Notes: a model not told the origin generated them from the sequence alone. A stretch of DNA of 64,000 nucleotides from an uncultured cyanobacterium (GCA_963793265.1 CAWBZI010000006.1:320001-384000), one strand, 5' to 3'. Shown: positions 1 through 64,000, counted from the stretch's first letter. Made by a program: numbers and translations.

Positions 1-536
1 TGCAAAAAGTCACGAGCCTGCTGCTGTTTCTGTGGCGCAATTTCTATCGCCAGCAAGGAACCAGCCTGCTGACCGTTGGCCTCGTCTAAGTCAATATCTG
101 TATCGGTAAAGGCATAGGTCACTTCATTGCCAATCCAGGGCGCAATGTCTAAGTCGTAGTCGAGCCCGGTGTTTTTAAGCAGGCTTTGCTTAAGCTGATC
201 GACGTCTTGAAGCACTTGCGATCGCCCCTCGGGCGAAACCATCGCCTGCTGCAAGCTCACAAGCTTTTCGGGCTTTGTGAGCAGCGATAGGGTAAACGGC
301 GAATAGGCCGGGACAAAAGCCGTCGCAGCGGCAATGGGGCGATCGCCGCCTGAAAGCAGCGCCAGCGGACTATTTGCTATTAAGTACCCGTAGCCAACAC
401 CCCCTAAAGACCAAAACACCAAAACAAAAGCGAGCAAGCCCACAAAGAACTTACTCGCAAAAAACCGACGAACCGAACGATTCGACCCATCATCTGGCGC
501 ATTGTTTGGCTTATTATCTGGCGCAGCAGCCGTCAT
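1..536 (-). CDS. DUF3352-like membrane-anchored protein, 5' part (runs off window start)
   Basis: Manual translation from ATG 536: MTAAAPDNKP...FFVGLLAFVLVFWSLGGVGYGYLIANSPLALL...GLDYDLDIAPWIGNEVTYA. N-terminal TM helix plus a 'DIxPWxGxEVT' motif typical of cyanobacterial DUF3352. Confidence 0.7.
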   Translation of the reverse strand, partial: MTAAAPDNKPNNAPDDGSNRSVRRFFASKFFVGLLAFVLVFWSLGGVGYGYLIANSPLALLSGGDRPIAAATAFVPAYSPFTLSLLTKPEKLVSLQQAMVSPEGRSQVLQDVDQLKQSLLKNTGLDYDLDIAPWIGNEVTYAFTDTDIDLDEANGQQAGSLLAIEIAPQKQQQARDFL

Positions 537-593
537 AACCTGTGACCTGTCAAATGACCGTTCACTCAAGTCTATAATGCTGCGCCTATCTTC

Positions 594-1199
594 CTAGTCC
601 AAATCTTCGTTACGCCATACCGCAACTAGCCGCCCGTCGATATGCACATCCTCAGCCGGATAGTGCATCGGTTCAAACCTCGGATTGGCAGGCTTAAGCA
701 CAACGGTATCTTCTTCAAGATGGTAGTACTTAAGCGTCGTTGTAGACTCCACCCGAGCGGCCACGATAGTGCCATTACGGATACGAGAAGGCTCTGGCAC
801 CTTACGCATAATCACAATGTCGCCATCGTCAATCAGCGCTTCTATCATCGAGTCGCCGCGAACCTTAAGGGCAAAATCTCCCCCTTTAAAGGCAAGTGAA
901 GCGGGGTTGAAATGTTCTACGGTGTCGGTAAAGGCTTCTACCATAGAACCGGCTGCGATCGCGCCAAAAATAGGCACGCCCTGTGACTCCTGCAAAATCC
1001 GAATAGTACGGGCCTTACCTTCTGTCCAGTCAATATATTCTTTATTGCGCAAATGCTCTAACCGGCTCTGAATGGGCGCTGGCGACTTCAGCTTCATCGC
1101 CCGCATCATCTGCCGAATAGAGGGAGAATGACGATTGACTCGAATATATTGTACTAGCCAGTCGTAAAGCTCCTGTTGGGCTGTCGTCAAAGATTCCAT
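594..1199 (-). CDS. lexA: SOS repressor LexA
   Basis: Winged HTH (PSIRQM...SPAPIQSRLEHL...KARTIRIL), Ala-Gly cleavage site (AIAAG), catalytic Ser (GDSM) and Lys (TTLK). ATG at 1199 preferred over the track start. Confidence 0.96.
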   Translation of the reverse strand: MESLTTAQQELYDWLVQYIRVNRHSPSIRQMMRAMKLKSPAPIQSRLEHLRNKEYIDWTEGKARTIRILQESQGVPIFGAIAAGSMVEAFTDTVEHFNPASLAFKGGDFALKVRGDSMIEALIDDGDIVIMRKVPEPSRIRNGTIVAARVESTTTLKYYHLEEDTVVLKPANPRFEPMHYPAEDVHIDGRLVAVWRNEDLD

Positions 1200-1224
1200 C
1201 ACAATTTCTCGGGCTATCAACTAC

Positions 1225-1247
1225 ATACTAATAAGAACAACCGTACC
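1225..1247 (-). promoter_or_regulatory. Cyanobacterial LexA box (1234-1247) next to a -10 element TAGTAT (1225-1230)
   Basis: Minus strand reads GGTACGGTTGTTCT-TAT-TAGTAT, matching RGTAC-N3-DGTWCB. Confidence 0.85.
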
Positions 1248-1364
1248 AATTCCCACGGATTTTGTCCATAGATTTGTCCTCAGGTGTTCCTTCACCCAGC
1301 GCACACGCTGCTAGGTGTTCATACTGAAGGGCTCCAAGCGTTGTATAGAAAAGTAACGTCCACT

Positions 1365-1401
1365 AAAAAAGGAGACTTTGGTTAGTACAAAGTCTCCTTT
1401 T
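1365..1401 (-). terminator. Intrinsic terminator after sigA
   Basis: aaaaaaggagactttg-gttagta-caaagtctcctttt inverted repeat with T-runs. Confidence 0.85.
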
Positions 1402-1440
1402 ATTTAGGCGTTAAGCATCCAGCGATTGGCAAGCATTATC

Positions 1441-2673
1441 CTAACGGATATACTCTTTCAGAACGCTGTTGCGATTAGGATGACGTAGCTTGCGCAAAGC
1501 CTTTGCCTCAATTTGACGAATGCGCTCACGCGTCACATTAAAGATTTGGCCGATCTCTTCTAAGGTCTTCATGCGACCGTCGTCTAGGCCGTAGCGCAGA
1601 CGCAGCACATCGCGCTCGCGAGGGCTTAGCGTGCTCAATACGCTCTCAAGGTCTTCGCGCAGCAGGCTCTTAGACACTTCATCTTCCGGCGTTTCGCCAT
1701 CCGACTCAATAAAGTCACCCAGGCGAGAGTCCTCTTCTTTACCAATTGGCGTTTCAAGAGAAATCGGTAGCTGCGCAGACTTAGCAATAAAGCGCAGCTT
1801 CTCAATGGTCATTTCCATCCGAGTTGCAATCTCTTCTTCAGTCGGCTTGCGACCTAGCTCTTGAGAAAGCAGCTTGGTGGTCTTTTTGATGCGAGAGATG
1901 GTTTCGTAGAGGTGAACAGGCAGGCGAATAGTACGTGACTGGTCAGCGATCGCCCGCGTAATCGCCTGACGAATCCACCAGGTTGCATAGGTAGAGAACT
2001 TGTAGCCCTTCTCATGGTCAAACTTTTCAGCAGCGCGAATTAGGCCCAAGCTACCTTCTTGAATCAGGTCTTGAAAAGATAGCCCCCGGTTCATGTACTT
2101 TTTAGCAATCGATACGACCAGTCGCAGGTTCGATTGAACCATTTTGTCTTTGGCGCGGCGGCCCAAGTGCAGACGGCGGCGGAATGCAGGTAGCGGCATG
2201 TCCACAGCATTGGCCCAGTCAGCATCCGTAGGCTCATCTTCTAGCTGATCGTCAATTTCATCGCGAATTCTCTCTAGCTCTAGCAAATCTGCAATCTTAC
2301 GAGCCAGCTCAATCTCTTCTTCGGCGCGTAGCAAACGAATGCGGCCAATCTCTTGCAAATACAGCCGAATAGAGTCTTCTGTGTAGTGCTTTTTCTTAGT
2401 TTGAGCAGTCCGACGCCGCGTTGTCTTTTTTGCAGTGTCTTTCTTGGCAGTATCTTTAGACGCTTTGGCAGTACTTTTCTCGCTCGCCTTAGTCGTCTTA
2501 GTCTTCTTAGCGGTTCCCTTTTTGGCTTTCGTCGCGGTCGCTGAACCTTTATCTGTCAAATCTATCGATGCTGCCTTACGAGTAGTTTTTGCTTTCCCGG
2601 TAGCCGCTGTCGTCACTGCAACGCTCTCAATACTGGGTTCTAAAGTTTCAACTGTGTTGTTAGCCTGGGTCAT
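1441..2673 (-). CDS. sigA: Principal (group 1) RNA polymerase sigma factor
   Basis: [82 protein letters not shown]. Confidence 0.96.
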
Positions 2674-3354
2674 GCCGCGTTCCTCTTGCTCCTTAGCTTA
2701 TAGGTGAATAAGTCAGGTTGAATAATTCAGGGTTGGCAGATATCTATAGATGGTTTTGCCGGAGGGGTTAAGCCTGGGCATTTTTATCTGTAGAAGTTGC
2801 CTGTCGTTATGTAGTTCACGTGTGTGATGGTGAATGAATCGCCAAAGGGACTTTTACTTGTGCCCGTTTTAGCAGTTCAAGCTCTGTTTCAAGCTGAGGT
2901 CTTTTCCGAGCACTTATCTAACCGTCTATCTAGCTGAGAATCGCAGTAGGGTTATCGCTAGTTTTCTACCCAGCGGTACATAGGCCAGCAGGCCAAGTCG
3001 ACTCAAACTATTGAAGGGAAAGTGTGTGGAAGTAAGACTGCTTCAAAAACTTTCGGGTGAAAATGTGTACTTAGATATGCGCCTCAGGGAATTTACTGAA
3101 CCTAGTTAGCGGCTTGCGAGCTGAACTCGCCTACCAACCTACCTGCTTAGCTATCGGACGGCCGCGCTGAAAAGAGGCTACCCACTAATCAAGTAAATTT
3201 AAACTGTTCTCATCAGAGCCCTACAGATTGTAGCTTTCTAGACAAGATTTCACCACTTCCAGTTCCGTCACACACCACCTTTGTAAATGTGCTGTGTTTC
3301 TACAGTGTTAACACGTACTGATCAAAATATGCCAGATTTTGATGCTAATTGTGC

Positions 3355-3370
3355 TGTGATCTAAGTCATA
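3355..3370. promoter_or_regulatory. Putative CRP-type site
   Basis: TGTGA-tctaag-TCATA, one mismatch from TGTGA-N6-TCACA. Confidence 0.45.
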
Positions 3371-3684
3371 TTCACACCTGAGAAAATTATAGATAAAGCT
3401 GACTAACGACTTATGTAGCCTGCATTTCGTCTATCCTTTAAACGCCGTAGCCTCCGTATATATAGGCAGAAGTTTTGCTAGTGCGTTAGTTTTTTAAACG
3501 CTAAATCTCTTAATATTCTTTTTTAAAAAGATTTTTTTAGTGTCTAATTGTACAGATCATTAGATTAACTTATGTATTAGTTTTTCTTTTCATATCGAGA
3601 AAGAAAACCAGGTTCTACATCAGTTAACTCGTACTTTCTATGCGAATCTAGCGGCTCTAAAGCGTACTTAAAGCCCTGAAAAAT

Positions 3685-4083
3685 CTATGCTGGCTGAAGG
3701 CATTTTTGCTTTGCCATCGCTGACTCGTTCAGAGAACTTAGAACGTCTGTGCTCATGGGCGTCACAAAAAAGCCATCAATTTCAGGGCTACCTATTTGAG
3801 GCTCCCATATCAGATCGCTAGACTCGTTAAGCGAGACAATCACAATCGCTTCTGGCTGAACGCTTTGCCTAATTTGCTGCGCAACTCTAGGGGATGACCA
3901 AGTTTGGCTGTTCTCACCGGAGAGAATAACGAGGTAGGGAGGGTTTGCTTGAGCTGTTGCGATCGCCATCTCGGGCGAGTCAGCAATGACCATCGGACAG
4001 CGAATAATTTCGTTGTTTTGCAGGTCACCCGGCATCTGGCCAATGATTAAAACGTAGTCCTGTGGGTGGAGCATAGATCGCAA
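3685..4083 (-). CDS. Hypothetical degenerate receiver-domain protein (start may be ATG 4074)
   Basis: Receiver-like pattern (VLIIG..., AIATAQANPPYLVIL, IVIVSL, IDGFFVTPM) without the phospho-Asp or the conserved Lys. Confidence 0.55.
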   Translation of the reverse strand: MRSMLHPQDYVLIIGQMPGDLQNNEIIRCPMVIADSPEMAIATAQANPPYLVILSGENSQTWSSPRVAQQIRQSVQPEAIVIVSLNESSDLIWEPQIGSPEIDGFFVTPMSTDVLSSLNESAMAKQKCLQPA

Positions 4084-4238
4084 GCCAGCTTTACAATATC
4101 TCTGCCTTTACTATGAACGGGCCGCTGATACTCAACGGCCCAATGAAAACCTTCTTATTGAGTGTTATCAAAAGTAAGTAGTCTGAGCCGGTCTAGCGCC
4201 TGAAAAGACATGTTTCGCAATCTGGTCAGGAAATCTGG

Positions 4239-4961
4239 TTATGGGGACAGGCGGGCTTTTTTGAGGCGGTTGGTTTCGTACCATTGGGCGATCGCAGGCA
4301 CCCATTCTTGAAAGTGCGGCCAAATGGCTTCACATAGCTTTTGCGCCTCTAGCTGCGCGTCTGCTTTCCACCGCAGGTCTAGCAGGTGCATCAGCGAGCG
4401 GGCATTTGCCGAAAGCACCCAATGCTGCCGCACGTCAAAGGGAATCAGCCCCCGAGCGTGTTCCTCAGAGAAGCCCTGATCGATTCGGGTTTTATAGCGC
4501 TTACAGCCCTGTATGCACCACTCCAAATCCTGCTGGCGAAGCTCTTCGGTATATTCGTACTTCTTACCCTGACGGTCGGTATAAGCGCCTAAAGGCCGCA
4601 GGTAAAAAACATCCTCTACGTCAGTTTTACCTTTCGCCACATCCAGAATTCGAGAGCCTGTATATCTGAAAGATTGCACATCAAAACTTAATCCGACCCG
4701 ATGAGTGCGAATTTGCTGCATGGTGGAGTGAGGAAAAAAGCCGCAGTTGAGCACAATTTGAGGGTGCTCTAGGGGGCCGAAGTGGCCGCGTCCGCCTTTG
4801 AGAAGGTTACGGATGACTAGCTCGCCTGCTTTTTCTTCACAGGGCCATTCATCGCGCTTGTCCCAAACGAATTCCTCGGCATAGTCTTGGTGCATTCCAG
4901 CGTAGATGGTCTGCTGAGGATTGGGGGTTTTTGAAATGACTTCGACTCTGAAGCGATCCAT
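4239..4961 (-). CDS. thyX: FAD-dependent thymidylate synthase
   Basis: GHFGPLEH, QIRTHRVGLSFDVQSFRY, ARSLMHLLDLR...AQLEAQ. Confidence 0.95.
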   Translation of the reverse strand: MDRFRVEVISKTPNPQQTIYAGMHQDYAEEFVWDKRDEWPCEEKAGELVIRNLLKGGRGHFGPLEHPQIVLNCGFFPHSTMQQIRTHRVGLSFDVQSFRYTGSRILDVAKGKTDVEDVFYLRPLGAYTDRQGKKYEYTEELRQQDLEWCIQGCKRYKTRIDQGFSEEHARGLIPFDVRQHWVLSANARSLMHLLDLRWKADAQLEAQKLCEAIWPHFQEWVPAIAQWYETNRLKKARLSP

Positions 4962-5147
4962 AGAAGTAGCAAAAAATTAGCGGACAGGGCGTTTCATTTT
5001 CCTCCTTTTGGCCTAGCAGAAAAAATAAAAACATAATTTTTATAGATGATGGGTCTACGAACAATGTTCAGCCGGTTTTCTGCCCTTTAGCAAAGCGGGC
5101 ATAGCCGTTAAAATAGGAGCAGTTGATAGATCAATTGAAGGAAATAT

Positions 5148-5816
5148 ATGGCATTTTTTGGAATGGGCAACGGTAAAAAAGACGCGATGCCGAGTGCTCA
5201 AGACGCATTGCCTGGGCGCGATAAGAAAATAGCTGTCCCAGAGAAGCACTACGTAAATGGTAATAAGCTTGAAGCCCCTTTCCCTGAAGGCACAGAGCTG
5301 GCTATGTTTGGCTTGGGCTGCTTTTGGGGCGCTGAGCGTAAGTTTTGGCAAACCGAAGGCGTTTACAGCACTGCTGTCGGCTATGCCGCAGGATCTACGC
5401 CAAACCCGACCTATCGTGAGGTGTGCTCAGGCATGACGGGCCACAACGAGGTCGTACTGGTGGCTTACGATCCTAAAGTGGTGAGCTATGAAAAGCTGCT
5501 TAAGGTGTTTTGGGAAAGCCATAACCCCACCCAAGGAATGCGACAGGGTAACGACAGGGGCACTCAGTATCGCTCTGGAATCTATACCTTCTCTGACGAG
5601 CAGATGAAGGTAGCTAAGGAATCGCAGGAAATGTACCAAAAGGCTTTGACAGAAGCTGGTCATGGGCAAATCACCACTGAGGTTTTGCCTGCGCCTGAGT
5701 TCTACTACGCTGAAGACTACCATCAGCAGTATCTGGCTAAAAATCCCGGTGGCTACTGTGGTTTAGGCGGTGTTAATGTCTCCTGTCCGATTGGAGTAGG
5801 CGCAACCGCTTCTTAG
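5148..5816 (+). CDS. msrA: Peptide-methionine (S)-S-oxide reductase
   Basis: GCFWGAE active site, [21 protein letters not shown]. Confidence 0.97.
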
Positions 5817-5895
5817 GTTCGTCACTCACGTTTCGCTTAGCCGTTTGAATGAAGCAAACTAAATAAGTGACAGCAGCGCCACGGTGGATTTTAAA

Positions 5896-6918
5896 CTATT
5901 CGCTGTGGCGTTTTTGGTGCCATTGCCAGGCATGAGTGATGATGTTTTCAAGATCAGGATACTGAGGTGTCCAGTTAAGAACCCGCTGTGCTCTTTCACT
6001 GGTGCCTACCAGGCTCGGTGGATCGCCAGGGCGGCGATCGCACTCCACCGCCCTAATTTCTTTCCCAGTCACCTGACGCGCCGTCTCAATTACCTCTTTC
6101 ACCGTAAAGCCGCTGCCATTCCCCAGGTTAAAGAAGGACGTTTCGCCACCTGCTAGCAAATATTCGACGCCTTTTACGTGAGCTTCAGCTAAATCTGAAA
6201 CGTGAATGTAGTCGCGAATGCAGGTACCATCGCGCGTTTCGTAGTCGGTGCCAAAAATAGAAATGGAGTCGCGTTTGCCCAAAGCTGCGAAAAGAACCAG
6301 GGGGATCAGGTGCGTTTCGGGGTTGTGATCTTCGCCAAGACGGCCCTGGGGATCGGCTCCGGCAGCGTTGAAGTAGCGAAAGCAGACTGACTGTAGGCCG
6401 TATGCTGACTGGAAGTCGAGCAGGATTTTTTCCACCATTAGCTTACTGGTGGCGTAGGGACTGATGGGGTTTTGCGGATGATCTTCGGGAATCGGTACCG
6501 TTTTAGGCGGGCCGTAGATGGCGCAGGTGGAAGAGAACACAAGCCGCTTTACGCCTGCAGCAACCATCGCCTCTAGCAAATTAAGCGTGCCGTAGACGTT
6601 ATTTCGGTAGTACTTGGCAGGTTCGCTGACCGATTCACCCACCGCGATGTAGGCGGCAAAGTGCATCACTGCCGCGATGTTGTAGGTGCTAAATAGCTCG
6701 TCTAAAAGCGGGCGATCGGTGGTGTCGCCAATAATGATTTTGGCTTTGAGATGCTGTTCGACCAGCTCTTTGTGGCCGTATTCTAAGTTATCGAGAATAA
6801 CGGTTTGGTAGCCTGCTGATTCTAGCGCTAGTACCGCGTGAGAGCCGATGTAGCCTGCGCCGCCCGTGACGAGGACGGTTGGTTTATGAGAAGCTTTGGA
6901 AGGAGAGGCGATCGCCAT
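5896..6918 (-). CDS. galE: UDP-glucose 4-epimerase
   Basis: GGAGYIGSH, YxxxK (YATSK), RYFNAAGAD, RDYIHV. Confidence 0.95.
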   Translation of the reverse strand: MAIASPSKASHKPTVLVTGGAGYIGSHAVLALESAGYQTVILDNLEYGHKELVEQHLKAKIIIGDTTDRPLLDELFSTYNIAAVMHFAAYIAVGESVSEPAKYYRNNVYGTLNLLEAMVAAGVKRLVFSSTCAIYGPPKTVPIPEDHPQNPISPYATSKLMVEKILLDFQSAYGLQSVCFRYFNAAGADPQGRLGEDHNPETHLIPLVLFAALGKRDSISIFGTDYETRDGTCIRDYIHVSDLAEAHVKGVEYLLAGGETSFFNLGNGSGFTVKEVIETARQVTGKEIRAVECDRRPGDPPSLVGTSERAQRVLNWTPQYPDLENIITHAWQWHQKRHSE

Positions 6919-7083
6919 GACAGTAGCTAGTTAAAAATAACGACAAATACAAAGACCCAAGGCTATTAGATTATGAGCCCATGCGATCAATTTGACTGAG
7001 GCGATCACCCAACTTCATCCATTATTTTAGTTGCAGCATACGGAATCTTCAGATAGCTGTATGGATAGACGCAAGCGCAAAAG

Positions 7084-8265
7084 CTAAGAAGCGCAGAGCA
7101 CCATATTATCCCGATGAATCACCGTTTCTGCACCTTCATGTCCTAGCAGCCGAGCAATATCCGCCGAGCGATGCCCGCAAATCTTGCGCAAATCCTCATC
7201 GCTGTAGTTCACCAAGCCTCGCGCAATTTCCTGGCCGCCCTCGTCGCACAGCAGTACCGCATCCTGCACCGAAAATTCGCCCTCTACTTCGGTGATGCCT
7301 GCCGGTAGCAATGACTTGCCTGCTGACTGGATGGCCTTGATCGCACCCCCATCCAAATACAGCCGCCCCGCCGGGATCAAATTACCCGCAATCCAGCGCT
7401 TACGGGCCGTCGGCAGCTTAGATTGCGCCTCAAACAGCGTCCCAATCGGCTCACCCTGCACAACCTTGAGAATATTTTCAGGCGTTTGCCCCTGAATAAT
7501 TACGGTATGAGCACCCGCCGCCGTCGCAATCCGAGCGGCTTCTATTTTAGTTGCCATACCGCCTGTCCCCCAACTAGAGCCTGCCGCACCGATATCGGCA
7601 TCCAGCAAATTGATGTTGCGAACCCGGCTGATCGGCTTAGCCTCCGGGTCTTGACGTGGATCGGCAGAATAAAGCTGATCTACATCGGTGAGCAGAAACA
7701 AGTAGTCGGCAGATACCAGACTTGCAACCATGGCCGAGAGGGTATCGTTATCGCCAAACTTAAGCTCATCAACAGCAACCGTGTCGTTTTCATTAACGAT
7801 AGGAATAACGCCAAGCTGCGAGAGCTGGCGGAAGGTGCGATAGCTATTGACATAGCGCGATCGCTGAGCCAGGTCGCTGCGAGTCAGCAACACCTGAGCA
7901 ATCGGCTGATTGAGCGACGAGAACAAATCGTCATATACCCGCATCAAACGGCCCTGCCCAACCGCCGCCACCGCCTGCTTCAAAGCGATGGTCTTAGGTC
8001 TTTGAGTAATGCCCAGGCGAGCGCACCCTACGCCCACCGCACCTGAAGACACCAGTACGACGCTGTGCCCTAGCTGCTGTAGCTGACAAATCGTTTCAAC
8101 CAGGCTAGCGATCGTGGATAAAGCTAGGTGGCCAGTTTCTAATCGGGTCAGGCTAGACGTGCCGATTTTGATGACTAGCGTTTTAACGGGCGTTTTAACG
8201 GACGTTTTAGCGGGCGTTTTAGCGAGATTTGGGTCGTTGCCTGAAGACGTAGGCTGCTGAGGCAT
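7084..8265 (-). CDS. proB: Glutamate 5-kinase
   Basis: [33 protein letters not shown]-terminal PUA domain. Confidence 0.96.
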
Positions 8266-8291
8266 GGCTTGTTTTGAAATTGAAAGGCATT

Positions 8292-8322
8292 AAAAAGGGG
8301 ACAGAAAATGCTTTCTGTCCCC
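8292..8322 (-). terminator. Terminator-like hairpin between yqeG and proB
   Basis: Minus strand ggggacagaaa-gcat-tttctgtcccc-ttttt. Confidence 0.7.
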
Positions 8323-8466
8323 GATATTATGATGAAATTTAGGCAGCTATTTTAAGGAAGACCTTCAATTAGTTTTTGGCCTTGAAATTATTTTCTCCAA
8401 TCTGTTAGCGTTTTGTCTTATCTATTAGATTTTCTTTATTTTTTAGCTTTACTCTCAAACAATTCC

Positions 8467-8979
8467 TCAGGCGAGCGTAACGCCTAGCCGCTGCGATATC
8501 CAAAATTCGGCATTGCGCAGTAGGTTTTTAGGATCTTTAGAGTTAGGCTCTAGCATGGGCTGAACCAAGATCGTGAACAGGCCAACACGGTTGCCTGCGA
8601 GTACATCAGTGAACAGGCGATCGCCCACCATTGCGATCACCTCAAACGGCAAGTTCATTTCTTCAGCCGCCTTCCGCAGCTTCTTACGCGACGGCTTACC
8701 GGCACTCGCGACAAAAGGCACACCGATGTTTTCAGCGATCGCCCGAATTCGCTCACGCCCCACGTTATTGCTTACCAGCGACACTGGCACCGCTGCCTGA
8801 ATTTCTTTAATCCACACTTCCACATCTGGCGAAAGATGCTTTTGACCTACTGGCACAATGGTTTCGTCTACATCCAGCACCAATCCCTTGAGCTTGCGAT
8901 CGCGAATCACATCTGGCGTGATGCCTAAAACCGATTGGCCCAAAACTAAATCAGGCTGTAGGAGAGTAATCCAGCTCAT
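8467..8979 (-). CDS. YqeG-family HAD IIIA phosphatase
   Basis: LDVDETI, VSNN, AGKP, MVGDRLFTDVLAGNR. Confidence 0.92.
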   Translation of the reverse strand: MSWITLLQPDLVLGQSVLGITPDVIRDRKLKGLVLDVDETIVPVGQKHLSPDVEVWIKEIQAAVPVSLVSNNVGRERIRAIAENIGVPFVASAGKPSRKKLRKAAEEMNLPFEVIAMVGDRLFTDVLAGNRVGLFTILVQPMLEPNSKDPKNLLRNAEFWISQRLGVTLA

Positions 8980-9055
8980 AGTGATCGCAGGTGAAATGTA
9001 GAGTTCAGAACTATTAAACCCTCTATTGAACGCCTATGTGAACTCTTGAGGCGGC

Positions 9056-10198
9056 CTAGCCATCTGAATTAGAGCGTGGAGACTCTGTTCTACGATTTTT
9101 AGGTTTTTGAGATCTAGATTCTCTGGCTTCAGCATCAACGCGATCGCGAATATCCCCTTGAGCCGATTCGTGCTGACCTAGCGTGCGACTAAACACATGA
9201 GTGCCGTCGTACCGAGCGACAAAATACAGATAGTCAGTGGGCGCAGGATCTAAAGAAGCCTGCAAACTAGCCACTCCAGGGCTTGCAATCGGCGTAGGCG
9301 TCAGCCCTGCATTCATATAGGTGTTGTAAGGATTAGGCGTTTCTACCTGCGCGTACGTCAGCGGGTTCTCAGGCGTTTGCACAATGCCCAGTCCATACTC
9401 CACCGTTGGATCAGAGCCCAACGTAATACCTTCTTCTAATCGACGCGCAAAAACGCTGGCAATCTGGTCGCGCTCTTCAGAGACAACGGCTTCTTTTTCG
9501 ACAATGCTCGCCAGCGTCACCCAGTCCAGAAGACCATAGTCGCTAGGCTGCGTTTCGTACACAGGCAAAGCGACTTCCTCAAAGCGTCGCAGCATAATGT
9601 CCACCAAATCCTGAGCATTGGTAACGCCGCTGTCTATTTGGTAGGTATCAGGATATAAAAAGCCTTCTAAATGAGGAATGCCTCTAGGTAGCCAGGAATA
9701 GCGCTCGTAAGGAATGTTTTCGGTAGCCGCTAAAAACTCATCTGCCGTCGTCAGCCCTTGCGCCTCAAAGCGCTCTGCCATCTGAGTACGGTTCCATCCT
9801 TCTGGAATCGTGAAGCTGGTTTGAACAACGTCGCCGCTCCAAATGATATCGGCAATTTCGCCTAAGCTCTGGTCGGGTGAGATAAGATAGCTTCCCGCCT
9901 GGACGCCGTTGCCTTCGCCGCGAAAAGACTTCCACCTATTTAGCAACTTCCACGCAGTTGTAGAGCGAATTAGCCCAGCACTTTCTAAGTCCTGTCCCAC
10001 CTGATTGGACGCCGTGCCCGGTGGAACCTGATACATCTGAGCAATGTCCCCTTCAACATCTTCACCTTCGCTCGCCAGCATTGGCGCTTTTGCCCAGCTC
10101 CACCAGGCCCAGCTTTGCCCTGCGACTAAGGCGGCTACGGCGAGCAGCACAATCGGAAAAAGACGTTTGGAGGCACGCATAATTACAAACTTAGCCAA
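9056..10198 (-). CDS. mltG: Endolytic transglycosylase MltG (start may be 10180)
   Basis: TM anchor, TIPEG, LEGFLYPDTY, LASIVEKE, SDPTVEY, PYNTY, YLYFV. Confidence 0.93.
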   Translation of the reverse strand: MAKFVIMRASKRLFPIVLLAVAALVAGQSWAWWSWAKAPMLASEGEDVEGDIAQMYQVPPGTASNQVGQDLESAGLIRSTTAWKLLNRWKSFRGEGNGVQAGSYLISPDQSLGEIADIIWSGDVVQTSFTIPEGWNRTQMAERFEAQGLTTADEFLAATENIPYERYSWLPRGIPHLEGFLYPDTYQIDSGVTNAQDLVDIMLRRFEEVALPVYETQPSDYGLLDWVTLASIVEKEAVVSEERDQIASVFARRLEEGITLGSDPTVEYGLGIVQTPENPLTYAQVETPNPYNTYMNAGLTPTPIASPGVASLQASLDPAPTDYLYFVARYDGTHVFSRTLGQHESAQGDIRDRVDAEARESRSQKPKNRRTESPRSNSDG

Positions 10199-10268
10199 AA
10201 GGGATGACTAAAATCTAAAGTGATCTTTGCAAACTTTACCAAAGCATTGTGAATTTGCGTAGAACTGT

Positions 10269-10856
10269 TTAATCGAGCACGTCGAATAGCTTGTCTTCTA
10301 GCTGCGATCGCATCTTCTGAAAATCGTCAGGGTCAACCAGCTCAACCGAGCCATCCTCCTGACGAGTCGCAAAAAACAGCAGCGGCTCTAGCGGCGTGCA
10401 AAGCGTGTACTGAGACTCGTTGTGAAAAAAGGTTGCCAGCATTTGAAAATCTTCCGTCATCGGCTCGCTATCTTCTTCGCTAATTTCCAAAGAAAAACAG
10501 TCCTCCTCATCAGCCTCAGGCAAATCGCCCACCGCCGTTAGCGTGTGCGCCGAACGCTCTAACAGCAAATCAAGCTCCGCGAGCACCGCTCTAGCAGAGG
10601 GGAACAAAGCGTCAATATCTTCGTCTTCGACATCAACTAAGACTTCTTCATCACCGTCTGCCGACTCATCTTCATCAGCGGCCTGCCACACGAACACCTC
10701 AATCGGCAAATCAACCGGCAGCAGCAGCAAAAAATCTACCCCATCCACATCCAGGGTCTTCTCCACGTAGCATGGCAGCTTGCGGCCCTCTTCGTCTGAG
10801 AGCGTGACGACGGGATACTCAGCGGGTTCATCAACTAAGTTCGAATCAAACTCCAT
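10269..10856 (-). CDS. DUF3727/DUF1292-type conserved cyanobacterial protein
   Basis: VTLSDEEGRKLPCYVE...LLLPVD...TLTAVGDLP...TPLEPLLFFA. Lies in the usual position between yqgF and mltG. Confidence 0.8.
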   Translation of the reverse strand: MEFDSNLVDEPAEYPVVTLSDEEGRKLPCYVEKTLDVDGVDFLLLLPVDLPIEVFVWQAADEDESADGDEEVLVDVEDEDIDALFPSARAVLAELDLLLERSAHTLTAVGDLPEADEEDCFSLEISEEDSEPMTEDFQMLATFFHNESQYTLCTPLEPLLFFATRQEDGSVELVDPDDFQKMRSQLEDKLFDVLD

Positions 10857-10922
10857 AGCAGCGGTTCCTCTTGAGTGTCGGGGGCGTGGGAATTTAGGCG
10901 TGGATGTAACTCGCAAGTCTCA

Positions 10923-11390
10923 CTATAAGCGACGGCGCGCGTCTAACCACTGCTGCAAAATAATAGCAGCGGCTTTTCTATCAATCAAACCTTTTTTGGC
11001 GTTTTTCTTTTGGCCCTTTTTCTGGCCTTTTGGAGCGCTGTTTGGAGGACGGCGCGATCGCCCCTCAGCCATCATCATTTCTTCAGCCGCAAAAGAAGTT
11101 AGCCGCTCGTCAACAAATTCTACCGGCAAGTTCAGCGCCTTCGACAGCATCCTCGCCTGCTTCTGCGTTTTCTTAGCCTGGCTACCAATCTCACCACCTA
11201 AGGTATAGGGTAAGCCAACGACTAATACCTCAATGTTTCTTTGTTCGACAAGTTTGCGCAGGGGAATCAGAACGCTCTCAAAGGTGGTGCGGTGGAGCGT
11301 GGTGAGGCCGGTGGCGATGAGGCCAGTGCGATCGCAGCCCGCCACCCCAATTCGCCTCGCACCCAAATCCAGTCCTAATGCAGAAACCAT
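10923..11390 (-). CDS. ruvX: YqgF/RuvX RNase H-fold nuclease (pre-16S rRNA processing)
   Basis: LGLDLGARRIGVA, VVGLP, VDERLTS, IDRKAAAIILQQWL. Confidence 0.93.
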   Translation of the reverse strand: MVSALGLDLGARRIGVAGCDRTGLIATGLTTLHRTTFESVLIPLRKLVEQRNIEVLVVGLPYTLGGEIGSQAKKTQKQARMLSKALNLPVEFVDERLTSFAAEEMMMAEGRSRRPPNSAPKGQKKGQKKNAKKGLIDRKAAAIILQQWLDARRRL

Positions 11391-11418
11391 ATATGCCTAC
11401 CAGCCTTAACAGACTGCA

Positions 11419-12768
11419 TCAACCAGCCGCGTCATCATCCGTCGTCTTCTGAGCGCCCTCACTAGAACTTCCATCCAGCGGCAGCTTAGTCATATTTTCC
11501 AAAGAGAACCTATCCCAGGCCAAGCCATCCCAGCTCAGCCCGTCACCCGCAGGTGTATCTAGCGCTGGGCCATGCCACGAAAAGCGCCCCGGCAGCGGTG
11601 TCCCGGTCGGCTGCAACCCAGCCAGTCCGCTCGGCAGCTTCAGCCCTTCTAGCGCGCCCGCCTTAGACTCACGCACCTTATGCCACACAGAGCGCGACAT
11701 CATCAGCGTATTTTCAATCTCAAGCGCGCCAATTTGCCGCAAATACTCTTCCCGCTCCGTCTGATAGTCAAGCGACATAAGTTGCAGCGGCTGATTCGGA
11801 AACTTCTGCACCACCCCAGCCATCTGCGCCATCAGCTCAGGATAGAGCCAGGTATAGGCCGGATGCACCGTCAGCTTGGCGCTATGCGGCGCACTGCCAT
11901 CGCGACAAATTTTAATTTCAAAATAGCCAATCGCCGTCTTCCGCTGTGGCTCAAACACGTAGGCCGAAACGGTTTCTTCGCGATGAACCAAACGGGTCAT
12001 CCGCGCTTTAAATTTGCCTGCAAACGTGGTCTTAAAGTCTTGAATTTGGTAGTCCAGCACCTGACGCACTAGCGGCGGAATAGAGACGGTTTCGAGCTGA
12101 TAAATAAGCTGCGCGTCGGCATTGCTCACCGGCAGCAAATTAGGCAAATCAGGATCGTGCTCAGAAAGCGACTCTAGCTGCTCGGGCTGAATTGACCAGT
12201 AGGTTGCACGTGCCAAAGGCTGAAAGCCGTTGTGTCGATATAAGGAAAGGCCAAACGTATCGTTAACGTCTGTTTCACTAATCCAATACTGGGCCTCGCG
12301 AATATGCTCAAAGCAGTGGCGCAAAAGCTGCGAGCCCACGTCCATACTCAAATGAAGCTGAGGATTTTCACCTTCTGCCCCCTCCACAGGAGGTTGCTCA
12401 TCTGAATTGCTCTTTTTCTTTGACTTAGCCTTCTTCGCAGCTTTCTGAGCCAGATTCACCAGCATCCGATCAACTTTCCAGGTGCTCAATGTTCGGTTAA
12501 ATGGCGATACCTGCACCATGCCATGCAGCGCCCCATCGGCTTCGGCCACAAAGGCTGAGAAGAGATGCTGTAACGGGTTTGGGAATAAAGTCAGCGCCTT
12601 CATGGGGCCATACCAGCGGCGCAACTGCTGAATGTACTCGGCAATTTCGGGCGCTTCGGTGGCGTGAGAAGCAATCTCGGTAGCACCAGCAACCCTGATA
12701 TTGTCTAAATCACGCAGGTGAATAGAGCGAATAAAAAGAGTGGAATCTGAAGAATTGCTTCGAGTCAT
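11419..12768 (-). CDS. Cyanobacterial GNAT-family protein
   Basis: GMVQVSPFNRTLSTWKVDR, VGSQLLRHCFE, LYRHNGFQPLA. Confidence 0.75.
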   Translation of the reverse strand: MTRSNSSDSTLFIRSIHLRDLDNIRVAGATEIASHATEAPEIAEYIQQLRRWYGPMKALTLFPNPLQHLFSAFVAEADGALHGMVQVSPFNRTLSTWKVDRMLVNLAQKAAKKAKSKKKSNSDEQPPVEGAEGENPQLHLSMDVGSQLLRHCFEHIREAQYWISETDVNDTFGLSLYRHNGFQPLARATYWSIQPEQLESLSEHDPDLPNLLPVSNADAQLIYQLETVSIPPLVRQVLDYQIQDFKTTFAGKFKARMTRLVHREETVSAYVFEPQRKTAIGYFEIKICRDGSAPHSAKLTVHPAYTWLYPELMAQMAGVVQKFPNQPLQLMSLDYQTEREEYLRQIGALEIENTLMMSRSVWHKVRESKAGALEGLKLPSGLAGLQPTGTPLPGRFSWHGPALDTPAGDGLSWDGLAWDRFSLENMTKLPLDGSSSEGAQKTTDDDAAG

Positions 12769-12810
12769 AAGAACTCCGTAAGGGCGCTTTGTAAGAGCAA
12801 GGGGTTTCGG

Positions 12811-13977
12811 CTATTTTGGGCGGATGAGCACAACGGGCGTTTGCTCGTCGGCGTTGCCCGCAGGGTTATCAATCAAAGCCTGAACCAGTAAAGGCTGATC
12901 GGTGCCAGCGGTCGCTGCTAATATTTTAACGGCTTTTAAATCGTTGACATCCACAATGGCCGCTTTAAGTCCGGTTTCTGCAAAAATTTGGTCTACAAGT
13001 CGCTGAGAATGGGCCGGGCCAAGCACAATGAACTGATCAAAGGGCGGCAGGGTGCCGGTCACATCGTCAATCAGCCGCGCCTGCTCGCCTGCTAGCTGAT
13101 AAAACATTCCAGGCTTGCCGAATACTTTGGCGACCGCGCCAATCGCAAACGCCCAGGCTACCTGCCACGGCCCCGACACATCAATCAGCGTTTGCATACC
13201 GCAGGCCGTGGCCAAACTAGAGGTCGGCATGAAGTAGTAGCACAGACGCTTGGCTAGCCAGCCGGGCTTCACGGTGTTGGGATGGCGCAACCGGCTTTGC
13301 ATAATTGCAACCGGCGTTTCGCCAATGGTGACGATATCGCCTTCTTTGGCGCAGGGCTTGACGTAGTGCTTAACGATTTCTACGGTGTCGTCAAGGTTGG
13401 TCAGCAGGTGAGTGGGGATGGGCAGAATGCTCGCGACGCTGTTTTCACGCCAGTTGTTCGCGGCTTCTGGCTTAGGGAATTTGAGCGGGAAGATGAAGTG
13501 GCCGGTTTTAGGAATGCGGCCTTCGGGGCCGTAGGAGGTGTAGTGCACCTGCACCCAGAGCGATTTGAGCTGGCTGAGGTCAGGGCCAGTGATATCTATC
13601 TTCAGCTTGGCGTTGGTGGCTTTGCCGACTTTGACGATGTAGGCAAACCAATAGTTGTCAGACCGCGCGGGAAAGTCTTCGTGCTGGGGAATAACCTCTG
13701 TTTTGACGGTAATGCCGTCTAAGGAGCCTTTTGAAAGTAGCTTGTACTCTACGTCTACATCGGCAATGAATATTTCTAGGGTGCGGGTGCGGTTTGAGAA
13801 AACTGCGTCTAGCGAGATTGCGTAGTGGTTAGGCTCGTAGGTGTCCAGCTTCCAGTCTTTAGCAGTCAGTTCTAGATCATTGCCGGGGCGCTGGCGATAC
13901 TGCCATTCGATGAATAGGTAGGCCGCAACGCCGATGATAATTATCAGTAAAAATAACGTTCCAATCGCGGACACCAT
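12811..13977 (-). CDS. F420-0:gamma-glutamyl ligase-like (CofE/DUF129) protein with N-terminal TM
   Basis: GDIVTIGETPVAIMQ, ARLIDDVTGTLPPFD, AIVDVNDL, NPAGNADEQTPVVLIR. Confidence 0.75.
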   Translation of the reverse strand: MVSAIGTLFLLIIIIGVAAYLFIEWQYRQRPGNDLELTAKDWKLDTYEPNHYAISLDAVFSNRTRTLEIFIADVDVEYKLLSKGSLDGITVKTEVIPQHEDFPARSDNYWFAYIVKVGKATNAKLKIDITGPDLSQLKSLWVQVHYTSYGPEGRIPKTGHFIFPLKFPKPEAANNWRENSVASILPIPTHLLTNLDDTVEIVKHYVKPCAKEGDIVTIGETPVAIMQSRLRHPNTVKPGWLAKRLCYYFMPTSSLATACGMQTLIDVSGPWQVAWAFAIGAVAKVFGKPGMFYQLAGEQARLIDDVTGTLPPFDQFIVLGPAHSQRLVDQIFAETGLKAAIVDVNDLKAVKILAATAGTDQPLLVQALIDNPAGNADEQTPVVLIRPK

Positions 13978-14058
13978 ACCTAAACCTCTTTCCTCAAGAC
14001 CTGCTACGCACCAGATTGTAGGCGATCGCTGTAACACCTCAATAAAAATTAAGTCGCC

Positions 14059-14556
14059 CTACAGCAGATTAAACAGCGCGTCATCCAGCTCATAGCCCAG
14101 CATTTGCGTCATAAACTTCAGGCGCGATCGCCCGTCTATCTGCTGACCTTTTAGCCAGCTATCAATCGCAAACACCTTGCCCATCACAAAAATCTCTAGT
14201 GACTCCGGGTTATAACGAATGCCGTCAATTGGGCTGAACTGATGCGGCACCAGCATGGCCGTATAGCGACTCAGCTCACCTGACTCCCAGTCAAGATAAA
14301 GCGGTAGCCAGGGGTATTGCGCGTCTAGCCGGATGAACCACAGGCGAATTTCTGGGATTTCTGACAGCTCACGCGGATCGCTGGCCTCGCGCGGAAAATC
14401 GATTTCAAAGCTGAACATGAGATCGGAGCTGCTGAGCGCTTTGCCTTTTGAAGGGTCTGTATCGTGCGCTTTGATAACGGGATCGATGACCTGCTGTGCC
14501 GGGGTGAGATCGAGAGATTGGAAATGAGGAGTGGTGAGAGCGATCGCTTGTTTCAT
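14059..14556 (-). CDS. CRR6-family NDH-1 (NdhI) maturation factor (DUF1817)
   Basis: DPRELSEIPEIRLWFIRLDAQYPWLP...RYTAMLVPHQF...NPESLEIF. Confidence 0.88.
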   Translation of the reverse strand: MKQAIALTTPHFQSLDLTPAQQVIDPVIKAHDTDPSKGKALSSSDLMFSFEIDFPREASDPRELSEIPEIRLWFIRLDAQYPWLPLYLDWESGELSRYTAMLVPHQFSPIDGIRYNPESLEIFVMGKVFAIDSWLKGQQIDGRSRLKFMTQMLGYELDDALFNLL

Positions 14557-14647
14557 ACGAAAAGAAATGAAGGGCTCTTTCCATTTTGCCAGGCGACTGG
14601 GCTTAGGGATTGCTGTATTCTTTGTCTAGTGTTTTCGTGCGATCGCC

Positions 14648-15799
14648 ATGGCTACCTCCCCCTCGGGATCTTCCAATCCTCCCAAAAAGAAGATCTGCAT
14701 CACCCTGGGCACTCGCCCCGAGGCCATCAAATTAGCACCCGTCATCCGCACCTTTCAGCAAAACCCTGAGTTCAGCAGCAAATTCGACACCCAGGTCGTA
14801 CTCACAGGCCAGCACAAAGAAATGGTCGCACAAGTCATGTCGCTCTTTGAGCTGCAAGCCGACCACGATCTCGACATCATGCAGCCTAAGCAAACCCTTA
14901 GCGACATCACCTGCCGCAGCCTTCAAGGGTTAGAGTCCTTGTTTGTAGAAATGAAGCCTGACATGGTGATCTCTCAGGGCGATACCACCACTGCTTTTGC
15001 CGCTGCCCTCGCCGCCTTTTATCAGCAGATTCCAGTCGGCCACGTCGAAGCCGGTTTGCGCACCGACAATATTTTGAACCCCTTCCCCGAAGAAGCCAAC
15101 CGCAGACTCGTTTCCCAAATCGCCACGCTGCACTTTGCGCCCACCGCCCAATCGGTCACTAACCTCAAAGCTTCAGGCGTGACCCAGGGCATTCATCAAA
15201 CCGGCAATACCGTTATTGACGCGCTGCTCACCGTTGCCGACCAGTTCCCTGTTTGCGAAGTTGCGGGCCTTGACTGGGACAAACACCGCGTTATTCTTTC
15301 AACCGTTCACCGCCGAGAAAATTGGGGTGAACCGCTTAAAGATATCGCCCAAAGTTTTTTAGAAATTCTGAACGCCTTTCCCGACACGGCGCTGCTACTG
15401 CCCTTACATCGTAATCCCACCGTTCGAGAGCCGCTTAAGGCATTGCTAGGCGATCATCCTCGCGCATTTTTAGTAGAACCTTTGGACTATGCTCAGCTCG
15501 TTGGGGCGATGAAGCGCTGTACGCTGCTGCTGACTGATTCTGGTGGACTGCAAGAAGAAGCGCCGGGCCTTGGTAAGCCTGTGTTGGTGCTTAGAGAGAC
15601 AACGGAAAGGCCAGAAGCCGTTGAGGCGGGTACGGCCAAGTTAGTCGGGACTCGTCCGTCAACAGTTATCGCTGCTGCCTCAGAGCTATTAAGTGATAGA
15701 GCGGCCTATTCAGCGATGGCAAAGGCGGTCAATCCTTTTGGCGACGGCTTCGCGGCGCAGCGCATTGCCGAGATTGTCACTGACTACTTTTCAGACTGA
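14648..15799 (+). CDS. wecB: UDP-N-acetylglucosamine 2-epimerase (non-hydrolysing)
   Basis: GTRPEAIK, QGDTTT, HVEAGLRT, PFPEEANR, TDSGGLQEEAP. Confidence 0.96.
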   Translation: MATSPSGSSNPPKKKICITLGTRPEAIKLAPVIRTFQQNPEFSSKFDTQVVLTGQHKEMVAQVMSLFELQADHDLDIMQPKQTLSDITCRSLQGLESLFVEMKPDMVISQGDTTTAFAAALAAFYQQIPVGHVEAGLRTDNILNPFPEEANRRLVSQIATLHFAPTAQSVTNLKASGVTQGIHQTGNTVIDALLTVADQFPVCEVAGLDWDKHRVILSTVHRRENWGEPLKDIAQSFLEILNAFPDTALLLPLHRNPTVREPLKALLGDHPRAFLVEPLDYAQLVGAMKRCTLLLTDSGGLQEEAPGLGKPVLVLRETTERPEAVEAGTAKLVGTRPSTVIAAASELLSDRAAYSAMAKAVNPFGDGFAAQRIAEIVTDYFSD

Positions 15800-15816
15800 C
15801 TACTTTTCAGGGTGAT

Positions 15817-15862
15817 GGTTTGCTGTGTCGAAGGCGGAGGGCTAAGGCTTTATGCCCCTGCG
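15817..15862 (-). repeat. REP-like palindromic element (copy A)
   Basis: Minus strand cgcaggggcataaagccttagccctccg-ccttcgacacagcaaacc, similar to 42052-42111. Confidence 0.6.
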
Positions 15863-15880
15863 GATTTGTTGGTGACATTC

Positions 15881-16141
15881 TTAAGAATCTTCTTCCTTGA
15901 TTTCTTTGACTAAATTCTTTTTGGAAGCCTTTAGCTCTTTCCACAGCTCCTTAATATCGTTGTAGGCTTCAGCGCTACTTACCTTGCCACCCGTTTCTAA
16001 GCCACAAATGAGCGCTACTCGCTGAGCAAATTCTTGCAAGTTGGCATTAAAGGCCAGATTTTGAGGCGTGAACTCACCTTGATAGGTGTTTCGCGGCGTG
16101 AAGAACTCGTCTCTTAGCTGCTTTTTATTCTTCTCTGGCAT
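15881..16141 (-). CDS. Conserved small cyanobacterial hypothetical protein
   Basis: YQGEFTPQNLAFNANLQEFAQRVALICGLETGGKVSSAEAY is a recognisable cyanobacterial family motif. Confidence 0.85.
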   Translation of the reverse strand: MPEKNKKQLRDEFFTPRNTYQGEFTPQNLAFNANLQEFAQRVALICGLETGGKVSSAEAYNDIKELWKELKASKKNLVKEIKEEDS

Positions 16142-16369
16142 CTATATGCTCCTGTGGCTGAACAAAGAAAATTTAGATTATTCTGGTATACGGATTTGGC
16201 AATAAATAGAATCGGTATTTTTTAGTTTGGTTATCACAGAACGCTCTTTGATTGCACGCTTTGGCTACAGAGCGCCTTGTCTTATAAGGGGGAATCTAAT
16301 GCCATAAGAACTTGACTGTAGTCTGTAATAGTAGCTCGTTTTCTCTTAATTACCTAGTCTCAACTCAAT

Positions 16370-16383
16370 GTAGTATCCGATAC
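16370..16383. promoter_or_regulatory. Putative NtcA box
   Basis: GTA-gtatccga-TAC (GTA-N8-TAC) in a divergent intergenic region. Confidence 0.35.
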
Positions 16384-16654
16384 TGGTTTTACTCATTCTC
16401 CTATGTTCAGCTAGCGGAGGGTTCATCAGTGCGGCATATTTTAATCGAAAGTAGGCCACAAAATTGTTTTGTGTGAGTCTCCATATACAAAGACAAAAAT
16501 TAATAGGGACTGACCTGATTGAGCCGGATCAGTGGGTAAGATACTAATATCAAATCTTATTTATGTGTGACGAATGTTACGCCGATGGGCCAGTCCAAAG
16601 GTGTCACACGCAAACTATTCTCAAGAAATCTTCTCAAGTTGAGAGCAGCGAGTT

Positions 16655-18511
16655 TTGCCCATGAGCTTCAGCCAATCGTTCGATGTCGCGCATACTTTTC
16701 GCCGTGTATTTAAGACGAACGTATTGAAAAAAGGACTCAGCGCAGGCTTCTTAGGATTGGGCTTAACCACACTGGCAGCGCCTGGTGGTGTGGCTGCTGA
16801 GCGAGTGGTGCTCAAAGTAGGCCCGCTGCGACAGTCCATTGAGGTGACCGATTTGGAAACCTTTGCAGAAACAGGAGAGGTGCCTGATAATCTCAGCCTT
16901 TACAAGCGGTTTTTATCGCCTCAGGTGCAGCTTAGCTTGGGCCAAACGCTGGATCTAGACCCAAGAATGGGCGATCGCATCATCGAAGACGTGATGAATT
17001 CAGCCAACGGCGAACTCCTCCTCGACACCCTTTCGCAAATTGCACCAAACCTCACACTGCCTCAGCTCCAAGCCGCCATCCGCCTTGCCGCCACCCAAAG
17101 CAACGGCCTCAGCGTACTCGGCATTCTTCGCGCCGTCCCTCAAGACACCCTAGAAGTCGATTTAAGCTCAGCGATCGCCCTCGTCTCACAAATCAACCTT
17201 TCCAACCTGGAAAGCCAGTCTCTCAGCGGCGTACTAGAGCAAGAGCTTAAGACCACCGATTTAGCCGCAGCGCTACCCACCGATATCAATCCAGCGGCAT
17301 CCGGCTCCGTAGACTTTTCCTATCGCACCCTATCTTTTCGCGATGAGGGGCGCGATCGCGTTATTCCCCTCAACCTGTACTGGAACCGAGACGCCCACGG
17401 CCCGTTAGTCATCCTCTCTCACGGCTTTGGCGCAGACCGCTTTTTCCTCAGCTATCTTGCTGAACATTTAGCCTCTCACGGGCTCACAGTCGTTTCGATA
17501 GAGCATCCTGGGAGCAATGTTCAAGCACTTGTCAATTTGCCGCTAGATCCCGGTGCAGTGGGCTCACCTAGCAAGCTATTACCCGCTACAGAATTCTTAG
17601 ATCGGCCTCGCGATGTGAGCTTTGTGCTCGACCGCCTCAGCCAAATGAACGAAAGCGACTCGATCTATCAGGAGGCTTTCAACACTGAAGACGTGACGAT
17701 GATCGGTCACTCTTTAGGTGGCTATACCGGGCTGGCCTTGGCCGGGGCGAAGTTGGACTTGCGATCGCTCCAAAGCTTCTGTCAAAACATTCAGCCATTG
17801 GGCGTTTCCCCTGCCGACTGGCTCCAATGTGCCGCCGTGGACTTAGACGAACAGCAGGCCGACTTAAGCGATGGCCGTATTAAGCAGGTCGTTGCAATGA
17901 ATACGCTAACGGGTCAACTATTTGGCGATGCGGGCCTCTCAGAAGTCACCGTGCCGACGCTGCTACTAACGGGCACCAAAGACAGCGTGACCCCGACTCT
18001 GGATCATCAGCTCGCACCTTTCGAGCAGCTTGCCGGAGAAAAGTATCTGCTCGCGGTTATTGGCGGCACCCACCTCAGTACAGGTGACCCGGAGAACGTA
18101 AACCCAGCGCTCACCGAGCTACCGTTCATGTCTGAGCTGCGGCCCGCAGAAACCGAAAACCTGCGACGAATGCTAAAAGGAGTGTCTTTGAGTTTTGTTG
18201 AGCAGCGATCGCCCGAAGCCGCACAATATAAACCTTTTTTAAGCTCAGCCTACGTCCAGTCATTCTCTACCTCAGTGCTGCCCCTGAGGCTGGTAGAAAC
18301 CTTGCCCAGCGGCGTCCGTAGCTGGCTTGAGATGACCTCTAGACTTTCAGCTAATGCGCAGCCCGGCATCACCGATCAGGTGATGTCGTTGAGCTATCTA
18401 AAAGCGATTGAAACCAAGCCGCAGTGGCAGAAAACGATTGCAGTGCATTTGCAGGCGGCTCAAGTAGCGACTTTGTTGCGATCGCCCTTCCCCTTCATGG
18501 CCGGTCTCTAA
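16655..18511 (+). CDS. DUF1400-containing alpha/beta hydrolase
   Basis: Signal-like N-terminus, AAERVVLKVGP (DUF1400), SHGFG, GHSLGG nucleophile elbow, GGTHLS. Confidence 0.88.
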   Translation: MPMSFSQSFDVAHTFRRVFKTNVLKKGLSAGFLGLGLTTLAAPGGVAAERVVLKVGPLRQSIEVTDLETFAETGEVPDNLSLYKRFLSPQVQLSLGQTLDLDPRMGDRIIEDVMNSANGELLLDTLSQIAPNLTLPQLQAAIRLAATQSNGLSVLGILRAVPQDTLEVDLSSAIALVSQINLSNLESQSLSGVLEQELKTTDLAAALPTDINPAASGSVDFSYRTLSFRDEGRDRVIPLNLYWNRDAHGPLVILSHGFGADRFFLSYLAEHLASHGLTVVSIEHPGSNVQALVNLPLDPGAVGSPSKLLPATEFLDRPRDVSFVLDRLSQMNESDSIYQEAFNTEDVTMIGHSLGGYTGLALAGAKLDLRSLQSFCQNIQPLGVSPADWLQCAAVDLDEQQADLSDGRIKQVVAMNTLTGQLFGDAGLSEVTVPTLLLTGTKDSVTPTLDHQLAPFEQLAGEKYLLAVIGGTHLSTGDPENVNPALTELPFMSELRPAETENLRRMLKGVSLSFVEQRSPEAAQYKPFLSSAYVQSFSTSVLPLRLVETLPSGVRSWLEMTSRLSANAQPGITDQVMSLSYLKAIETKPQWQKTIAVHLQAAQVATLLRSPFPFMAGL

Positions 18512-18638
18512 TCACAAACCACTCGTGAGCATTTCGTCAAAAAGTTTAGATCCTAAATAGCCTTGATAGGCGGTTGTTCTGCCAGAATAGAGTACTGCAA
18601 ACCTAGTAGCAGTTACTAAACTTCTGGAGAGAACTCGA

Positions 18639-20324
18639 ATGCCGGATAATCGCAAAAGTCAGGTAGTCACCCAGGGCGTACAGCGGGCTCCTAACCGAGC
18701 GATGCTAAGGGCAGTGGGCTTTGGTGATGACGATTTCAAAAAGCCCATTGTCGGCCTTGCCAATGGCTACAGCACAATCACACCCTGCAACATGGGCATC
18801 AATTCTCTTGCCCTTCGCGGTGAAGCGGCCCTAAGAGAAGCGGGCGCAATGCCTCAAATGTTCGGCACCATCACCATCAGCGACGGCATTTCGATGGGCA
18901 CCGAAGGGATGAAATATTCCCTGGTGTCTCGTGAGGTGATTGCCGACTCTATTGAAACGGCCTGCACGGGTCAGAGTATGGACGCGGTGCTAGCGATTGG
19001 TGGCTGCGATAAGAATATGCCGGGGGCGGTGATTGCGATCGCCCGCATGAATATCCCCGCTGTGTTCGTCTACGGCGGTACCATCAAGCCCGGCCACTTA
19101 GACGGCGAAGACCTTACCGTTGTTAGCGCCTTTGAAGCCGTTGGTCAGTACAGCGCCGGTAAAATTAGCAAAGAACGTCTGGATGCAGTAGAGCGCCATT
19201 CTTGTCCGGGCGCAGGCTCCTGCGGCGGCATGTTTACGGCAAACACGATGTCTTCTGCCATTGAGGCAATGGGTCTGAGCCTACCAGGATCTTCGACGAT
19301 GGCCGCTGAAGATGAAGAAAAAGCCGTCAGTACTGAAAAGTCTGCTTTTGCTTTGGTAGAAGCGATTCGGCAGCAGATTTTGCCCAAAGATATTCTGACG
19401 CGGAAGGCGTTTGAGAATGCGATGTCGGTGATTATGGCGGTCGGCGGATCGACTAATTCGGTGCTGCATTTGCTTGCGATCGCCCACACCATCGGCGTAG
19501 ATCTCACCATCGACGACTTTGAAGCCATCCGCCAAAAAGTCCCCGTCTTCTGCGACCTCAAGCCTTCAGGCCGCTACGTCGCCACCGACCTCCACAAATC
19601 CGGCGGCATCCCCCAGGTGATGAAAATGCTCCTCAACGAAGGACTCCTCCACGGCGATGCCCTCACCGTCAGCGGCCAAACCGTAGCCGAAGTTTTAGCC
19701 GACATCCCCGACCAGCCCTCACCCGATCAAGATGTCATCCGCCCCTTCAACAAGCCGATGTATCCCCAAGGCCACCTCGGCATCCTCAAAGGCAACCTGG
19801 CCCCCGAAGGCGCAGTCTCCAAACTCACCGGCATCAAAAACCGCTCCATCACCGGCCCCGCCCGCGTCTTTGAATCCGAAGAAGACTGCCTAGACGCAAT
19901 CCTAGCCAACAAAATCAAAGCAGGCGATGTCATCGTCGTACGCTACGAAGGCCCCAAAGGTGGCCCTGGAATGCGTGAAATGCTCGCCCCCACTTCCGCC
20001 ATCATCGGCGCAGGCTTAGGCGACTCAGTGGGCCTCATCACCGATGGCCGATTCTCCGGCGGCACCTACGGCATGGTCGTTGGCCACGTCGCCCCCGAAG
20101 CTGCAGTCGGCGGCACCATCGGCCTCGTCAAAGAAGGCGACACCATCACCATCGACGCCGATAAGCTGTTGCTGCAAGTGAACGTCTCTGATGATGAACT
20201 GGCAGAACGCAAAACGCAGTGGAGTCCGCCGAAGCCTCGTTATGAGCGTGGTGTGCTGGCGAAGTACGCGAAGTTGGTTTCTTCAAGCAGTAAAGGCGCT
20301 GTAACAGATAGAGACTTGTTCTAG
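18639..20324 (+). CDS. ilvD: Dihydroxy-acid dehydratase
   Basis: [38 protein letters not shown]. Confidence 0.97.
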
Positions 20325-20419
20325 GAAGTTACAATCACTTAAAAGCGCTAGCTAGAGTCATCACCAGATTTTTCTAGCTAGTTGCTGATTCATTAAGCGG
20401 CGAACACTAACGAATAGCT

Positions 20420-20656
20420 ATGTCAGTCAGCTCAGAAACGGTTAAGCGAGACATCGATTTACTCACCAGCGATCAGCTTCAGCAGATTGCTGATTTTATC
20501 GCTTTTTTGAGGTTTCGAGATAAGCGTCAACACATCGTCTTAGATCCTGAGCAGCTAGCTCTATTAGCGACTGAGTTTGCTGATGAGGATCGGGCGATTG
20601 CAGAAGAGGGCATAAATGACTACGCCAAGATGCTTCTACAAGAAGACAAATCATGA
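20420..20656 (+). CDS. Putative antitoxin (DUF2281-like)
   Basis: Small acidic ORF (LQQIADFIAFLRFR...EDRAIAEEGINDY) overlapping the PemK-like gene by ATGA. Confidence 0.7.
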   Translation: MSVSSETVKRDIDLLTSDQLQQIADFIAFLRFRDKRQHIVLDPEQLALLATEFADEDRAIAEEGINDYAKMLLQEDKS

Positions 20657-21006
20657 AAGCGCCGCTGAAACGAGGCGAAGTTTGGCTAGCTGCGCTAAAT
20701 CCGTCTCAAGGCTCCGAACAGGCGGGTACCCGCCCAGTCATTATCTTTCAGAACAACGTCATATCACAGTTTTCTACCACGATCATTACCATCCCCCTAA
20801 CAAGTAATCAGCGCCGTGCTAGATTGCCTATTTGCTTACTGATAGAGCAGGGAGACGGCGGCTTAGCACAAACTTCTGTCGCCTTGTGTTTTCAAATGCG
20901 CGCAATCGATAAAACACGGCTTATCAAAAAGCTGGGTCGGCTGAAAGAAAAAACGGTTACTCAACTAGAAGCAGTTGTCTTGATAACTCTAGGCTACGAG
21001 ACATAG
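20653..21006 (+). CDS. PemK/MazF-family endoribonuclease toxin
   Basis: RGEVWLAALNPSQGSEQAGTRPVII, IPLTS, QMRAIDKTRL. Confidence 0.92.
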   Translation: MKAPLKRGEVWLAALNPSQGSEQAGTRPVIIFQNNVISQFSTTIITIPLTSNQRRARLPICLLIEQGDGGLAQTSVALCFQMRAIDKTRLIKKLGRLKEKTVTQLEAVVLITLGYET

Positions 21007-21036
21007 ATTTTTCGTCAGTCATTCTTTAAATAACTC

Positions 21037-21255
21037 ATGAGTAAGTATAGTCTGTTCATTCAATGGTCTGACGAAGATCAGCTTTTCCTTGTAACGATTC
21101 CAGAATTTGATGGGCTTGTACTTATGCCTTGCACTCACGGAAAGACCCGTGAGGAAGCTATTAAAAATGGCGAAGAGGTTATTGAGATGTATCTAGAAGC
21201 GTGGCAAATAGAAGGGGAATCCATTCCCAAACCCAGAACGCTACAGGCTGCATAA
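21037..21255 (+). CDS. HicB-family antitoxin (short form)
   Basis: YSLFIQWSDEDQLFLVTIPEF...THGKTREEAIKNGEEVI...IPKP. Confidence 0.88.
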   Translation: MSKYSLFIQWSDEDQLFLVTIPEFDGLVLMPCTHGKTREEAIKNGEEVIEMYLEAWQIEGESIPKPRTLQAA

Positions 21256-21272
21256 CATATGCAATAAATATA

Positions 21273-21347
21273 ATGATTAGCTCCGCCGAAATTCAAGATT
21301 TTTGTCAGGAGATTGTTAACAATAGCATTGTCAACCTGCATAGCTAG
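21273..21347 (+). pseudogene. Truncated remnant resembling the N-terminus of a minimal nucleotidyltransferase (MNT) antitoxin
   Basis: MISSAEIQDFCQEIV then diverges and stops before the IILFGS motif. Similarity from memory of family N-termini. Confidence 0.4.
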
Positions 21348-21414
21348 ATATTTACGCAAAGTGGATTAGTAAGCTGGCTTACAATTAAGACAACCGTTAA
21401 AGGAGGGCCACTCT

Positions 21415-21798
21415 TTGACACTTCAAGAGCTTCAGAATCAAGTGCTACAGTTACCATTAAACGAGCGCTGGCGGCTAGTACAACAGATATTAGCCTCTAT
21501 TCAATACGAAACTGTCTCTCCTGAATCCTCTTCCCCAGAAGGCTCTGAATTTCAGCATATTTACTATCGATTAGGCAGTAGCGGCAAGGCCAGTCCTACA
21601 ATCAAAGGAACTCGTATTAGGGTTCAGACGATCGCAATCTCAGCGCAGCACTGGAACTGGCAACCTGAGCAAATTGCAGAGGAATACGGTTTATCTGAAG
21701 ACCAAGTGGTCGAAGCTCTAAAGTTCTACGAATTGCACAAGGCTGACATTGACTCAGACATCACGTCTGAAGCAGTCTTTGCAGCAACGTATGTCTAA
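21415..21798 (+). CDS. DUF433-domain putative antitoxin
   Basis: PTIKGTRIRVQTI...EQIAEEYGLSEDQVVEALKFY. GGAGG RBS before a TTG start. Confidence 0.85.
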   Translation: MTLQELQNQVLQLPLNERWRLVQQILASIQYETVSPESSSPEGSEFQHIYYRLGSSGKASPTIKGTRIRVQTIAISAQHWNWQPEQIAEEYGLSEDQVVEALKFYELHKADIDSDITSEAVFAATYV

Positions 21799-22144
21799 GC
21801 TTAAACTGCATCTGGATGCAGATGTTTCGATCAAGGCTTTGCATTCAGCATTACTCAATCGGGGACACGATGTTACAAGAACCCCGAATGGTTGGATGCC
21901 CGAGGACGCCAGTGATGAGTTTCAGCTAATCACTGCGACCGAGCAGGGGCGCTGCATTCTTACATACAACGTCAAAGACTTTATTGCACTAGCAAGCAAG
22001 TTTCCGCAGCATCAGGGCATTTTGCTTGCAACACAAAGAGATTGTTTTTTTTCAGATTTGATTCGTTCGCTAGAGCGAGTACTTACAGAGACTCACTCTA
22101 AGGATTGGAAAGATCATGTGGGTTGGCTAAGTCAGTGGCGTTAG
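21791..22144 (+). CDS. DUF5615 PIN-like putative toxin
   Basis: LHLDADV, GHDV, SDEFQL, RCILTYNVKDF, HQGIL. Overlaps the DUF433 gene. Confidence 0.85.
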   Translation: MSKLKLHLDADVSIKALHSALLNRGHDVTRTPNGWMPEDASDEFQLITATEQGRCILTYNVKDFIALASKFPQHQGILLATQRDCFFSDLIRSLERVLTETHSKDWKDHVGWLSQWR

Positions 22145-22161
22145 CGATCGCAAATAGTCCA

Positions 22162-23067
22162 TCAATTAGCCTGCGCTTCTAGCTCATTAATAAGCCCCTG
22201 CAACTGCTCGCTATCAGCGTGGTACTTCTCATTGCAAAAGTGGCAAACCGCCTCAGCCCCATGATCTACTTCAATCATGTCTTTGAGTTCATCGACGCCG
22301 AGTAGCTTGAGTGCGCCCAACATGCGATCGCGCGTACATTTACAGCTAAACTGCACAAGCTGAGAACTCGGCAGCATTTCTAACCCAATATCACCCACCA
22401 GCTCTTCAATAATCTGCGGCAGCGTCTTCCCCGCTCGCAGCAAAGGCGTAAATCCCTGCAATTCTTTTAGCCGCTCTTCTAAGACCGTAATTAACAGCTC
22501 ATCGCGCGCGGCCTTTGGCAAAATCTGCAATAGCAAGCCGCCTGCAACCTCCACACCATCTGCACCGACAAACACGCCCAGCACCAAAGCCGAAGGCGTC
22601 TGCTCAGAGGTCGCTAAATAGTGCGTAATATCGTCGCCAATCTCACCTGAAATTAGCTCTACGGTGCTGGAATACGGATAGCCATGGCCGACATCGCGCA
22701 CCACGTACAAGTAGCCATCGGTACCAATCGCACCACCCACATCCAGCTTGCCGTTTTCATTCGGCGGCAGCTCCACATGCGGCTTTTCCACATAGCCGCG
22801 CACGGTTCCATCTAGCCCAGCATCTACTAACAACCCGCCCAAAGGCCCATCGCCTTTAACGCGAATATTTACCCGAGACTGTGGCTTTTTCATACTCGAA
22901 GCCAGCAGTAAACCTGCCGTCATTGAGCGGCCTAGCGCTGCGGTTGCCACGTATGAAAGGCCGTGACGCTGACGGGCAATTTCTGTGAGGCGAGTGGTGG
23001 TCACGCCAACAACTCTAATACCGCCATCTGCTGCGATCGCCCGAATTAACTGATCTGCCATACCCAA
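22162..23067 (-). CDS. hslO: Redox-regulated chaperone Hsp33
   Basis: ATAALGR, SEQTPS, CKC...CHFC zinc motif. Confidence 0.96.
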   Translation of the reverse strand: MGMADQLIRAIAADGGIRVVGVTTTRLTEIARQRHGLSYVATAALGRSMTAGLLLASSMKKPQSRVNIRVKGDGPLGGLLVDAGLDGTVRGYVEKPHVELPPNENGKLDVGGAIGTDGYLYVVRDVGHGYPYSSTVELISGEIGDDITHYLATSEQTPSALVLGVFVGADGVEVAGGLLLQILPKAARDELLITVLEERLKELQGFTPLLRAGKTLPQIIEELVGDIGLEMLPSSQLVQFSCKCTRDRMLGALKLLGVDELKDMIEVDHGAEAVCHFCNEKYHADSEQLQGLINELEAQAN

Positions 23068-23138
23068 TTTCTAAATCGTATTTATCTACTTATTGTAGAA
23101 CCCCGCTCAGTAATTCCTCCACCCGCAAAAAAACAGAC

Positions 23139-23169
23139 AAAAAAACGCCTCCTAATATATAGAAGGCGC
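23139..23169 (-). terminator. Terminator after chlP
   Basis: Minus strand gcgccttcta-tatat-taggaggcg-ttttttt. Confidence 0.7.
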
Positions 23170-23277
23170 TAAAGACAAAGAGGATAACGCAGTCATTAGC
23201 CTTCAATCTCTTGGGGAATTGGCTAGGCCGTTCCCCCGGCAAATCAGAGATTAAGACAGTTGCTTCAAAGCATCCAT

Positions 23278-24501
23278 TTAAGGAGCCAACGCATAACCAC
23301 GAAGCAGGCTACCAACCGTCTTCGCAGTAATCTTCATCTGCGTTAGTGGGTTAGCAGGCACAACAGTTTTATACAAGTAGCTGTCAAACGTCAGCTTTTG
23401 CACGTCGATGTCAGAGCACATTTCAACAAAGGCTTCGCGAGAGGCGTCACTGCGATAGAACACGCGCTGCAAAATATCAAGCACTTTGTAAGTAAGGCCG
23501 TATTCCTTATCCCACTGCTTGATATACAGCTTCAGCTCGTCCTCAGTGAGGGCGCGAGCACCGTTTTCGGAGTACTTCACAATAGTTTCAGCACACATGC
23601 GAGCCGACTTAGCCGCAAAGTAAATGCCTTCACCCGAAGACTTCGTAACCGTACCAGCAGCATCACCAACCAGGGCAACCCGGCCAACCACGCGGCGAGG
23701 TCTGGGATGCTCAGGAATGGGGTGCGCCTCTACCTTAATGATTTCACCACCTTCGAGACGCTTAGCCGCACGGGCTCTGATGCCGCGCTGCAATTCTTTA
23801 ATGCGGGCCTGGTTAGGGCGCATGGTGCCAGTGCCGACTGCAACGTGGTCGTACTTGGGAAATACCCAGGCGTAGAAGTCAGGCGATACGTCATCACCGA
23901 CGTACATTTCGGCCAGCTCTTCGTAGTAAGCCATTTTGTCTTCGGGCAGGCGAATGCGCTCTTGGAAAGCGATCGCATAGTTATAGTCACCCGCATCAAT
24001 CGCTCTAGCCACACGAGAGTTTGCGCCGTCTGCGCCAATCACCATGTCTACTTTGAGCGTTTTGGCTTCACCCTGAAGACCTTCCTTTGAGTGGTCTGCA
24101 TAGTGCAGCACGTAAGGATCTCTGTCGTTACCAGGGATTTCGAGCTTGTGCACGGTGCCGTTGATTAGCTTAGCGCCGAGCTTGTGGGCTCTATCGCGCA
24201 AAAAGCCGTCTAGCACTTCGCGGCGACACATGCCGATGTACTCATCATCATTGAGCGTTTCACCGATGTTCACTTCTACGTTAGAAGGTGAAATCATCTT
24301 CATTTTGCGAACGCGACGATCGATGATTTCGGGGGGCAAATCAAACTCGTCAACCATGCAAAGTGGAATAGCGCCGCCACAGGGCTTTGCGTTGTCCAGC
24401 TTGCGCTCAAACATGTATGTCTCGATACCTGCTTTAACCAGTATCTCTGCGGCGGAAGATCCCGCTGAACCGGCTCCTACTACTGCGACCCGAAGTGCCA
24501 A
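23278..24501 (-). CDS. chlP: Geranylgeranyl reductase
   Basis: LRVAVVG, AKPCGGAIPLCM, GEGIYFAAKS. TTG at 24501 follows a GGAG RBS. Confidence 0.96.
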   Translation of the reverse strand: MALRVAVVGAGSAGSSAAEILVKAGIETYMFERKLDNAKPCGGAIPLCMVDEFDLPPEIIDRRVRKMKMISPSNVEVNIGETLNDDEYIGMCRREVLDGFLRDRAHKLGAKLINGTVHKLEIPGNDRDPYVLHYADHSKEGLQGEAKTLKVDMVIGADGANSRVARAIDAGDYNYAIAFQERIRLPEDKMAYYEELAEMYVGDDVSPDFYAWVFPKYDHVAVGTGTMRPNQARIKELQRGIRARAAKRLEGGEIIKVEAHPIPEHPRPRRVVGRVALVGDAAGTVTKSSGEGIYFAAKSARMCAETIVKYSENGARALTEDELKLYIKQWDKEYGLTYKVLDILQRVFYRSDASREAFVEMCSDIDVQKLTFDSYLYKTVVPANPLTQMKITAKTVGSLLRGYALAP

Positions 24502-24646
24502 GGGCTTATGCTCCACGAAATAAAAAACCTATGAGAAAAATCGTATACCGCTTTGAGGGGGGATGCTCGTAGAAGGCGCTTATGTTAAGCACATTGAAAC
24601 ACTGATTTACATTGCGAAAGGAATAAAAGCGCGTAATGCTGAGCCA

Positions 24647-25903
24647 TTATCCTTCTGGCAAATCGAAATAAAAGGTGCTGCCTTTACCTACGGTTGATTG
24701 CACGCTGAGCTGTCCCTTGTGCTGTTCTATCACCCGCTGACACAGCGCTAACCCAATACCGGAGCCTTCCGTTCTGTTCTTGCCTGCTCTGTTGAACATC
24801 TCAAAAATAGAGGCTTGCGATTCGGGTGGAATGCCGGGGCCGTTGTCGCTGATGCTGAATTTCCAGCGAGAGATTTGAGGGCGTGCAACCAACTGTCTGT
24901 TTGGGTGTTTCTTATACTGTCTCTCGGCGGCGATCGCAACAGTTGGGGTATCTGTATTGTTGTGAACAATGGCGTTTTTAATCAGGTTACTCGTGAGCTG
25001 AATAAGTAGCTGGCGGCTGCCGTAGACGACCGGCAGGTTGTCCCAGGTTACGTCTATGCGCTTTCCCTGAGCGCTGCGCTCTTGAATTAACGCCTGTAGT
25101 AGCTCTATCGAATCGCTCATCACAGCGTTCATGTCTACGGCGGTAAAGTCTTCAACGGTTTGCGATCGCAACTTCCCATAGTCCAACAGCGCGCCCACCG
25201 TTTGGTTCATCCCCTTCGCCGTCCGCCGACCCATCTCCACCAGCTTTTCCTGCTTCGCAGTCAGATTAGTGCGTTCGATCAAAGCAAGCGAGCTAGTGAT
25301 CACACCTAAGGGATTGCGAAGCTCGTGAGCCACCGTATGACTAAAACTCTCTAGAATTTCGTTGCTTTGTTTGAGCTGAGCTAGGGTATCTCGCAAAGCA
25401 TACTGCCGCGCCCGGTTACGCAGACAAGAGCTAACCAGTGTCGAAAATAGGAGTCTTTTTAGCGGCAGCTCTAGCAGCACGACGCTGCGGTGATGGGTGG
25501 TTTGGCCCAGTAGCGCCAGGCAGTCGCCAAACCGCTGACATTCTGAAAGTAGAATAATTACCGGAATATCTGACCAGTCGGGCTGCTGACTGAGGCGATC
25601 GCCTAGCTGCCGGGCCAAATCCTTATTCGCCAGCACTTCTTCAGTGAGCACCACTAGCGAGGCTTCAGAGGCAATCGCCTCCGAAACCGCCTCTACCGTT
25701 GGCTCATACATGCAAACAACCGCCTGCGCTGCTAGCATCTCTTGCAGCACCGCCGCATTCGGCCCCATGCGAGTAGCGAGCACCACGCGCGCCGGGATAG
25801 ATTCAGCCGCTTGTGCTGCTTGAGATTGTGCTGCTTGAGATTGTGCTGCTTGAGATTGTTGAGACTGCTCTGATTGAAGCGTTAGGGTCTTATTCTTTGC
25901 CAT
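24647..25903 (-). CDS. Cytoplasmic sensor histidine kinase with N-terminal receiver-like domain
   Basis: H-box VAHELRNPL, N-box NLIKNAI, G1 DNGPGI, G2 GSGIGL. N-terminus carries LVVLTEE...QPDWSDIPVIIL. Overlaps the kaiC-like stop. Confidence 0.9.
   Translation of the reverse strand: MAKNKTLTLQSEQSQQSQAAQSQAAQSQAAQAAESIPARVVLATRMGPNAAVLQEMLAAQAVVCMYEPTVEAVSEAIASEASLVVLTEEVLANKDLARQLGDRLSQQPDWSDIPVIILLSECQRFGDCLALLGQTTHHRSVVLLELPLKRLLFSTLVSSCLRNRARQYALRDTLAQLKQSNEILESFSHTVAHELRNPLGVITSSLALIERTNLTAKQEKLVEMGRRTAKGMNQTVGALLDYGKLRSQTVEDFTAVDMNAVMSDSIELLQALIQERSAQGKRIDVTWDNLPVVYGSRQLLIQLTSNLIKNAIVHNNTDTPTVAIAAERQYKKHPNRQLVARPQISRWKFSISDNGPGIPPESQASIFEMFNRAGKNRTEGSGIGLALCQRVIEQHKGQLSVQSTVGKGSTFYFDLPEG
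25811..25859. repeat. 15-bp tandem repeat x3 (SQAAQ in the kinase N-terminus)
   Basis: (ttgtgctgcttgaga)x3. Confidence 0.9.
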
Positions 25904-27425
25904 CGTTCATTACAAAGTCGTTCGCTGTATAGTCTTGGTTGCTGTTAATGCGCTGTGGCATTCCAGAAAGGATGCCAGAGAAACCGCCCAGCGTTCGGCC
26001 AATCTCAATGCCGCCTTCCTCTATCTTCACTTCACAAATGTGTCTTTGATGCATCCCATAGCGATTTTTATAAACGCTGATCGCCTGCCTGATCTCACCA
26101 GCCGCTTCAAAGTGCCTCATGAGCAGAACAGTATCAGCTAAGTAGCTAATATCAACGGTCATATCCATTGAAATGCCGACAACGCCGTGCTGGGCCACCA
26201 TCAAAAAGGTCAGTACGCCCTGCTCGTTCAAACGCTTCATCAGCTCGTGCATTCGAGCAATCAGCCGATCTCTGCCGGGCATCGCGTTCATATAGCCTGT
26301 CAGCGTATCAACCACCACCATCTCAGCACCCCAATCTTCTACATCTCTATCGACCAGCGTAGAAAATTTTCCGGGGGTGATATTGCCAAAGCTCAGCTCG
26401 TGCAAACGTAGCCGGTCTTGCTCAACTAAGGGTACTAAATCCATCCCTAGCCCCTTAGAGCGCCGCGCAAACGTATCAATAGATTCATCGAATAAAAAGA
26501 TGCTGGCCCTGCCGCCCTGCTGCGCAAAGTGATAGAGAAACAGCGTGGCAATTGACGTTTTCCCGGTGCCTGATGGCCCCATCAGCAAGCAAGTCGTGCC
26601 TGAGAGCAGTCCGCCTCCAATTAGATCATCGAGTCCTGAAAGACCGCTGATTCTTTTTTCTGCTTTGGCAAGCTGTAAAGACTCTGCGCTGGCGAACTTA
26701 ATGTTCTCAGCCTGCCGGTGAGATCTATACACTTGCAGGCCGCTGTCTGTGATTTCAAAGTCGTGCACGCCGGGTTCGTAGTTGCTGGCGCGAATTTTAG
26801 TCACTCTAAGATAGCGGTGGTCGCTGCCGTGAGCGGTGGTAGAGAGCGACAGAGTGATAACCCCATGGGCCATGGAAACCAGTTCATGATCGCCTGAAGC
26901 AGCTTCGGGCGAGTCGGTGAGCAGCACCGTAATCTCTCTGCTAGACATATAGTCTCGCAGCATAAATAGCTGCTGGCGGTAGATCATCTCGTTGCCAGAG
27001 AGCATTCGCAACTGCGAGATACCATCGAACACAACCCGGCTAGGCTTAGCAGCATCAATAGTCTCCACGATAGCTTTCATGGTTTCTATCAGCTCAACTT
27101 CAGACGTATCGAAGATGGTTTGATTCTGGCTCAGCGCTTTAATCGCTGCAACTGAGCTGAGGTCGCAAAAAGAGATACCCGAAACATCAATACCTACTGA
27201 GGCTGCTGTTTGCTTCAGGCTTTCTATCCGCTGCGATAGGGCTAAACACATGACCTTCTCACCTGCGGCGGCGGCAGTCAAAAAATGCAGCGCCAGGGTG
27301 CTTTTTCCTGAGCCAGGTGCGCCGTTGATGACATAGAGTTCGCCAGTCGGCAGGCCACCGTGTAATATTTCGTCTAGGGTATCGAGTCCTGTAGAGGCGC
27401 GGTTTACGGCTTGATGCTGAACCAT
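25890..27425 (-). CDS. KaiC-like double RecA-domain ATPase (non-clock subtype)
   Basis: Two Walker A motifs (GAPGSGKS, GPSGTGKT), STGLDTLDEILHGGL / SGLSGLDDLIGGGL, DISYLADTV, K-x-R fingers. Confidence 0.88.
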   Translation of the reverse strand: MVQHQAVNRASTGLDTLDEILHGGLPTGELYVINGAPGSGKSTLALHFLTAAAAGEKVMCLALSQRIESLKQTAASVGIDVSGISFCDLSSVAAIKALSQNQTIFDTSEVELIETMKAIVETIDAAKPSRVVFDGISQLRMLSGNEMIYRQQLFMLRDYMSSREITVLLTDSPEAASGDHELVSMAHGVITLSLSTTAHGSDHRYLRVTKIRASNYEPGVHDFEITDSGLQVYRSHRQAENIKFASAESLQLAKAEKRISGLSGLDDLIGGGLLSGTTCLLMGPSGTGKTSIATLFLYHFAQQGGRASIFLFDESIDTFARRSKGLGMDLVPLVEQDRLRLHELSFGNITPGKFSTLVDRDVEDWGAEMVVVDTLTGYMNAMPGRDRLIARMHELMKRLNEQGVLTFLMVAQHGVVGISMDMTVDISYLADTVLLMRHFEAAGEIRQAISVYKNRYGMHQRHICEVKIEEGGIEIGRTLGGFSGILSGMPQRINSNQDYTANDFVMNDGKE

Positions 27426-27592
27426 TTCTTGAGAAGCTTTGATGAAAAAATTACGGAAGAGCACAAAACTACGCCCTCGGGTAGGGTAACGCAGCTTGGC
27501 AACCTAAGTTTAGAGAGAAAGGGTCTGCTGATAAATTTATACACAAAATCTGAGGAGAACCTTGAACCAGCATTCTCCTGAAAGCATTTCGT

Positions 27593-27606
27593 AGTACGCT
27601 TGTTCA
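27593..27606 (+). promoter_or_regulatory. Putative LexA box upstream of nurA
   Basis: AGTACGCTTGTTCA. GTAC-N4-GTTC core as in the lexA promoter box. Confidence 0.65.
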
Positions 27607-27652
27607 TGCCTATACGGCTGCTCTTCTTTCTCACTTCCACGGCAACCAAACT

Positions 27653-28840
27653 ATGGCAATCAAACCATCTCAAATTCAGCAGGTACTAGGCCGAAAACGC
27701 GCTGACTTTGCCAGCTTTGATGAGAGCACATCTAGCTATTTACAGCAGTACCGCGAAGCTTGGAACGAGTGGGTAAATCTATCAGAGACAAATAGAGATA
27801 AGTGGGTGAGCGCTCAGGAAGGAGACTTAGGTGCAAAGCCGTTAGAGCCCATATCGTCTGAGCACAGAGGCATTCTTCGTAGCGGCCTGAGCTGGGACAA
27901 TCGCGAGCAAAGCCTGAACTGGGTTAAAGATCATCTCACTGACGTCACTACGTTTGCAGTGGATGGTTCGCAGGTGTTTCCACAAAAAGACTTTTCGATT
28001 CCGATTGCGCTGGTGCAGATTGGCTGGTTTGAGAATCATCATTGCGCCGCAGGTGAATACGAAAAGGACATTTTGCTCGATGTGATGACGCCAAAGGATT
28101 TGGTGTCTGACCGATCGCAGCCAATGGATAGGTGGATCAACATGCGCCGGTTTTCCATGGAGGTGCAGCGTCTCATTGACTACATTACTCACGCCAAAGC
28201 TCGGGCCGAGGCGCAGGGGCGTGACCCCCATAGATGTCTGGTCTTTTTCGATGGATCGCTGGTGCTTTCGTTCGCCTCTATGCTCGATGAAAATATTCGC
28301 TCGCCGTACATCGATCAGGTTTTAACGCTGCTTAGAGCCAGTGAAAAGCATCAGGTTCCCTTAGTAGGCTATATCGATACTGCGCAGTCGAACGACATTA
28401 CAACGCTGCTGAGGACGTTCGACAAGCTCGAAACCACGCGGACGATTCACGATGCGAAGCTGCTGGATCGGTTGATGCAGTGGGGCGATCGCACCCCTCT
28501 CATGATCTGCGATCGCGGCGACATCCTCAACTCCTATGCCGAAATGCGCGATCGCATCGCTTTCACCTACCTCAAAACCAACGCCAACTATCCCGCCCGT
28601 CTGGAGCTGCCTAAATGGATTTGGGAAGCTGGGCGCGCTGAAGCGGTGATCAATCAGGTTCGCGCTGAGGTGATTGTTGGCAACGGGTATCCGTATGCCA
28701 TTGAAACGGCGGATCAAACCGCTGTTTTGCAGAGTCGCGATCGCCAAATCTTCTATCGCATTTTGCAAGACTGGGCCGAACAGGAGAACCTGGCACTGAG
28801 CCTGTCGCAGAAAATGATGAGTAAATCAAGACGCCGCTGA
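27653..28840 (+). CDS. NurA-domain nuclease
   Basis: FAVDGSQ, FFDGSL, VGYID, RLELPKW, GNGYPYAIETADQTAVL. Confidence 0.88.
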   Translation: MAIKPSQIQQVLGRKRADFASFDESTSSYLQQYREAWNEWVNLSETNRDKWVSAQEGDLGAKPLEPISSEHRGILRSGLSWDNREQSLNWVKDHLTDVTTFAVDGSQVFPQKDFSIPIALVQIGWFENHHCAAGEYEKDILLDVMTPKDLVSDRSQPMDRWINMRRFSMEVQRLIDYITHAKARAEAQGRDPHRCLVFFDGSLVLSFASMLDENIRSPYIDQVLTLLRASEKHQVPLVGYIDTAQSNDITTLLRTFDKLETTRTIHDAKLLDRLMQWGDRTPLMICDRGDILNSYAEMRDRIAFTYLKTNANYPARLELPKWIWEAGRAEAVINQVRAEVIVGNGYPYAIETADQTAVLQSRDRQIFYRILQDWAEQENLALSLSQKMMSKSRRR

Positions 28841-29013
28841 CCATAAAACACTGTCAGTAGCAGATAAAACTTATGTATTCGTTATTGCCAAACCTCTGAA
28901 ATCACTACTCTTGTGCGACTTCGGCTCGCTGGCTAAATTAGTATGCTGCTGCAAATGGTACGTTTCATGCCGTTAGCGTAAGGCACAGCTAACATCAGTG
29001 CGGCTAAGGCATA

Positions 29014-31089
29014 GTGCTCAACTTCAAAGACCCCTATCTCTGGATAAAACAACAATACAGCGTCATCTTCAAGCGGCGGCGCTTAGGCGAAAGTCAGTCT
29101 GCATCTGCTAGCCAGCTCAGTCTATGGTCAGGTTTAGTCGTTGCAACTATCTCCGTTGGGCTATCGGCAACGGGAGCTTGGAGCCTGCTAGAGCAGCAAA
29201 GCTACGACAATCTACACCAGGCCAAACGAAAGTTTACGGGCGAGCCGATGTGGGATAGCCGGGTCATCATCATCGCAATTGATGAGGCCAGCGTCGTTCG
29301 GTTGGGGCGTTTCCCCTGGTCGCGCAGTCTCTATGCCGATTTGCTCAACCAGCTTCAGAGCGCCCAGCCCGCTGCTATCACCTTCGATATTCTGTTCCCT
29401 GAGCATACGGATCAAGATTTAGCGTTTGGTCAGGCGATCGCTGATAGCGGCAACGTCGTGCTCGCAGTCGGTACCGATCGGCCAGGCAACTATCTCAATG
29501 TCAGCCCTAGCATTGCCGAGCAAGCTGATGGCTTTTTTCTGCGCGGTGATATCGGCAGTCGTGGCGATAACGATGGCGTGAGTCGGCGGTTGCCTCTGAC
29601 CTCTAGCAGAGAAGGCGTGCCCGCTTTGAGCTTGGCAACCATGCAGGTCTATGCCGACACGCTTGCAAATACTGTTCACTCGGATACTGTTCACTCGGAT
29701 AGTCAAACGGATCTGGTTGCCTCATCTAAGGTTTCACCACTCGCAGCGATTCCACCGAACGAAACTATTTGGATTAACTGGCCAGGCGAAGCAACGGCTG
29801 CCTATCAAAATAGTCATATCAACGATCTCAAAACCTATTCATACGCAGATGTCGTTGATGGATTAGTCGATACTCAGGTTTTTCAAAATAAGATCGTGCT
29901 GGTGGGTGCGACTATCGGCGGCATCGATCCGTTGCGGACGCCTTTTCATAAAGATGTGCCGGTCAGCGGCGTTTACCTCTATGCGGCTGCGCTCAACAAC
30001 TTGTTGAACCAGTCTTTTCTGCGGCGACCTTCTGTATGGCACAACACGCTGCTGCTCATTGGCCTGTCGTTTTTGGGTAGCTACCTGCTGCGTCGTCAGA
30101 GCATGTACCGACGACTATTAGTAGTGATGGGGTTTCCTGTGCTGTGGAGTCTGTTCGCCTTCGGTGTCTTTTTGCTGGGCTGGTGGATTCCAGTAGCAGC
30201 GCCGATTGGCACCGTTTTACTCTGCGCGATCGCCCTCCAACTTCACGAGCAGCAAGAAAAGCAACAGCTCATGGCGCTGCTCTCAATGAATGTCTCTCCG
30301 GGTACTGCCGAACTAATCTGGCGGCACAAAGGCGTCATTCTTGATCGCGGCGAACTTGCCGCCAAAAATCTCACGGCCACCGTGCTCTTTATGGACATTC
30401 GCGGCTTTACGAGCATTGCCGAAACGCTGCCGTCGCATAAGCTACTGCCCTGGCTCAATCAATACTTTGAAACCATGACCGACTGCATCATGCAGCACGG
30501 CGGCATGGTCGATAAGTATATTGGCGATGCCATGATGGCGGTTTTTGGTGCGCCTTTGCCCCGCACTCAGCCCGAAGATATTCAAGCAGATGCGATCGCG
30601 GCTCTCCATGCCGCCCTCGAAATGCACCAGCGCCTAAAATCGCTCAACTCTCACCTGCGCGCCCAAAACCTACCCACCATCAAATTCGGCATCGGCATCC
30701 ACACCGGCCCGCTTATCGGCGGCACCGTCGGCAACCGCCATCGCCTCAACTACTCCCTATTTGGCGACACCGTAAACATCGCGGCCCGGCTAGAAACTAT
30801 GACCAAATCCCTACCCGAGGACGCCCCCTTCAACCTGCTGCTTAGCGCGGCCACCTGCGAATACACCCGCGCCTACTTCCCCGTTGAGCTTTTCCAATCC
30901 GGCCAGCTCCCCGGTCGCGAGGGCCACACCGATACTTACACCATCACCTCAACCGTCATCTCAAAATCTTCGACATATAAGTTCCCCAAAGCTGCGCGGC
31001 CTGCGAGCTACTCCCGCCCGTCGGCGTATTATCGTCGTTCCCCAGCCACACGCCCGTCACAACCTCACGACGCGGCACAAAGCCAATAA
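29014..31089 (+). CDS. CHASE2-domain class III adenylate/guanylate cyclase
   Basis: IIAIDEAS..LGRFPWSRSLYA, TM helices, VLFMDIRGFT, KYIGDAMMAVFG, GDTVNIAARLE. Confidence 0.93.
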   Translation: MLNFKDPYLWIKQQYSVIFKRRRLGESQSASASQLSLWSGLVVATISVGLSATGAWSLLEQQSYDNLHQAKRKFTGEPMWDSRVIIIAIDEASVVRLGRFPWSRSLYADLLNQLQSAQPAAITFDILFPEHTDQDLAFGQAIADSGNVVLAVGTDRPGNYLNVSPSIAEQADGFFLRGDIGSRGDNDGVSRRLPLTSSREGVPALSLATMQVYADTLANTVHSDTVHSDSQTDLVASSKVSPLAAIPPNETIWINWPGEATAAYQNSHINDLKTYSYADVVDGLVDTQVFQNKIVLVGATIGGIDPLRTPFHKDVPVSGVYLYAAALNNLLNQSFLRRPSVWHNTLLLIGLSFLGSYLLRRQSMYRRLLVVMGFPVLWSLFAFGVFLLGWWIPVAAPIGTVLLCAIALQLHEQQEKQQLMALLSMNVSPGTAELIWRHKGVILDRGELAAKNLTATVLFMDIRGFTSIAETLPSHKLLPWLNQYFETMTDCIMQHGGMVDKYIGDAMMAVFGAPLPRTQPEDIQADAIAALHAALEMHQRLKSLNSHLRAQNLPTIKFGIGIHTGPLIGGTVGNRHRLNYSLFGDTVNIAARLETMTKSLPEDAPFNLLLSAATCEYTRAYFPVELFQSGQLPGREGHTDTYTITSTVISKSSTYKFPKAARPASYSRPSAYYRRSPATRPSQPHDAAQSQ

Positions 31090-33244
31090 ACCAAAGGTCT
31101 ACGTTGTCGTTAGTCGTCCCGGTTTTACCGCCTTCTCCTAAGCCCAGATAGGCATTTCGAGCCGTGCCACCCTGCACCGCGCCCTGCATCATGCCCACCA
31201 TCGTATTTGCCACGCTCGCGTCTAGTGCCTGAATGCCACCTTCGGCCTGTGAGTAGTCATAAATCACGCGGCAGGTGTCTGGATTGTCAAAGTCTTCGCA
31301 GTCGCTGCTGTCTATCACCCGCTGGATGCCGTGGGGGCGATTCCATACGCCTTGATTTGCGATCGCCCCAAAAGCCCCCGTCATCTCCAAAGGCGTCACC
31401 TCACTCTGCCCCAGCACCAGCCCCGGTACAGGATCTAGCTCAGATCTAATTCCCAGCCGCTCAGCCAGCTTCACAATCGAGTTCAAACCCGCCTCCTGTG
31501 CCACCCGCAGCGCAACCACATTCTCAGAACGCGCCAGCCCAGCATACATATCCAGCGCGCCGCTACCCGAACGGCAGCCCGCAAAATAAGCGCCCCATTC
31601 AAGGTCACTACAAGAAAACGTCTCCCCCGGTGAAATGCCCTGCTCAATCGCTGAGGCATAGGCAAACACCTTAAACGTAGAACCGGGCTGACGGAGCGCC
31701 TGACTGGCGCGGTTAAACTGACTTGCCTGATAGTCCACGCCGCCAACTAACGCTTCAATCTCTCCGTTGCTCGTATTCAGCGTCACCACGGCCCCTTCCG
31801 AAAATCCAGACTGTGCGCCCTGAGCCGCCACCGTTTGCTGAAGCGTCGTTTCAGCCGCCGCCTGCGCGTCCAGATTCAAGCTGGTTTCCACGATAAAATT
31901 ACCCTCTCGGGCCAGGCTCTTTCCCAGCAAATCGTCCAGCTCATCAAAAATGTAGCTGTAAAAGTAGGGTGCTTCAGCGCTCTGCAACTGCTCGCGCGCT
32001 TTCGGACTAATCTCAATCACCGATCGCCTTGCTCTAGCCCCTTCAGCAGAGCTAATCATGCCTAGTGTTACCATTCGCTCAATCACGCGGTTTCGATAGT
32101 CTGCTGCCGCGCTAGGATCGCGCACCGGGTTAAACGCATTTGGTGCAGGCAAAATCCCTACCAGCGTTGCCGCCTCAGCAATACTCAAGTCGCTAGCTGA
32201 TTTGTCAAAGTAAAACTGTGAGGCATCTTCAAAACCGTAAAGGTTGTTGCCTAAGTACACCCGGTTAAGATACAGCAGCATAAGCTGATCTTTGCTGTAA
32301 AAAGTCTCTAGCTTTAGCGCCACCACAGCCTCACGGATCTTGCGAGCAGCGCTATCTTCAGTCCCTACATAGTCTCTGTAAGTGTTACGTGCTATCTGCT
32401 GGGTAAGCGTACTTGCACCCTCTCGAATCTCTCCGCCAATGATGTTTGTTCTTAAGGCTCTGATAATGCCTAGCGGATCGACGCCGATATGCCAGTAAAA
32501 GCGAGAATCTTCTGAAGCGACGGCTGCCTTGGGCAGGTAGGACGAGTATTCTTGCAGCCGCTTTTTCTCCAAGTGAGCTAAGTTAGGCAGCTCATTAAGC
32601 GGTATTCTCTCACCGTCTTCTTCAGCCGTAACCAGCACCGGCCCCTGCACTGACTCGGGTATCGGCCTAATCGTAATTTTTGGCCATTCTAAGCCTACAA
32701 TCCAAAAGGCCAAGAGCCCGGTGAATCCAGCGGTACCATACAGGCCGTAGCGCACTACGTTCATGTACCAGGGCGGCGGATCAATATAGCGAACGGTCAC
32801 CGCGTCAGCAAGTTCTCTGGGGCCTAATGTCAGCATGTCACCGTGACGCAGCGGCAGTGAGCGAATTCGTTTTTTGCTGCGATAGATGCCGTTGGTTGAG
32901 CCCTGATCTTTGATGACAAAGGGGTTGCCGGGTCTGGAATAATCGCGCGTCAGCGAAAGATGAGTTTGGCTGACAATCGGGCTGCGCACCACAATGTCGC
33001 AAGCTTTAGAGGAGCGGCCTAATAAATAGTGTTCGCCTACCAGCGGGTATGTCTGCGGCTTGCCCGTGCCATCAGCGGTTTCAATTTGCAGCTTAGGCAC
33101 CCTTGCATTGGCTTTGAGTGGAATTTTAGAGAAGTCCACATTGGCCTGCACCGTCTGGAACGCCTGAGTAATCGAGCCTAGAAAAGTTTTTGGCTGCGAG
33201 TTAGAACCTTGCTTTTTGGGTGGCTTAGGCGGCGGAGAAGTCAT
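30956..33244 (-). CDS. FHA-domain class A penicillin-binding protein
   Basis: FHA (LGRSS...VSQTH...STNG), transglycosylase (SEDSRF, GASTLTQQ), transpeptidase (GSTFK, SEN, KTG). Confidence 0.92.
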   Translation of the reverse strand: MTSPPPKPPKKQGSNSQPKTFLGSITQAFQTVQANVDFSKIPLKANARVPKLQIETADGTGKPQTYPLVGEHYLLGRSSKACDIVVRSPIVSQTHLSLTRDYSRPGNPFVIKDQGSTNGIYRSKKRIRSLPLRHGDMLTLGPRELADAVTVRYIDPPPWYMNVVRYGLYGTAGFTGLLAFWIVGLEWPKITIRPIPESVQGPVLVTAEEDGERIPLNELPNLAHLEKKRLQEYSSYLPKAAVASEDSRFYWHIGVDPLGIIRALRTNIIGGEIREGASTLTQQIARNTYRDYVGTEDSAARKIREAVVALKLETFYSKDQLMLLYLNRVYLGNNLYGFEDASQFYFDKSASDLSIAEAATLVGILPAPNAFNPVRDPSAAADYRNRVIERMVTLGMISSAEGARARRSVIEISPKAREQLQSAEAPYFYSYIFDELDDLLGKSLAREGNFIVETSLNLDAQAAAETTLQQTVAAQGAQSGFSEGAVVTLNTSNGEIEALVGGVDYQASQFNRASQALRQPGSTFKVFAYASAIEQGISPGETFSCSDLEWGAYFAGCRSGSGALDMYAGLARSENVVALRVAQEAGLNSIVKLAERLGIRSELDPVPGLVLGQSEVTPLEMTGAFGAIANQGVWNRPHGIQRVIDSSDCEDFDNPDTCRVIYDYSQAEGGIQALDASVANTMVGMMQGAVQGGTARNAYLGLGEGGKTGTTNDNVDLWFIGFVPRREVVTGVWLGNDDNTPTGGSSSQAAQLWGTYMSKILR

Positions 33245-33411
33245 AGACAGCGAGGGGTTAGGCAGAAAGGTGCGAACAAAAGGCGACTGACAGCTATAGA
33301 AATCAACAGTTGCTATTCTATCTATTTCGGATGGACTTTTGGACGATTCGGCTTCAAGGGTTCACTGCCAAAGACGACTTTCAATCAGGCAAAACTTACC
33401 GCTACGGTGCG

Positions 33412-33888
33412 CTACGGTCGCCGGGCAGGAGTCTTGTTCTCAAATATCAACACTTTTACTAAGCAAATAAAACCGATGTTGATCCAAATGTCTGCCAGGT
33501 TAAAAACCGGGAACTGAGTTACCGGGAATACCTGTAAAAAGTCCACAACTTCTCCAGTCAAAAAGCGATCGATACCGTTGCCAAAAGCACCACTTAATAT
33601 AAAGCCGTAGCCGACTTCTTCCCAGCGGTCGGGCCAGCGCGCGGTGAGCCCTAGCACAATTAGCGCCACACTCACGAGCAGCGACAGCCAGCGCAACCAT
33701 TCGCCGTTTTCACTAAACAGGCTCCAGGCAGCGCCTCTGTTAGTGGTGTGATAAAAGTTCAGTACACCTGGAATGATTTCGATTGCCTCTCTGAGCGGTA
33801 GCGCCTGAAGTACCCACTGTTTTGTGAGCTGATCGAGGATGACGCCAGCGATCGCTACCAGCCAAAAAACAGGGTTTCTAAGTCTCAT
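33412..33888 (-). CDS. lspA: Lipoprotein signal peptidase II
   Basis: DQLTK, NRGAAWS, GNGIDR, VVDF, VFNLAD. Confidence 0.96.
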   Translation of the reverse strand: MRLRNPVFWLVAIAGVILDQLTKQWVLQALPLREAIEIIPGVLNFYHTTNRGAAWSLFSENGEWLRWLSLLVSVALIVLGLTARWPDRWEEVGYGFILSGAFGNGIDRFLTGEVVDFLQVFPVTQFPVFNLADIWINIGFICLVKVLIFENKTPARRP

Positions 33889-33921
33889 AGATAATCACTT
33901 CAAGTTCGCTAGGTCAGTAAG

Positions 33922-34518
33922 TTAGTAAAACAGGGCTTTACGCAAGCCGTAGGCAATAAGGGCGATCGCACAGGTCACCATTACCTGTCCAGGGATCAGC
34001 ACTATAGAGTATGTCATGATGGCGGTTGGCAGGGAAAAGTCAGCCGCGATCCAGCGAAATAAGTACCCCAAGCACAGATAGGTAAGCCCGCATACGTGCA
34101 CCACCAATAATCCGCTCAAAGCCGCAAATCCTAGCCGCTCGGGCGTGGGCTTATCTCGAAATGCCAGCTTGCCACACAGCCACGCTGCCGGAATAAAGCC
34201 CAGTAAATAGCCGAAGCCCGGATCGCGCAGGTAGCTCAGCCCAGCGTCCTGAGTAAATATTTCTAGCTGAAACCGCTCAAACAGTACAACGCCTAGAATC
34301 ACATAGGCAATTTGTGCGATCGCTGCCGCATTCTTCCCGCCCATACAGCCCGTAAACAGCGCCGCACCGACCTGAAACGTCACCCCCAGCGAATAGGGCA
34401 CCACCGCACTCGCTTCGCCCTGCCACAAAAGCCAGGGCACCCCAGCTTCAAGCCAGCTACTCAAAATCGTCAAAATCAGGCCAATCAGCGCCCAAAGTAG
34501 CTCGTACGGAGCAAACAC
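33922..34518 (-). CDS. bioY: Biotin transporter BioY
   Basis: Hydrophobic. TFQVGAALF, GLSYLRDPGFGYLLGF. Adjacent to lspA as in other cyanobacteria. Confidence 0.85.
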   Translation of the reverse strand: MFAPYELLWALIGLILTILSSWLEAGVPWLLWQGEASAVVPYSLGVTFQVGAALFTGCMGGKNAAAIAQIAYVILGVVLFERFQLEIFTQDAGLSYLRDPGFGYLLGFIPAAWLCGKLAFRDKPTPERLGFAALSGLLVVHVCGLTYLCLGYLFRWIAADFSLPTAIMTYSIVLIPGQVMVTCAIALIAYGLRKALFY

Positions 34519-34728
34519 CTATCTTTTTCTCGCCTACGTAAAAACCTTATTAGCGAACCTTTGCCGCCTGTCTCTGCTCAGCATTCTAGGCTAATACCTC
34601 CCCCGCGCGGCCCGTATCTATCCAAACCATCCTTTTTTAAGGAACGTAACTTTTAGGCAAATCTGCTTAAATCCGCTTGATACAGGCTTTACACTTGTTT
34701 GCACTATTGTCTGAGTGTAGAGCCCAAC

Positions 34729-35706
34729 ATGTTTCCTACTCATCGCCCCCGCCGCCTGCGATCGCACGAAAACCTCCGCCGCATGGTGCGAGAAAACATC
34801 GTCACCACAAACGATCTGGTCTATCCCCTATTCGCCGTTCCCGGCGATAGCTTTTCTCAAGAAGTCAAATCGATGCCCGGCGTCTATCAGCTTTCGGTAG
34901 ACAAAATCGTTGAAGAAGCTAAAGAAGTCTATGACCTGGGCATTCCTGCCGTCATTTTGTTTGGCATTCCTACCGAAAAAGACACCGAAGCCACGGGCGC
35001 ATGGCACGATCATGGCATTGTGCAAAAGGCAACTGAGGCCATCAAAAAAGCCGTCCCCAATCTGCTAGTAATCGTCGATACCTGCCTGTGCGAATACACC
35101 GATCACGGCCACTGCGGCTACTTAGAAGTGGGCGATCTTTCAGGCCGAGTGCTCAATGACCCCACCTTAGAATTACTAAAGAAGACGGCCCTTTCTCAAG
35201 CTAACGCAGGCGCTGACATTATCGCCCCTTCCGGCATGATGGACGGCTTTGTGCAGGCCATTCGCCAGGGTCTAGACTCAGGTGGCTTCAACGACTTGCC
35301 CATTCTTTCCTACGCCGCCAAATATTCTTCTGCCTACTACGGCCCCTTCCGTGACGCTGCCGAATCAGCCCCTCAGTTTGGCGACAGACGCACCTACCAG
35401 ATGGATCCAGCCAACGGCACCGAGGCCATTAAAGAAATCGCCCTCGACATTGCCGAAGGCGCTGACATGCTGATGGTCAAGCCCGCGCTAGCCTACATGG
35501 ACATCATCTGGCGAGTTAAGGAAGCGACTAATCTGCCGGTAGCGGCCTACAACGTCTCTGGCGAATATTCCATGGTGAAAGCAGCAGCGCTCAACGGCTG
35601 GATAGATGAGGAAAAAGTGGTTATGGAAACGATGACCAGCTTTAAACGATCTGGCGCAGATATGATTTTGACTTACCACGCTAAGGATGTTGCGCGCTGG
35701 CTCTAA
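34729..35706 (+). CDS. hemB: Porphobilinogen synthase
   Basis: [37 protein letters not shown]. Confidence 0.97.
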
Positions 35707-35727
35707 TAGATTCCTTTTTGGAGCTGT

Positions 35728-36420
35728 TTAGTAAGCCCCAGACCCCTTAGACAAAATTGTGGTTACCGTCTTTACAATCAGCTTCAGGTCATAGGCCGGG
35801 CTCCAGTGATGCTGATAGGCCAGATCCATATCCACGATGTCTTCAAAGTCTTTGACTTGCGATCGCCCGCTCACCTGCCACTGGCCGGTCAGGCCCGGTC
35901 GTACGTCCAGGCGCTTCCAATGGCGATCGCTGTAGTGCTGCACCTCATCGCCCGTAGGGGGGCGTGTGCCAACTAGGCTCATATCACCCGTGAGCACGTT
36001 CCAGAACTGGGGGAACTCGTCCAGGCTTGTTTTCCTCAAAAACTGCCCGATTCGGGTTACGCGCGGATCGGTAGAGTTCTTGAATATTAAGCCCTGGGCT
36101 TCGTTGGCAATAGTGGCTTTCAGCTCATCGGCGTTGCTCACCATTGAGCGGAACTTCCAAATGCGAAACGGCTTACCCTGCAAACCGAAGCGCTCTTGCG
36201 AATAGAGGATAGGCCCAGCAGAGTCAAGGCGAATAGCGATCGCGACGGGCACAAATAAAACGCACAGTATTGAAAGCCCGACACAAGCACCGACAATATC
36301 AATAGCGCGCTTGAATACAGAGCGCGTGGATATATGAGGCAGTCGTGGGAAGGGAGGCTGATAAAGGCTCACCCGTGACGGTCTTGACATAACTGGATAA
36401 GATATGGCGCTACGTGACAT
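35728..36420 (-). CDS. Sugar (priming glycosyl) transferase (start may be 36468)
   Basis: KRAIDI, KFRSM, DPRVTRIGQFLRKTSLDEFPQ, GDMSLVGTRP, PGLTGQWQVSGR. Confidence 0.92.
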   Translation of the reverse strand: MSRSAISYPVMSRPSRVSLYQPPFPRLPHISTRSVFKRAIDIVGACVGLSILCVLFVPVAIAIRLDSAGPILYSQERFGLQGKPFRIWKFRSMVSNADELKATIANEAQGLIFKNSTDPRVTRIGQFLRKTSLDEFPQFWNVLTGDMSLVGTRPPTGDEVQHYSDRHWKRLDVRPGLTGQWQVSGRSQVKDFEDIVDMDLAYQHHWSPAYDLKLIVKTVTTILSKGSGAY

Positions 36421-36816
36421 GGGTTTTCTCGAACGTTTGATAGTGACCAAAGGTACCTGCACCCTCATCGAACAGCTTGTTGCTTAAGGCGTGTATATCC
36501 GGCATACATATAGATATACAAACATTTAACAAAAGACAGTCGTAAGTTAAGTACTTCTACCCAACTCAGACTGACCAAATTATAGTTAGTGCCTCAACTT
36601 TCTACGCCTTTATGCGTAAAAATACCGAAATATCTCCTGAGCGACAAGTTAACGGTCGTATTCGTGAAGAAACGATGAAGATTCTGTAGGATTCTCAGAA
36701 AGCTATCTTCTAATCGCTTCCTCTTGCATCAAAGCGCCTTCCATCGGAGGCTTGAGGGTTTCTTTGATGGGGTAGAGTAAGTCAATATCAATTCTGGTGC
36801 TAGATTCGCAGCCGCT

Positions 36817-38013
36817 ATGACCAATCCCTTACACAGCCCAGAAAACGCGCTAGAAAGTTCATCCAAGCGTGTAGATTCTTTCTATTCAGACGTTTTGTCG
36901 GTTTGGCGAACTCAGATTGCCGCTGACCTGCCAACTCAACCGGCTAGCACGCATGAGGCGATCGCGCAGTGGCTTGTCGGCGAATCAGCACGATTCGAGC
37001 CGATGGGCTCGTCTGAGCGCAAGCTGGCTCAAAAAGCGATGGACTATCGTTACAGAATCTTTATATCTCGCTACTGGGGCCTCTCGCCCGAAAGAGCCTA
37101 TAAAAGGCTGCTGCAAAAGCTGGGCGGTTTGTTTTTAATTCGCAGTAAGGTGCGTACCTGGATTGCGCTGAGTCGCGATCGCAAACGCGCGGTCAAAGAC
37201 GTGCTGCAAGAGGTAATTCAAGAAATGCTTCAGAGCGATCGCCACATGCGGCAGCAAACGCAGTGGATCGGCCAGTGCACTACGCGCGGCAGCCTGCGAA
37301 ATTTGTTGACCCTTGCCACCATTGAAGAGTACTGTCTGCGGCCTATTCGCAACCAGCCGCTATTGGTCTATCGCTTTGTGAACTACTTGAGAAGGTCGCA
37401 GCGCGGTGGCATGACTCAGGTTCCCAGCGCCGAACTCATCCAGCTCATCTCCGAAGAAATCGGCACCAGCGAAGCCGACGGCACCCTCAGCCTATTGGAC
37501 TTTGAGGCGCTAGACCGCTACGAGGTGCAAAAAGAATTTGAAGAACAGCAGGCCGCTCGCAGGCACGTCAAGCAGGAATTTTCTGACTACTTGAACGAAG
37601 AGCTAGGCTCTACGGCGGTGCAGTGGCTAGAGCTGCACTTGCAGGGCTACACCCAAGACATGATTTCACAGCAGCTCGATATAAAAGTTCGCGAAGCCTA
37701 CCGCCTGCGAGAAAAAGTCAGCTATCACGCCATCCGCATTTTCACGATCAAAAAGCAGCCCGATCTGGTTTTCACCTGGCTAAAAACCTCGCTTAAGCAC
37801 CACAATTTAGGGCTCACGCCGACTCAGTATGAAGCCTTCTTAGGCGCGATTTCTGAGCCTCAGCGGCAGATCTTAGAGGCTTTTAAGGCAGGGAATACGG
37901 TTAAGGAAGTCGCTGGGATGTTTGGGCTTACCGAAAAGCAAACGACCAGTCAGTGGGCTGAGCTGTATCTTAAGGCGCAGGATATTCGGACTGAAGGGAC
38001 GGAGGGTAAGTAG
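36817..38013 (+). CDS. HetZ-related protein
   Basis: KVRTWIALSRDR, VLQEVIQEM, IEEYCLRPIRNQPLLVYRFVNY, C-terminal HTH-like segments. Confidence 0.75.
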   Translation: MTNPLHSPENALESSSKRVDSFYSDVLSVWRTQIAADLPTQPASTHEAIAQWLVGESARFEPMGSSERKLAQKAMDYRYRIFISRYWGLSPERAYKRLLQKLGGLFLIRSKVRTWIALSRDRKRAVKDVLQEVIQEMLQSDRHMRQQTQWIGQCTTRGSLRNLLTLATIEEYCLRPIRNQPLLVYRFVNYLRRSQRGGMTQVPSAELIQLISEEIGTSEADGTLSLLDFEALDRYEVQKEFEEQQAARRHVKQEFSDYLNEELGSTAVQWLELHLQGYTQDMISQQLDIKVREAYRLREKVSYHAIRIFTIKKQPDLVFTWLKTSLKHHNLGLTPTQYEAFLGAISEPQRQILEAFKAGNTVKEVAGMFGLTEKQTTSQWAELYLKAQDIRTEGTEGK

Positions 38014-38050
38014 AGGCGGTCGAAGCCCTCATCCCCAACCCTTCTCCCAA

Positions 38051-38632
38051 CTACGTCTTCGACGCCCGCCGCGCGTCCATCACCCGGCCAAAATTAAGCT
38101 TAAACTCCTTCAGCCCAACCAGCCCGCCCGGCTCAGTATCCCAAGAAGCCGACAGCACACCATACGTCAGCCCCAACACGCCAAGCCCAAAGCAGCCCAT
38201 CGTCACCAACAGCACAGCAATCGGCGGAAACTCCACAATCTCACGGCTCTGCAAGTAATAAGACAAAAAGAAAATGCCGACGCCTAAAGCCACAGGCGCA
38301 CCTGAGAGTATCGCCATTCTGCGCAGCATTCGACGGCTCACGGCTTCAGGAATCGCGCCGCTATCGTCTTTCTTCTTACCCGGCTTACCCTTCTCCGCTT
38401 TAGCCTTAGCCTTCCGACGATTGCCCGCCAAAATCTCATCGGCTCGGGCTCTTGCCCTTGCCGACATATCAGAGGCTTCAGGCTTTTTCTTCTTAGCCTT
38501 AGCCGTTTTGGCTACAGAATTCTTCGCTTCAGTAGCCTTGTCTTTATTAGCACTAGCTGCCTTCTTAGCTTTGGCTTTTTTACCCTTGGGCTCAAAAGGC
38601 AGGCCAGCTTTATCGTCAGATTGAGAAGCCAT
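38051..38632 (-). CDS. PAM68/DUF3464 photosystem II assembly factor
   Basis: LPFEPK, IPEAVSRRMLRRM, two TMs, YGVLSASWD. Adjacent to rpsO. Confidence 0.88.
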   Translation of the reverse strand: MASQSDDKAGLPFEPKGKKAKAKKAASANKDKATEAKNSVAKTAKAKKKKPEASDMSARARARADEILAGNRRKAKAKAEKGKPGKKKDDSGAIPEAVSRRMLRRMAILSGAPVALGVGIFFLSYYLQSREIVEFPPIAVLLVTMGCFGLGVLGLTYGVLSASWDTEPGGLVGLKEFKLNFGRVMDARRASKT

Positions 38633-38693
38633 ATCGACAACTCCCGTGTTTACAGCGCTGAACAGATCTAAAAAGTATCTGTGTCGGATGACT

Positions 38694-38963
38694 TTAGCGA
38701 CGAATGCCGAGCTTCTGGATCAAAGCTTTATAGCGCTCGGGATCTTGCTTAGTCAGATAGGCAAGCAAACGCTTGCGCTGACCAATCATCTTCAGCAGGC
38801 CGCGACGGGAGGAATAGTCTTTTTTGTTCTGCTGTAGGTGCTTAGTTAGACTGTTAATCCGATCGGTGAGCATGGCAACTTGCACATCAACCGATCCGGT
38901 ATCGGTTTCATGAACCTGATGCTCGGAGATAATTTCTTGTTTGCGTTCTTGAAGCAAAGGCAT
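38694..38963 (-). CDS. rpsO: 30S ribosomal protein S15
   Basis: [16 protein letters not shown]...[20 protein letters not shown]. Confidence 0.97.
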
Positions 38964-39177
38964 AGTTTCAGACAATAAATAAGATTCAATATTCTACCAT
39001 AGCCAATCTTATCTATTGCATCTGTGGCCTAACTTCAATCAATAAACCGACTGATAAATCAGCCTGACTTGATAGCTGCAAACCCGCTACGGGAATTAAT
39101 GAAGGGTGAGAATCGCGGCTGGTGATTCTTACTGGTGATTTTTTAAATGCCCTTCACACAATATTTAGTCAGCTCAA

Positions 39178-41205
39178 ATGATTCAGGTTTCTCGCTCACA
39201 CACTTTGCCGGTAGCCTTAGGTCGATTGACTGCTCCTGCTAAAAAGACTGGCGATCGCACTCTACACGGCAGGCCCACTAGAAAACTCGCGACAGGACTA
39301 CTCGGATTTGCAGTCGGTGCGCTGTCTTGGAGTGCTTTGTCTTTGGGTGCGATCGCCAATCAAGCGATCGCCCTACACCGACCCCAAATTTCTACCCAAG
39401 CCGCAAGCAATCCTGCACCATCCCGCAGCCCGCTCTCTACCCAGGCAATGTACCGCGAGCTAGCAAATCTCACGGGCCGAGTCGAAAGCACCTATCTTGC
39501 TAATCACGCTCAAAACCAGCCAACCCAGCTCCGCGTAGTCGATTCCACACTCACCGCCAGCGCGAACACCGCTCCTACTATTCCAACGCCCCTACCCGCC
39601 GAACTACAGGCCGCTCAGCAGCTTTTAAACGACTGGCAAGGGCTAATCTCCCAGGGCGAGTACGAAACAGCACACCAGCGTTTTCAAACGGTGACTGATT
39701 CGTTGCGCAGTGCCCAAGTAGCCCAAACGCAGATTGCCGGGCGCAGCGCTCAGCCCGAAGTCCGCTCTATCTGGCTAGACCGTGAAACGATTGTCTCTGC
39801 CGGTTCTCAAGAGGGCTTAGCCAAAATCTTTGAGCGCTTCAAAGCAGCGGGCATTAACACCGTTTTTGTTGAAACCGTCAACGCGGGCTACCCCATCTAT
39901 CCCAGCACGGTTGCCCCAGAGCAAAACCCGCTCATCTCAGGTTGGGATCCGCTTCAGGCTTCTGTAGAACTCGGCAAAGCCTATGGCCTAGAAGTTCACG
40001 CCTGGGTTTGGCTATTTGCAGCGGGCAACCAGGCGCACAATCCGCTCGTGGGCAAGCAGACCAACTACCCTGGCCCTATTCTCACCGCTCACCCCGACTG
40101 GGCAGGCTTCGACAATCACGGCAACCTCATCATCCCCGGCCAAACCAAACCCTTCCTCGACCCTGCGAATCCCGAAGTCCGCCAGTATCTCTTCAACATC
40201 CTCAGCGAAATCGCTGGTCGCTACGACGTAGACGGCATCCAGTTCGACTACGTTCGCTATCCTTTTCAAGATCCTGCTAACAACCGCCTCTTTGGCTATG
40301 GCAATGCCGCTCGCCAGCAGTTCCACGCTCTCACTGGTGTCGATCCAATTTCTCTTTCTCCTAAAAACGGCGGCGACCATCGCAAAGCCTTCCTCTGGGG
40401 TCAGTGGACAGAATTTCGCACGCAGCAAATCAGCTCTTTTGTGGCTGAAGCCTCTCAGCGCCTCCGCCACCAAAAGCCCGGCATCAAAATTTCTGCCGCC
40501 GTTTTTGCAGACGACACTCGCAAGCGCCAGCAAACGCTTCAGCAAGACTGGGAGGACTGGGCCGATCAGGGTCTAATTGACTGGATTGTGCTGATGAGCT
40601 ATGCCAGCAGCACTCAGCGCTTTGATGAGCTGATTCGGCCTTGGGTTGTTGAATCTAGCTATCGTCACACGCAAGTGATTCCGGGTATTCGATTGTTGAA
40701 TCTGCCAGCCGCGATCGCCCACGACCAGCTTCAGCTACTGCGAGATTTGCCCACCAACGGCTATGCTCTCTTCGCTGCTGACAACCTCACGGGCGATGTG
40801 CAGGCAATGCTAGCGAGAACGCAGGGCAATGCTCAAAGCGATGTTGCGACCAGCGGCAGTGATACAACAAGCTATACAACCGCTTCGGCTCAGTACAAGT
40901 CTCTTCAACAAGAGTGGAACTGGCTGCTGACAAATCAACAGATTCAGGGAGATTCGCAGCGGTTAGCGCGATGGGTGAGTGATGTCAATCAGATAGGAGA
41001 GAGTTTGGATGATTTGGGGAGTGAGCCTTCGGCTAGGGAGTTGCAGCAGGTGACGGCGCGGTTGGATGGGTTGGGGCGATCGCTCCCCACCAGCCTGAGC
41101 GTAAATGTAGCAAGCACCCCTTATCGCCTCCGCACCTGGCAAAACCGCCTCACCGCCATCAATCGGCTATTGGCCCACACCCAAACCTCACCTGTAAATT
41201 CGTAG
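39178..41205 (+). CDS. GHL10/DUF187 glycoside hydrolase-like protein
   Basis: EVRSIWLDR, GINTVFVET, LEVHAW, LDPANPEV, YDVDGIQFDYVRYP, QDW. Confidence 0.88.
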   Translation: MIQVSRSHTLPVALGRLTAPAKKTGDRTLHGRPTRKLATGLLGFAVGALSWSALSLGAIANQAIALHRPQISTQAASNPAPSRSPLSTQAMYRELANLTGRVESTYLANHAQNQPTQLRVVDSTLTASANTAPTIPTPLPAELQAAQQLLNDWQGLISQGEYETAHQRFQTVTDSLRSAQVAQTQIAGRSAQPEVRSIWLDRETIVSAGSQEGLAKIFERFKAAGINTVFVETVNAGYPIYPSTVAPEQNPLISGWDPLQASVELGKAYGLEVHAWVWLFAAGNQAHNPLVGKQTNYPGPILTAHPDWAGFDNHGNLIIPGQTKPFLDPANPEVRQYLFNILSEIAGRYDVDGIQFDYVRYPFQDPANNRLFGYGNAARQQFHALTGVDPISLSPKNGGDHRKAFLWGQWTEFRTQQISSFVAEASQRLRHQKPGIKISAAVFADDTRKRQQTLQQDWEDWADQGLIDWIVLMSYASSTQRFDELIRPWVVESSYRHTQVIPGIRLLNLPAAIAHDQLQLLRDLPTNGYALFAADNLTGDVQAMLARTQGNAQSDVATSGSDTTSYTTASAQYKSLQQEWNWLLTNQQIQGDSQRLARWVSDVNQIGESLDDLGSEPSARELQQVTARLDGLGRSLPTSLSVNVASTPYRLRTWQNRLTAINRLLAHTQTSPVNS

Positions 41206-41229
41206 GGGCCCCGCCGCCGTGCGCCCTCC
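41201..41229 (+). repeat. GTAG-type REP-like element (copy B), includes the stop codon of the upstream gene
   Basis: cgtaggggc-cccgccgccgtgc-gccctcc. Confidence 0.55.
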
Positions 41230-41293
41230 AGCACGGCAACCTAGACGCACTCCCTATAATAGAGAGCAATAAGGAGAGAAGGAGTTAACGGTA

Positions 41294-41974
41294 ATGGTAG
41301 CCACTCGTGATACAAAGCTGAGCTTACCTGCGCTAGAAAGCGGAGATCGGCTCACTCGTGACGAATTTGAAAGTCGTTATGAAGCAATGCCTACTCTCAA
41401 AAAAGCAGAGTTAATTGAAGGAGTGGTTTACTTGGGTTCTCCTGTTCGTGCTGGAAAACATGCTTTGCCCCATGGCAACATAATGACTTGGTTAGGTGTT
41501 TACGGCGTGTTTACGCCAGGTGTGAATGTCTACGACAATGCAACTGTTCGATTAGACGATGCTAACGAGCCTCAGCCAGATGCGCTATTGCGTATAGACG
41601 AAGAGAGAGGTGGCCGTTCCAGTATTAGCAGCGATGACTATATTGAGGGCGCACCAGAGCTAGCGGTAGAAATTGCAGGGAGTAGTGCTTCCTACGATTT
41701 GCATGATAAGAAAATGTCTTATCAGCGTAATGGTGTGCAGGAATACATTGTCTGGAATTCGGGAGAAAGAACGCTGAGCTGGTTCATTTTGCAATCTGGC
41801 GAATACGTAGCGCTAGCGCCCGACGAATCTGGAATTATCCGCAGCCAGGTTTTTCCCGGCCTATGGCTAAACGTGAATGCTTTTGTAGCCGGAGATCTCG
41901 TTCAGGTTTACGAGACTTTGCAAACCGGCCTAAGCGATCCATCCCATCAGGCCTTTGTTGATAAACTCCGATAA
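41294..41974 (+). CDS. Uma2/DUF820 PD-(D/E)xK putative endonuclease
   Basis: LESGDRLTRDEFE, AELIEGVV, EPQPDA, PELAVEIA, YQRNGVQEY, SQVFPGLWL. Confidence 0.92.
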   Translation: MVATRDTKLSLPALESGDRLTRDEFESRYEAMPTLKKAELIEGVVYLGSPVRAGKHALPHGNIMTWLGVYGVFTPGVNVYDNATVRLDDANEPQPDALLRIDEERGGRSSISSDDYIEGAPELAVEIAGSSASYDLHDKKMSYQRNGVQEYIVWNSGERTLSWFILQSGEYVALAPDESGIIRSQVFPGLWLNVNAFVAGDLVQVYETLQTGLSDPSHQAFVDKLR

Positions 41975-42051
41975 AGGATGTGCATCCAAACAACATACCG
42001 TCTACAACGATTTCACCATAGGCCCGCAGCGCACATCGCAATTCACCCTAA

Positions 42052-42111
42052 CGTAGGAGCGTAAGGCTTTACGCCCTCCGGCGCAACAACCCTTCGATCC
42101 GTCAGCAAACC
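42052..42111 (+). repeat. GTAG-type REP-like element (copy C)
   Basis: cgtaggagcgtaaggctttacgccctccg...ccttcgatccgtcagcaaacc. Confidence 0.6.
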
Positions 42112-42146
42112 CTCCTCCGTATATTCAACAATCCCTAACAAAACAA

Positions 42147-42176
42147 TTGACACAACAGAAAGTATCCTGATACGCT
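42147..42176 (+). promoter_or_regulatory. Sigma70-type promoter
   Basis: TTGACA (42147-52), 18-nt spacer, TGa-TACGCT extended -10 (42171-76). Confidence 0.65.
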
Positions 42177-42182
42177 ACTTAG

Positions 42183-42354
42183 CAAGGCATTACTCCAAGT
42201 AATCGCCGCCCGCCCGAAAAATTAGCCGTTGTCGGCGTTGGATTAGGCCCCAACACCGACAACTAACCTCAAAACTGACACTAGACAGTTCAGAGGCTAT
42301 TGGCATCATGCCATAGCCACCCTGACTCCTGGCAAGTTAGAGTGGCTTTTTTTT
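42183..42354 (+). ncRNA. Putative structured leader/sRNA ending in an intrinsic terminator
   Basis: Five pairable hairpins between the promoter and a GC stem + T8 terminator (42315-42354). Confidence 0.6.
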
Positions 42355-42388
42355 CGTGGCTTTCTTCCCCTACTCACCGGAGAAACCC

Positions 42389-42679
42389 ATGAAACCCCTA
42401 TCATTCCTCAGCGATCAGCCCACTGGTCGCACAGCTCAACACGCCCAAAACGCCCCCACGCTCCTCACCGCCCTCACGCCTCACGGCACCCCTCAACGCG
42501 AACCCATCCGCCACATCCTACTAGGCTCCCCCGCCGCCGTTCGCCAAACCATCCACACCTCGCACATCCTACATTACGCCGAAACCGTTCTGTGGAGCCC
42601 CATTATGGCTACTGAAGAACAGCTAATTATTACGCCTGCCCAAGGTGAGGCAATGAGTCTTTTGCGAAAATACTTGTAG
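42389..42679 (+). CDS. Small cyanobacterial hypothetical protein
   Basis: GGAGA RBS. REPIRHILLGSPAAVRQTIH..H...YAE...WSP...GEAMSLL resembles a multicopy cyanobacterial family. Confidence 0.75.
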   Translation: MKPLSFLSDQPTGRTAQHAQNAPTLLTALTPHGTPQREPIRHILLGSPAAVRQTIHTSHILHYAETVLWSPIMATEEQLIITPAQGEAMSLLRKYL

Positions 42680-42725
42680 ATTCTGCTTCTAGCGGTAATA
42701 ATTTAGATCTAAATTATTGTTGTTT

Positions 42726-42752
42726 AGGGCACGAAGTATAGTTTCGTGCCCT
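42726..42752. terminator. Hairpin between convergent genes (REP-like/terminator)
   Basis: agggcacgaa-gtatagt-ttcgtgccct. Confidence 0.65.
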
Positions 42753-42770
42753 CTTGTTATGCTGTTGTTT

Positions 42771-43583
42771 CTAAATATCGGAATTATTTGCGCTTTCAGA
42801 GTCTTCTGCCTTCTCGTATTGAACGCCAAGGCTACCATCCTCACTAATCACGATGCTTCCGCCTAATTCCTCTATTTTTTTAATTGCTCGAATGCGAGTA
42901 TCTTTATCTAGTGCCGTAGTTAGTAAGCTACTCCAAGCGTCTATCTGTGCAACCCGGCTATTGGGATTATCTGCCAAGAAGTCAGCGGTTCTACGTGACT
43001 GTATGGCAATTTGCTCAGAGCCAGGAGCTTTTGATTGCGCTGCCCAGTCTGCTGCCGTACCGAACGATGCTTGTGCGGCTTTATTATCGCCCAAAAATAA
43101 AAGCTCATCTACGGCTTTATATCGCCAAACGTAATAGCTATCAGGGGGTTGATTTGGACTCAGATTAGAAAGTCCCGATGCCGTTATCTCAACAGACCTG
43201 TCTGGTCTGCCAGCATACAAAGTGCTGCTACCCGAAAGGAAAATATAAAAGTCTCGATAGTAAGGATCTTGACTAATCAGAGCCTCAAAAAAATCCGGGC
43301 TTTTAGCATAGCCAAATTGTTTGCGAGCATCATCATCACCAAAGTACTGCAAAAACTGAATAAACACAGTATTAGCGACAACATTCCTAAATCCTATACT
43401 TGGTGAGTGCCGCACAAGCTCTAAACTCGCACTCAGTTCTTCTCCACTGCTATCTATTTGTGCCTGAGCACTGTTTGTAGAGCGCGCTTTGAGATCGGCC
43501 TTTTCTATAAATTGCGAACCCACAACTGTTGCGCCCAAAATGGCTGCTGTTGCTAACCTTAGAAAAATGTTGGTAGATATCAT
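42771..43583 (-). CDS. Pilin-locus accessory protein (Sll1696 / Myxococcus PilG-like)
   Basis: N-terminal TM, GFRNVVAN..FIQFLQYFGDDDAR...DPYY, helical repeats. Directly downstream of two pilins. Confidence 0.6.
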   Translation of the reverse strand: MISTNIFLRLATAAILGATVVGSQFIEKADLKARSTNSAQAQIDSSGEELSASLELVRHSPSIGFRNVVANTVFIQFLQYFGDDDARKQFGYAKSPDFFEALISQDPYYRDFYIFLSGSSTLYAGRPDRSVEITASGLSNLSPNQPPDSYYVWRYKAVDELLFLGDNKAAQASFGTAADWAAQSKAPGSEQIAIQSRRTADFLADNPNSRVAQIDAWSSLLTTALDKDTRIRAIKKIEELGGSIVISEDGSLGVQYEKAEDSESANNSDI

Positions 43584-43667
43584 GGCACGATAAACCTCTC
43601 AGCTCTTGTCAGGAGGCAATTTTATTACTTAGTCTATAGTCTGTTGTTATATTCTTGACAACTGAAC

Positions 43668-44249
43668 TTACTTTACTGTTCGATAAACGGATGCATCGCA
43701 AGCGGGTGGCCCAGCAAGAGCTGATTCAAGATTGTTAGGTTCTAATATCGTTCCATCTTCACCAGAGACAAAAGGCGGAGTTAATGCTTCACAGATAACA
43801 GATAAAGTACTTGCTTCCCCAGTGCCGCTATGCCTTCCTGCTTTGACACCGCCTAGATATGCTAAAGCGCCCGACTGTAAACCGGGTACGTTGCTGAAGC
43901 TTCCGTCACTTGGAATCGCTCTATTAACAACGCTATTGCCAGCCGCGCTACCCACACTTATTCGATAAATATAATTAGCTGTTTCAGATGAAATGCCAAG
44001 ACCTAGCTCTCCAGCATCTACTGTGAAGCTTCCCTGCTCCATATACTCTGCTTGCTGCGCACGATTCATTGAGCCGATATACGTTTTAGCTTCTGTTTGC
44101 CTAGCTTTGTTAGCCTGGCTTAAAAAAGAAGGTAGTGAGATCGCAGATAAAATTCCTATAACAATGATAACCATCAGGAGTTCAAGAATGGTGTATCCCT
44201 GATTGTTATTCCTTTTCCTCCTTTTTACATACTCATAATCAATCATCAT
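43668..44249 (-). CDS. Type IV pilin-like protein (pilin G/H type, PilA2-like)
   Basis: Class III signal QG|YTILELLMVIIVIGILSAISLPSFL, EAKTYIGSMNRAQQA, C-terminal Cys pair. Confidence 0.9.
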   Translation of the reverse strand: MMIDYEYVKRRKRNNNQGYTILELLMVIIVIGILSAISLPSFLSQANKARQTEAKTYIGSMNRAQQAEYMEQGSFTVDAGELGLGISSETANYIYRISVGSAAGNSVVNRAIPSDGSFSNVPGLQSGALAYLGGVKAGRHSGTGEASTLSVICEALTPPFVSGEDGTILEPNNLESALAGPPACDASVYRTVK

Positions 44250-44294
44250 GAAACTCTACGAAACTGCTAGGACTTATGTCTTCTGAGTCTTAAA

Positions 44295-44337
44295 CAAGCA
44301 AAGGGAAGCGAGATATGACATCACTTCCCTTTGCTTG
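44295..44337 (-). terminator. Hairpin between the two pilin genes
   Basis: caagcaaagggaag...cttccctttgcttg inverted repeat. Confidence 0.75.
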
Positions 44338-44404
44338 CTCTTACTTATTATCTGCGCTTGCTAAACGCAAGCAACAGAAGCAGACGCTCTATGTATCAGC
44401 ACAA

Positions 44405-45067
44405 TTACTGAATTGCCTTAAAACCAGCACCACACTCAGGAGCACCTGCAGCACTGGCCAGTAGGCTGGCTGGTGCTGGTGTAACAGCATACATTCCAGG
44501 TGTTGGGTTTGAAATAGGAGGCGTGAGTGCTTCACACAAAGTTGCGAGAGTCGTTGCATCGCCAGCTGTAGCAGTAGTCACACCAATTTTTACAGTACCA
44601 AAGTACTGCTTAACGGAAGCGGCGGGATCAGGATCACCCACGGCACCTGTAGCCGGGGTGAGGCCAACGGAAGGCGTAGCAGTGTTGTTAACCGCACTGC
44701 TTCCAGCAGCAAGGCCAGTGATCCCGCCGATTGCATAGCTGTAGTTCTCTGTCTCAGGCGTAATTCCTAAACCTAAAGCCGAAAAAGCAAGTGCATCAGT
44801 AGTAAGGCTAGCATCTGAACCGTTAAAAGCGAAGTTTCCGTTCTCTAAGTAGTAAGCTTGCTGAGCACGGTTCATAGAACCAATGTAAGTCTTAGCTTCA
44901 GACTGCTTAGCTTTGTTAGCCTGGTTCAAGAAGGAAGGCAGTGCAATCGCCGACAGAATACCGATGATGATAATTACAACAAGAAGCTCAATGAGAGTAA
45001 AACCGCCGTCAGCCTTTTTCTTTGCTGCGAAGTGCTGAAGCAATTTTGCCTTAATTTGAGTTGTCAT
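44405..45067 (-). CDS. pilA: Major type IV pilin (PilA1-like)
   Basis: GG|FTLIELLVVIIIIGILSAIALPSFLNQANKAKQSEAK, C-terminal Cys pair, first gene of the locus. Confidence 0.88.
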   Translation of the reverse strand: MTTQIKAKLLQHFAAKKKADGGFTLIELLVVIIIIGILSAIALPSFLNQANKAKQSEAKTYIGSMNRAQQAYYLENGNFAFNGSDASLTTDALAFSALGLGITPETENYSYAIGGITGLAAGSSAVNNTATPSVGLTPATGAVGDPDPAASVKQYFGTVKIGVTTATAGDATTLATLCEALTPPISNPTPGMYAVTPAPASLLASAAGAPECGAGFKAIQ

Positions 45068-45129
45068 GGAAGGTGTCTCCGTGATGTTTTGAGGTAGGTT
45101 CGTGTGTTTAATGAAATCAAGCTAGCCAG

Positions 45130-45136
45130 CTTACCA
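45130..45136 (-). promoter_or_regulatory. Putative SigF-type -10 element for pilA
   Basis: Minus strand TGGTAAG about 63 nt upstream of the ATG. The Synechocystis SigF element is GGGTAAG-like. Confidence 0.45.
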
Positions 45137-45425
45137 AAAAGAGAAATCAAAAAGCTTGAAACCCTCTCAGCGCTTAGCGTTTACTTGCTTTCCGCTCCGA
45201 ACTTAAGTTGCCCGCCAACATTTCTTGAACAGTCAGCCTATTTACACAAGGAGCCACCCACAAATCTCTCACTTATCCGTACTTTGCCGGTACCTTCTCC
45301 CCGACCATCCACTCAAACCACCGCCAACATCCCCCTGCAACCCTATAATGCCCTCTCACTAATCAAAATAACTTGCTAACAAAAACTTCTGTTGTTTTAT
45401 AAATAACTCTCAGGAGAGAGCACAG

Positions 45426-46199
45426 CTACGACAAATCCTCTGGGTCAATCCCCTGCGCCCTCAAAACCTCCTCCAACCGTTCCCTTCGCAGCCGCTCCTC
45501 CTGCAATAGCGACTCTGCCTGATCTGCTCGCAACTGCTCCTGATCCGCTCGCGATCGCGCCTGATCTGCTCGCAACCGCGCCTGCTCCTCCCCACTAAAA
45601 TGCCGGACGCCTTGCTCGTTATACCAGGCCATCATCTCCATTTGTACATTCCCAAACTGCCCCTGATACCGCCCTATCCCCAGCCCAACCTCCGGCATCC
45701 AATAAGGCTCACCCTGCTGTAGCTGGTAGTGCCCTTCTTCTAACCTATACACCTCAAACGGCTGGTGCCCATCCCGCTGCCAAAAGCTCTGATTATAGAC
45801 AACGTAATACAGCACCCCCAGCTCAGCATAAAGGCTCATACCCTCATCGTATTCTCCTCTAGGAATATGAGAAACCATCTCCAAAACCAGCACAGGCCGA
45901 ACATCATCATTCTCCCAGGTTGCATAGCTCCCTCTATCTTCCGGCTCCCGCCGCCGATCCACACCCACACACAAAAACGCCTCAGGCACCGCTGGCACTC
46001 TCACATCAATCCCTGTCGTATGATAAATCGCCATCTTCACCCCAAAATACCAATCCATCCGCTTCCCCCATAAATCTAGAAGCGAAAACCTCAGCAAATT
46101 AGGCAACAGATTATGCAGCTCATTATCTACCGGCCTACCATCCGAATAAGGCAGCTCAGTCGTACTCGGCAAATCCTGACAACGATAGGCAGATGACAT
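45426..46199 (-). CDS. Uma2/DUF820 protein with C-terminal heptad repeats
   Basis: ELPYSDGRPVDNELH, LVLEMVS, YAELGVLYYVVY, (RADQxxx)3 tail, LRAQGIDP. Confidence 0.88.
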   Translation of the reverse strand: MSSAYRCQDLPSTTELPYSDGRPVDNELHNLLPNLLRFSLLDLWGKRMDWYFGVKMAIYHTTGIDVRVPAVPEAFLCVGVDRRREPEDRGSYATWENDDVRPVLVLEMVSHIPRGEYDEGMSLYAELGVLYYVVYNQSFWQRDGHQPFEVYRLEEGHYQLQQGEPYWMPEVGLGIGRYQGQFGNVQMEMMAWYNEQGVRHFSGEEQARLRADQARSRADQEQLRADQAESLLQEERLRRERLEEVLRAQGIDPEDLS

Positions 46200-46329
46200 C
46201 GCAAACCCTTAAAAAGCTATGCTTATTCTGTATGAGTCAACTATCACAAACGAATTCATCTCTATTAGCGTTCTCAAAGCTTGCGCTACTGATATAGTCA
46301 ATACCAGTAGTACCAATCAAAGGCGGACA

Positions 46330-46566
46330 ATGGATACTTCTCTTCTGAAAAGAATCACCATAGACTCAGAAATATGCCACGGGAAACCTTGTGTCCGTGG
46401 ATTACGCTATCCGGTAGAATTTCTTTTGGAACTGCTCAGCTCTGGAATGACACACGATGAAATACTGTCAGACTATGACGACTTAGAAAATGCAGACATC
46501 TTGGCTGTACTGCTATTTGCGACACGACTCAGCCAAGTCAAAAGCTTACATAAACTTGCCTCATGA
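46330..46566 (+). CDS. DUF433 putative antitoxin
   Basis: RITIDSEICHGKPCVRGLRYPVEFLLELLSSGMTHDEILSDY. Confidence 0.9.
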   Translation: MDTSLLKRITIDSEICHGKPCVRGLRYPVEFLLELLSSGMTHDEILSDYDDLENADILAVLLFATRLSQVKSLHKLAS

Positions 46567-46916
46567 AGTTTATCGTTGATGCCCAATTACCAAAGCGATT
46601 GGCATATCTTATTCAAAGCGAAGGCTACGATTGTCTTCACACCCAAGACCTAATTCAGGGCAATGCAACTTCAGACGCCGATATCAACACGCTCTCTCTC
46701 GAAGAAGAAAGAATCGTCATCACTAAAGATGCTGATTTCGTACAGTCCTTCTTATTACAGCAAAAACCGTACAAGCTGCTCTTAGTTGCTACAGGCAATA
46801 TCAAAAACTCAGAACTTGAAAAGATCTTTAAAGATAATCTGCAACAGGTAGCAACGCTACTTGAATTACACGATTATATTGAACTTGGTCGAGACGAAAT
46901 CTTCATCCACCAGTAA
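46563..46916 (+). CDS. DUF5615 PIN-like putative toxin
   Basis: MKFIVDAQLP, TSDADI, RIVITKDADF, TGNI. ATGA overlap. Confidence 0.9.
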   Translation: MKFIVDAQLPKRLAYLIQSEGYDCLHTQDLIQGNATSDADINTLSLEEERIVITKDADFVQSFLLQQKPYKLLLVATGNIKNSELEKIFKDNLQQVATLLELHDYIELGRDEIFIHQ

Positions 46917-46933
46917 ATAACACCTCACCCTCC

Positions 46934-48409
46934 TCAAAAATTCTCTAATCCCTCAAACTTACCACCTGCCCCATGCGCCGACTCTCCACAAGTCCTCGGC
47001 GTCGGAAAAATCTTCGTCGGATTCGCCAGGCCCTTCTTATTCACCGCCCCCCGCACCCACTGCATCGTCTCCAAATCTGTTGCACTAAACATATTTGGCA
47101 TATAGCACCGCTTATCCGCCCCAATCCCATGCTCACCCGAAATACTCCCCCCCACGCTCACACACAGCTTCAAAATATCTCCCCCCAAAGCCTCCACTTC
47201 CTCTAGCTGCCCCGGAATATTGTTGTTATACAAAATCAGCGGATGCAAATTCCCATCCCCCGCATGAAACACATTCGCCACCCGATACCCGTGTTTGTGG
47301 CCAAGCTGTTCTATCTCCTGCAACACCTCCGGCAGCCGGGTTCTCGGAATCACCCCGTCCTGCACATAATAATCAGGGCTCAGCTTCCCCATCGCCGCAA
47401 ACGCCGCCTTTCTCCCCTTCCACAGCCGTAGCCGCTCAGCCTCATCTGTTGCAATCGTGAGCTGCCGCGCCCCGTTCTTATTACAAAAGGTCGCGATCGC
47501 CTCAGCACTCGCCGCCACCTCAGCCGGAGCCCCATCTATCTCAATCAACAATATCGCCACCGCATCACGCGGGTAGCAGTTCGTCGCCACCACATCTTCC
47601 ACCGCATTCAAACTAAAGTTGTCCATCATCTCCAGCCCCGCCGGAATAATCCCCGCGCCAATGATGTCCGACACCGTTTCGCCCGCCGCCTCCACACTCG
47701 TAAAGTCAGCCAAAATCACCTGCACACACTCCGGCACCTTCAGCACCTTCAGCGTCACCTCAGTCGCAATCCCCAGCGTCCCTTCCGACCCCACAAAAAC
47801 GCCCGTCAGGTCATACCCTGGCATCTCCGGCAACGATCCACCGATTTCAACAATCTCACCATCCGGCAGCACCACCATCACACCCATCACGTGGTTCGTC
47901 GTCACCCCATACTTCAGACAGTGCACCCCACCCGAATTCTCAGCCACATTGCCCCCCACCGAGCAAGCCTGCTGGCTAGACGGATCGGGCGCATAGTAAA
48001 ACCCCGCCCCGCTCACCGCCTGCGTCACCCAGCCATTAATCACACCCGGCTGCACCACTACGCGCTGGTTGTCATAGTCAATATCCAAAACCTGCTGCAT
48101 ACAGGTCGTCACAATCAGCACGCACTCCTCAATCGGCAGCGCCCCGCCCGAAAGCCCAGTACCCGCCCCGCGCGTCACAAAAGGAATATCCTGCTCGTGG
48201 CACAGCTTCACCACCGCCGCCACCTCTTCAGTCGTGCGCGGCAACGTCACCACCGCTGGCCGCTGCCGATAGCTCGTAAGCCCATCGCACTCATACACCA
48301 GCAGCTCTTCTTTACGCCGCATTACTCTGTTTGCATCCAGCAGCGCTTCGAGCGATCGCACCACCGGATTCCAATCACGAGCAACAGGCCGAGCAACAAC
48401 AGCAACCAT
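46934..48409 (-). CDS. glcD: Glycolate oxidase/dehydrogenase FAD-linked subunit
   Basis: RGAGTGLSGGA, APDPSSQ, GSEGTLG, HAGDGNLHP, GEHGIG. Confidence 0.9.
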   Translation of the reverse strand: MVAVVARPVARDWNPVVRSLEALLDANRVMRRKEELLVYECDGLTSYRQRPAVVTLPRTTEEVAAVVKLCHEQDIPFVTRGAGTGLSGGALPIEECVLIVTTCMQQVLDIDYDNQRVVVQPGVINGWVTQAVSGAGFYYAPDPSSQQACSVGGNVAENSGGVHCLKYGVTTNHVMGVMVVLPDGEIVEIGGSLPEMPGYDLTGVFVGSEGTLGIATEVTLKVLKVPECVQVILADFTSVEAAGETVSDIIGAGIIPAGLEMMDNFSLNAVEDVVATNCYPRDAVAILLIEIDGAPAEVAASAEAIATFCNKNGARQLTIATDEAERLRLWKGRKAAFAAMGKLSPDYYVQDGVIPRTRLPEVLQEIEQLGHKHGYRVANVFHAGDGNLHPLILYNNNIPGQLEEVEALGGDILKLCVSVGGSISGEHGIGADKRCYMPNMFSATDLETMQWVRGAVNKKGLANPTKIFPTPRTCGESAHGAGGKFEGLENF

Positions 48410-48423
48410 AGTGAATCAAAAAG

Positions 48424-48459
48424 AAAAACACCCCTCGATCCTAACGCAGAAGGGTGTTT
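48424..48459 (-). terminator. Terminator after the cheA-like gene
   Basis: Minus strand aaacacccttc...gaggggtgttt-ttcttt. Confidence 0.65.
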
Positions 48460-48488
48460 CAATGCAGGCGCAGTTCTCTATGCTTAAA

Positions 48489-51400
48489 TCAGCCGCCTCT
48501 ACCCTTGGCCAGCGTCTCTCCATTCAGCATTCGCTGCGCCGCATCTAGCAGCGCCTCCTCCAAATAAGGCTTCGTAAAGTAGCCGCTCGCCCCCAAGTCC
48601 ACCGCCATCTGCCGATGACGATCCGCCCCACGCGAAGTCAGCATCGCAATCGGAATACTGCTCAAATGATTGTCCTTCTGCATCCGCGAAAGCAGCTCTA
48701 GTCCATCCATCCTCGGCATTTCAATATCACAGAACACCAAATCGCAAGGCAACCCCGAACGCAGCTTATCCCAGGCTTCTTGCCCATCTCGCGCCTGCTC
48801 CACCCGATAGCCCACTTTGTTAAAGCTCATCGAAAGCAGCTCGCGCACCGTAATCGAGTCATCCACAATCAGCACAGTCGGATCGTTCTTCACCGGAGCC
48901 TCTTCCATCGCCTTAGCCGCATCTTGCGCCCAAGTCATCGAAGCCGAATCACGACGAATTCGGCCCATCGCAATATCAATCAGCTCCAGCACGTCAGCAA
49001 TCGGCATCACCCGCCCATCACCCAGCACCGTCGCGCCTGCGATTCCCAGCGGCTTAGGCACCGGCCCCTCAAGCTGCTTAATCACAATCTCCTGCTCACC
49101 AATCACCTGGTCAACCTGAACGGCGATGTAAGTGTTTGCGCTTCTGAGCACGATAATCGAGAGCACGTCATCATCCTGACTGCCACCATACACACGGCTT
49201 CGCCCTAACGTTCTGTTGAACTTCAAGAGATTAGTAACCGGCTGGAAAGGAAGTAACGTATCGCGCCATTTTACGCAGTCTTGATCCTGTTCGTTTTTGA
49301 CAATGCGATCGCGAGGTACATCCAACATATCCTCCACCCCATCCATCGGGAAAGCAATCCGCGCCTGATTACTCACACAGCTTAGCGCCTTAGAAATACT
49401 CAGCGTCAGCGGCAACCGAATCGTAAAGCTAGTCCCCTTCCCCATCTCAGAATCAATCGTGACGCTGCCGCGAATATCCGCCAGCGACGTTCTCACCACG
49501 TCCATTCCCACGCCGCGCCCGGCAAAGTCGTCAGCCTGATCTCGCGTACTAAAGCCTGGATGAAACAACAGCTCATAAGTCTCTAGGTCAGAGAGATCTG
49601 CCGCTTCAGCTTCACCGATCAGGTTCTTCTCAATCGCCTTGCGCTTTACAAACTCAGTATTTATGCCGCCACCGTCATCAGCGACATAAATTACCGTTTG
49701 GTTACCCTGATAAAACGCTCTGACCGTGATCGAGCCCTCGGGCAATTTTCCCGCTTTCTTTCTCTCTTCTGGCGGCTCAATGCCGTGAGTAATCGCATTG
49801 TTAACCAAATGCGTAAGCGGATCGTACAGGTGCTCTACAATCATCTTATCGATCAGCGTATCTTGCCCTTCAACAATCAATCGAGCTTCCTTACCACACT
49901 TCAAAGAAATATCGCGCACCGCCCGAGGGAGTCGGTCAGCCGCCTGAGAAAAAGCCACCATTCGAGCGGTGTTTAAGCCCTCCTGTAGCTGAGTCGTAAT
50001 CTGGCGAAACTGGCGCGTCACCTGATCAGAAGATTCCACCGTGTAGCCAATGTCAGAAGAAGACTCTCGCACTCTTACAATCAGCTCAATCATCTCTTGT
50101 GAGAGCGTATGAAAGCCAGTGAAGCGATCCATCTCTAAAGCATCAAAGGTTTCACCTGTAGCATGGTCTTCAAAGGCTGTAGGATCAGCCTGTTGTGCAT
50201 TAGCCGAATCGTGAGCCCGACGGTTTGACATCAAAGAGCTTTCTAGTAGCGATCGCTCATACAAGTCCCGCATCCTCTGGCCCACATCATTAAGCTGCTG
50301 CACCTGAAACAGTAGGTTGTCTAAAAACTGTCTCAGTCGTTCTTGGTCACGTTCTAGCGTGTTTCGGCTCACTACTAGCTCGCCTACTAAGTTGCTCAGC
50401 GTGTCCAAATGCTTCACAGAAACTCGCATGTTCTGCTCACGCACGCCGCCGCTGCTGCGTCTTTGCACCGCTCTTTGAGGCGATCGCCGCTGAGTTTCAG
50501 CCAAAGGCGCACCCCCACCTTCATCAGGCCCGTCTTCCAATAGCTTCTCTAAATCACCAAAATCCTCTTCTTCGTGACTCTCTTCGCTAGAACTATTCGA
50601 GGTTCTTAAACCACCTACAAAAGTAGGCATATCGTCTGTATCAGGCTCACTGCTATCGTCTTCTTCGGCCAGCAGTGAATCAAGATTATCAAAGTCATCA
50701 CCGTCGCTGCTTTCTTCAGCTAGCAGCGAGTCGAGATCACCAAAATTATCGGCAGGCGGTATGGGAATAGCGATTGCCTCAGGTTGAGGAAGATCGAATT
50801 GCAGCGGCTCATCATCTATGGCTGCCAGCTCATCTTCTGTTAAGAACCCATCTAGCGCTTCATCTGAATCATCTTCTATCTCCGCAACAGCAGCTATGTC
50901 AGTTTTGATGTCATCGGCCCGGTCGCCATCTAACGAGTCAAAATCCAACAGATCGTCTATTTCTAGATCATTGATGTCTAAAGCATCTATTTCAGAAGTG
51001 TCAATTGCGACTTCTTGACTAAGCGCATCATCCAGATCATCGCTGAGATTATCAGCCACAGCATCTTCAATATCATCAGTGAACAGAATATCGTTTACAG
51101 GCTCAGACGCACTGGCCGGTACTTCATCTGATTCAAACTCACTGGCGTCCAAAAATAATCCATCGCTGGCATCTTCGCTTGAGTCAGCAACAGAACTTTC
51201 TAACAACTCATCTAATGCCTCTTCGCCACCAAATGCCGTTTCAAAGTCAGCTAAAATTTCCGCTGACAGCTCATCTCCAGAAACGTCAAAGCCCTCCAAA
51301 GCGTTTGAGCTGTCCTCTACACTCGCTATCTCTGCATCAGGCATCGATAAAACGTCTTCAATTTCTTCACTATCTTCTGTAGTCTCGCTCATCAGATTCA

Positions 51401-54032
51401 GCGTTAAATCGGAGGACTCCTCTTCGTTTTTTTCGCTGTCAGCTTCTTCAAAATAAAGACTCTCAGAATCAGCTTCTTCAGAGTTTTCTTCTTCTGGCAG
51501 CGATACTAAATCGCCCCATAGCTCATCTGTATCTAAGTCAAAACTAGAAGATGAATCAAAGCCTATCTCTGGTGAGTCTGATTTTGTTTCATGGCTAACC
51601 TCTTCAGAAACTTCGAGTAGTTCATCTAGCTCAGAACCGGCCTGTTCAACATCTAAGCCGACATCAAATGAAGCTGACCGCTCAGAGCCTAAAAAGACAG
51701 CCTCTAAATCTATATCATCGGTACTTGACTGTGGTTCGCTCGTCGTTGACCATTCCAGCCCAGATAAATTGTCTTCGTTCTGATTGACAGTATCATCTAT
51801 GCCCGTCAGCGTAGACTCTACAGCAAGCTCCCCCCAAGGGTCATCGGCAAGCTGTTCTCCAGATTGCAATTCAGAACCTGCTTCTGACTCAAGAAAGTCT
51901 TCATCTATCGCTTCCTCAAACGCGTCAAATGTAGGCGTTTCGCCTGCTTTGTTGTTTGTTTTGCCAGTAGGTTGATCAGAATCTTCTGGCTCAGTGTCCA
52001 AAAAGAAACTATCGATGGCTTCTTCCGCTTCAAGAAGCTGAACGCCTGTCAGCGTAGGAAACTCAATATCTAGTTCACGAGGCGCAGCTTTTTGCGAAAC
52101 GGCTGGCTCGCGAACGATAGGCGTTTCTAACTGATCTACGTTAGAACTCTCTAAATTTTCACTATCTTCTGTATCAAAATCTATTCCTGCGCTTGTTTCT
52201 AATTCTTCCGATGTGTCCGCTGGTGCCTCTAGTAATTCATCAACGCTACCGCCGAACAGCTCATCGTTACTGTCTTCTTCCCACAAGTCTTCAGAGAGTG
52301 CAGCCATATCAGCAGCCATATCAACGGCCATTGCTTCAGGTGCGGTATCTTCCTCTACTGAGCTGTCTAAAACGTCTATGTCTGAAATGTCTAAGTTTAA
52401 GGAGTCTAAAGAGAAATCATCTAGGCTCGCCTCGTCGGCGATCGCAAATTCCTCATCAGTCAACGTCCCACCGAACAAATCATCATCCACCTCACCGTCA
52501 ACAGCGACTTCTGGAAGCGCTACGGCTGAGTCTGTGGCCAACAAGTCAGTCAGATCGCCCTCTGTTGACATGTCAATTTTTTCAGGATGAAGCTGCATTT
52601 CTTCTGAGATGAAAGCATGTCCGCCTAAGGTATTATCCAGCTCATCCAAATCGCCATCGAATAGATCAGCCAGGCTATTTAGCTCTTCCGTGCCTACATC
52701 AGGCCCAGTCACATTCACAGTCGCCAGTAGTGCATCTAGCGATTCGTCTGCTTTCTCGCTCTTACTATCGCTACGGTTTAGCGTCGAAAGTTCCGAAGGA
52801 ATTTCATCAAAGTCCAGATCCAGGCTCAGCCGACTGATATCATCCTCTATCTCTAAATCATCTGTCGTCTGCGTATCTGTTGTATCTATTCCACCTTTAG
52901 AATCAGCCTCAGAACCACTGTCAAAATCAAGTTCTGTGTGATCCGATTCACTTTCAAATAAGCCGTCGAAGTCGTCTTCAGCATCCGTATCTGCAAAACT
53001 ATCCTCTGCCGCTGAACCAAGTCCTTCTAAGCTCAGCGCTTCTAAACTAGCTGCTGACTCAGCAGGCGGCAGATCCGGCTCATCTGAAAACAAGCCATCT
53101 AGCTCACCTGCACTCTCCGCATTCTCTGGTGACTCAAAATCTTCATCCAGTTCGCTCAGGCTAGCTTCTAACCCGCTTTCAAAGTCCAACTCGTCTAAAC
53201 CTGCAGGCCCCGTATCAGCTAAATCATTAGCTAGCACGTCTTCTGGCAATAAAGCCTGCATTGCTTCTGATACAGCAACTTCCGAAGCTCTACCTGAGAG
53301 TACTAAGCCCTGAGCCTTCTTAATATCTTTGATCAGCACAGGTGCGAGCGAACGATAGTCATTGCTCGTACTCGCAGAGGCAAGCCGCGCTGTTTCTATC
53401 AAATCGCACCAAGCGTCTAGCTCAAACTGCTCCCCGAGGGCAAACAACTGAGTACAGATATTCTGAATTTTCTTTCTGGTTTCAGCATTATCAGCTTGCT
53501 TAAAAGCTGCCAGCATTTGCCGCAACAAAGCGGCTACGTCCTGCTTAAATGTGGCTTGCAAAGCTTCAGGCGAATGACTAGCCGTAGGCCGATCGGCCTT
53601 GCTACCCGCTTTGCTGACAAGTGAATTGAGGTGCGACTCCAATCGCTCAAAAACCGGCTCAACATCAGCCATAATTTCTTGAGCTTTGTCCTGCGTCAGA
53701 CCAAACGGGCCTTCTAGCTGCTCCAGCAAATCTTTAAGACCATCAGAAGTTCTTAGAAACATCGTTTCTAAAGTGCGATCTACCGTCACAGGAGCCTCTT
53801 TTAAGACCTTGAAGTAGTCCTCCATGCGGTGAGCTATCTGCTGGATGCTATCTAAGCCCAGCATAGCTGCCCCGCCTTTGACAGAGTGGGCCGCTCTAAA
53901 GACTTCGTTGGCTTTTTCAGAGTCTTCAATCGTGGCCTGAAGACTGAGCAACCCCTGTTCAATTGTGTTGAGGTGGTCTTTGGCCTCCTCAATAAAATAT
54001 CCCATGATGCGCTGTTGTTGCTCAGGCAGCAT
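48489..54032 (-). CDS. CheA-like hybrid kinase (HmpE/PilL type) with C-terminal receiver
   Basis: Hpt FRAAHSVKGGA, long acidic linker, HLVNNAITHGIE, GRGVGMDVV, CheW domain, receiver (IVDDS, CDIEMP, TKP). Confidence 0.93.
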   Translation of the reverse strand: MLPEQQQRIMGYFIEEAKDHLNTIEQGLLSLQATIEDSEKANEVFRAAHSVKGGAAMLGLDSIQQIAHRMEDYFKVLKEAPVTVDRTLETMFLRTSDGLKDLLEQLEGPFGLTQDKAQEIMADVEPVFERLESHLNSLVSKAGSKADRPTASHSPEALQATFKQDVAALLRQMLAAFKQADNAETRKKIQNICTQLFALGEQFELDAWCDLIETARLASASTSNDYRSLAPVLIKDIKKAQGLVLSGRASEVAVSEAMQALLPEDVLANDLADTGPAGLDELDFESGLEASLSELDEDFESPENAESAGELDGLFSDEPDLPPAESAASLEALSLEGLGSAAEDSFADTDAEDDFDGLFESESDHTELDFDSGSEADSKGGIDTTDTQTTDDLEIEDDISRLSLDLDFDEIPSELSTLNRSDSKSEKADESLDALLATVNVTGPDVGTEELNSLADLFDGDLDELDNTLGGHAFISEEMQLHPEKIDMSTEGDLTDLLATDSAVALPEVAVDGEVDDDLFGGTLTDEEFAIADEASLDDFSLDSLNLDISDIDVLDSSVEEDTAPEAMAVDMAADMAALSEDLWEEDSNDELFGGSVDELLEAPADTSEELETSAGIDFDTEDSENLESSNVDQLETPIVREPAVSQKAAPRELDIEFPTLTGVQLLEAEEAIDSFFLDTEPEDSDQPTGKTNNKAGETPTFDAFEEAIDEDFLESEAGSELQSGEQLADDPWGELAVESTLTGIDDTVNQNEDNLSGLEWSTTSEPQSSTDDIDLEAVFLGSERSASFDVGLDVEQAGSELDELLEVSEEVSHETKSDSPEIGFDSSSSFDLDTDELWGDLVSLPEEENSEEADSESLYFEEADSEKNEEESSDLTLNLMSETTEDSEEIEDVLSMPDAEIASVEDSSNALEGFDVSGDELSAEILADFETAFGGEEALDELLESSVADSSEDASDGLFLDASEFESDEVPASASEPVNDILFTDDIEDAVADNLSDDLDDALSQEVAIDTSEIDALDINDLEIDDLLDFDSLDGDRADDIKTDIAAVAEIEDDSDEALDGFLTEDELAAIDDEPLQFDLPQPEAIAIPIPPADNFGDLDSLLAEESSDGDDFDNLDSLLAEEDDSSEPDTDDMPTFVGGLRTSNSSSEESHEEEDFGDLEKLLEDGPDEGGGAPLAETQRRSPQRAVQRRSSGGVREQNMRVSVKHLDTLSNLVGELVVSRNTLERDQERLRQFLDNLLFQVQQLNDVGQRMRDLYERSLLESSLMSNRRAHDSANAQQADPTAFEDHATGETFDALEMDRFTGFHTLSQEMIELIVRVRESSSDIGYTVESSDQVTRQFRQITTQLQEGLNTARMVAFSQAADRLPRAVRDISLKCGKEARLIVEGQDTLIDKMIVEHLYDPLTHLVNNAITHGIEPPEERKKAGKLPEGSITVRAFYQGNQTVIYVADDGGGINTEFVKRKAIEKNLIGEAEAADLSDLETYELLFHPGFSTRDQADDFAGRGVGMDVVRTSLADIRGSVTIDSEMGKGTSFTIRLPLTLSISKALSCVSNQARIAFPMDGVEDMLDVPRDRIVKNEQDQDCVKWRDTLLPFQPVTNLLKFNRTLGRSRVYGGSQDDDVLSIIVLRSANTYIAVQVDQVIGEQEIVIKQLEGPVPKPLGIAGATVLGDGRVMPIADVLELIDIAMGRIRRDSASMTWAQDAAKAMEEAPVKNDPTVLIVDDSITVRELLSMSFNKVGYRVEQARDGQEAWDKLRSGLPCDLVFCDIEMPRMDGLELLSRMQKDNHLSSIPIAMLTSRGADRHRQMAVDLGASGYFTKPYLEEALLDAAQRMLNGETLAKGRGG

Positions 54033-54179
54033 AGCCGCTTTCTCCCTTATTGCGATGGCACTGATAATAGGCTACTTTGTGATACTCGCAACCTGATTTT
54101 TTGTCTTCTGACGTTTGGTACTTTGACTTTTTGCACAATGGCTGTGCTCGAAAGGGATATGCCTGTAAGTAGCGATCGC

Positions 54180-57047
54180 TCACTTTTCACCCTTTTTATT
54201 GACCTTAAACTTATCAACCGAAGTCAATAAATCCTTAGCAACCCCAACCAGGTTCTGCAATGAACCCGATACCCGCTGCGACTCCTGCGAGGTTTCCTGC
54301 GCGGTCAGCTCAACCGACTGCATCACCTGAGCAACCGCCCGAGAGGTTTCAGTTTGCTCAACGGTATCTGCTGTAATAGAGCGCACCAGCACATCAATTC
54401 GATTAGAAACGTGAATAATATCGTCTAATGACTGTTTTGCCTGCTCAGCTAGTCTGGTTCCCTCAATAACTTGCTGAGTGCCCTCCTCCATAGCCGTCAT
54501 TACCCCGCCCGTCTCGCCCTGAATTTGCAGCACGATCTGCTCAATTTCTTTAGAGGCTTTGGCCGCCCTATCGGCAAGCTGTCTCACCTCATCAGCCACA
54601 ATCGCAAAGCCGCGTCCGGCCTCACCAGCTCTAGCCGCCTCAATACTAGCGTTTAGCGCCAGCAAGTTTGTCCGCGAAGCAATCTGCGAAATCAACGCCA
54701 CAATCTTAGAGATTTCTTGAGAAGATTCGGCTAACCGCTTCACCTTACGGGTGGTATCCGCCACCGTTTCTCGAATGTCCAGGATGCCAGCCACCGTCCT
54801 TTCTACAGCCTCTCCCCCTCGCAGCGCGGTTTCAGACGCCGAACGAGCCACTTCCTCTGCCTCGCGAGCACTTTCGGCCACACGCTGAATAGAGTCAGTC
54901 ATCACCTGCACAGAGTTCAGCGTCACCGCTAATTCTTCCGCCTGACGCAGCGCATCTGCTGAGAGCGCTCTAGCAAAGGCTTCATTCTCTGTCGATCCCT
55001 GGCTCACCTGTCGGGCCGCTACGCTTACCTGCTTTACGATTTCGCGCAGATTCTCAATCGTCAGGTTAAACGAGTCGGCAACAGCACCCAAAACGTCAGC
55101 CGTCACTTCCGCTTTCACGGTCAAATCGCCTCTGGCCGCACCTTCTACGTCATCTAGTAGACGAATCACCTGGCGCTGCAAGTCTTCTTTAGCCTGCTCT
55201 TGCTCTTGAGCCTTGCGCTGCGCTTCATTCGTGGTAGTGAAAATAGAACTCGCCATCTGGTTGAACCCTTCGGAGAGCTGGCCAAATTCGTCGCGGGTGA
55301 GAATGGTGGCCCTAGCGTTCAGGTCGCCCCTAGAAATTTGATTAAACCGAATTTGCAAGTCGTTAACGGTTTGACGAGTGCGTCGCTCCAATAAGTAGCC
55401 CAGGCCAAGGGCACTGCCAAAGCTGACAACGCCAGCAGCAGCACCCGTGGCGAGGGGATAGGTTTTTGACTGTTGGGGTGGGGACATTACGAAGCCCATT
55501 GCGGTGAGAGCGATCGCAGAAATCGTGCCGACCGAGCCCGCCAGCATCAGCCGCTTAGTCGGCATCGAAGCATTTTCTATCGGCGCAAGCGCTCCCTGCT
55601 TACGAGGCTTAGGATTGCTCACCGCCTTTTTATTAAACACGGGCATCGCAGACGCCTGAGCCACATCAAACCCGCTGGATTCTGCTAGTTCTGAGTCAGC
55701 TTCGGACATCGCACTGCCAAACTGACTGGGCATAGCCCCAATAGAAGGGCTCGTAAAGCCAGCAGAGCTATCTGAGAGATCAAAGTCGGGGATGCTCTCA
55801 AAGTCGTCAAAGTCATCAAACGCATCGCCAAAGGCAGTGGGCTCTGCATGGCTATCTAACGCACCATCGTCATCGGCAACTTCAAAATTATTAGCCCCAA
55901 AGTTATCATCTCCGAACGCATTACTATCATCAAAGCTCAAGGTCGGATCAGAAGTCTCTGCGGCAGCAAAGCCTTGCGACGCCTCCTCAGGCTCCACCAT
56001 AAATAAAGTCTTATCTTCTACGTCTGCCTCAGACATGGGCTCAAAAGACAAGTCGGCAAACGCCTCACTATCGTCCTCTGGAAAAGACTCAAAGCTATCC
56101 TCTGGCTTGTAGCTATTTTTAGCAGCAGCACTAGCTGCCGGGCTCATAGGCTGAGCAACCGGCTGGCTACCGACCGCGCCACTGGTGCCAAACGCCTCAT
56201 CAAATTCGGCCATATCGAAGCCACCAGTAGCATCATTACTGAAGGTCGTTACGCCACCGTCGTCGCTTGAGTCATCAGCCATGTTGAAGCTAAACGGATC
56301 GTCTTCTAGCGTGGCAACTAGCGGATCTGCCTCACCTAGATCTTCAGTTACGAGGTCTTCAGTTGCCAGATCCTCGGTGACAAAGCTGCTGACGCTAAAA
56401 GGATTATCGCCTTCGTCTTCATCTATTGCAGGAGATTCAGCATTGCTAGATGAAACCGCAAACGGGTTATCAGGCTCATCAAAATCGCTATCTGAAGCCG
56501 CTGAGTCGTCTGTGGGACTATCTGAGGTAAGCCCAGTCGAAAAATCACCAGATGAAAAATCGTCGAACGCTTCTAGCTCATCATGAGTTTCAGTTTCGGT
56601 AGAGCCTGACCAGGCAGCTACGTTTGCCCCATCAGCATTTGCTGGCTCATTTGCTGTCTCAAAGGCATCTACCGAGTCAAAAGCATCTACCGCATCAAAA
56701 TTATCAGCGGCTTCTGAGAGTCCGTCGTCAAATTCATCTGGCATAGGCGAAGATACTTCTGTAAATTCGCCAGCAGCCTCTGCGGCATAGGCCAAACCAT
56801 TATTGGCATAGTCTACAAACTCTGGGTCGGAAGAAAGGTGCAATACAGATTTGTACTGCTGTTGAGCAACCTCATACTGCTGCAACCCGTAGCAGTAGAT
56901 GTGCCCTTTGAGCAGCAATACGCTGGGGTCTGTAGGATATTCGTCAGCGAGCTGATTGATCGCATCTGCTGCCTCCTCATAGCTCCCTTGCATGTAGGCT
57001 TTTTCTGCCGCCTGATAGGATTGTGCGTAGTCAGTGCCCGATGCCAT
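54180..57047 (-). CDS. Methyl-accepting chemotaxis protein (HmpD/PilJ type) with N-terminal TPR
   Basis: TPR-like N-terminus, two TMs, [35 protein letters not shown]. Confidence 0.94.
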
Positions 57048-57142
57048 GGTTCCTTTTCCTCTTGCCGATCCGATGCTTGATGTGTGAATTGCCTAAATGT
57101 CTTGTTGGGTTGTCTTTAGTTAAAGTGGGTAAAGTTTTAGGG

Positions 57143-57688
57143 CTAGGCAACCCAGCGCGCCGAGCGCAGAATAGCGATATGATCTAACAGCTTTAGCGAC
57201 TTTCCTACCCCCGGCGGCGCATCATCTGATGTGAGTGGCCACTCCCCTTTCAAAAAAGGAGCCATCACATCAGAAGGGTCGGCGGTTGCTTTTAGCGCGT
57301 CAATATCTAACCAGTCGGTGCCGACGATCTGGTTAACGGCTAAGCCCAGCATCGTACCAGCTTCTTCTACCGCAATCACCGGAATCTCCGCACGGTCAGT
57401 ATTCATCGGTACCGAATAGCCTAAAAACTGACCTAAATCAGCAACCCAAATAACGCGGCCCTGCTCGTTGAGCGTGCCTAATAGCAAAGGCGATACGTTA
57501 GGAACCGGCGTGATGTGATCAGGCGCATGTTCAATAATGCGGCGAATGCCCGTAGCCGGAAGGGCAAATTCCTCATCGTCAGTCATAAAAAAACGCAGGT
57601 GAAGTTCACCTTCTGGCGTTTCAATTTCCTGAAGTTCAGGAGCCTGATCGCGTCCTGATATTGTTTGAAAGTCGGGGTTTCCTACCAT
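57143..57688 (-). CDS. CheW-like coupling protein (HmpC/PilI type)
   Basis: ITPVPNVSPLLLGTLNEQGRVIWVADLGQFLG. Confidence 0.92.
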   Translation of the reverse strand: MVGNPDFQTISGRDQAPELQEIETPEGELHLRFFMTDDEEFALPATGIRRIIEHAPDHITPVPNVSPLLLGTLNEQGRVIWVADLGQFLGYSVPMNTDRAEIPVIAVEEAGTMLGLAVNQIVGTDWLDIDALKATADPSDVMAPFLKGEWPLTSDDAPPGVGKSLKLLDHIAILRSARWVA

Positions 57689-57716
57689 GGCACTCTTTTC
57701 CTAACGTTTTTTGGGC

Positions 57717-58082
57717 TTATCCCAGTAACAGTTGTTTGACAGTGCCCACTAGCTCTGTAGGCTGAAAGGGCTTAGCAATGTAGGCGTCGGCCCCTTGCTT
57801 CATGCCCCAATAGCGGTCAAATTCTTCCCCCTTAGAAGAGCACAGCACCACGGGAAGATCTCTGGTGGCGACGTTTGACTTGATCCGGCGGCACACCTCG
57901 TATCCGTTCATCTTGGGCATGACAATATCGAGGAGTACCAGATCAGGCACGTTTCCTTGAATAAACCTCAGCGCCTCAATACCGTCACTAACAGCGGTGA
58001 CGGTTAGCCCGCTCCCTTCGAGCAGACCTTTAATCATTTCTCGCTGGGCGACGCTGTCTTCGACGACCAAAACTGTGCTCAT
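57717..58082 (-). CDS. CheY-like response regulator (HmpB/PilH type)
   Basis: VEDS, LDIVMP, DRYWGMKQGADAYIAKPF. Confidence 0.93.
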   Translation of the reverse strand: MSTVLVVEDSVAQREMIKGLLEGSGLTVTAVSDGIEALRFIQGNVPDLVLLDIVMPKMNGYEVCRRIKSNVATRDLPVVLCSSKGEEFDRYWGMKQGADAYIAKPFQPTELVGTVKQLLLG

Positions 58083-58472
58083 AATCTCTACAACCTGTGA
58101 CCCTATGAGCTGCCCAGTTGCGGTCAGCTATATATAAGGCGTTGGGGGCTACTCAGCAAAATTAACTGTTGCGTTAACTGGCTCAAGCATTCCCTGAGAA
58201 ATAGAGAATAGCGCACTTTTGAGCGGTAGCCCTTTTAAGAACACTTTGCGCTACAGGTGTCTGCTATGTAATCAAAGTACCCTGGCTAGTTTTATTTGTT
58301 AAACATTAATTGATAAATGCCGCATTGTTAGCTCATGGGCCGGTTTACAAAGCGCGCTTGTGGGCATATTGAGTGGGCATATTAAGAGCCCCACTAAGCC
58401 TTGTGCCCATCGGGCTTTGGGTAAGAACTGAGCCTTGGGTTAAGGGCCTGCATAAATAGAGGAAACGCCAGC

Positions 58473-60218
58473 GTGCTTTATCTAGCTGAGACACAAAAGA
58501 AGAGTGGATTTATTGGGAGCGGTAAGGCGGAGTTTAAGCTGCTTGCCTGTCAGCGTTCTGAGCACGATTGGAGCGCGGTACCTGGAGACGAAGTGGTAGC
58601 TGCACCCGATGATGCGACCTATGGCGCGGATACGCTGGTAATGATTGAGCTGAATAGCAGTCGCCAGGTGCAGCGTCATAAGGAGGCGGGGCGATCGCTC
58701 GTGAGCATTCTGCAAAATTTCTCTGGGCTAAGCAAAAAGTTTAAGGCCCAAGGGGAGGAAATTGAGCAGTGGAAGGAGTCGCTGACCTATCAAAGCCAGG
58801 CGCTAAACCGGCGGGAGATGGAAATTGAAACTCGCCAGGATCAAATTGATCAGGCGGAGGCGGATTTAGCACAGATAGAGGAAAAGCAGCAGGCTGTAGA
58901 GGCTCAGCAAAGTGAAGTGGAAGCGCTGCGAGAGGAGCTAACAAGGAAGAACGCTGAGCTAGAAGGCGCTTGGGCTCATCTCAATGGAGAAATTCAGCGG
59001 TTTGAAGAGCAGCAGTCTGATGCGAGCGCTAGCGGTGGGCTCAGCGATGAGCAGGCACACCAAATGCGGACTGCGATCACTCAATTAGCAGAGGCAAGCA
59101 TTTCGGCAACGGCAGTCAGCGACGATCTGACAGCGGCATTCGAGCTGGTGGCTCACTACCAAGCTGAGGTTGTAGAGAACCAGCAGATTTTAGATCAGAA
59201 GCGAACGGAAGTTACCGCTGGAGAAGAAGCGTTGACGGTTCAGACTGAGACTTTGGTAGAGGCAAAGCGATCGCTTACCGAATCAGAAACAATGCTCTGT
59301 GCCACGCAAGGTAACCTACAGCAGCAGCAGACTTTACTGGGCGCGAAACAAGACCAGAACCAGCTACTCACCGACCAGCTCAAGAACCAATCGAACCTTC
59401 ATCAGCAGGTATATAAGCTACTCAACGCAACCGACAAGGTACGCTTGAGTAAAAAAGTAGATGTCGCAGCGCTTGAGGCCATGTCAGTCGATGAGCTGCA
59501 AGGTGTGGTATCACAGCTAGAAAAAGACCTAGATAAAATGTCTCGGTTTGTCAGCGACCAAGAGGAAGAGCTAAAGCTACAGCAGGATGACATTGACGCA
59601 ATTCAGGCAAAGATAGAAGCGGCCAGTGAGTTTGACCGACTACAGCTAGAGACTGAAATTGCTGAAGAGAAAGACCGCCATGTAATGCTTAACCGAACGC
59701 TAGTCGGGCAGCGGCGTAATTTGCTAGAGCGAGAAGAAGTGCTTGAGCAGCATCGAGCGGTTTTACTCCGTAGGCAAGGGCTGGCCACGGAAGGCTCGGC
59801 GGGGGCCGCTGAACTTGAGCCTTTCTTAGATGAAATTGATGAGATGCGGGCTCGATTAGGAGAGCAAATTCAGGAGATAGAGGCTCAAAGCGCTCAGATT
59901 CAGACTGAGATTGACGCGCTTAAGCAAACCAAGCAGCAGCAGCAGGAAACGATTGAGGCTCACAAGCAGGCCGTAAGTGCGGCGGTAGAAAGCTGCGATG
60001 TGCAAAGGCACGCGATCGGTCAGGCTCAAGGGCAAGTTGTGCTGTATGAATCGCTATTGCCTTCAATTGAAGAACGGCTTGGCAGCTTTTATCTGAAGCT
60101 AGAGGCTATTTCTCAGACGGTTGCGCAAATTCAGTCGGCAGAGGCTCAGCAGCAAAGCGCGATCGCCCAGGCTCAGCAGGTCGTGAGCGCCTTAGACGCA
60201 GCGCCAGCATTGGTGTAG
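58473..60218 (+). CDS. hmpF: Pilus motility/taxis coiled-coil protein HmpF
   Basis: MLYLAE.QKK.GFIG.GKAE.KLLACQR.E..WSAV, EEIEQWKESLTYQSQ, long coiled coil. Divergent from the che cluster. Confidence 0.85.
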   Translation: MLYLAETQKKSGFIGSGKAEFKLLACQRSEHDWSAVPGDEVVAAPDDATYGADTLVMIELNSSRQVQRHKEAGRSLVSILQNFSGLSKKFKAQGEEIEQWKESLTYQSQALNRREMEIETRQDQIDQAEADLAQIEEKQQAVEAQQSEVEALREELTRKNAELEGAWAHLNGEIQRFEEQQSDASASGGLSDEQAHQMRTAITQLAEASISATAVSDDLTAAFELVAHYQAEVVENQQILDQKRTEVTAGEEALTVQTETLVEAKRSLTESETMLCATQGNLQQQQTLLGAKQDQNQLLTDQLKNQSNLHQQVYKLLNATDKVRLSKKVDVAALEAMSVDELQGVVSQLEKDLDKMSRFVSDQEEELKLQQDDIDAIQAKIEAASEFDRLQLETEIAEEKDRHVMLNRTLVGQRRNLLEREEVLEQHRAVLLRRQGLATEGSAGAAELEPFLDEIDEMRARLGEQIQEIEAQSAQIQTEIDALKQTKQQQQETIEAHKQAVSAAVESCDVQRHAIGQAQGQVVLYESLLPSIEERLGSFYLKLEAISQTVAQIQSAEAQQQSAIAQAQQVVSALDAAPALV

Positions 60219-60294
60219 GTAGGTGTAGCTAAAGTACGGTAGATAGCGGTACCTTAAAGGCTGAAAGATCTATGCTGAGTCGAGAGAAACAACT

Positions 60295-60534
60295 ATGTCA
60301 GCAGAAAAAGGCTCAGCAGAGTTTATTAAGCTCGATCAGTTTTTGAAAGTTACTGATGTCGCCCAGTCTGGCGGTGAAGCGAAGCTAATTATCCGCAGCG
60401 GCGAAGTCTTTGTGAATGGCGAGATGGAGCTAAGACGCGGGCGCAAGCTATACGATCAGGATGTGGTAACCGTAGACAACGTTTCTTTTACGGTCGAGAT
60501 GGAGCCTGCTAGCGAATCTGACAATGTTGAGTAA
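60295..60534 (+). CDS. S4-like RNA-binding protein (YaaA/YbcJ type)
   Basis: IKLDQFLK...SGGEAK..I..GEVFVNGE.E.RRGRKL. Confidence 0.9.
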   Translation: MSAEKGSAEFIKLDQFLKVTDVAQSGGEAKLIIRSGEVFVNGEMELRRGRKLYDQDVVTVDNVSFTVEMEPASESDNVE

Positions 60535-60643
60535 AGCCCTGCTTTCTTGCAATCGGCTCTCCCACAATATTCTGTAAGCCACATACACTAGAGATGCCGG
60601 TAGGCAATTGTACACAGACTTATTACTTATAGGAGAGAAATGA

Positions 60644-60904
60644 ATGCAGCCCAAGGTTGAGATTTATACATGGAGCCGCTGCCCTTTTTGTATTCGCGCT
60701 AAGTCGCTGTTAGACAAAAAAGGGGTTGAGTATACGGAATATTGCATTGATGGCGATGAGGCTGCTCGCGATGAGATGGCCGACCGAGCGGGACGGCGAT
60801 CGCTGCCACAAATATTTATTGACGATCAGCATATCGGTGGCTGTGATGATATTCACGCGTTAGAGCGCAAAGGTCGTTTAGATAGCTTGCTGGCTGTTAG
60901 CTAG
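60644..60904 (+). CDS. grxC: Glutaredoxin 3
   Basis: CPFC, SLPQIFI, GGCDD. Confidence 0.93.
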   Translation: MQPKVEIYTWSRCPFCIRAKSLLDKKGVEYTEYCIDGDEAARDEMADRAGRRSLPQIFIDDQHIGGCDDIHALERKGRLDSLLAVS

Positions 60905-60927
60905 AGACATAAGCCGAGCTGGATGAG

Positions 60928-60977
60928 AAAAAAAGACCGTAGCGATTGCTTTTAGAGGCGATCGCTACGGTCTTTTT
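60928..60977. terminator. Bidirectional terminator between grxC and hpf
   Basis: aaaaaaagaccgtagcgattgc-ttttagag-gcgatcgctacggtcttttt. One arm contains HIP1. Confidence 0.85.
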
Positions 60978-61004
60978 AAGCTATTACTCAAGTCTCGGTT
61001 GGTT

Positions 61005-61676
61005 TTAAGAGGCTCGCGATAGCGGCGTTACGTTAGACATTGCCATCTCTTTGCGACCGTTTTGAGATGCTTTGCCGTGGTTTTGCTTGGGCTGTAGCAA
61101 TCCGTAGCCCTTATGATTGCGCTCATAAATCACGTTGATTTCGTCGGTAGCAATATTACGGAACATGTAAAAATCATGGCCAACTAGCTCCAGGTTTTCT
61201 AAAGCTTCTTGAACCGTCATCGCAGGCATTGCGAAGTATTTAGTGCGAACCACTTCAACCGGTAGCTCAGGCTGATGGTTTAGCACTTCGCTAATGTCAG
61301 GGCTTCCATCAGGGGCTATATCAGGAGCGCTCAAGGTCGCATCTACATCGGTGGGGCGAACCGAGGTGTGATCTTGATGGCGGCGCTTCTCTTTGTACTT
61401 GCGCAACTGACGGGTAATTTTGCTGGTTACCATGTCGATGCTGGCGTATAAATTCTCGCTGCTTTCTTCTGCTCGTACGACCGCATTGTTAAGATAGAGC
61501 GTGACTTCTGTCGCTTGCTTCGGAGCTATTCGAGGGTTGTTTTCAACAGAGAGATTGACATCTACTTTATGAATTAGGTGTTTAAAGTGGGCTGTCGCTT
61601 TCTCAATCTTTTGGTGAACATGAGTCCGAATGGCATCTGTGATCTCAATGTTTTTACCCTGTACTACTAGCTTCAT
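61005..61676 (-). CDS. hpf: Long ribosome hibernation factor HPF/LrtA
   Basis: MKLVVQGKNIEIT, ENLYASID, RQLRKYKEK, VVRTKYF, HDFYMF, INVIYER. Confidence 0.93.
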   Translation of the reverse strand: MKLVVQGKNIEITDAIRTHVHQKIEKATAHFKHLIHKVDVNLSVENNPRIAPKQATEVTLYLNNAVVRAEESSENLYASIDMVTSKITRQLRKYKEKRRHQDHTSVRPTDVDATLSAPDIAPDGSPDISEVLNHQPELPVEVVRTKYFAMPAMTVQEALENLELVGHDFYMFRNIATDEINVIYERNHKGYGLLQPKQNHGKASQNGRKEMAMSNVTPLSRAS

Positions 61677-61806
61677 AAAAAGCAGCCTCCCGTATGGCGG
61701 TTGGTGTATACCTTTTAAGCCTAACACCGCTTATTTTGAGCGCTCAAAATCTGTCAATTATTTAAGCATCCGTTGATATTTCTTGACCTGTTTTTAACTC
61801 TGACGA

Positions 61807-62529
61807 ATGAAAAATAATACTGATAGAAACTCATTGATCTCAGCGCTGAGTTGTCAACCGCAAAGACACGGGAATCTATACCTGCTCGATAAAGTGCCCT
61901 ATCAGACAGCGTGGCAGTGGCAGCAGCGGCTAGTTGCAGATCGAAAGGCAGCGGCGTTAGATGACGTGCTGCTGCTGCTACAGCATTATCCGGTTTATAC
62001 GCTCGGCCATGGCTCAGATACGCGATTCTTGAAATTCGACCCTGAGCAGAGCAACAATGAGATTTACCGCATAGAGCGCGGGGGAGAGGTGACTTATCAC
62101 TGCCCTGGGCAGTTAGTGGGGTACCCAATTTTGAACCTTCGGTTTCATCGTCAGGATTTGCACTGGTACTTAAGACAGTTAGAAGAAGTAATTATTCGGA
62201 CGCTGGGCGTTTATGGGCTGGTGGGCGATCGCATTCCTGGGCTGACGGGTGTGTGGCTAGAAGGCCGCAAGGTTGCCGCCATCGGCATCAAAGTAAGTCG
62301 GTGGATCACAATGCACGGATTTGCTTTGAATGTGTGCCCAGATTTGTCAGGGTTTGAGAAGATTGTGCCCTGTGGAATTGAAGGAAGACCCGTGGGATCG
62401 CTGGCTCAGTTTTTACCTGGAATTGAGATAGAAGGCGTGCAGCAGTGCTTAGTTGCTCAGTTTGAACAGGTTTTTGGAATGGCCTTATCTCTATCGACTT
62501 TGCCGCATGAATTGGCTGTGTTTAAGTAG
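61807..62529 (+). CDS. lipB: Octanoyltransferase
   Basis: [39 protein letters not shown]. Confidence 0.95.
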
Positions 62530-62567
62530 TTGCTTAAAGGGCAGTTACCTACAGCTGTAGTACGCAC

Positions 62568-63845
62568 TCAAAAAGCAATTTCTAAAAGAGAGAGATCGTC
62601 GTCAAAATGGTTGCCGCCGAAGTCACTGACCTTTTGAATAATACTATCGACGCTGAGGTGGTGCCCAGATTCTAAATTTGCAAGAATCTCTGTAAATCCC
62701 TCTAAACCAAGCTGGGGCACATCGTAGCCTTTGTTGGCAGGCTGAAGTTCGTAAATGCCATCGCTAAAAATGTAGAGGCGACCGCCTTCGGCCACCCGGC
62801 AACGCTGCCATTGGTAGGGCGTATTTGGCATCATGCCAACAGGGACACCGGGCGTTCGCAGGGGCACTAATGCGGCTGGATCGTTGGCGGTAGCTGGGCT
62901 AATGAGCACAGCGGGCGGATGTCCGGCGCTGGCGTAGGAAAGCTCGCGGGTGGCTCGGTTATAAACGCCGTACCAAATTGTGAAGTACTTGTCGTTTTGA
63001 TCGTCCATTTGAAAGGTTTCGTTGAGCCCTTTGAGAACGGTTTCGGGGCGGTAGAAGTTAACGCCAGGGAGAGATTGCGATCGCAATACATTCAGCACCG
63101 ATGTAGACAGTAGCGCCGCGCCTAGCCCATGCCCTGAAACATCCAGCAGATACATCACCAAATAATCTGGGTCGAGCCAGTAGTGATCAAAGCAGTCGCC
63201 GCCGAGTTCTTGAGATGAGATAAAGCGAGAGGTGATAGAGACGTGATTGCTTTGCAAGCTCGCACCTAAAGGCTTTGGCACATCTGCTGGTAGTAGAGAC
63301 ATGACGTAAGTAGCCGCCTCAGCTAGCTCTGCTTCTAGCCGCTGGCTCTGTGCCTTCAGCGCTTGAGTGAGCTGATGCAGGCGCATTCCTGCTTTAACTC
63401 TCGCCGCTAGCTCAGCCTTATTCACCGGCTTAAAGAGTAGGTCATCGGCCCCAGCCTCAAGCGCTTCTACACGATTAGCCATGCCGGTATGGCTAGTCAT
63501 CATCAAAAAAGCGGTAGTTGAAAGCTGCGGATCTTGCTTGATGCGACGGCAGATTGCGATGCCATCCATCTCGCCAGGCAGTATCCAGTCGCAGATGATG
63601 ACGGAGGGATCTCGCTGCGCTTTTTGCAATCCATCTGCCGCGCTGGCCGCTGTGACTACCTGATATCCCCACTTTTGCAGCAGCCGTTGCAGGCTTGTGA
63701 GCACCGCTGGATCGTCATCAATCACTAAGATATCAATCGCTCCGTCTTCTGCCTGATCGACCTGTGAATTTGGCTGCGAATTTGGCTGCGAACTGGCCAG
63801 ATCGGAACGATTGGCTGCTGACGAAAAAGGAAACTTAAAAATCAT
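62568..63845 (-). CDS. Receiver + PP2C/SpoIIE phosphatase (RsbU/RsbP-like)
   Basis: Receiver (IDDD, CDW, KP), ELGGDCFD, DVSGHG, SAGHPP, FSDG, DDLSLL. Confidence 0.92.
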   Translation of the reverse strand: MIFKFPFSSAANRSDLASSQPNSQPNSQVDQAEDGAIDILVIDDDPAVLTSLQRLLQKWGYQVVTAASAADGLQKAQRDPSVIICDWILPGEMDGIAICRRIKQDPQLSTTAFLMMTSHTGMANRVEALEAGADDLLFKPVNKAELAARVKAGMRLHQLTQALKAQSQRLEAELAEAATYVMSLLPADVPKPLGASLQSNHVSITSRFISSQELGGDCFDHYWLDPDYLVMYLLDVSGHGLGAALLSTSVLNVLRSQSLPGVNFYRPETVLKGLNETFQMDDQNDKYFTIWYGVYNRATRELSYASAGHPPAVLISPATANDPAALVPLRTPGVPVGMMPNTPYQWQRCRVAEGGRLYIFSDGIYELQPANKGYDVPQLGLEGFTEILANLESGHHLSVDSIIQKVSDFGGNHFDDDLSLLEIAF

Positions 63846-64000
63846 ACGTGGCCTTTACAGGAAGCTCCTCTTCAGGAGCGGTAGGCGCGTCTGAGATGAG
63901 ACGACTAGAGATGGCGTGATTCCATAGGTCAATGAAGTCAGCTAGATAATAAGGAAGATCTGCTCTGGTGTCTTCCTTAATGCCTGAGAGCGAGAAGTCT
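63835..64000 (-). CDS. 3' end of an unidentified ORF entering from the window edge
   Basis: Open frame ...DFSLSGIKEDTRADLPYYLADFIDLWNHAISSRLISDAPTAPEEELPVKATYDF*, overlapping the start of the phosphatase gene. Confidence 0.5.
   Translation of the reverse strand, partial: DFSLSGIKEDTRADLPYYLADFIDLWNHAISSRLISDAPTAPEEELPVKATYDF

What the first reader, a model, noticed from the sequence alone, without database searches (positions are those of the whole stretch)
11281..41120. G-rich to C-rich strand asymmetry flips exactly at HIP1 sites, even inside genes
Seen: many GCGATCGC sites have G/T-rich sequence 5' and C/A-rich sequence 3', regardless of gene strand. Hand counts: HIP1 at 11328 (minus-strand yqgF) has 25 G/7 C in the 47 nt before and 6 G/21 C in the 45 nt after. 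HIP1 at 19476 (plus-strand ilvD) has 31 G/18 C in the 95 nt before and 13 G/30 C in the 77 nt after, with codon third positions switching to C/A for about 650 nt. HIP1 at 41076 has 18 G/5 C versus 7 G/13 C in 35-nt flanks. The same is visible at 14022, 14639, 28485, 30592 and 31359. Because HIP1 is palindromic, the polarity is identical on both strands. Known: HIP1 function is unresolved, and its core is methylated in many cyanobacteria. Inference: this could be the mutational footprint of a HIP1-anchored, directional process such as nicking plus resection/resynthesis, methyl-directed repair or recombination initiation. The examples were picked by eye, so selection bias is possible.
Basis: partly seen in the sequence, partly recalled or inferred. 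Interest (0 to 1): 0.8.

Follow-up and report, generated by a model that had tools for sequence, protein, structure and literature searches.

The report
One-way DNA rewriting footprint at HIP1
In this cyanobacterium, silent DNA positions are G-rich just before and C-rich just after the abundant eight-letter word GCGATCGC, a footprint suggesting that a one-directional DNA-copying or repair process starts at this long-unexplained word.

Summary
Real and genome-wide. G-to-C asymmetry holds at 67 of 74 window sites and 83% of 6,888 genome sites (z=86; 139 other palindromes: best z=2.7). At four-fold sites G:C is 4:1 before and 1:4 after HIP1, on both gene strands, fading over about 45 and 570 nt. 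The word causes it: the same peptides, or orthologous positions, without HIP1 show none. Same sign in 13 of 13 HIP1-rich genomes of other families, often weak. In one species pair total substitution rate is unchanged, but favoured changes rise 1.27-fold and their reverses fall to 0.75, against added damage or plain extra repair. HIP1 also interrupts the local skew pattern. Best reading (45%): strand replacement runs 5'-to-3' from HIP1 and keeps the upstream strand's mismatches; rival: biased resolution of recombination heteroduplex (25%). No enzyme identified. It is G versus C, not G/T versus C/A; site 14022 does not fit. Not found in print in six searches. The scan noted the pattern three times before (twice in this genome).

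The parts
11328..11335 (.). HIP1 in yqgF/ruvX (10923-11390, minus); G-rich left, C-rich right
   Evidence: 50 nt: +17/-15
14022..14029 (.).
   Evidence: 50 nt: -12/-6; 100 nt: -14/-12
14639..14646 (.). HIP1 just before wecB; followed by a C-rich tract 14710-15124
19476..19483 (.). HIP1 in ilvD (offset 837), present in all 30 genus ilvD loci
19484..20159 (+). Extreme C-rich silent-site tract starting at HIP1 19476 (four-fold G4/C98); C exceeds G in all 29 full-length genus loci
18639..20324 (+). ilvD, dihydroxy-acid dehydratase (host gene, not part of the mechanism)
28485..28555 (.). Three close HIP1 sites (28485, 28509, 28548); effects of close sites add and cancel between them
30592..30599 (.). 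HIP1, weak fit at 50 nt (-4/-11), fit at 100 nt (+5/-26)
31359..31366 (.). HIP1 in a PBP1A-family gene; C-only tract 31367-31556 follows
41076..41083 (.). HIP1 with strong two-sided flip (+15/-12 at 50 nt)
218..63084 (.). All 74 HIP1 copies of the window (1.55 expected by chance); the feature is each copy plus its flanks, and extends over the whole genome

Best explanation
HIP1 is a start point for strand replacement. SHOWN: each copy imposes a polar, distance-decaying bias (5' side G>>A~T>C, mirror image on the 3' side) that redistributes substitutions between the two strands without changing their total. INFERRED: one strand, either one, is nicked at HIP1 and is removed and resynthesised 5'-to-3' (mostly tens of bases, sometimes up to a kilobase), so the strand lying 5' of HIP1 is kept as template. 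Mismatches left over from replication (G opposite T, T opposite G, purine opposite purine) are therefore fixed when they sit on the 5' strand and erased when they sit on the 3' strand. Likely workers are the MutS / endonuclease-type MutL / Pol I set that the genome encodes, with an unknown reader of the (probably methylated) full octamer; none of these assignments is shown.
For: Total four-fold rate near/far 1.03 [0.91-1.15]; complementary pairs keep their sum (A>G + T>C 2.07 [1.79-2.38]; C>T + G>A 1.99 [1.71-2.33]; 2 expected). A/G exchange on the 5' strand exceeds C/T exchange, 1.29 [1.09-1.54], where a pure per-base fixation bias predicts 1. Favoured directions (A>G, C>T, T>G, C>G, C>A on the 5' strand) match the strand bias of uncorrected replication errors in E. 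coli: A and C on the lagging-strand template for transitions, the pyrimidine there for transversions (10.1101/346874, passages). Same shape as the regional background skew (r=0.77 over 60 contrasts). Smooth two-scale decay, no 10-11 nt period, additivity. HIP1 breaks the continuity of local skew: slope on the opposite-side background 0.12-0.30 vs 0.34-0.41 at control points; partial correlation -0.03 vs 0.22. MutS, MutL with endonuclease-type motif, Pol I, a Dam-like and several C5 methylases present; MutH, NucS, Vsr, RecC not found.
Against: Rates come from one pair (G057/G011, 250 of 277 orthologues kept, 403 differences at near two-fold sites), unpolarised and assuming stationarity. At two-fold sites alone the A/G vs C/T excess is not significant (1.16 [0.92-1.46]) and a fixation bias predicts x1.29/x0.76, which fits equally well. 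Fine sequence-context pattern agrees poorly with the regional skew (r=0.18 over 44 contexts), and that skew could not be tied to replication direction (r with gene orientation 0.11 to -0.02). Intergenic bases show only about a quarter of the effect (0.27 vs 1.10 at 11-30 nt); slower intergenic evolution (0.106 vs ~0.25) explains part. A strand-blind nick must act on a large share of mismatches, which is costly, and no nicking enzyme was found. Strength varies from 0.05 to 0.93 among HIP1-rich genomes that all have MutS.
Confidence: 0.45

Rival explanations
1. Biased gene conversion at HIP1-ended recombination tracts. Transforming or inter-copy DNA is cut or ends at methylated HIP1; in the heteroduplex, mismatch repair removes the strand 3' of HIP1 more often for well-recognised mismatches (G:T, G:G) than for poorly recognised ones (A:C, C:C). 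Same geometry as the best reading, but acting on standing variation, so rare events suffice.
For: Predicted x1.29/x0.76 vs observed x1.27/x0.75. HIP1, especially methylated, raises transformation up to >100-fold in PCC 7002 (10.1101/2024.09.10.611283, parts 1 and 3). HIP1 abundance correlates with DNA-uptake genes (PMC13756078, passages). Pneumococcal Hex removes donor markers in a mismatch-specific way, 10:1 against the donor strand (PMC12606429, PMC3375284, passages). DprA present in 21 of 21 genomes. Would explain lineage differences and weak signal on three model plasmids (-0.06+-0.13, 0.16+-0.09, 0.17+-0.16).
Against: A/G over C/T exchange 1.29 [1.09-1.54] departs from 1. Ends of 51 low-divergence stretches are not enriched at HIP1 (6 of about 100 within 30 nt, about 7 expected; weak test, many are simply conserved genes). 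In sequenced pneumococcal transformants no localised mismatch repair was seen (PMC3375284). The ranking C:C worst, G:G good is recalled.
Confidence: 0.25
2. Replication polarity: forks or restarted synthesis tracts tend to end at HIP1 (converge on it), so DNA on each side is more often copied in one fixed leading/lagging sense, like thousands of small termini.
For: Predicts conserved sums and the E. coli strand signature; sign equals that at a terminus; HIP1 is a partial boundary of the skew field; many cyanobacteria replicate from multiple origins without DnaA (PMC7198777, passages).
Against: Effect is the same whatever the regional skew (0.97/0.97/1.04 and 0.83/0.84/0.86); main decay of 45 nt is far shorter than a replicon; a site every 0.8 kb cannot be a true terminus.
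Confidence: 0.12
3. Selection or drive for G-rich single strands 5' of HIP1 (better RecA loading or binding by an uptake protein).
For: Also gives x1.29/x0.76; RecA prefers TGG repeats (PMC3763553, part 1 of 4); GGG, GTG, GGT, TGG are among the top trimers on the 5' strand; HIP1 itself is under selection (PMC5861425, passages).
Against: T is barely favoured over A here (0.14) and is disfavoured in Nostocales (-0.18); five of six dinucleotide contrasts are near zero beyond single bases, the exception being GA/TC; reach up to 1 kb with no motif or period; does not predict the A/G vs C/T excess or the boundary effect.
Confidence: 0.1
4. Rates move one way only: either extra damage on single strands exposed by resection from HIP1, or extra repair of the new strand on one side (a one-directional form of Elhai's methyl-directed repair).
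For: Right geometry and sign; TC-to-TT is the strongest context on the 5' strand (1.4-1.8 vs about 1.0), as light damage would give; TG-type decay of HIP1 points to a methylated C at position 2.
Against: Predictions x1.77/x1.04 and x0.97/x0.57 lie outside the intervals; favoured <=1 in 0 of 1000 and disfavoured >=1 in 0 of 1000 bootstraps at 3-40 nt. Seven-base half sites show no one-sided skew (antisymmetry 0.04, n=437). A mixture of both is not excluded.
Confidence: 0.06
5. Artefact of codons, amino acids, hairpins, repeats or site picking.
For: Amino-acid use does shift near HIP1 (V, E, M up 5'; T, I, P up 3').
Against: Same peptides without HIP1: 0.06, -0.04, 0.06 vs 1.01, 0.95, 0.94; orthologous HIP1-less positions 0.08+-0.05 (254 sites) and 0.06+-0.04 (256 sites); all 8 four-fold families shift; no palindromic extension.
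Confidence: 0.01

Closest known systems
HIP1 with Elhai's proposed GmeC-directed mismatch repair (PMC4390886, sections 2.5.2 and 3.4 part 1)
   Same: Repair organised by HIP1, reach up to about 1 kb, MutS/MutL without MutH, methylated C at position 2.
   Different: That model is hypothetical, states no polarity and no flank composition ('skew', 'asymmetr' 0 hits in the main text), makes seven-base GmeCGATCG sites active (no skew here) and, as extra repair, should lower rates (not seen).
Dam/MutH methyl-directed mismatch repair of E. coli
   Same: A methylated word marks where a strand is cut and resynthesised; a Dam-like methylase is present.
   Different: MutH not found; GATC outside HIP1 gives no skew; E. 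coli repair is bidirectional (PMC5416779, abstract) whereas this footprint is polar.
Replication strand skew at a terminus
   Same: G-rich to C-rich switch; same favoured changes as uncorrected replication errors; similar shape to the regional skew.
   Different: Thousands of sites, 45-570 nt scale, independent of regional orientation, stronger purine component.
Chi sites and their GT-rich surroundings
   Same: Octamer linked to recombination; G-rich strand with its 3' end at the word.
   Different: Chi is non-palindromic and strand-biased (PMC5861425); RecC not found in 8 of 8 genomes; deleting addAB did not remove the HIP1 benefit in PCC 7002; here the bias survives codon controls and T is not favoured.
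Mirror-image mutation asymmetry around meiotic break hotspots (recalled, no call)
   Same: Rotational symmetry about a protein-recognised site, loss of C on the strand whose 3' end faces the site.
   Different: There the rate is raised by damage to resected DNA; here total rate is flat.
Hex repair of transformation heteroduplex in pneumococcus
   Same: Mismatch-specific removal of one strand could give this fixation bias.
   Different: Hex is not tied to a sequence word; no link of tract ends to HIP1 was found here.

Membership tests
HIP1 | GCGATCGC strongly over-represented | tested here: met
   74 in the window vs 1.55 expected; about 1.2 per kb on all 7 contigs
HIP1 | Sites conserved in all three reading frames and between species | tested here: met
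   2919/2055/1221 by frame; 491 of 883 mapped sites kept in distant genus relatives
HIP1 | Core methylated (m5C CGATCG, m6A GATC) | tested here: inconclusive
   Dam-like gene and 8 C5-methylase matches present; excess and orthology of GTGATCGC/GCGATCAC fit 5mC at position 2; specificity and methylation itself not measurable
Dam/MutH mismatch repair | MutH nicking enzyme | tested here: not met
   PF02976 0 of 1, genome 99% complete; control rings in E. coli
Dam/MutH mismatch repair | GATC is the signal | tested here: not met
   TGATCA -0.010, AGATCT -0.010; CGATCG without outer G and C -0.04, n=428
Dam/MutH mismatch repair | MutS and MutL present | tested here: met
   MutS 21 of 21, MutL 19 of 21 genomes; MutL of G000 carries endonuclease-type motifs (motif recalled)
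Elhai GmeC-directed repair (hypothetical) | Seven-base half sites are active | tested here: not met
   antisymmetry 0.04, no one-sided skew, 437 sites; such sites may be young
Elhai GmeC-directed repair (hypothetical) | Alternative HIP words behave alike | tested here: not met
   GCSGC on a PCC 7822 plasmid 0.05+-0.05, 336 sites in 100 kb; GGGATCCC in G027 0.01, 77 sites in 60 kb; small samples, one is a plasmid
Elhai GmeC-directed repair (hypothetical) | Lower substitution rate near the site | tested here: not met
   1.03 [0.91-1.15], one pair
Elhai GmeC-directed repair (hypothetical) | A GmeC-specific nicking enzyme | not testable with these tools
   no family is known to search with
Chi / RecBCD-AddAB | Non-palindromic, oriented word | tested here: not met
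   HIP1 is its own reverse complement (sequence)
Chi / RecBCD-AddAB | RecBCD or AddAB present | tested here: inconclusive
   RecC 0 of 8; AddAB not searched
Chi / RecBCD-AddAB | Exchange ends cluster at the word | tested here: inconclusive
   6 of about 100 ends within 30 nt, about 7 expected; stretches not shown to be recombinant
Very short patch repair (Vsr) | Vsr endonuclease | tested here: not met
   PF03852 0 of 1
NucS/EndoMS repair | NucS endonuclease | tested here: not met
   0 of 5 genus genomes; 3 weak hits in 21
Replication terminus skew | Switch tied to fork direction | not testable with these tools
   7 contigs, no origin mapped; effect independent of regional skew
DNA uptake sequence with fixed flanks | Short position-specific flank consensus | tested here: not met
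   smooth decay to 1 kb, no period other than 3

The most novel reading that the evidence does not exclude
Cyanobacteria run an undescribed, sequence-addressed strand-replacement system: an unknown protein reads the full (methylated) HIP1 octamer, nicks either strand and starts 5'-to-3' rewriting at thousands of sites per genome, often enough to reshape silent sites, amino-acid choice and the patchy kilobase-scale skew of the chromosome. This would be the function, or the direct by-product of the function, of HIP1.
Probability: 0.45. Interest if true: 0.92.

Novelty: new variant of a known kind. Interest (0 to 1): 0.82.

Why it matters
HIP1 is the commonest repeat of most cyanobacterial genomes and its function is still open after three decades (PMC5861425, PMC13756078). 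The footprint gives that function a direction (5'-to-3' from the word), length scales (about 45 and 570 nt), a sequence requirement (all eight bases), a substitution signature and a per-genome strength that can be scored from sequence alone. This turns the question into direct tests: mutation accumulation, strand-specific nick mapping, and a search for the gene whose presence follows the strength across genomes. It also means that codon use, GC-skew plots and synonymous rates in these organisms are shaped by distance to HIP1.

Tried and rejected
Laying public contigs on the window to get polarised variants: only 40 of about 1,200 difference rows shown, mixed organisms; not used. Polarising with an outgroup: genus relatives are too distant (median protein identity to G000 73-76%), so rates are unpolarised; a second species pair could not be obtained, so replication is open. 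G054 looked close by ilvD but is 70-79% identical elsewhere. Metagenome scan gave no close strains (best 82% protein identity). Plasmid blastn: chance hits only. Reading long skew tracts as sharp-ended single events: 626 tracts found, 50% starting within 30 nt of HIP1 vs 8% random, but a smooth HIP1-independent field plus the mean gradient reproduces plateau, step and 34-41% anchoring, so sharp ends are not claimed; gradient alone gives 2 tracts, so the patchiness is real. No convincing motif or gene boundary at free ends (0.12 vs 0.11). Hairpin extension rejected. Helical period not seen. Extra GC-biased conversion not needed: within-gene GC rises only about 2 points. Recently private sites in the close pair (12+16+6 sites) too few to time the build-up. 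TG-type excess as a methylation proxy did not visibly follow strength across 17 samples. The candidate HIP1 methylase could not be named. No folding or complex prediction was run, since no protein candidate emerged.


Full report
Setting. The window is G000:C6:320001-384000 of a 5.68 Mb, 7-contig, 99% complete cyanobacterial genome. Its ilvD is 94% identical to that of the named record Phormidesmis priestleyi Ana, which places the genus. Genes were called with my own codon model (5,004 genes, 86% coding). '5' strand' below means the strand read towards HIP1, i.e. the flank lying 5' of the word on either strand.

Observation. Genome-wide, GC skew is +0.32/-0.32 within 10 nt and +0.13/-0.14 at 25-50 nt; 83% of 6,888 sites agree, z=85.6; none of 139 other palindromic octamers scored away from HIP1 exceeds z=2.7. 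One named site, 14022, does not fit.

Where it is written. At four-fold sites the 5' side holds G 0.47 / C 0.11 and the 3' side C 0.47 / G 0.11 within 10 nt, alike in plus and minus genes and in all 8 codon families; two-fold sites shift too (C share 0.24 vs 0.61; G share 0.68 vs 0.32). For isolated sites ln(G/C) is about 1.5 at 1-10 nt, 1.0 at 31-40, 0.64 at 81-100, 0.35 at 201-250 and 0.13 at 701-1000; two exponentials of 45 and 570 nt fit; effects of neighbours add; all 26 blocks of 250 kb show it. It does not depend on the regional skew. Log contrasts 5' vs 3': G/C 1.82, G/A 0.96, T/C 1.00, G/T 0.82, A/C 0.86, T/A 0.14: the order is G, then A and T, then C. Intergenic bases shift the same way at about a quarter of the strength; they also evolve more slowly (0.106 vs about 0.25), which accounts for part of the gap; the rest is unexplained.

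The word is the cause. The three peptides that HIP1 encodes give ln(G/C) 1.01, 0.95, 0.94 when spelled with HIP1 and 0.06, -0.04, 0.06 when not (87, 2,126 and 484 control sites). In 752 orthologous genes, positions where only G000 has HIP1 (254) score 0.97 in G000 and 0.08 in the relative; positions where only the relative has it (256) score 0.69 there and 0.06 in G000; shared sites (396) score 1.21 and 0.92. In ilvD a site present in 12 of 29 loci raises the skew to its left (0.68 vs 0.10) and lowers it to its right (0.58 vs 0.95) (related loci, an illustration only). All eight bases are needed: half sites 0.04, bare CGATCG -0.04. The exception, GTGATCGC/GCGATCAC (0.73), is explained as decay: 25 of 93 such sites are HIP1 in a relative and 17 of 57 partners of private sites are of this type, as expected if C2 is 5-methylated (shown for Synechocystis in PMC6105098, passages). 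Flanks are not hairpin arms.

Spread. Of 16 genomes from other families, 13 are HIP1-rich and all 13 have positive ln(G/C) (0.06-0.52; several not distinct from zero alone; 8-60 kb each); G027, which uses GGGATCCC, gives 0.01. Of 48 named cyanobacterial ilvD regions 45 had >=60 scorable sites and 39 are positive; Nostocales pooled 0.365+-0.05; 89 HIP1-poor loci pooled 0.016+-0.059, with 23 denser unnamed loci set aside. These are related and share one locus, so the counts overstate independence. The genus is the strongest seen (0.47-0.93). Plasmid stretches of PCC 6803, 7002 and 7120 are weak or null, and the alternative word GCSGC of PCC 7822 gives 0.05+-0.05.

Rates. G057 and G011 gave 277 orthologues; 250 with four-fold divergence 0.08-0.45 were kept, 27 dropped. 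Within 3-40 nt of a shared HIP1 the total four-fold rate is 1.03 [0.91-1.15] of that beyond 300 nt. At two-fold sites, where two states make the estimate free of cycles if composition is stationary, favoured changes (C>T, A>G on the 5' strand) run at 1.27 [1.12-1.45] and their reverses at 0.75 [0.64-0.87] (2,382 sites, 403 differences; 1,000 gene bootstraps). Predictions: added damage 1.77/1.04; extra one-sided repair, long tail included, 0.97/0.57; fixation bias 1.29/0.76. So changes are moved from one strand to the other. Two models do that. If lesions are kept on one strand and erased on the other, complementary pairs keep their sum: 2.07 and 1.99 seen, 2 expected. If alleles are fixed with a per-base bias, A/G and C/T exchange stay equal: seen 1.29 [1.09-1.54] combined, 1.44 at four-fold, 1.16 [0.92-1.46] at two-fold. 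It rests on one unpolarised pair.

Patchiness. Residual skew is correlated along the genome from 100 nt (0.35) to 10 kb (0.08). The ilvD stretch 19484-20159 is one of 626 extreme tracts (534 kb) whose G-rich strand holds G 0.58, A 0.17, T 0.17, C 0.08; they are partly kept in relatives (-0.6 to -0.7 and +0.2 to +0.3 vs -0.15; G054 weaker). Simulation shows that their sharp look does not need discrete events. What the data do show is that continuity is broken at HIP1: left-right residual correlation within 100 nt is 0.17 at 1,961 sites vs 0.51 at 2,792 control points, and each flank follows its own side's background but less the other's; at 100-300 nt the difference is small (0.57 vs 0.64). HIP1 thus behaves as an edge of short tracts whose two sides vary separately.

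Mechanism. Geometry (inferred): the strand 3' of HIP1 loses, the strand 5' is kept. In mismatch-repair-defective E. coli, transitions occur twice as often with A or C on the lagging-strand template and transversions with the pyrimidine there (10.1101/346874, passages); the 5' strand shows these same directions. A nick at HIP1 followed by 5'-to-3' replacement, blind to which strand is new, would fix such mispairs on the 5' strand and erase them on the 3' strand. G000 has MutS, MutL with endonuclease-type motifs, Pol I, DprA, a Dam-like and several C5 methylases; MutH, NucS, Vsr and RecC were not found. I put this at 0.45, heteroduplex conversion at HIP1-ended tracts at 0.25, fork polarity 0.12, selection 0.10, one-way damage or repair 0.06, artefact 0.01. 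The first two share the geometry.

Literature. Searches: HIP1 + cyanobacteria + GC skew, 2 papers, both genome reports by listing; highly iterated palindrome, 16 listed; GCGATCGC + strand asymmetry, 0; mutation-spectrum terms; methylase terms; flank/asymmetry/conversion terms. In the main texts of PMC4390886, PMC5861425 and PMC13756078 'asymmetr' has 0 hits and 'skew' 0, 0 and 2 unrelated hits. Seen: PMC4390886 passages and two sections; PMC5861425 passages; PMC13756078 passages; 10.1101/2024.09.10.611283 parts 1 and 3 of 4; PMC3763553 part 1 of 4; PMC3375284, PMC12606429, PMC7198777, PMC6105098, 10.1101/346874 passages; PMC5416779 abstract. No supplements were read and subscription papers are not in the library, so an earlier mention of flank bias (for example in supplementary tables on HIP1 extensions) cannot be excluded. 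Recalled without a call: meiotic hotspot asymmetry, mismatch recognition ranking, the MutL motif. Three earlier notes of this scan report the same pattern; they are not independent support. New here: the rate test, the orthologue test and the boundary test.

Verdict. Observation confirmed; a real, apparently undescribed polar footprint of HIP1; interpretation partly supported; mechanism narrowed, not proven. Interest 0.82.

Noticed in passing
window 19484-20159; L001-L030: ilvD third positions are almost free of G for 675 nt after HIP1 19476 and switch back near 20160; C exceeds G here in all 29 full-length genus loci.
   Followed up: yes
L003 and L004, about 1480-3600: ilvD and the DNA after it are 92.5% identical between two genus genomes whose neighbouring gene is 74% identical, which suggests exchange of ilvD between species.
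   Followed up: partly
window 45429-49458: A 4 kb C-rich silent-site tract across the end of a cheA-like gene cluster runs through 4 HIP1 sites.
   Followed up: partly
genome G000: HIP1 pairs closer than 50 nt are rare (27 vs 165 expected under 20 nt; 172 vs 240 at 20-50 nt).
   Followed up: no
genus samples vs other cyanobacteria: Near-misses at the first or last base are not in excess in this genus, unlike most other samples, while GTGATCGC-type near-misses are; Nostocales nearly lack the latter.
   Followed up: partly
G000:C4:631059-632138 (L292): A C5 methylase kept in 5 of 5 genus genomes (69-72% identity) but matched in only 1 of 16 others at E<=1e-40; a candidate for the HIP1 methylase, specificity unknown.
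   Followed up: partly
G000:C1:809848-811017 and C4:93034-94084: One C5-methylase match has two internal stops and another lies in two pieces.
   Followed up: no
genome G000: Several six-base palindromes are nearly absent in 5.68 Mb: CCCGGG 6, GAGCTC 7, GGCGCC 9, ACTAGT 22, AGGCCT 60, as restriction avoidance would give.
   Followed up: no
HIP1 flanks, genome G000: The two bases next to HIP1 are complementary less often than composition predicts (0.193 vs 0.267; 0.250 vs 0.286); GA is favoured over TC on the 5' strand beyond single-base effects (+0.19).
   Followed up: partly
window 29014-31089 (+): A 691-codon frame overlaps the PBP1A-family gene on the other strand by about 130 nt; only a weak match to a kinase/cyclase fusion family.
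   Followed up: no
window 24647-27464 (-): A KaiC-like protein is followed by a histidine kinase, with a chlP-like gene next.
   Followed up: no
window 36817-38013 (+): A HetZ-related protein 2.
   Followed up: no
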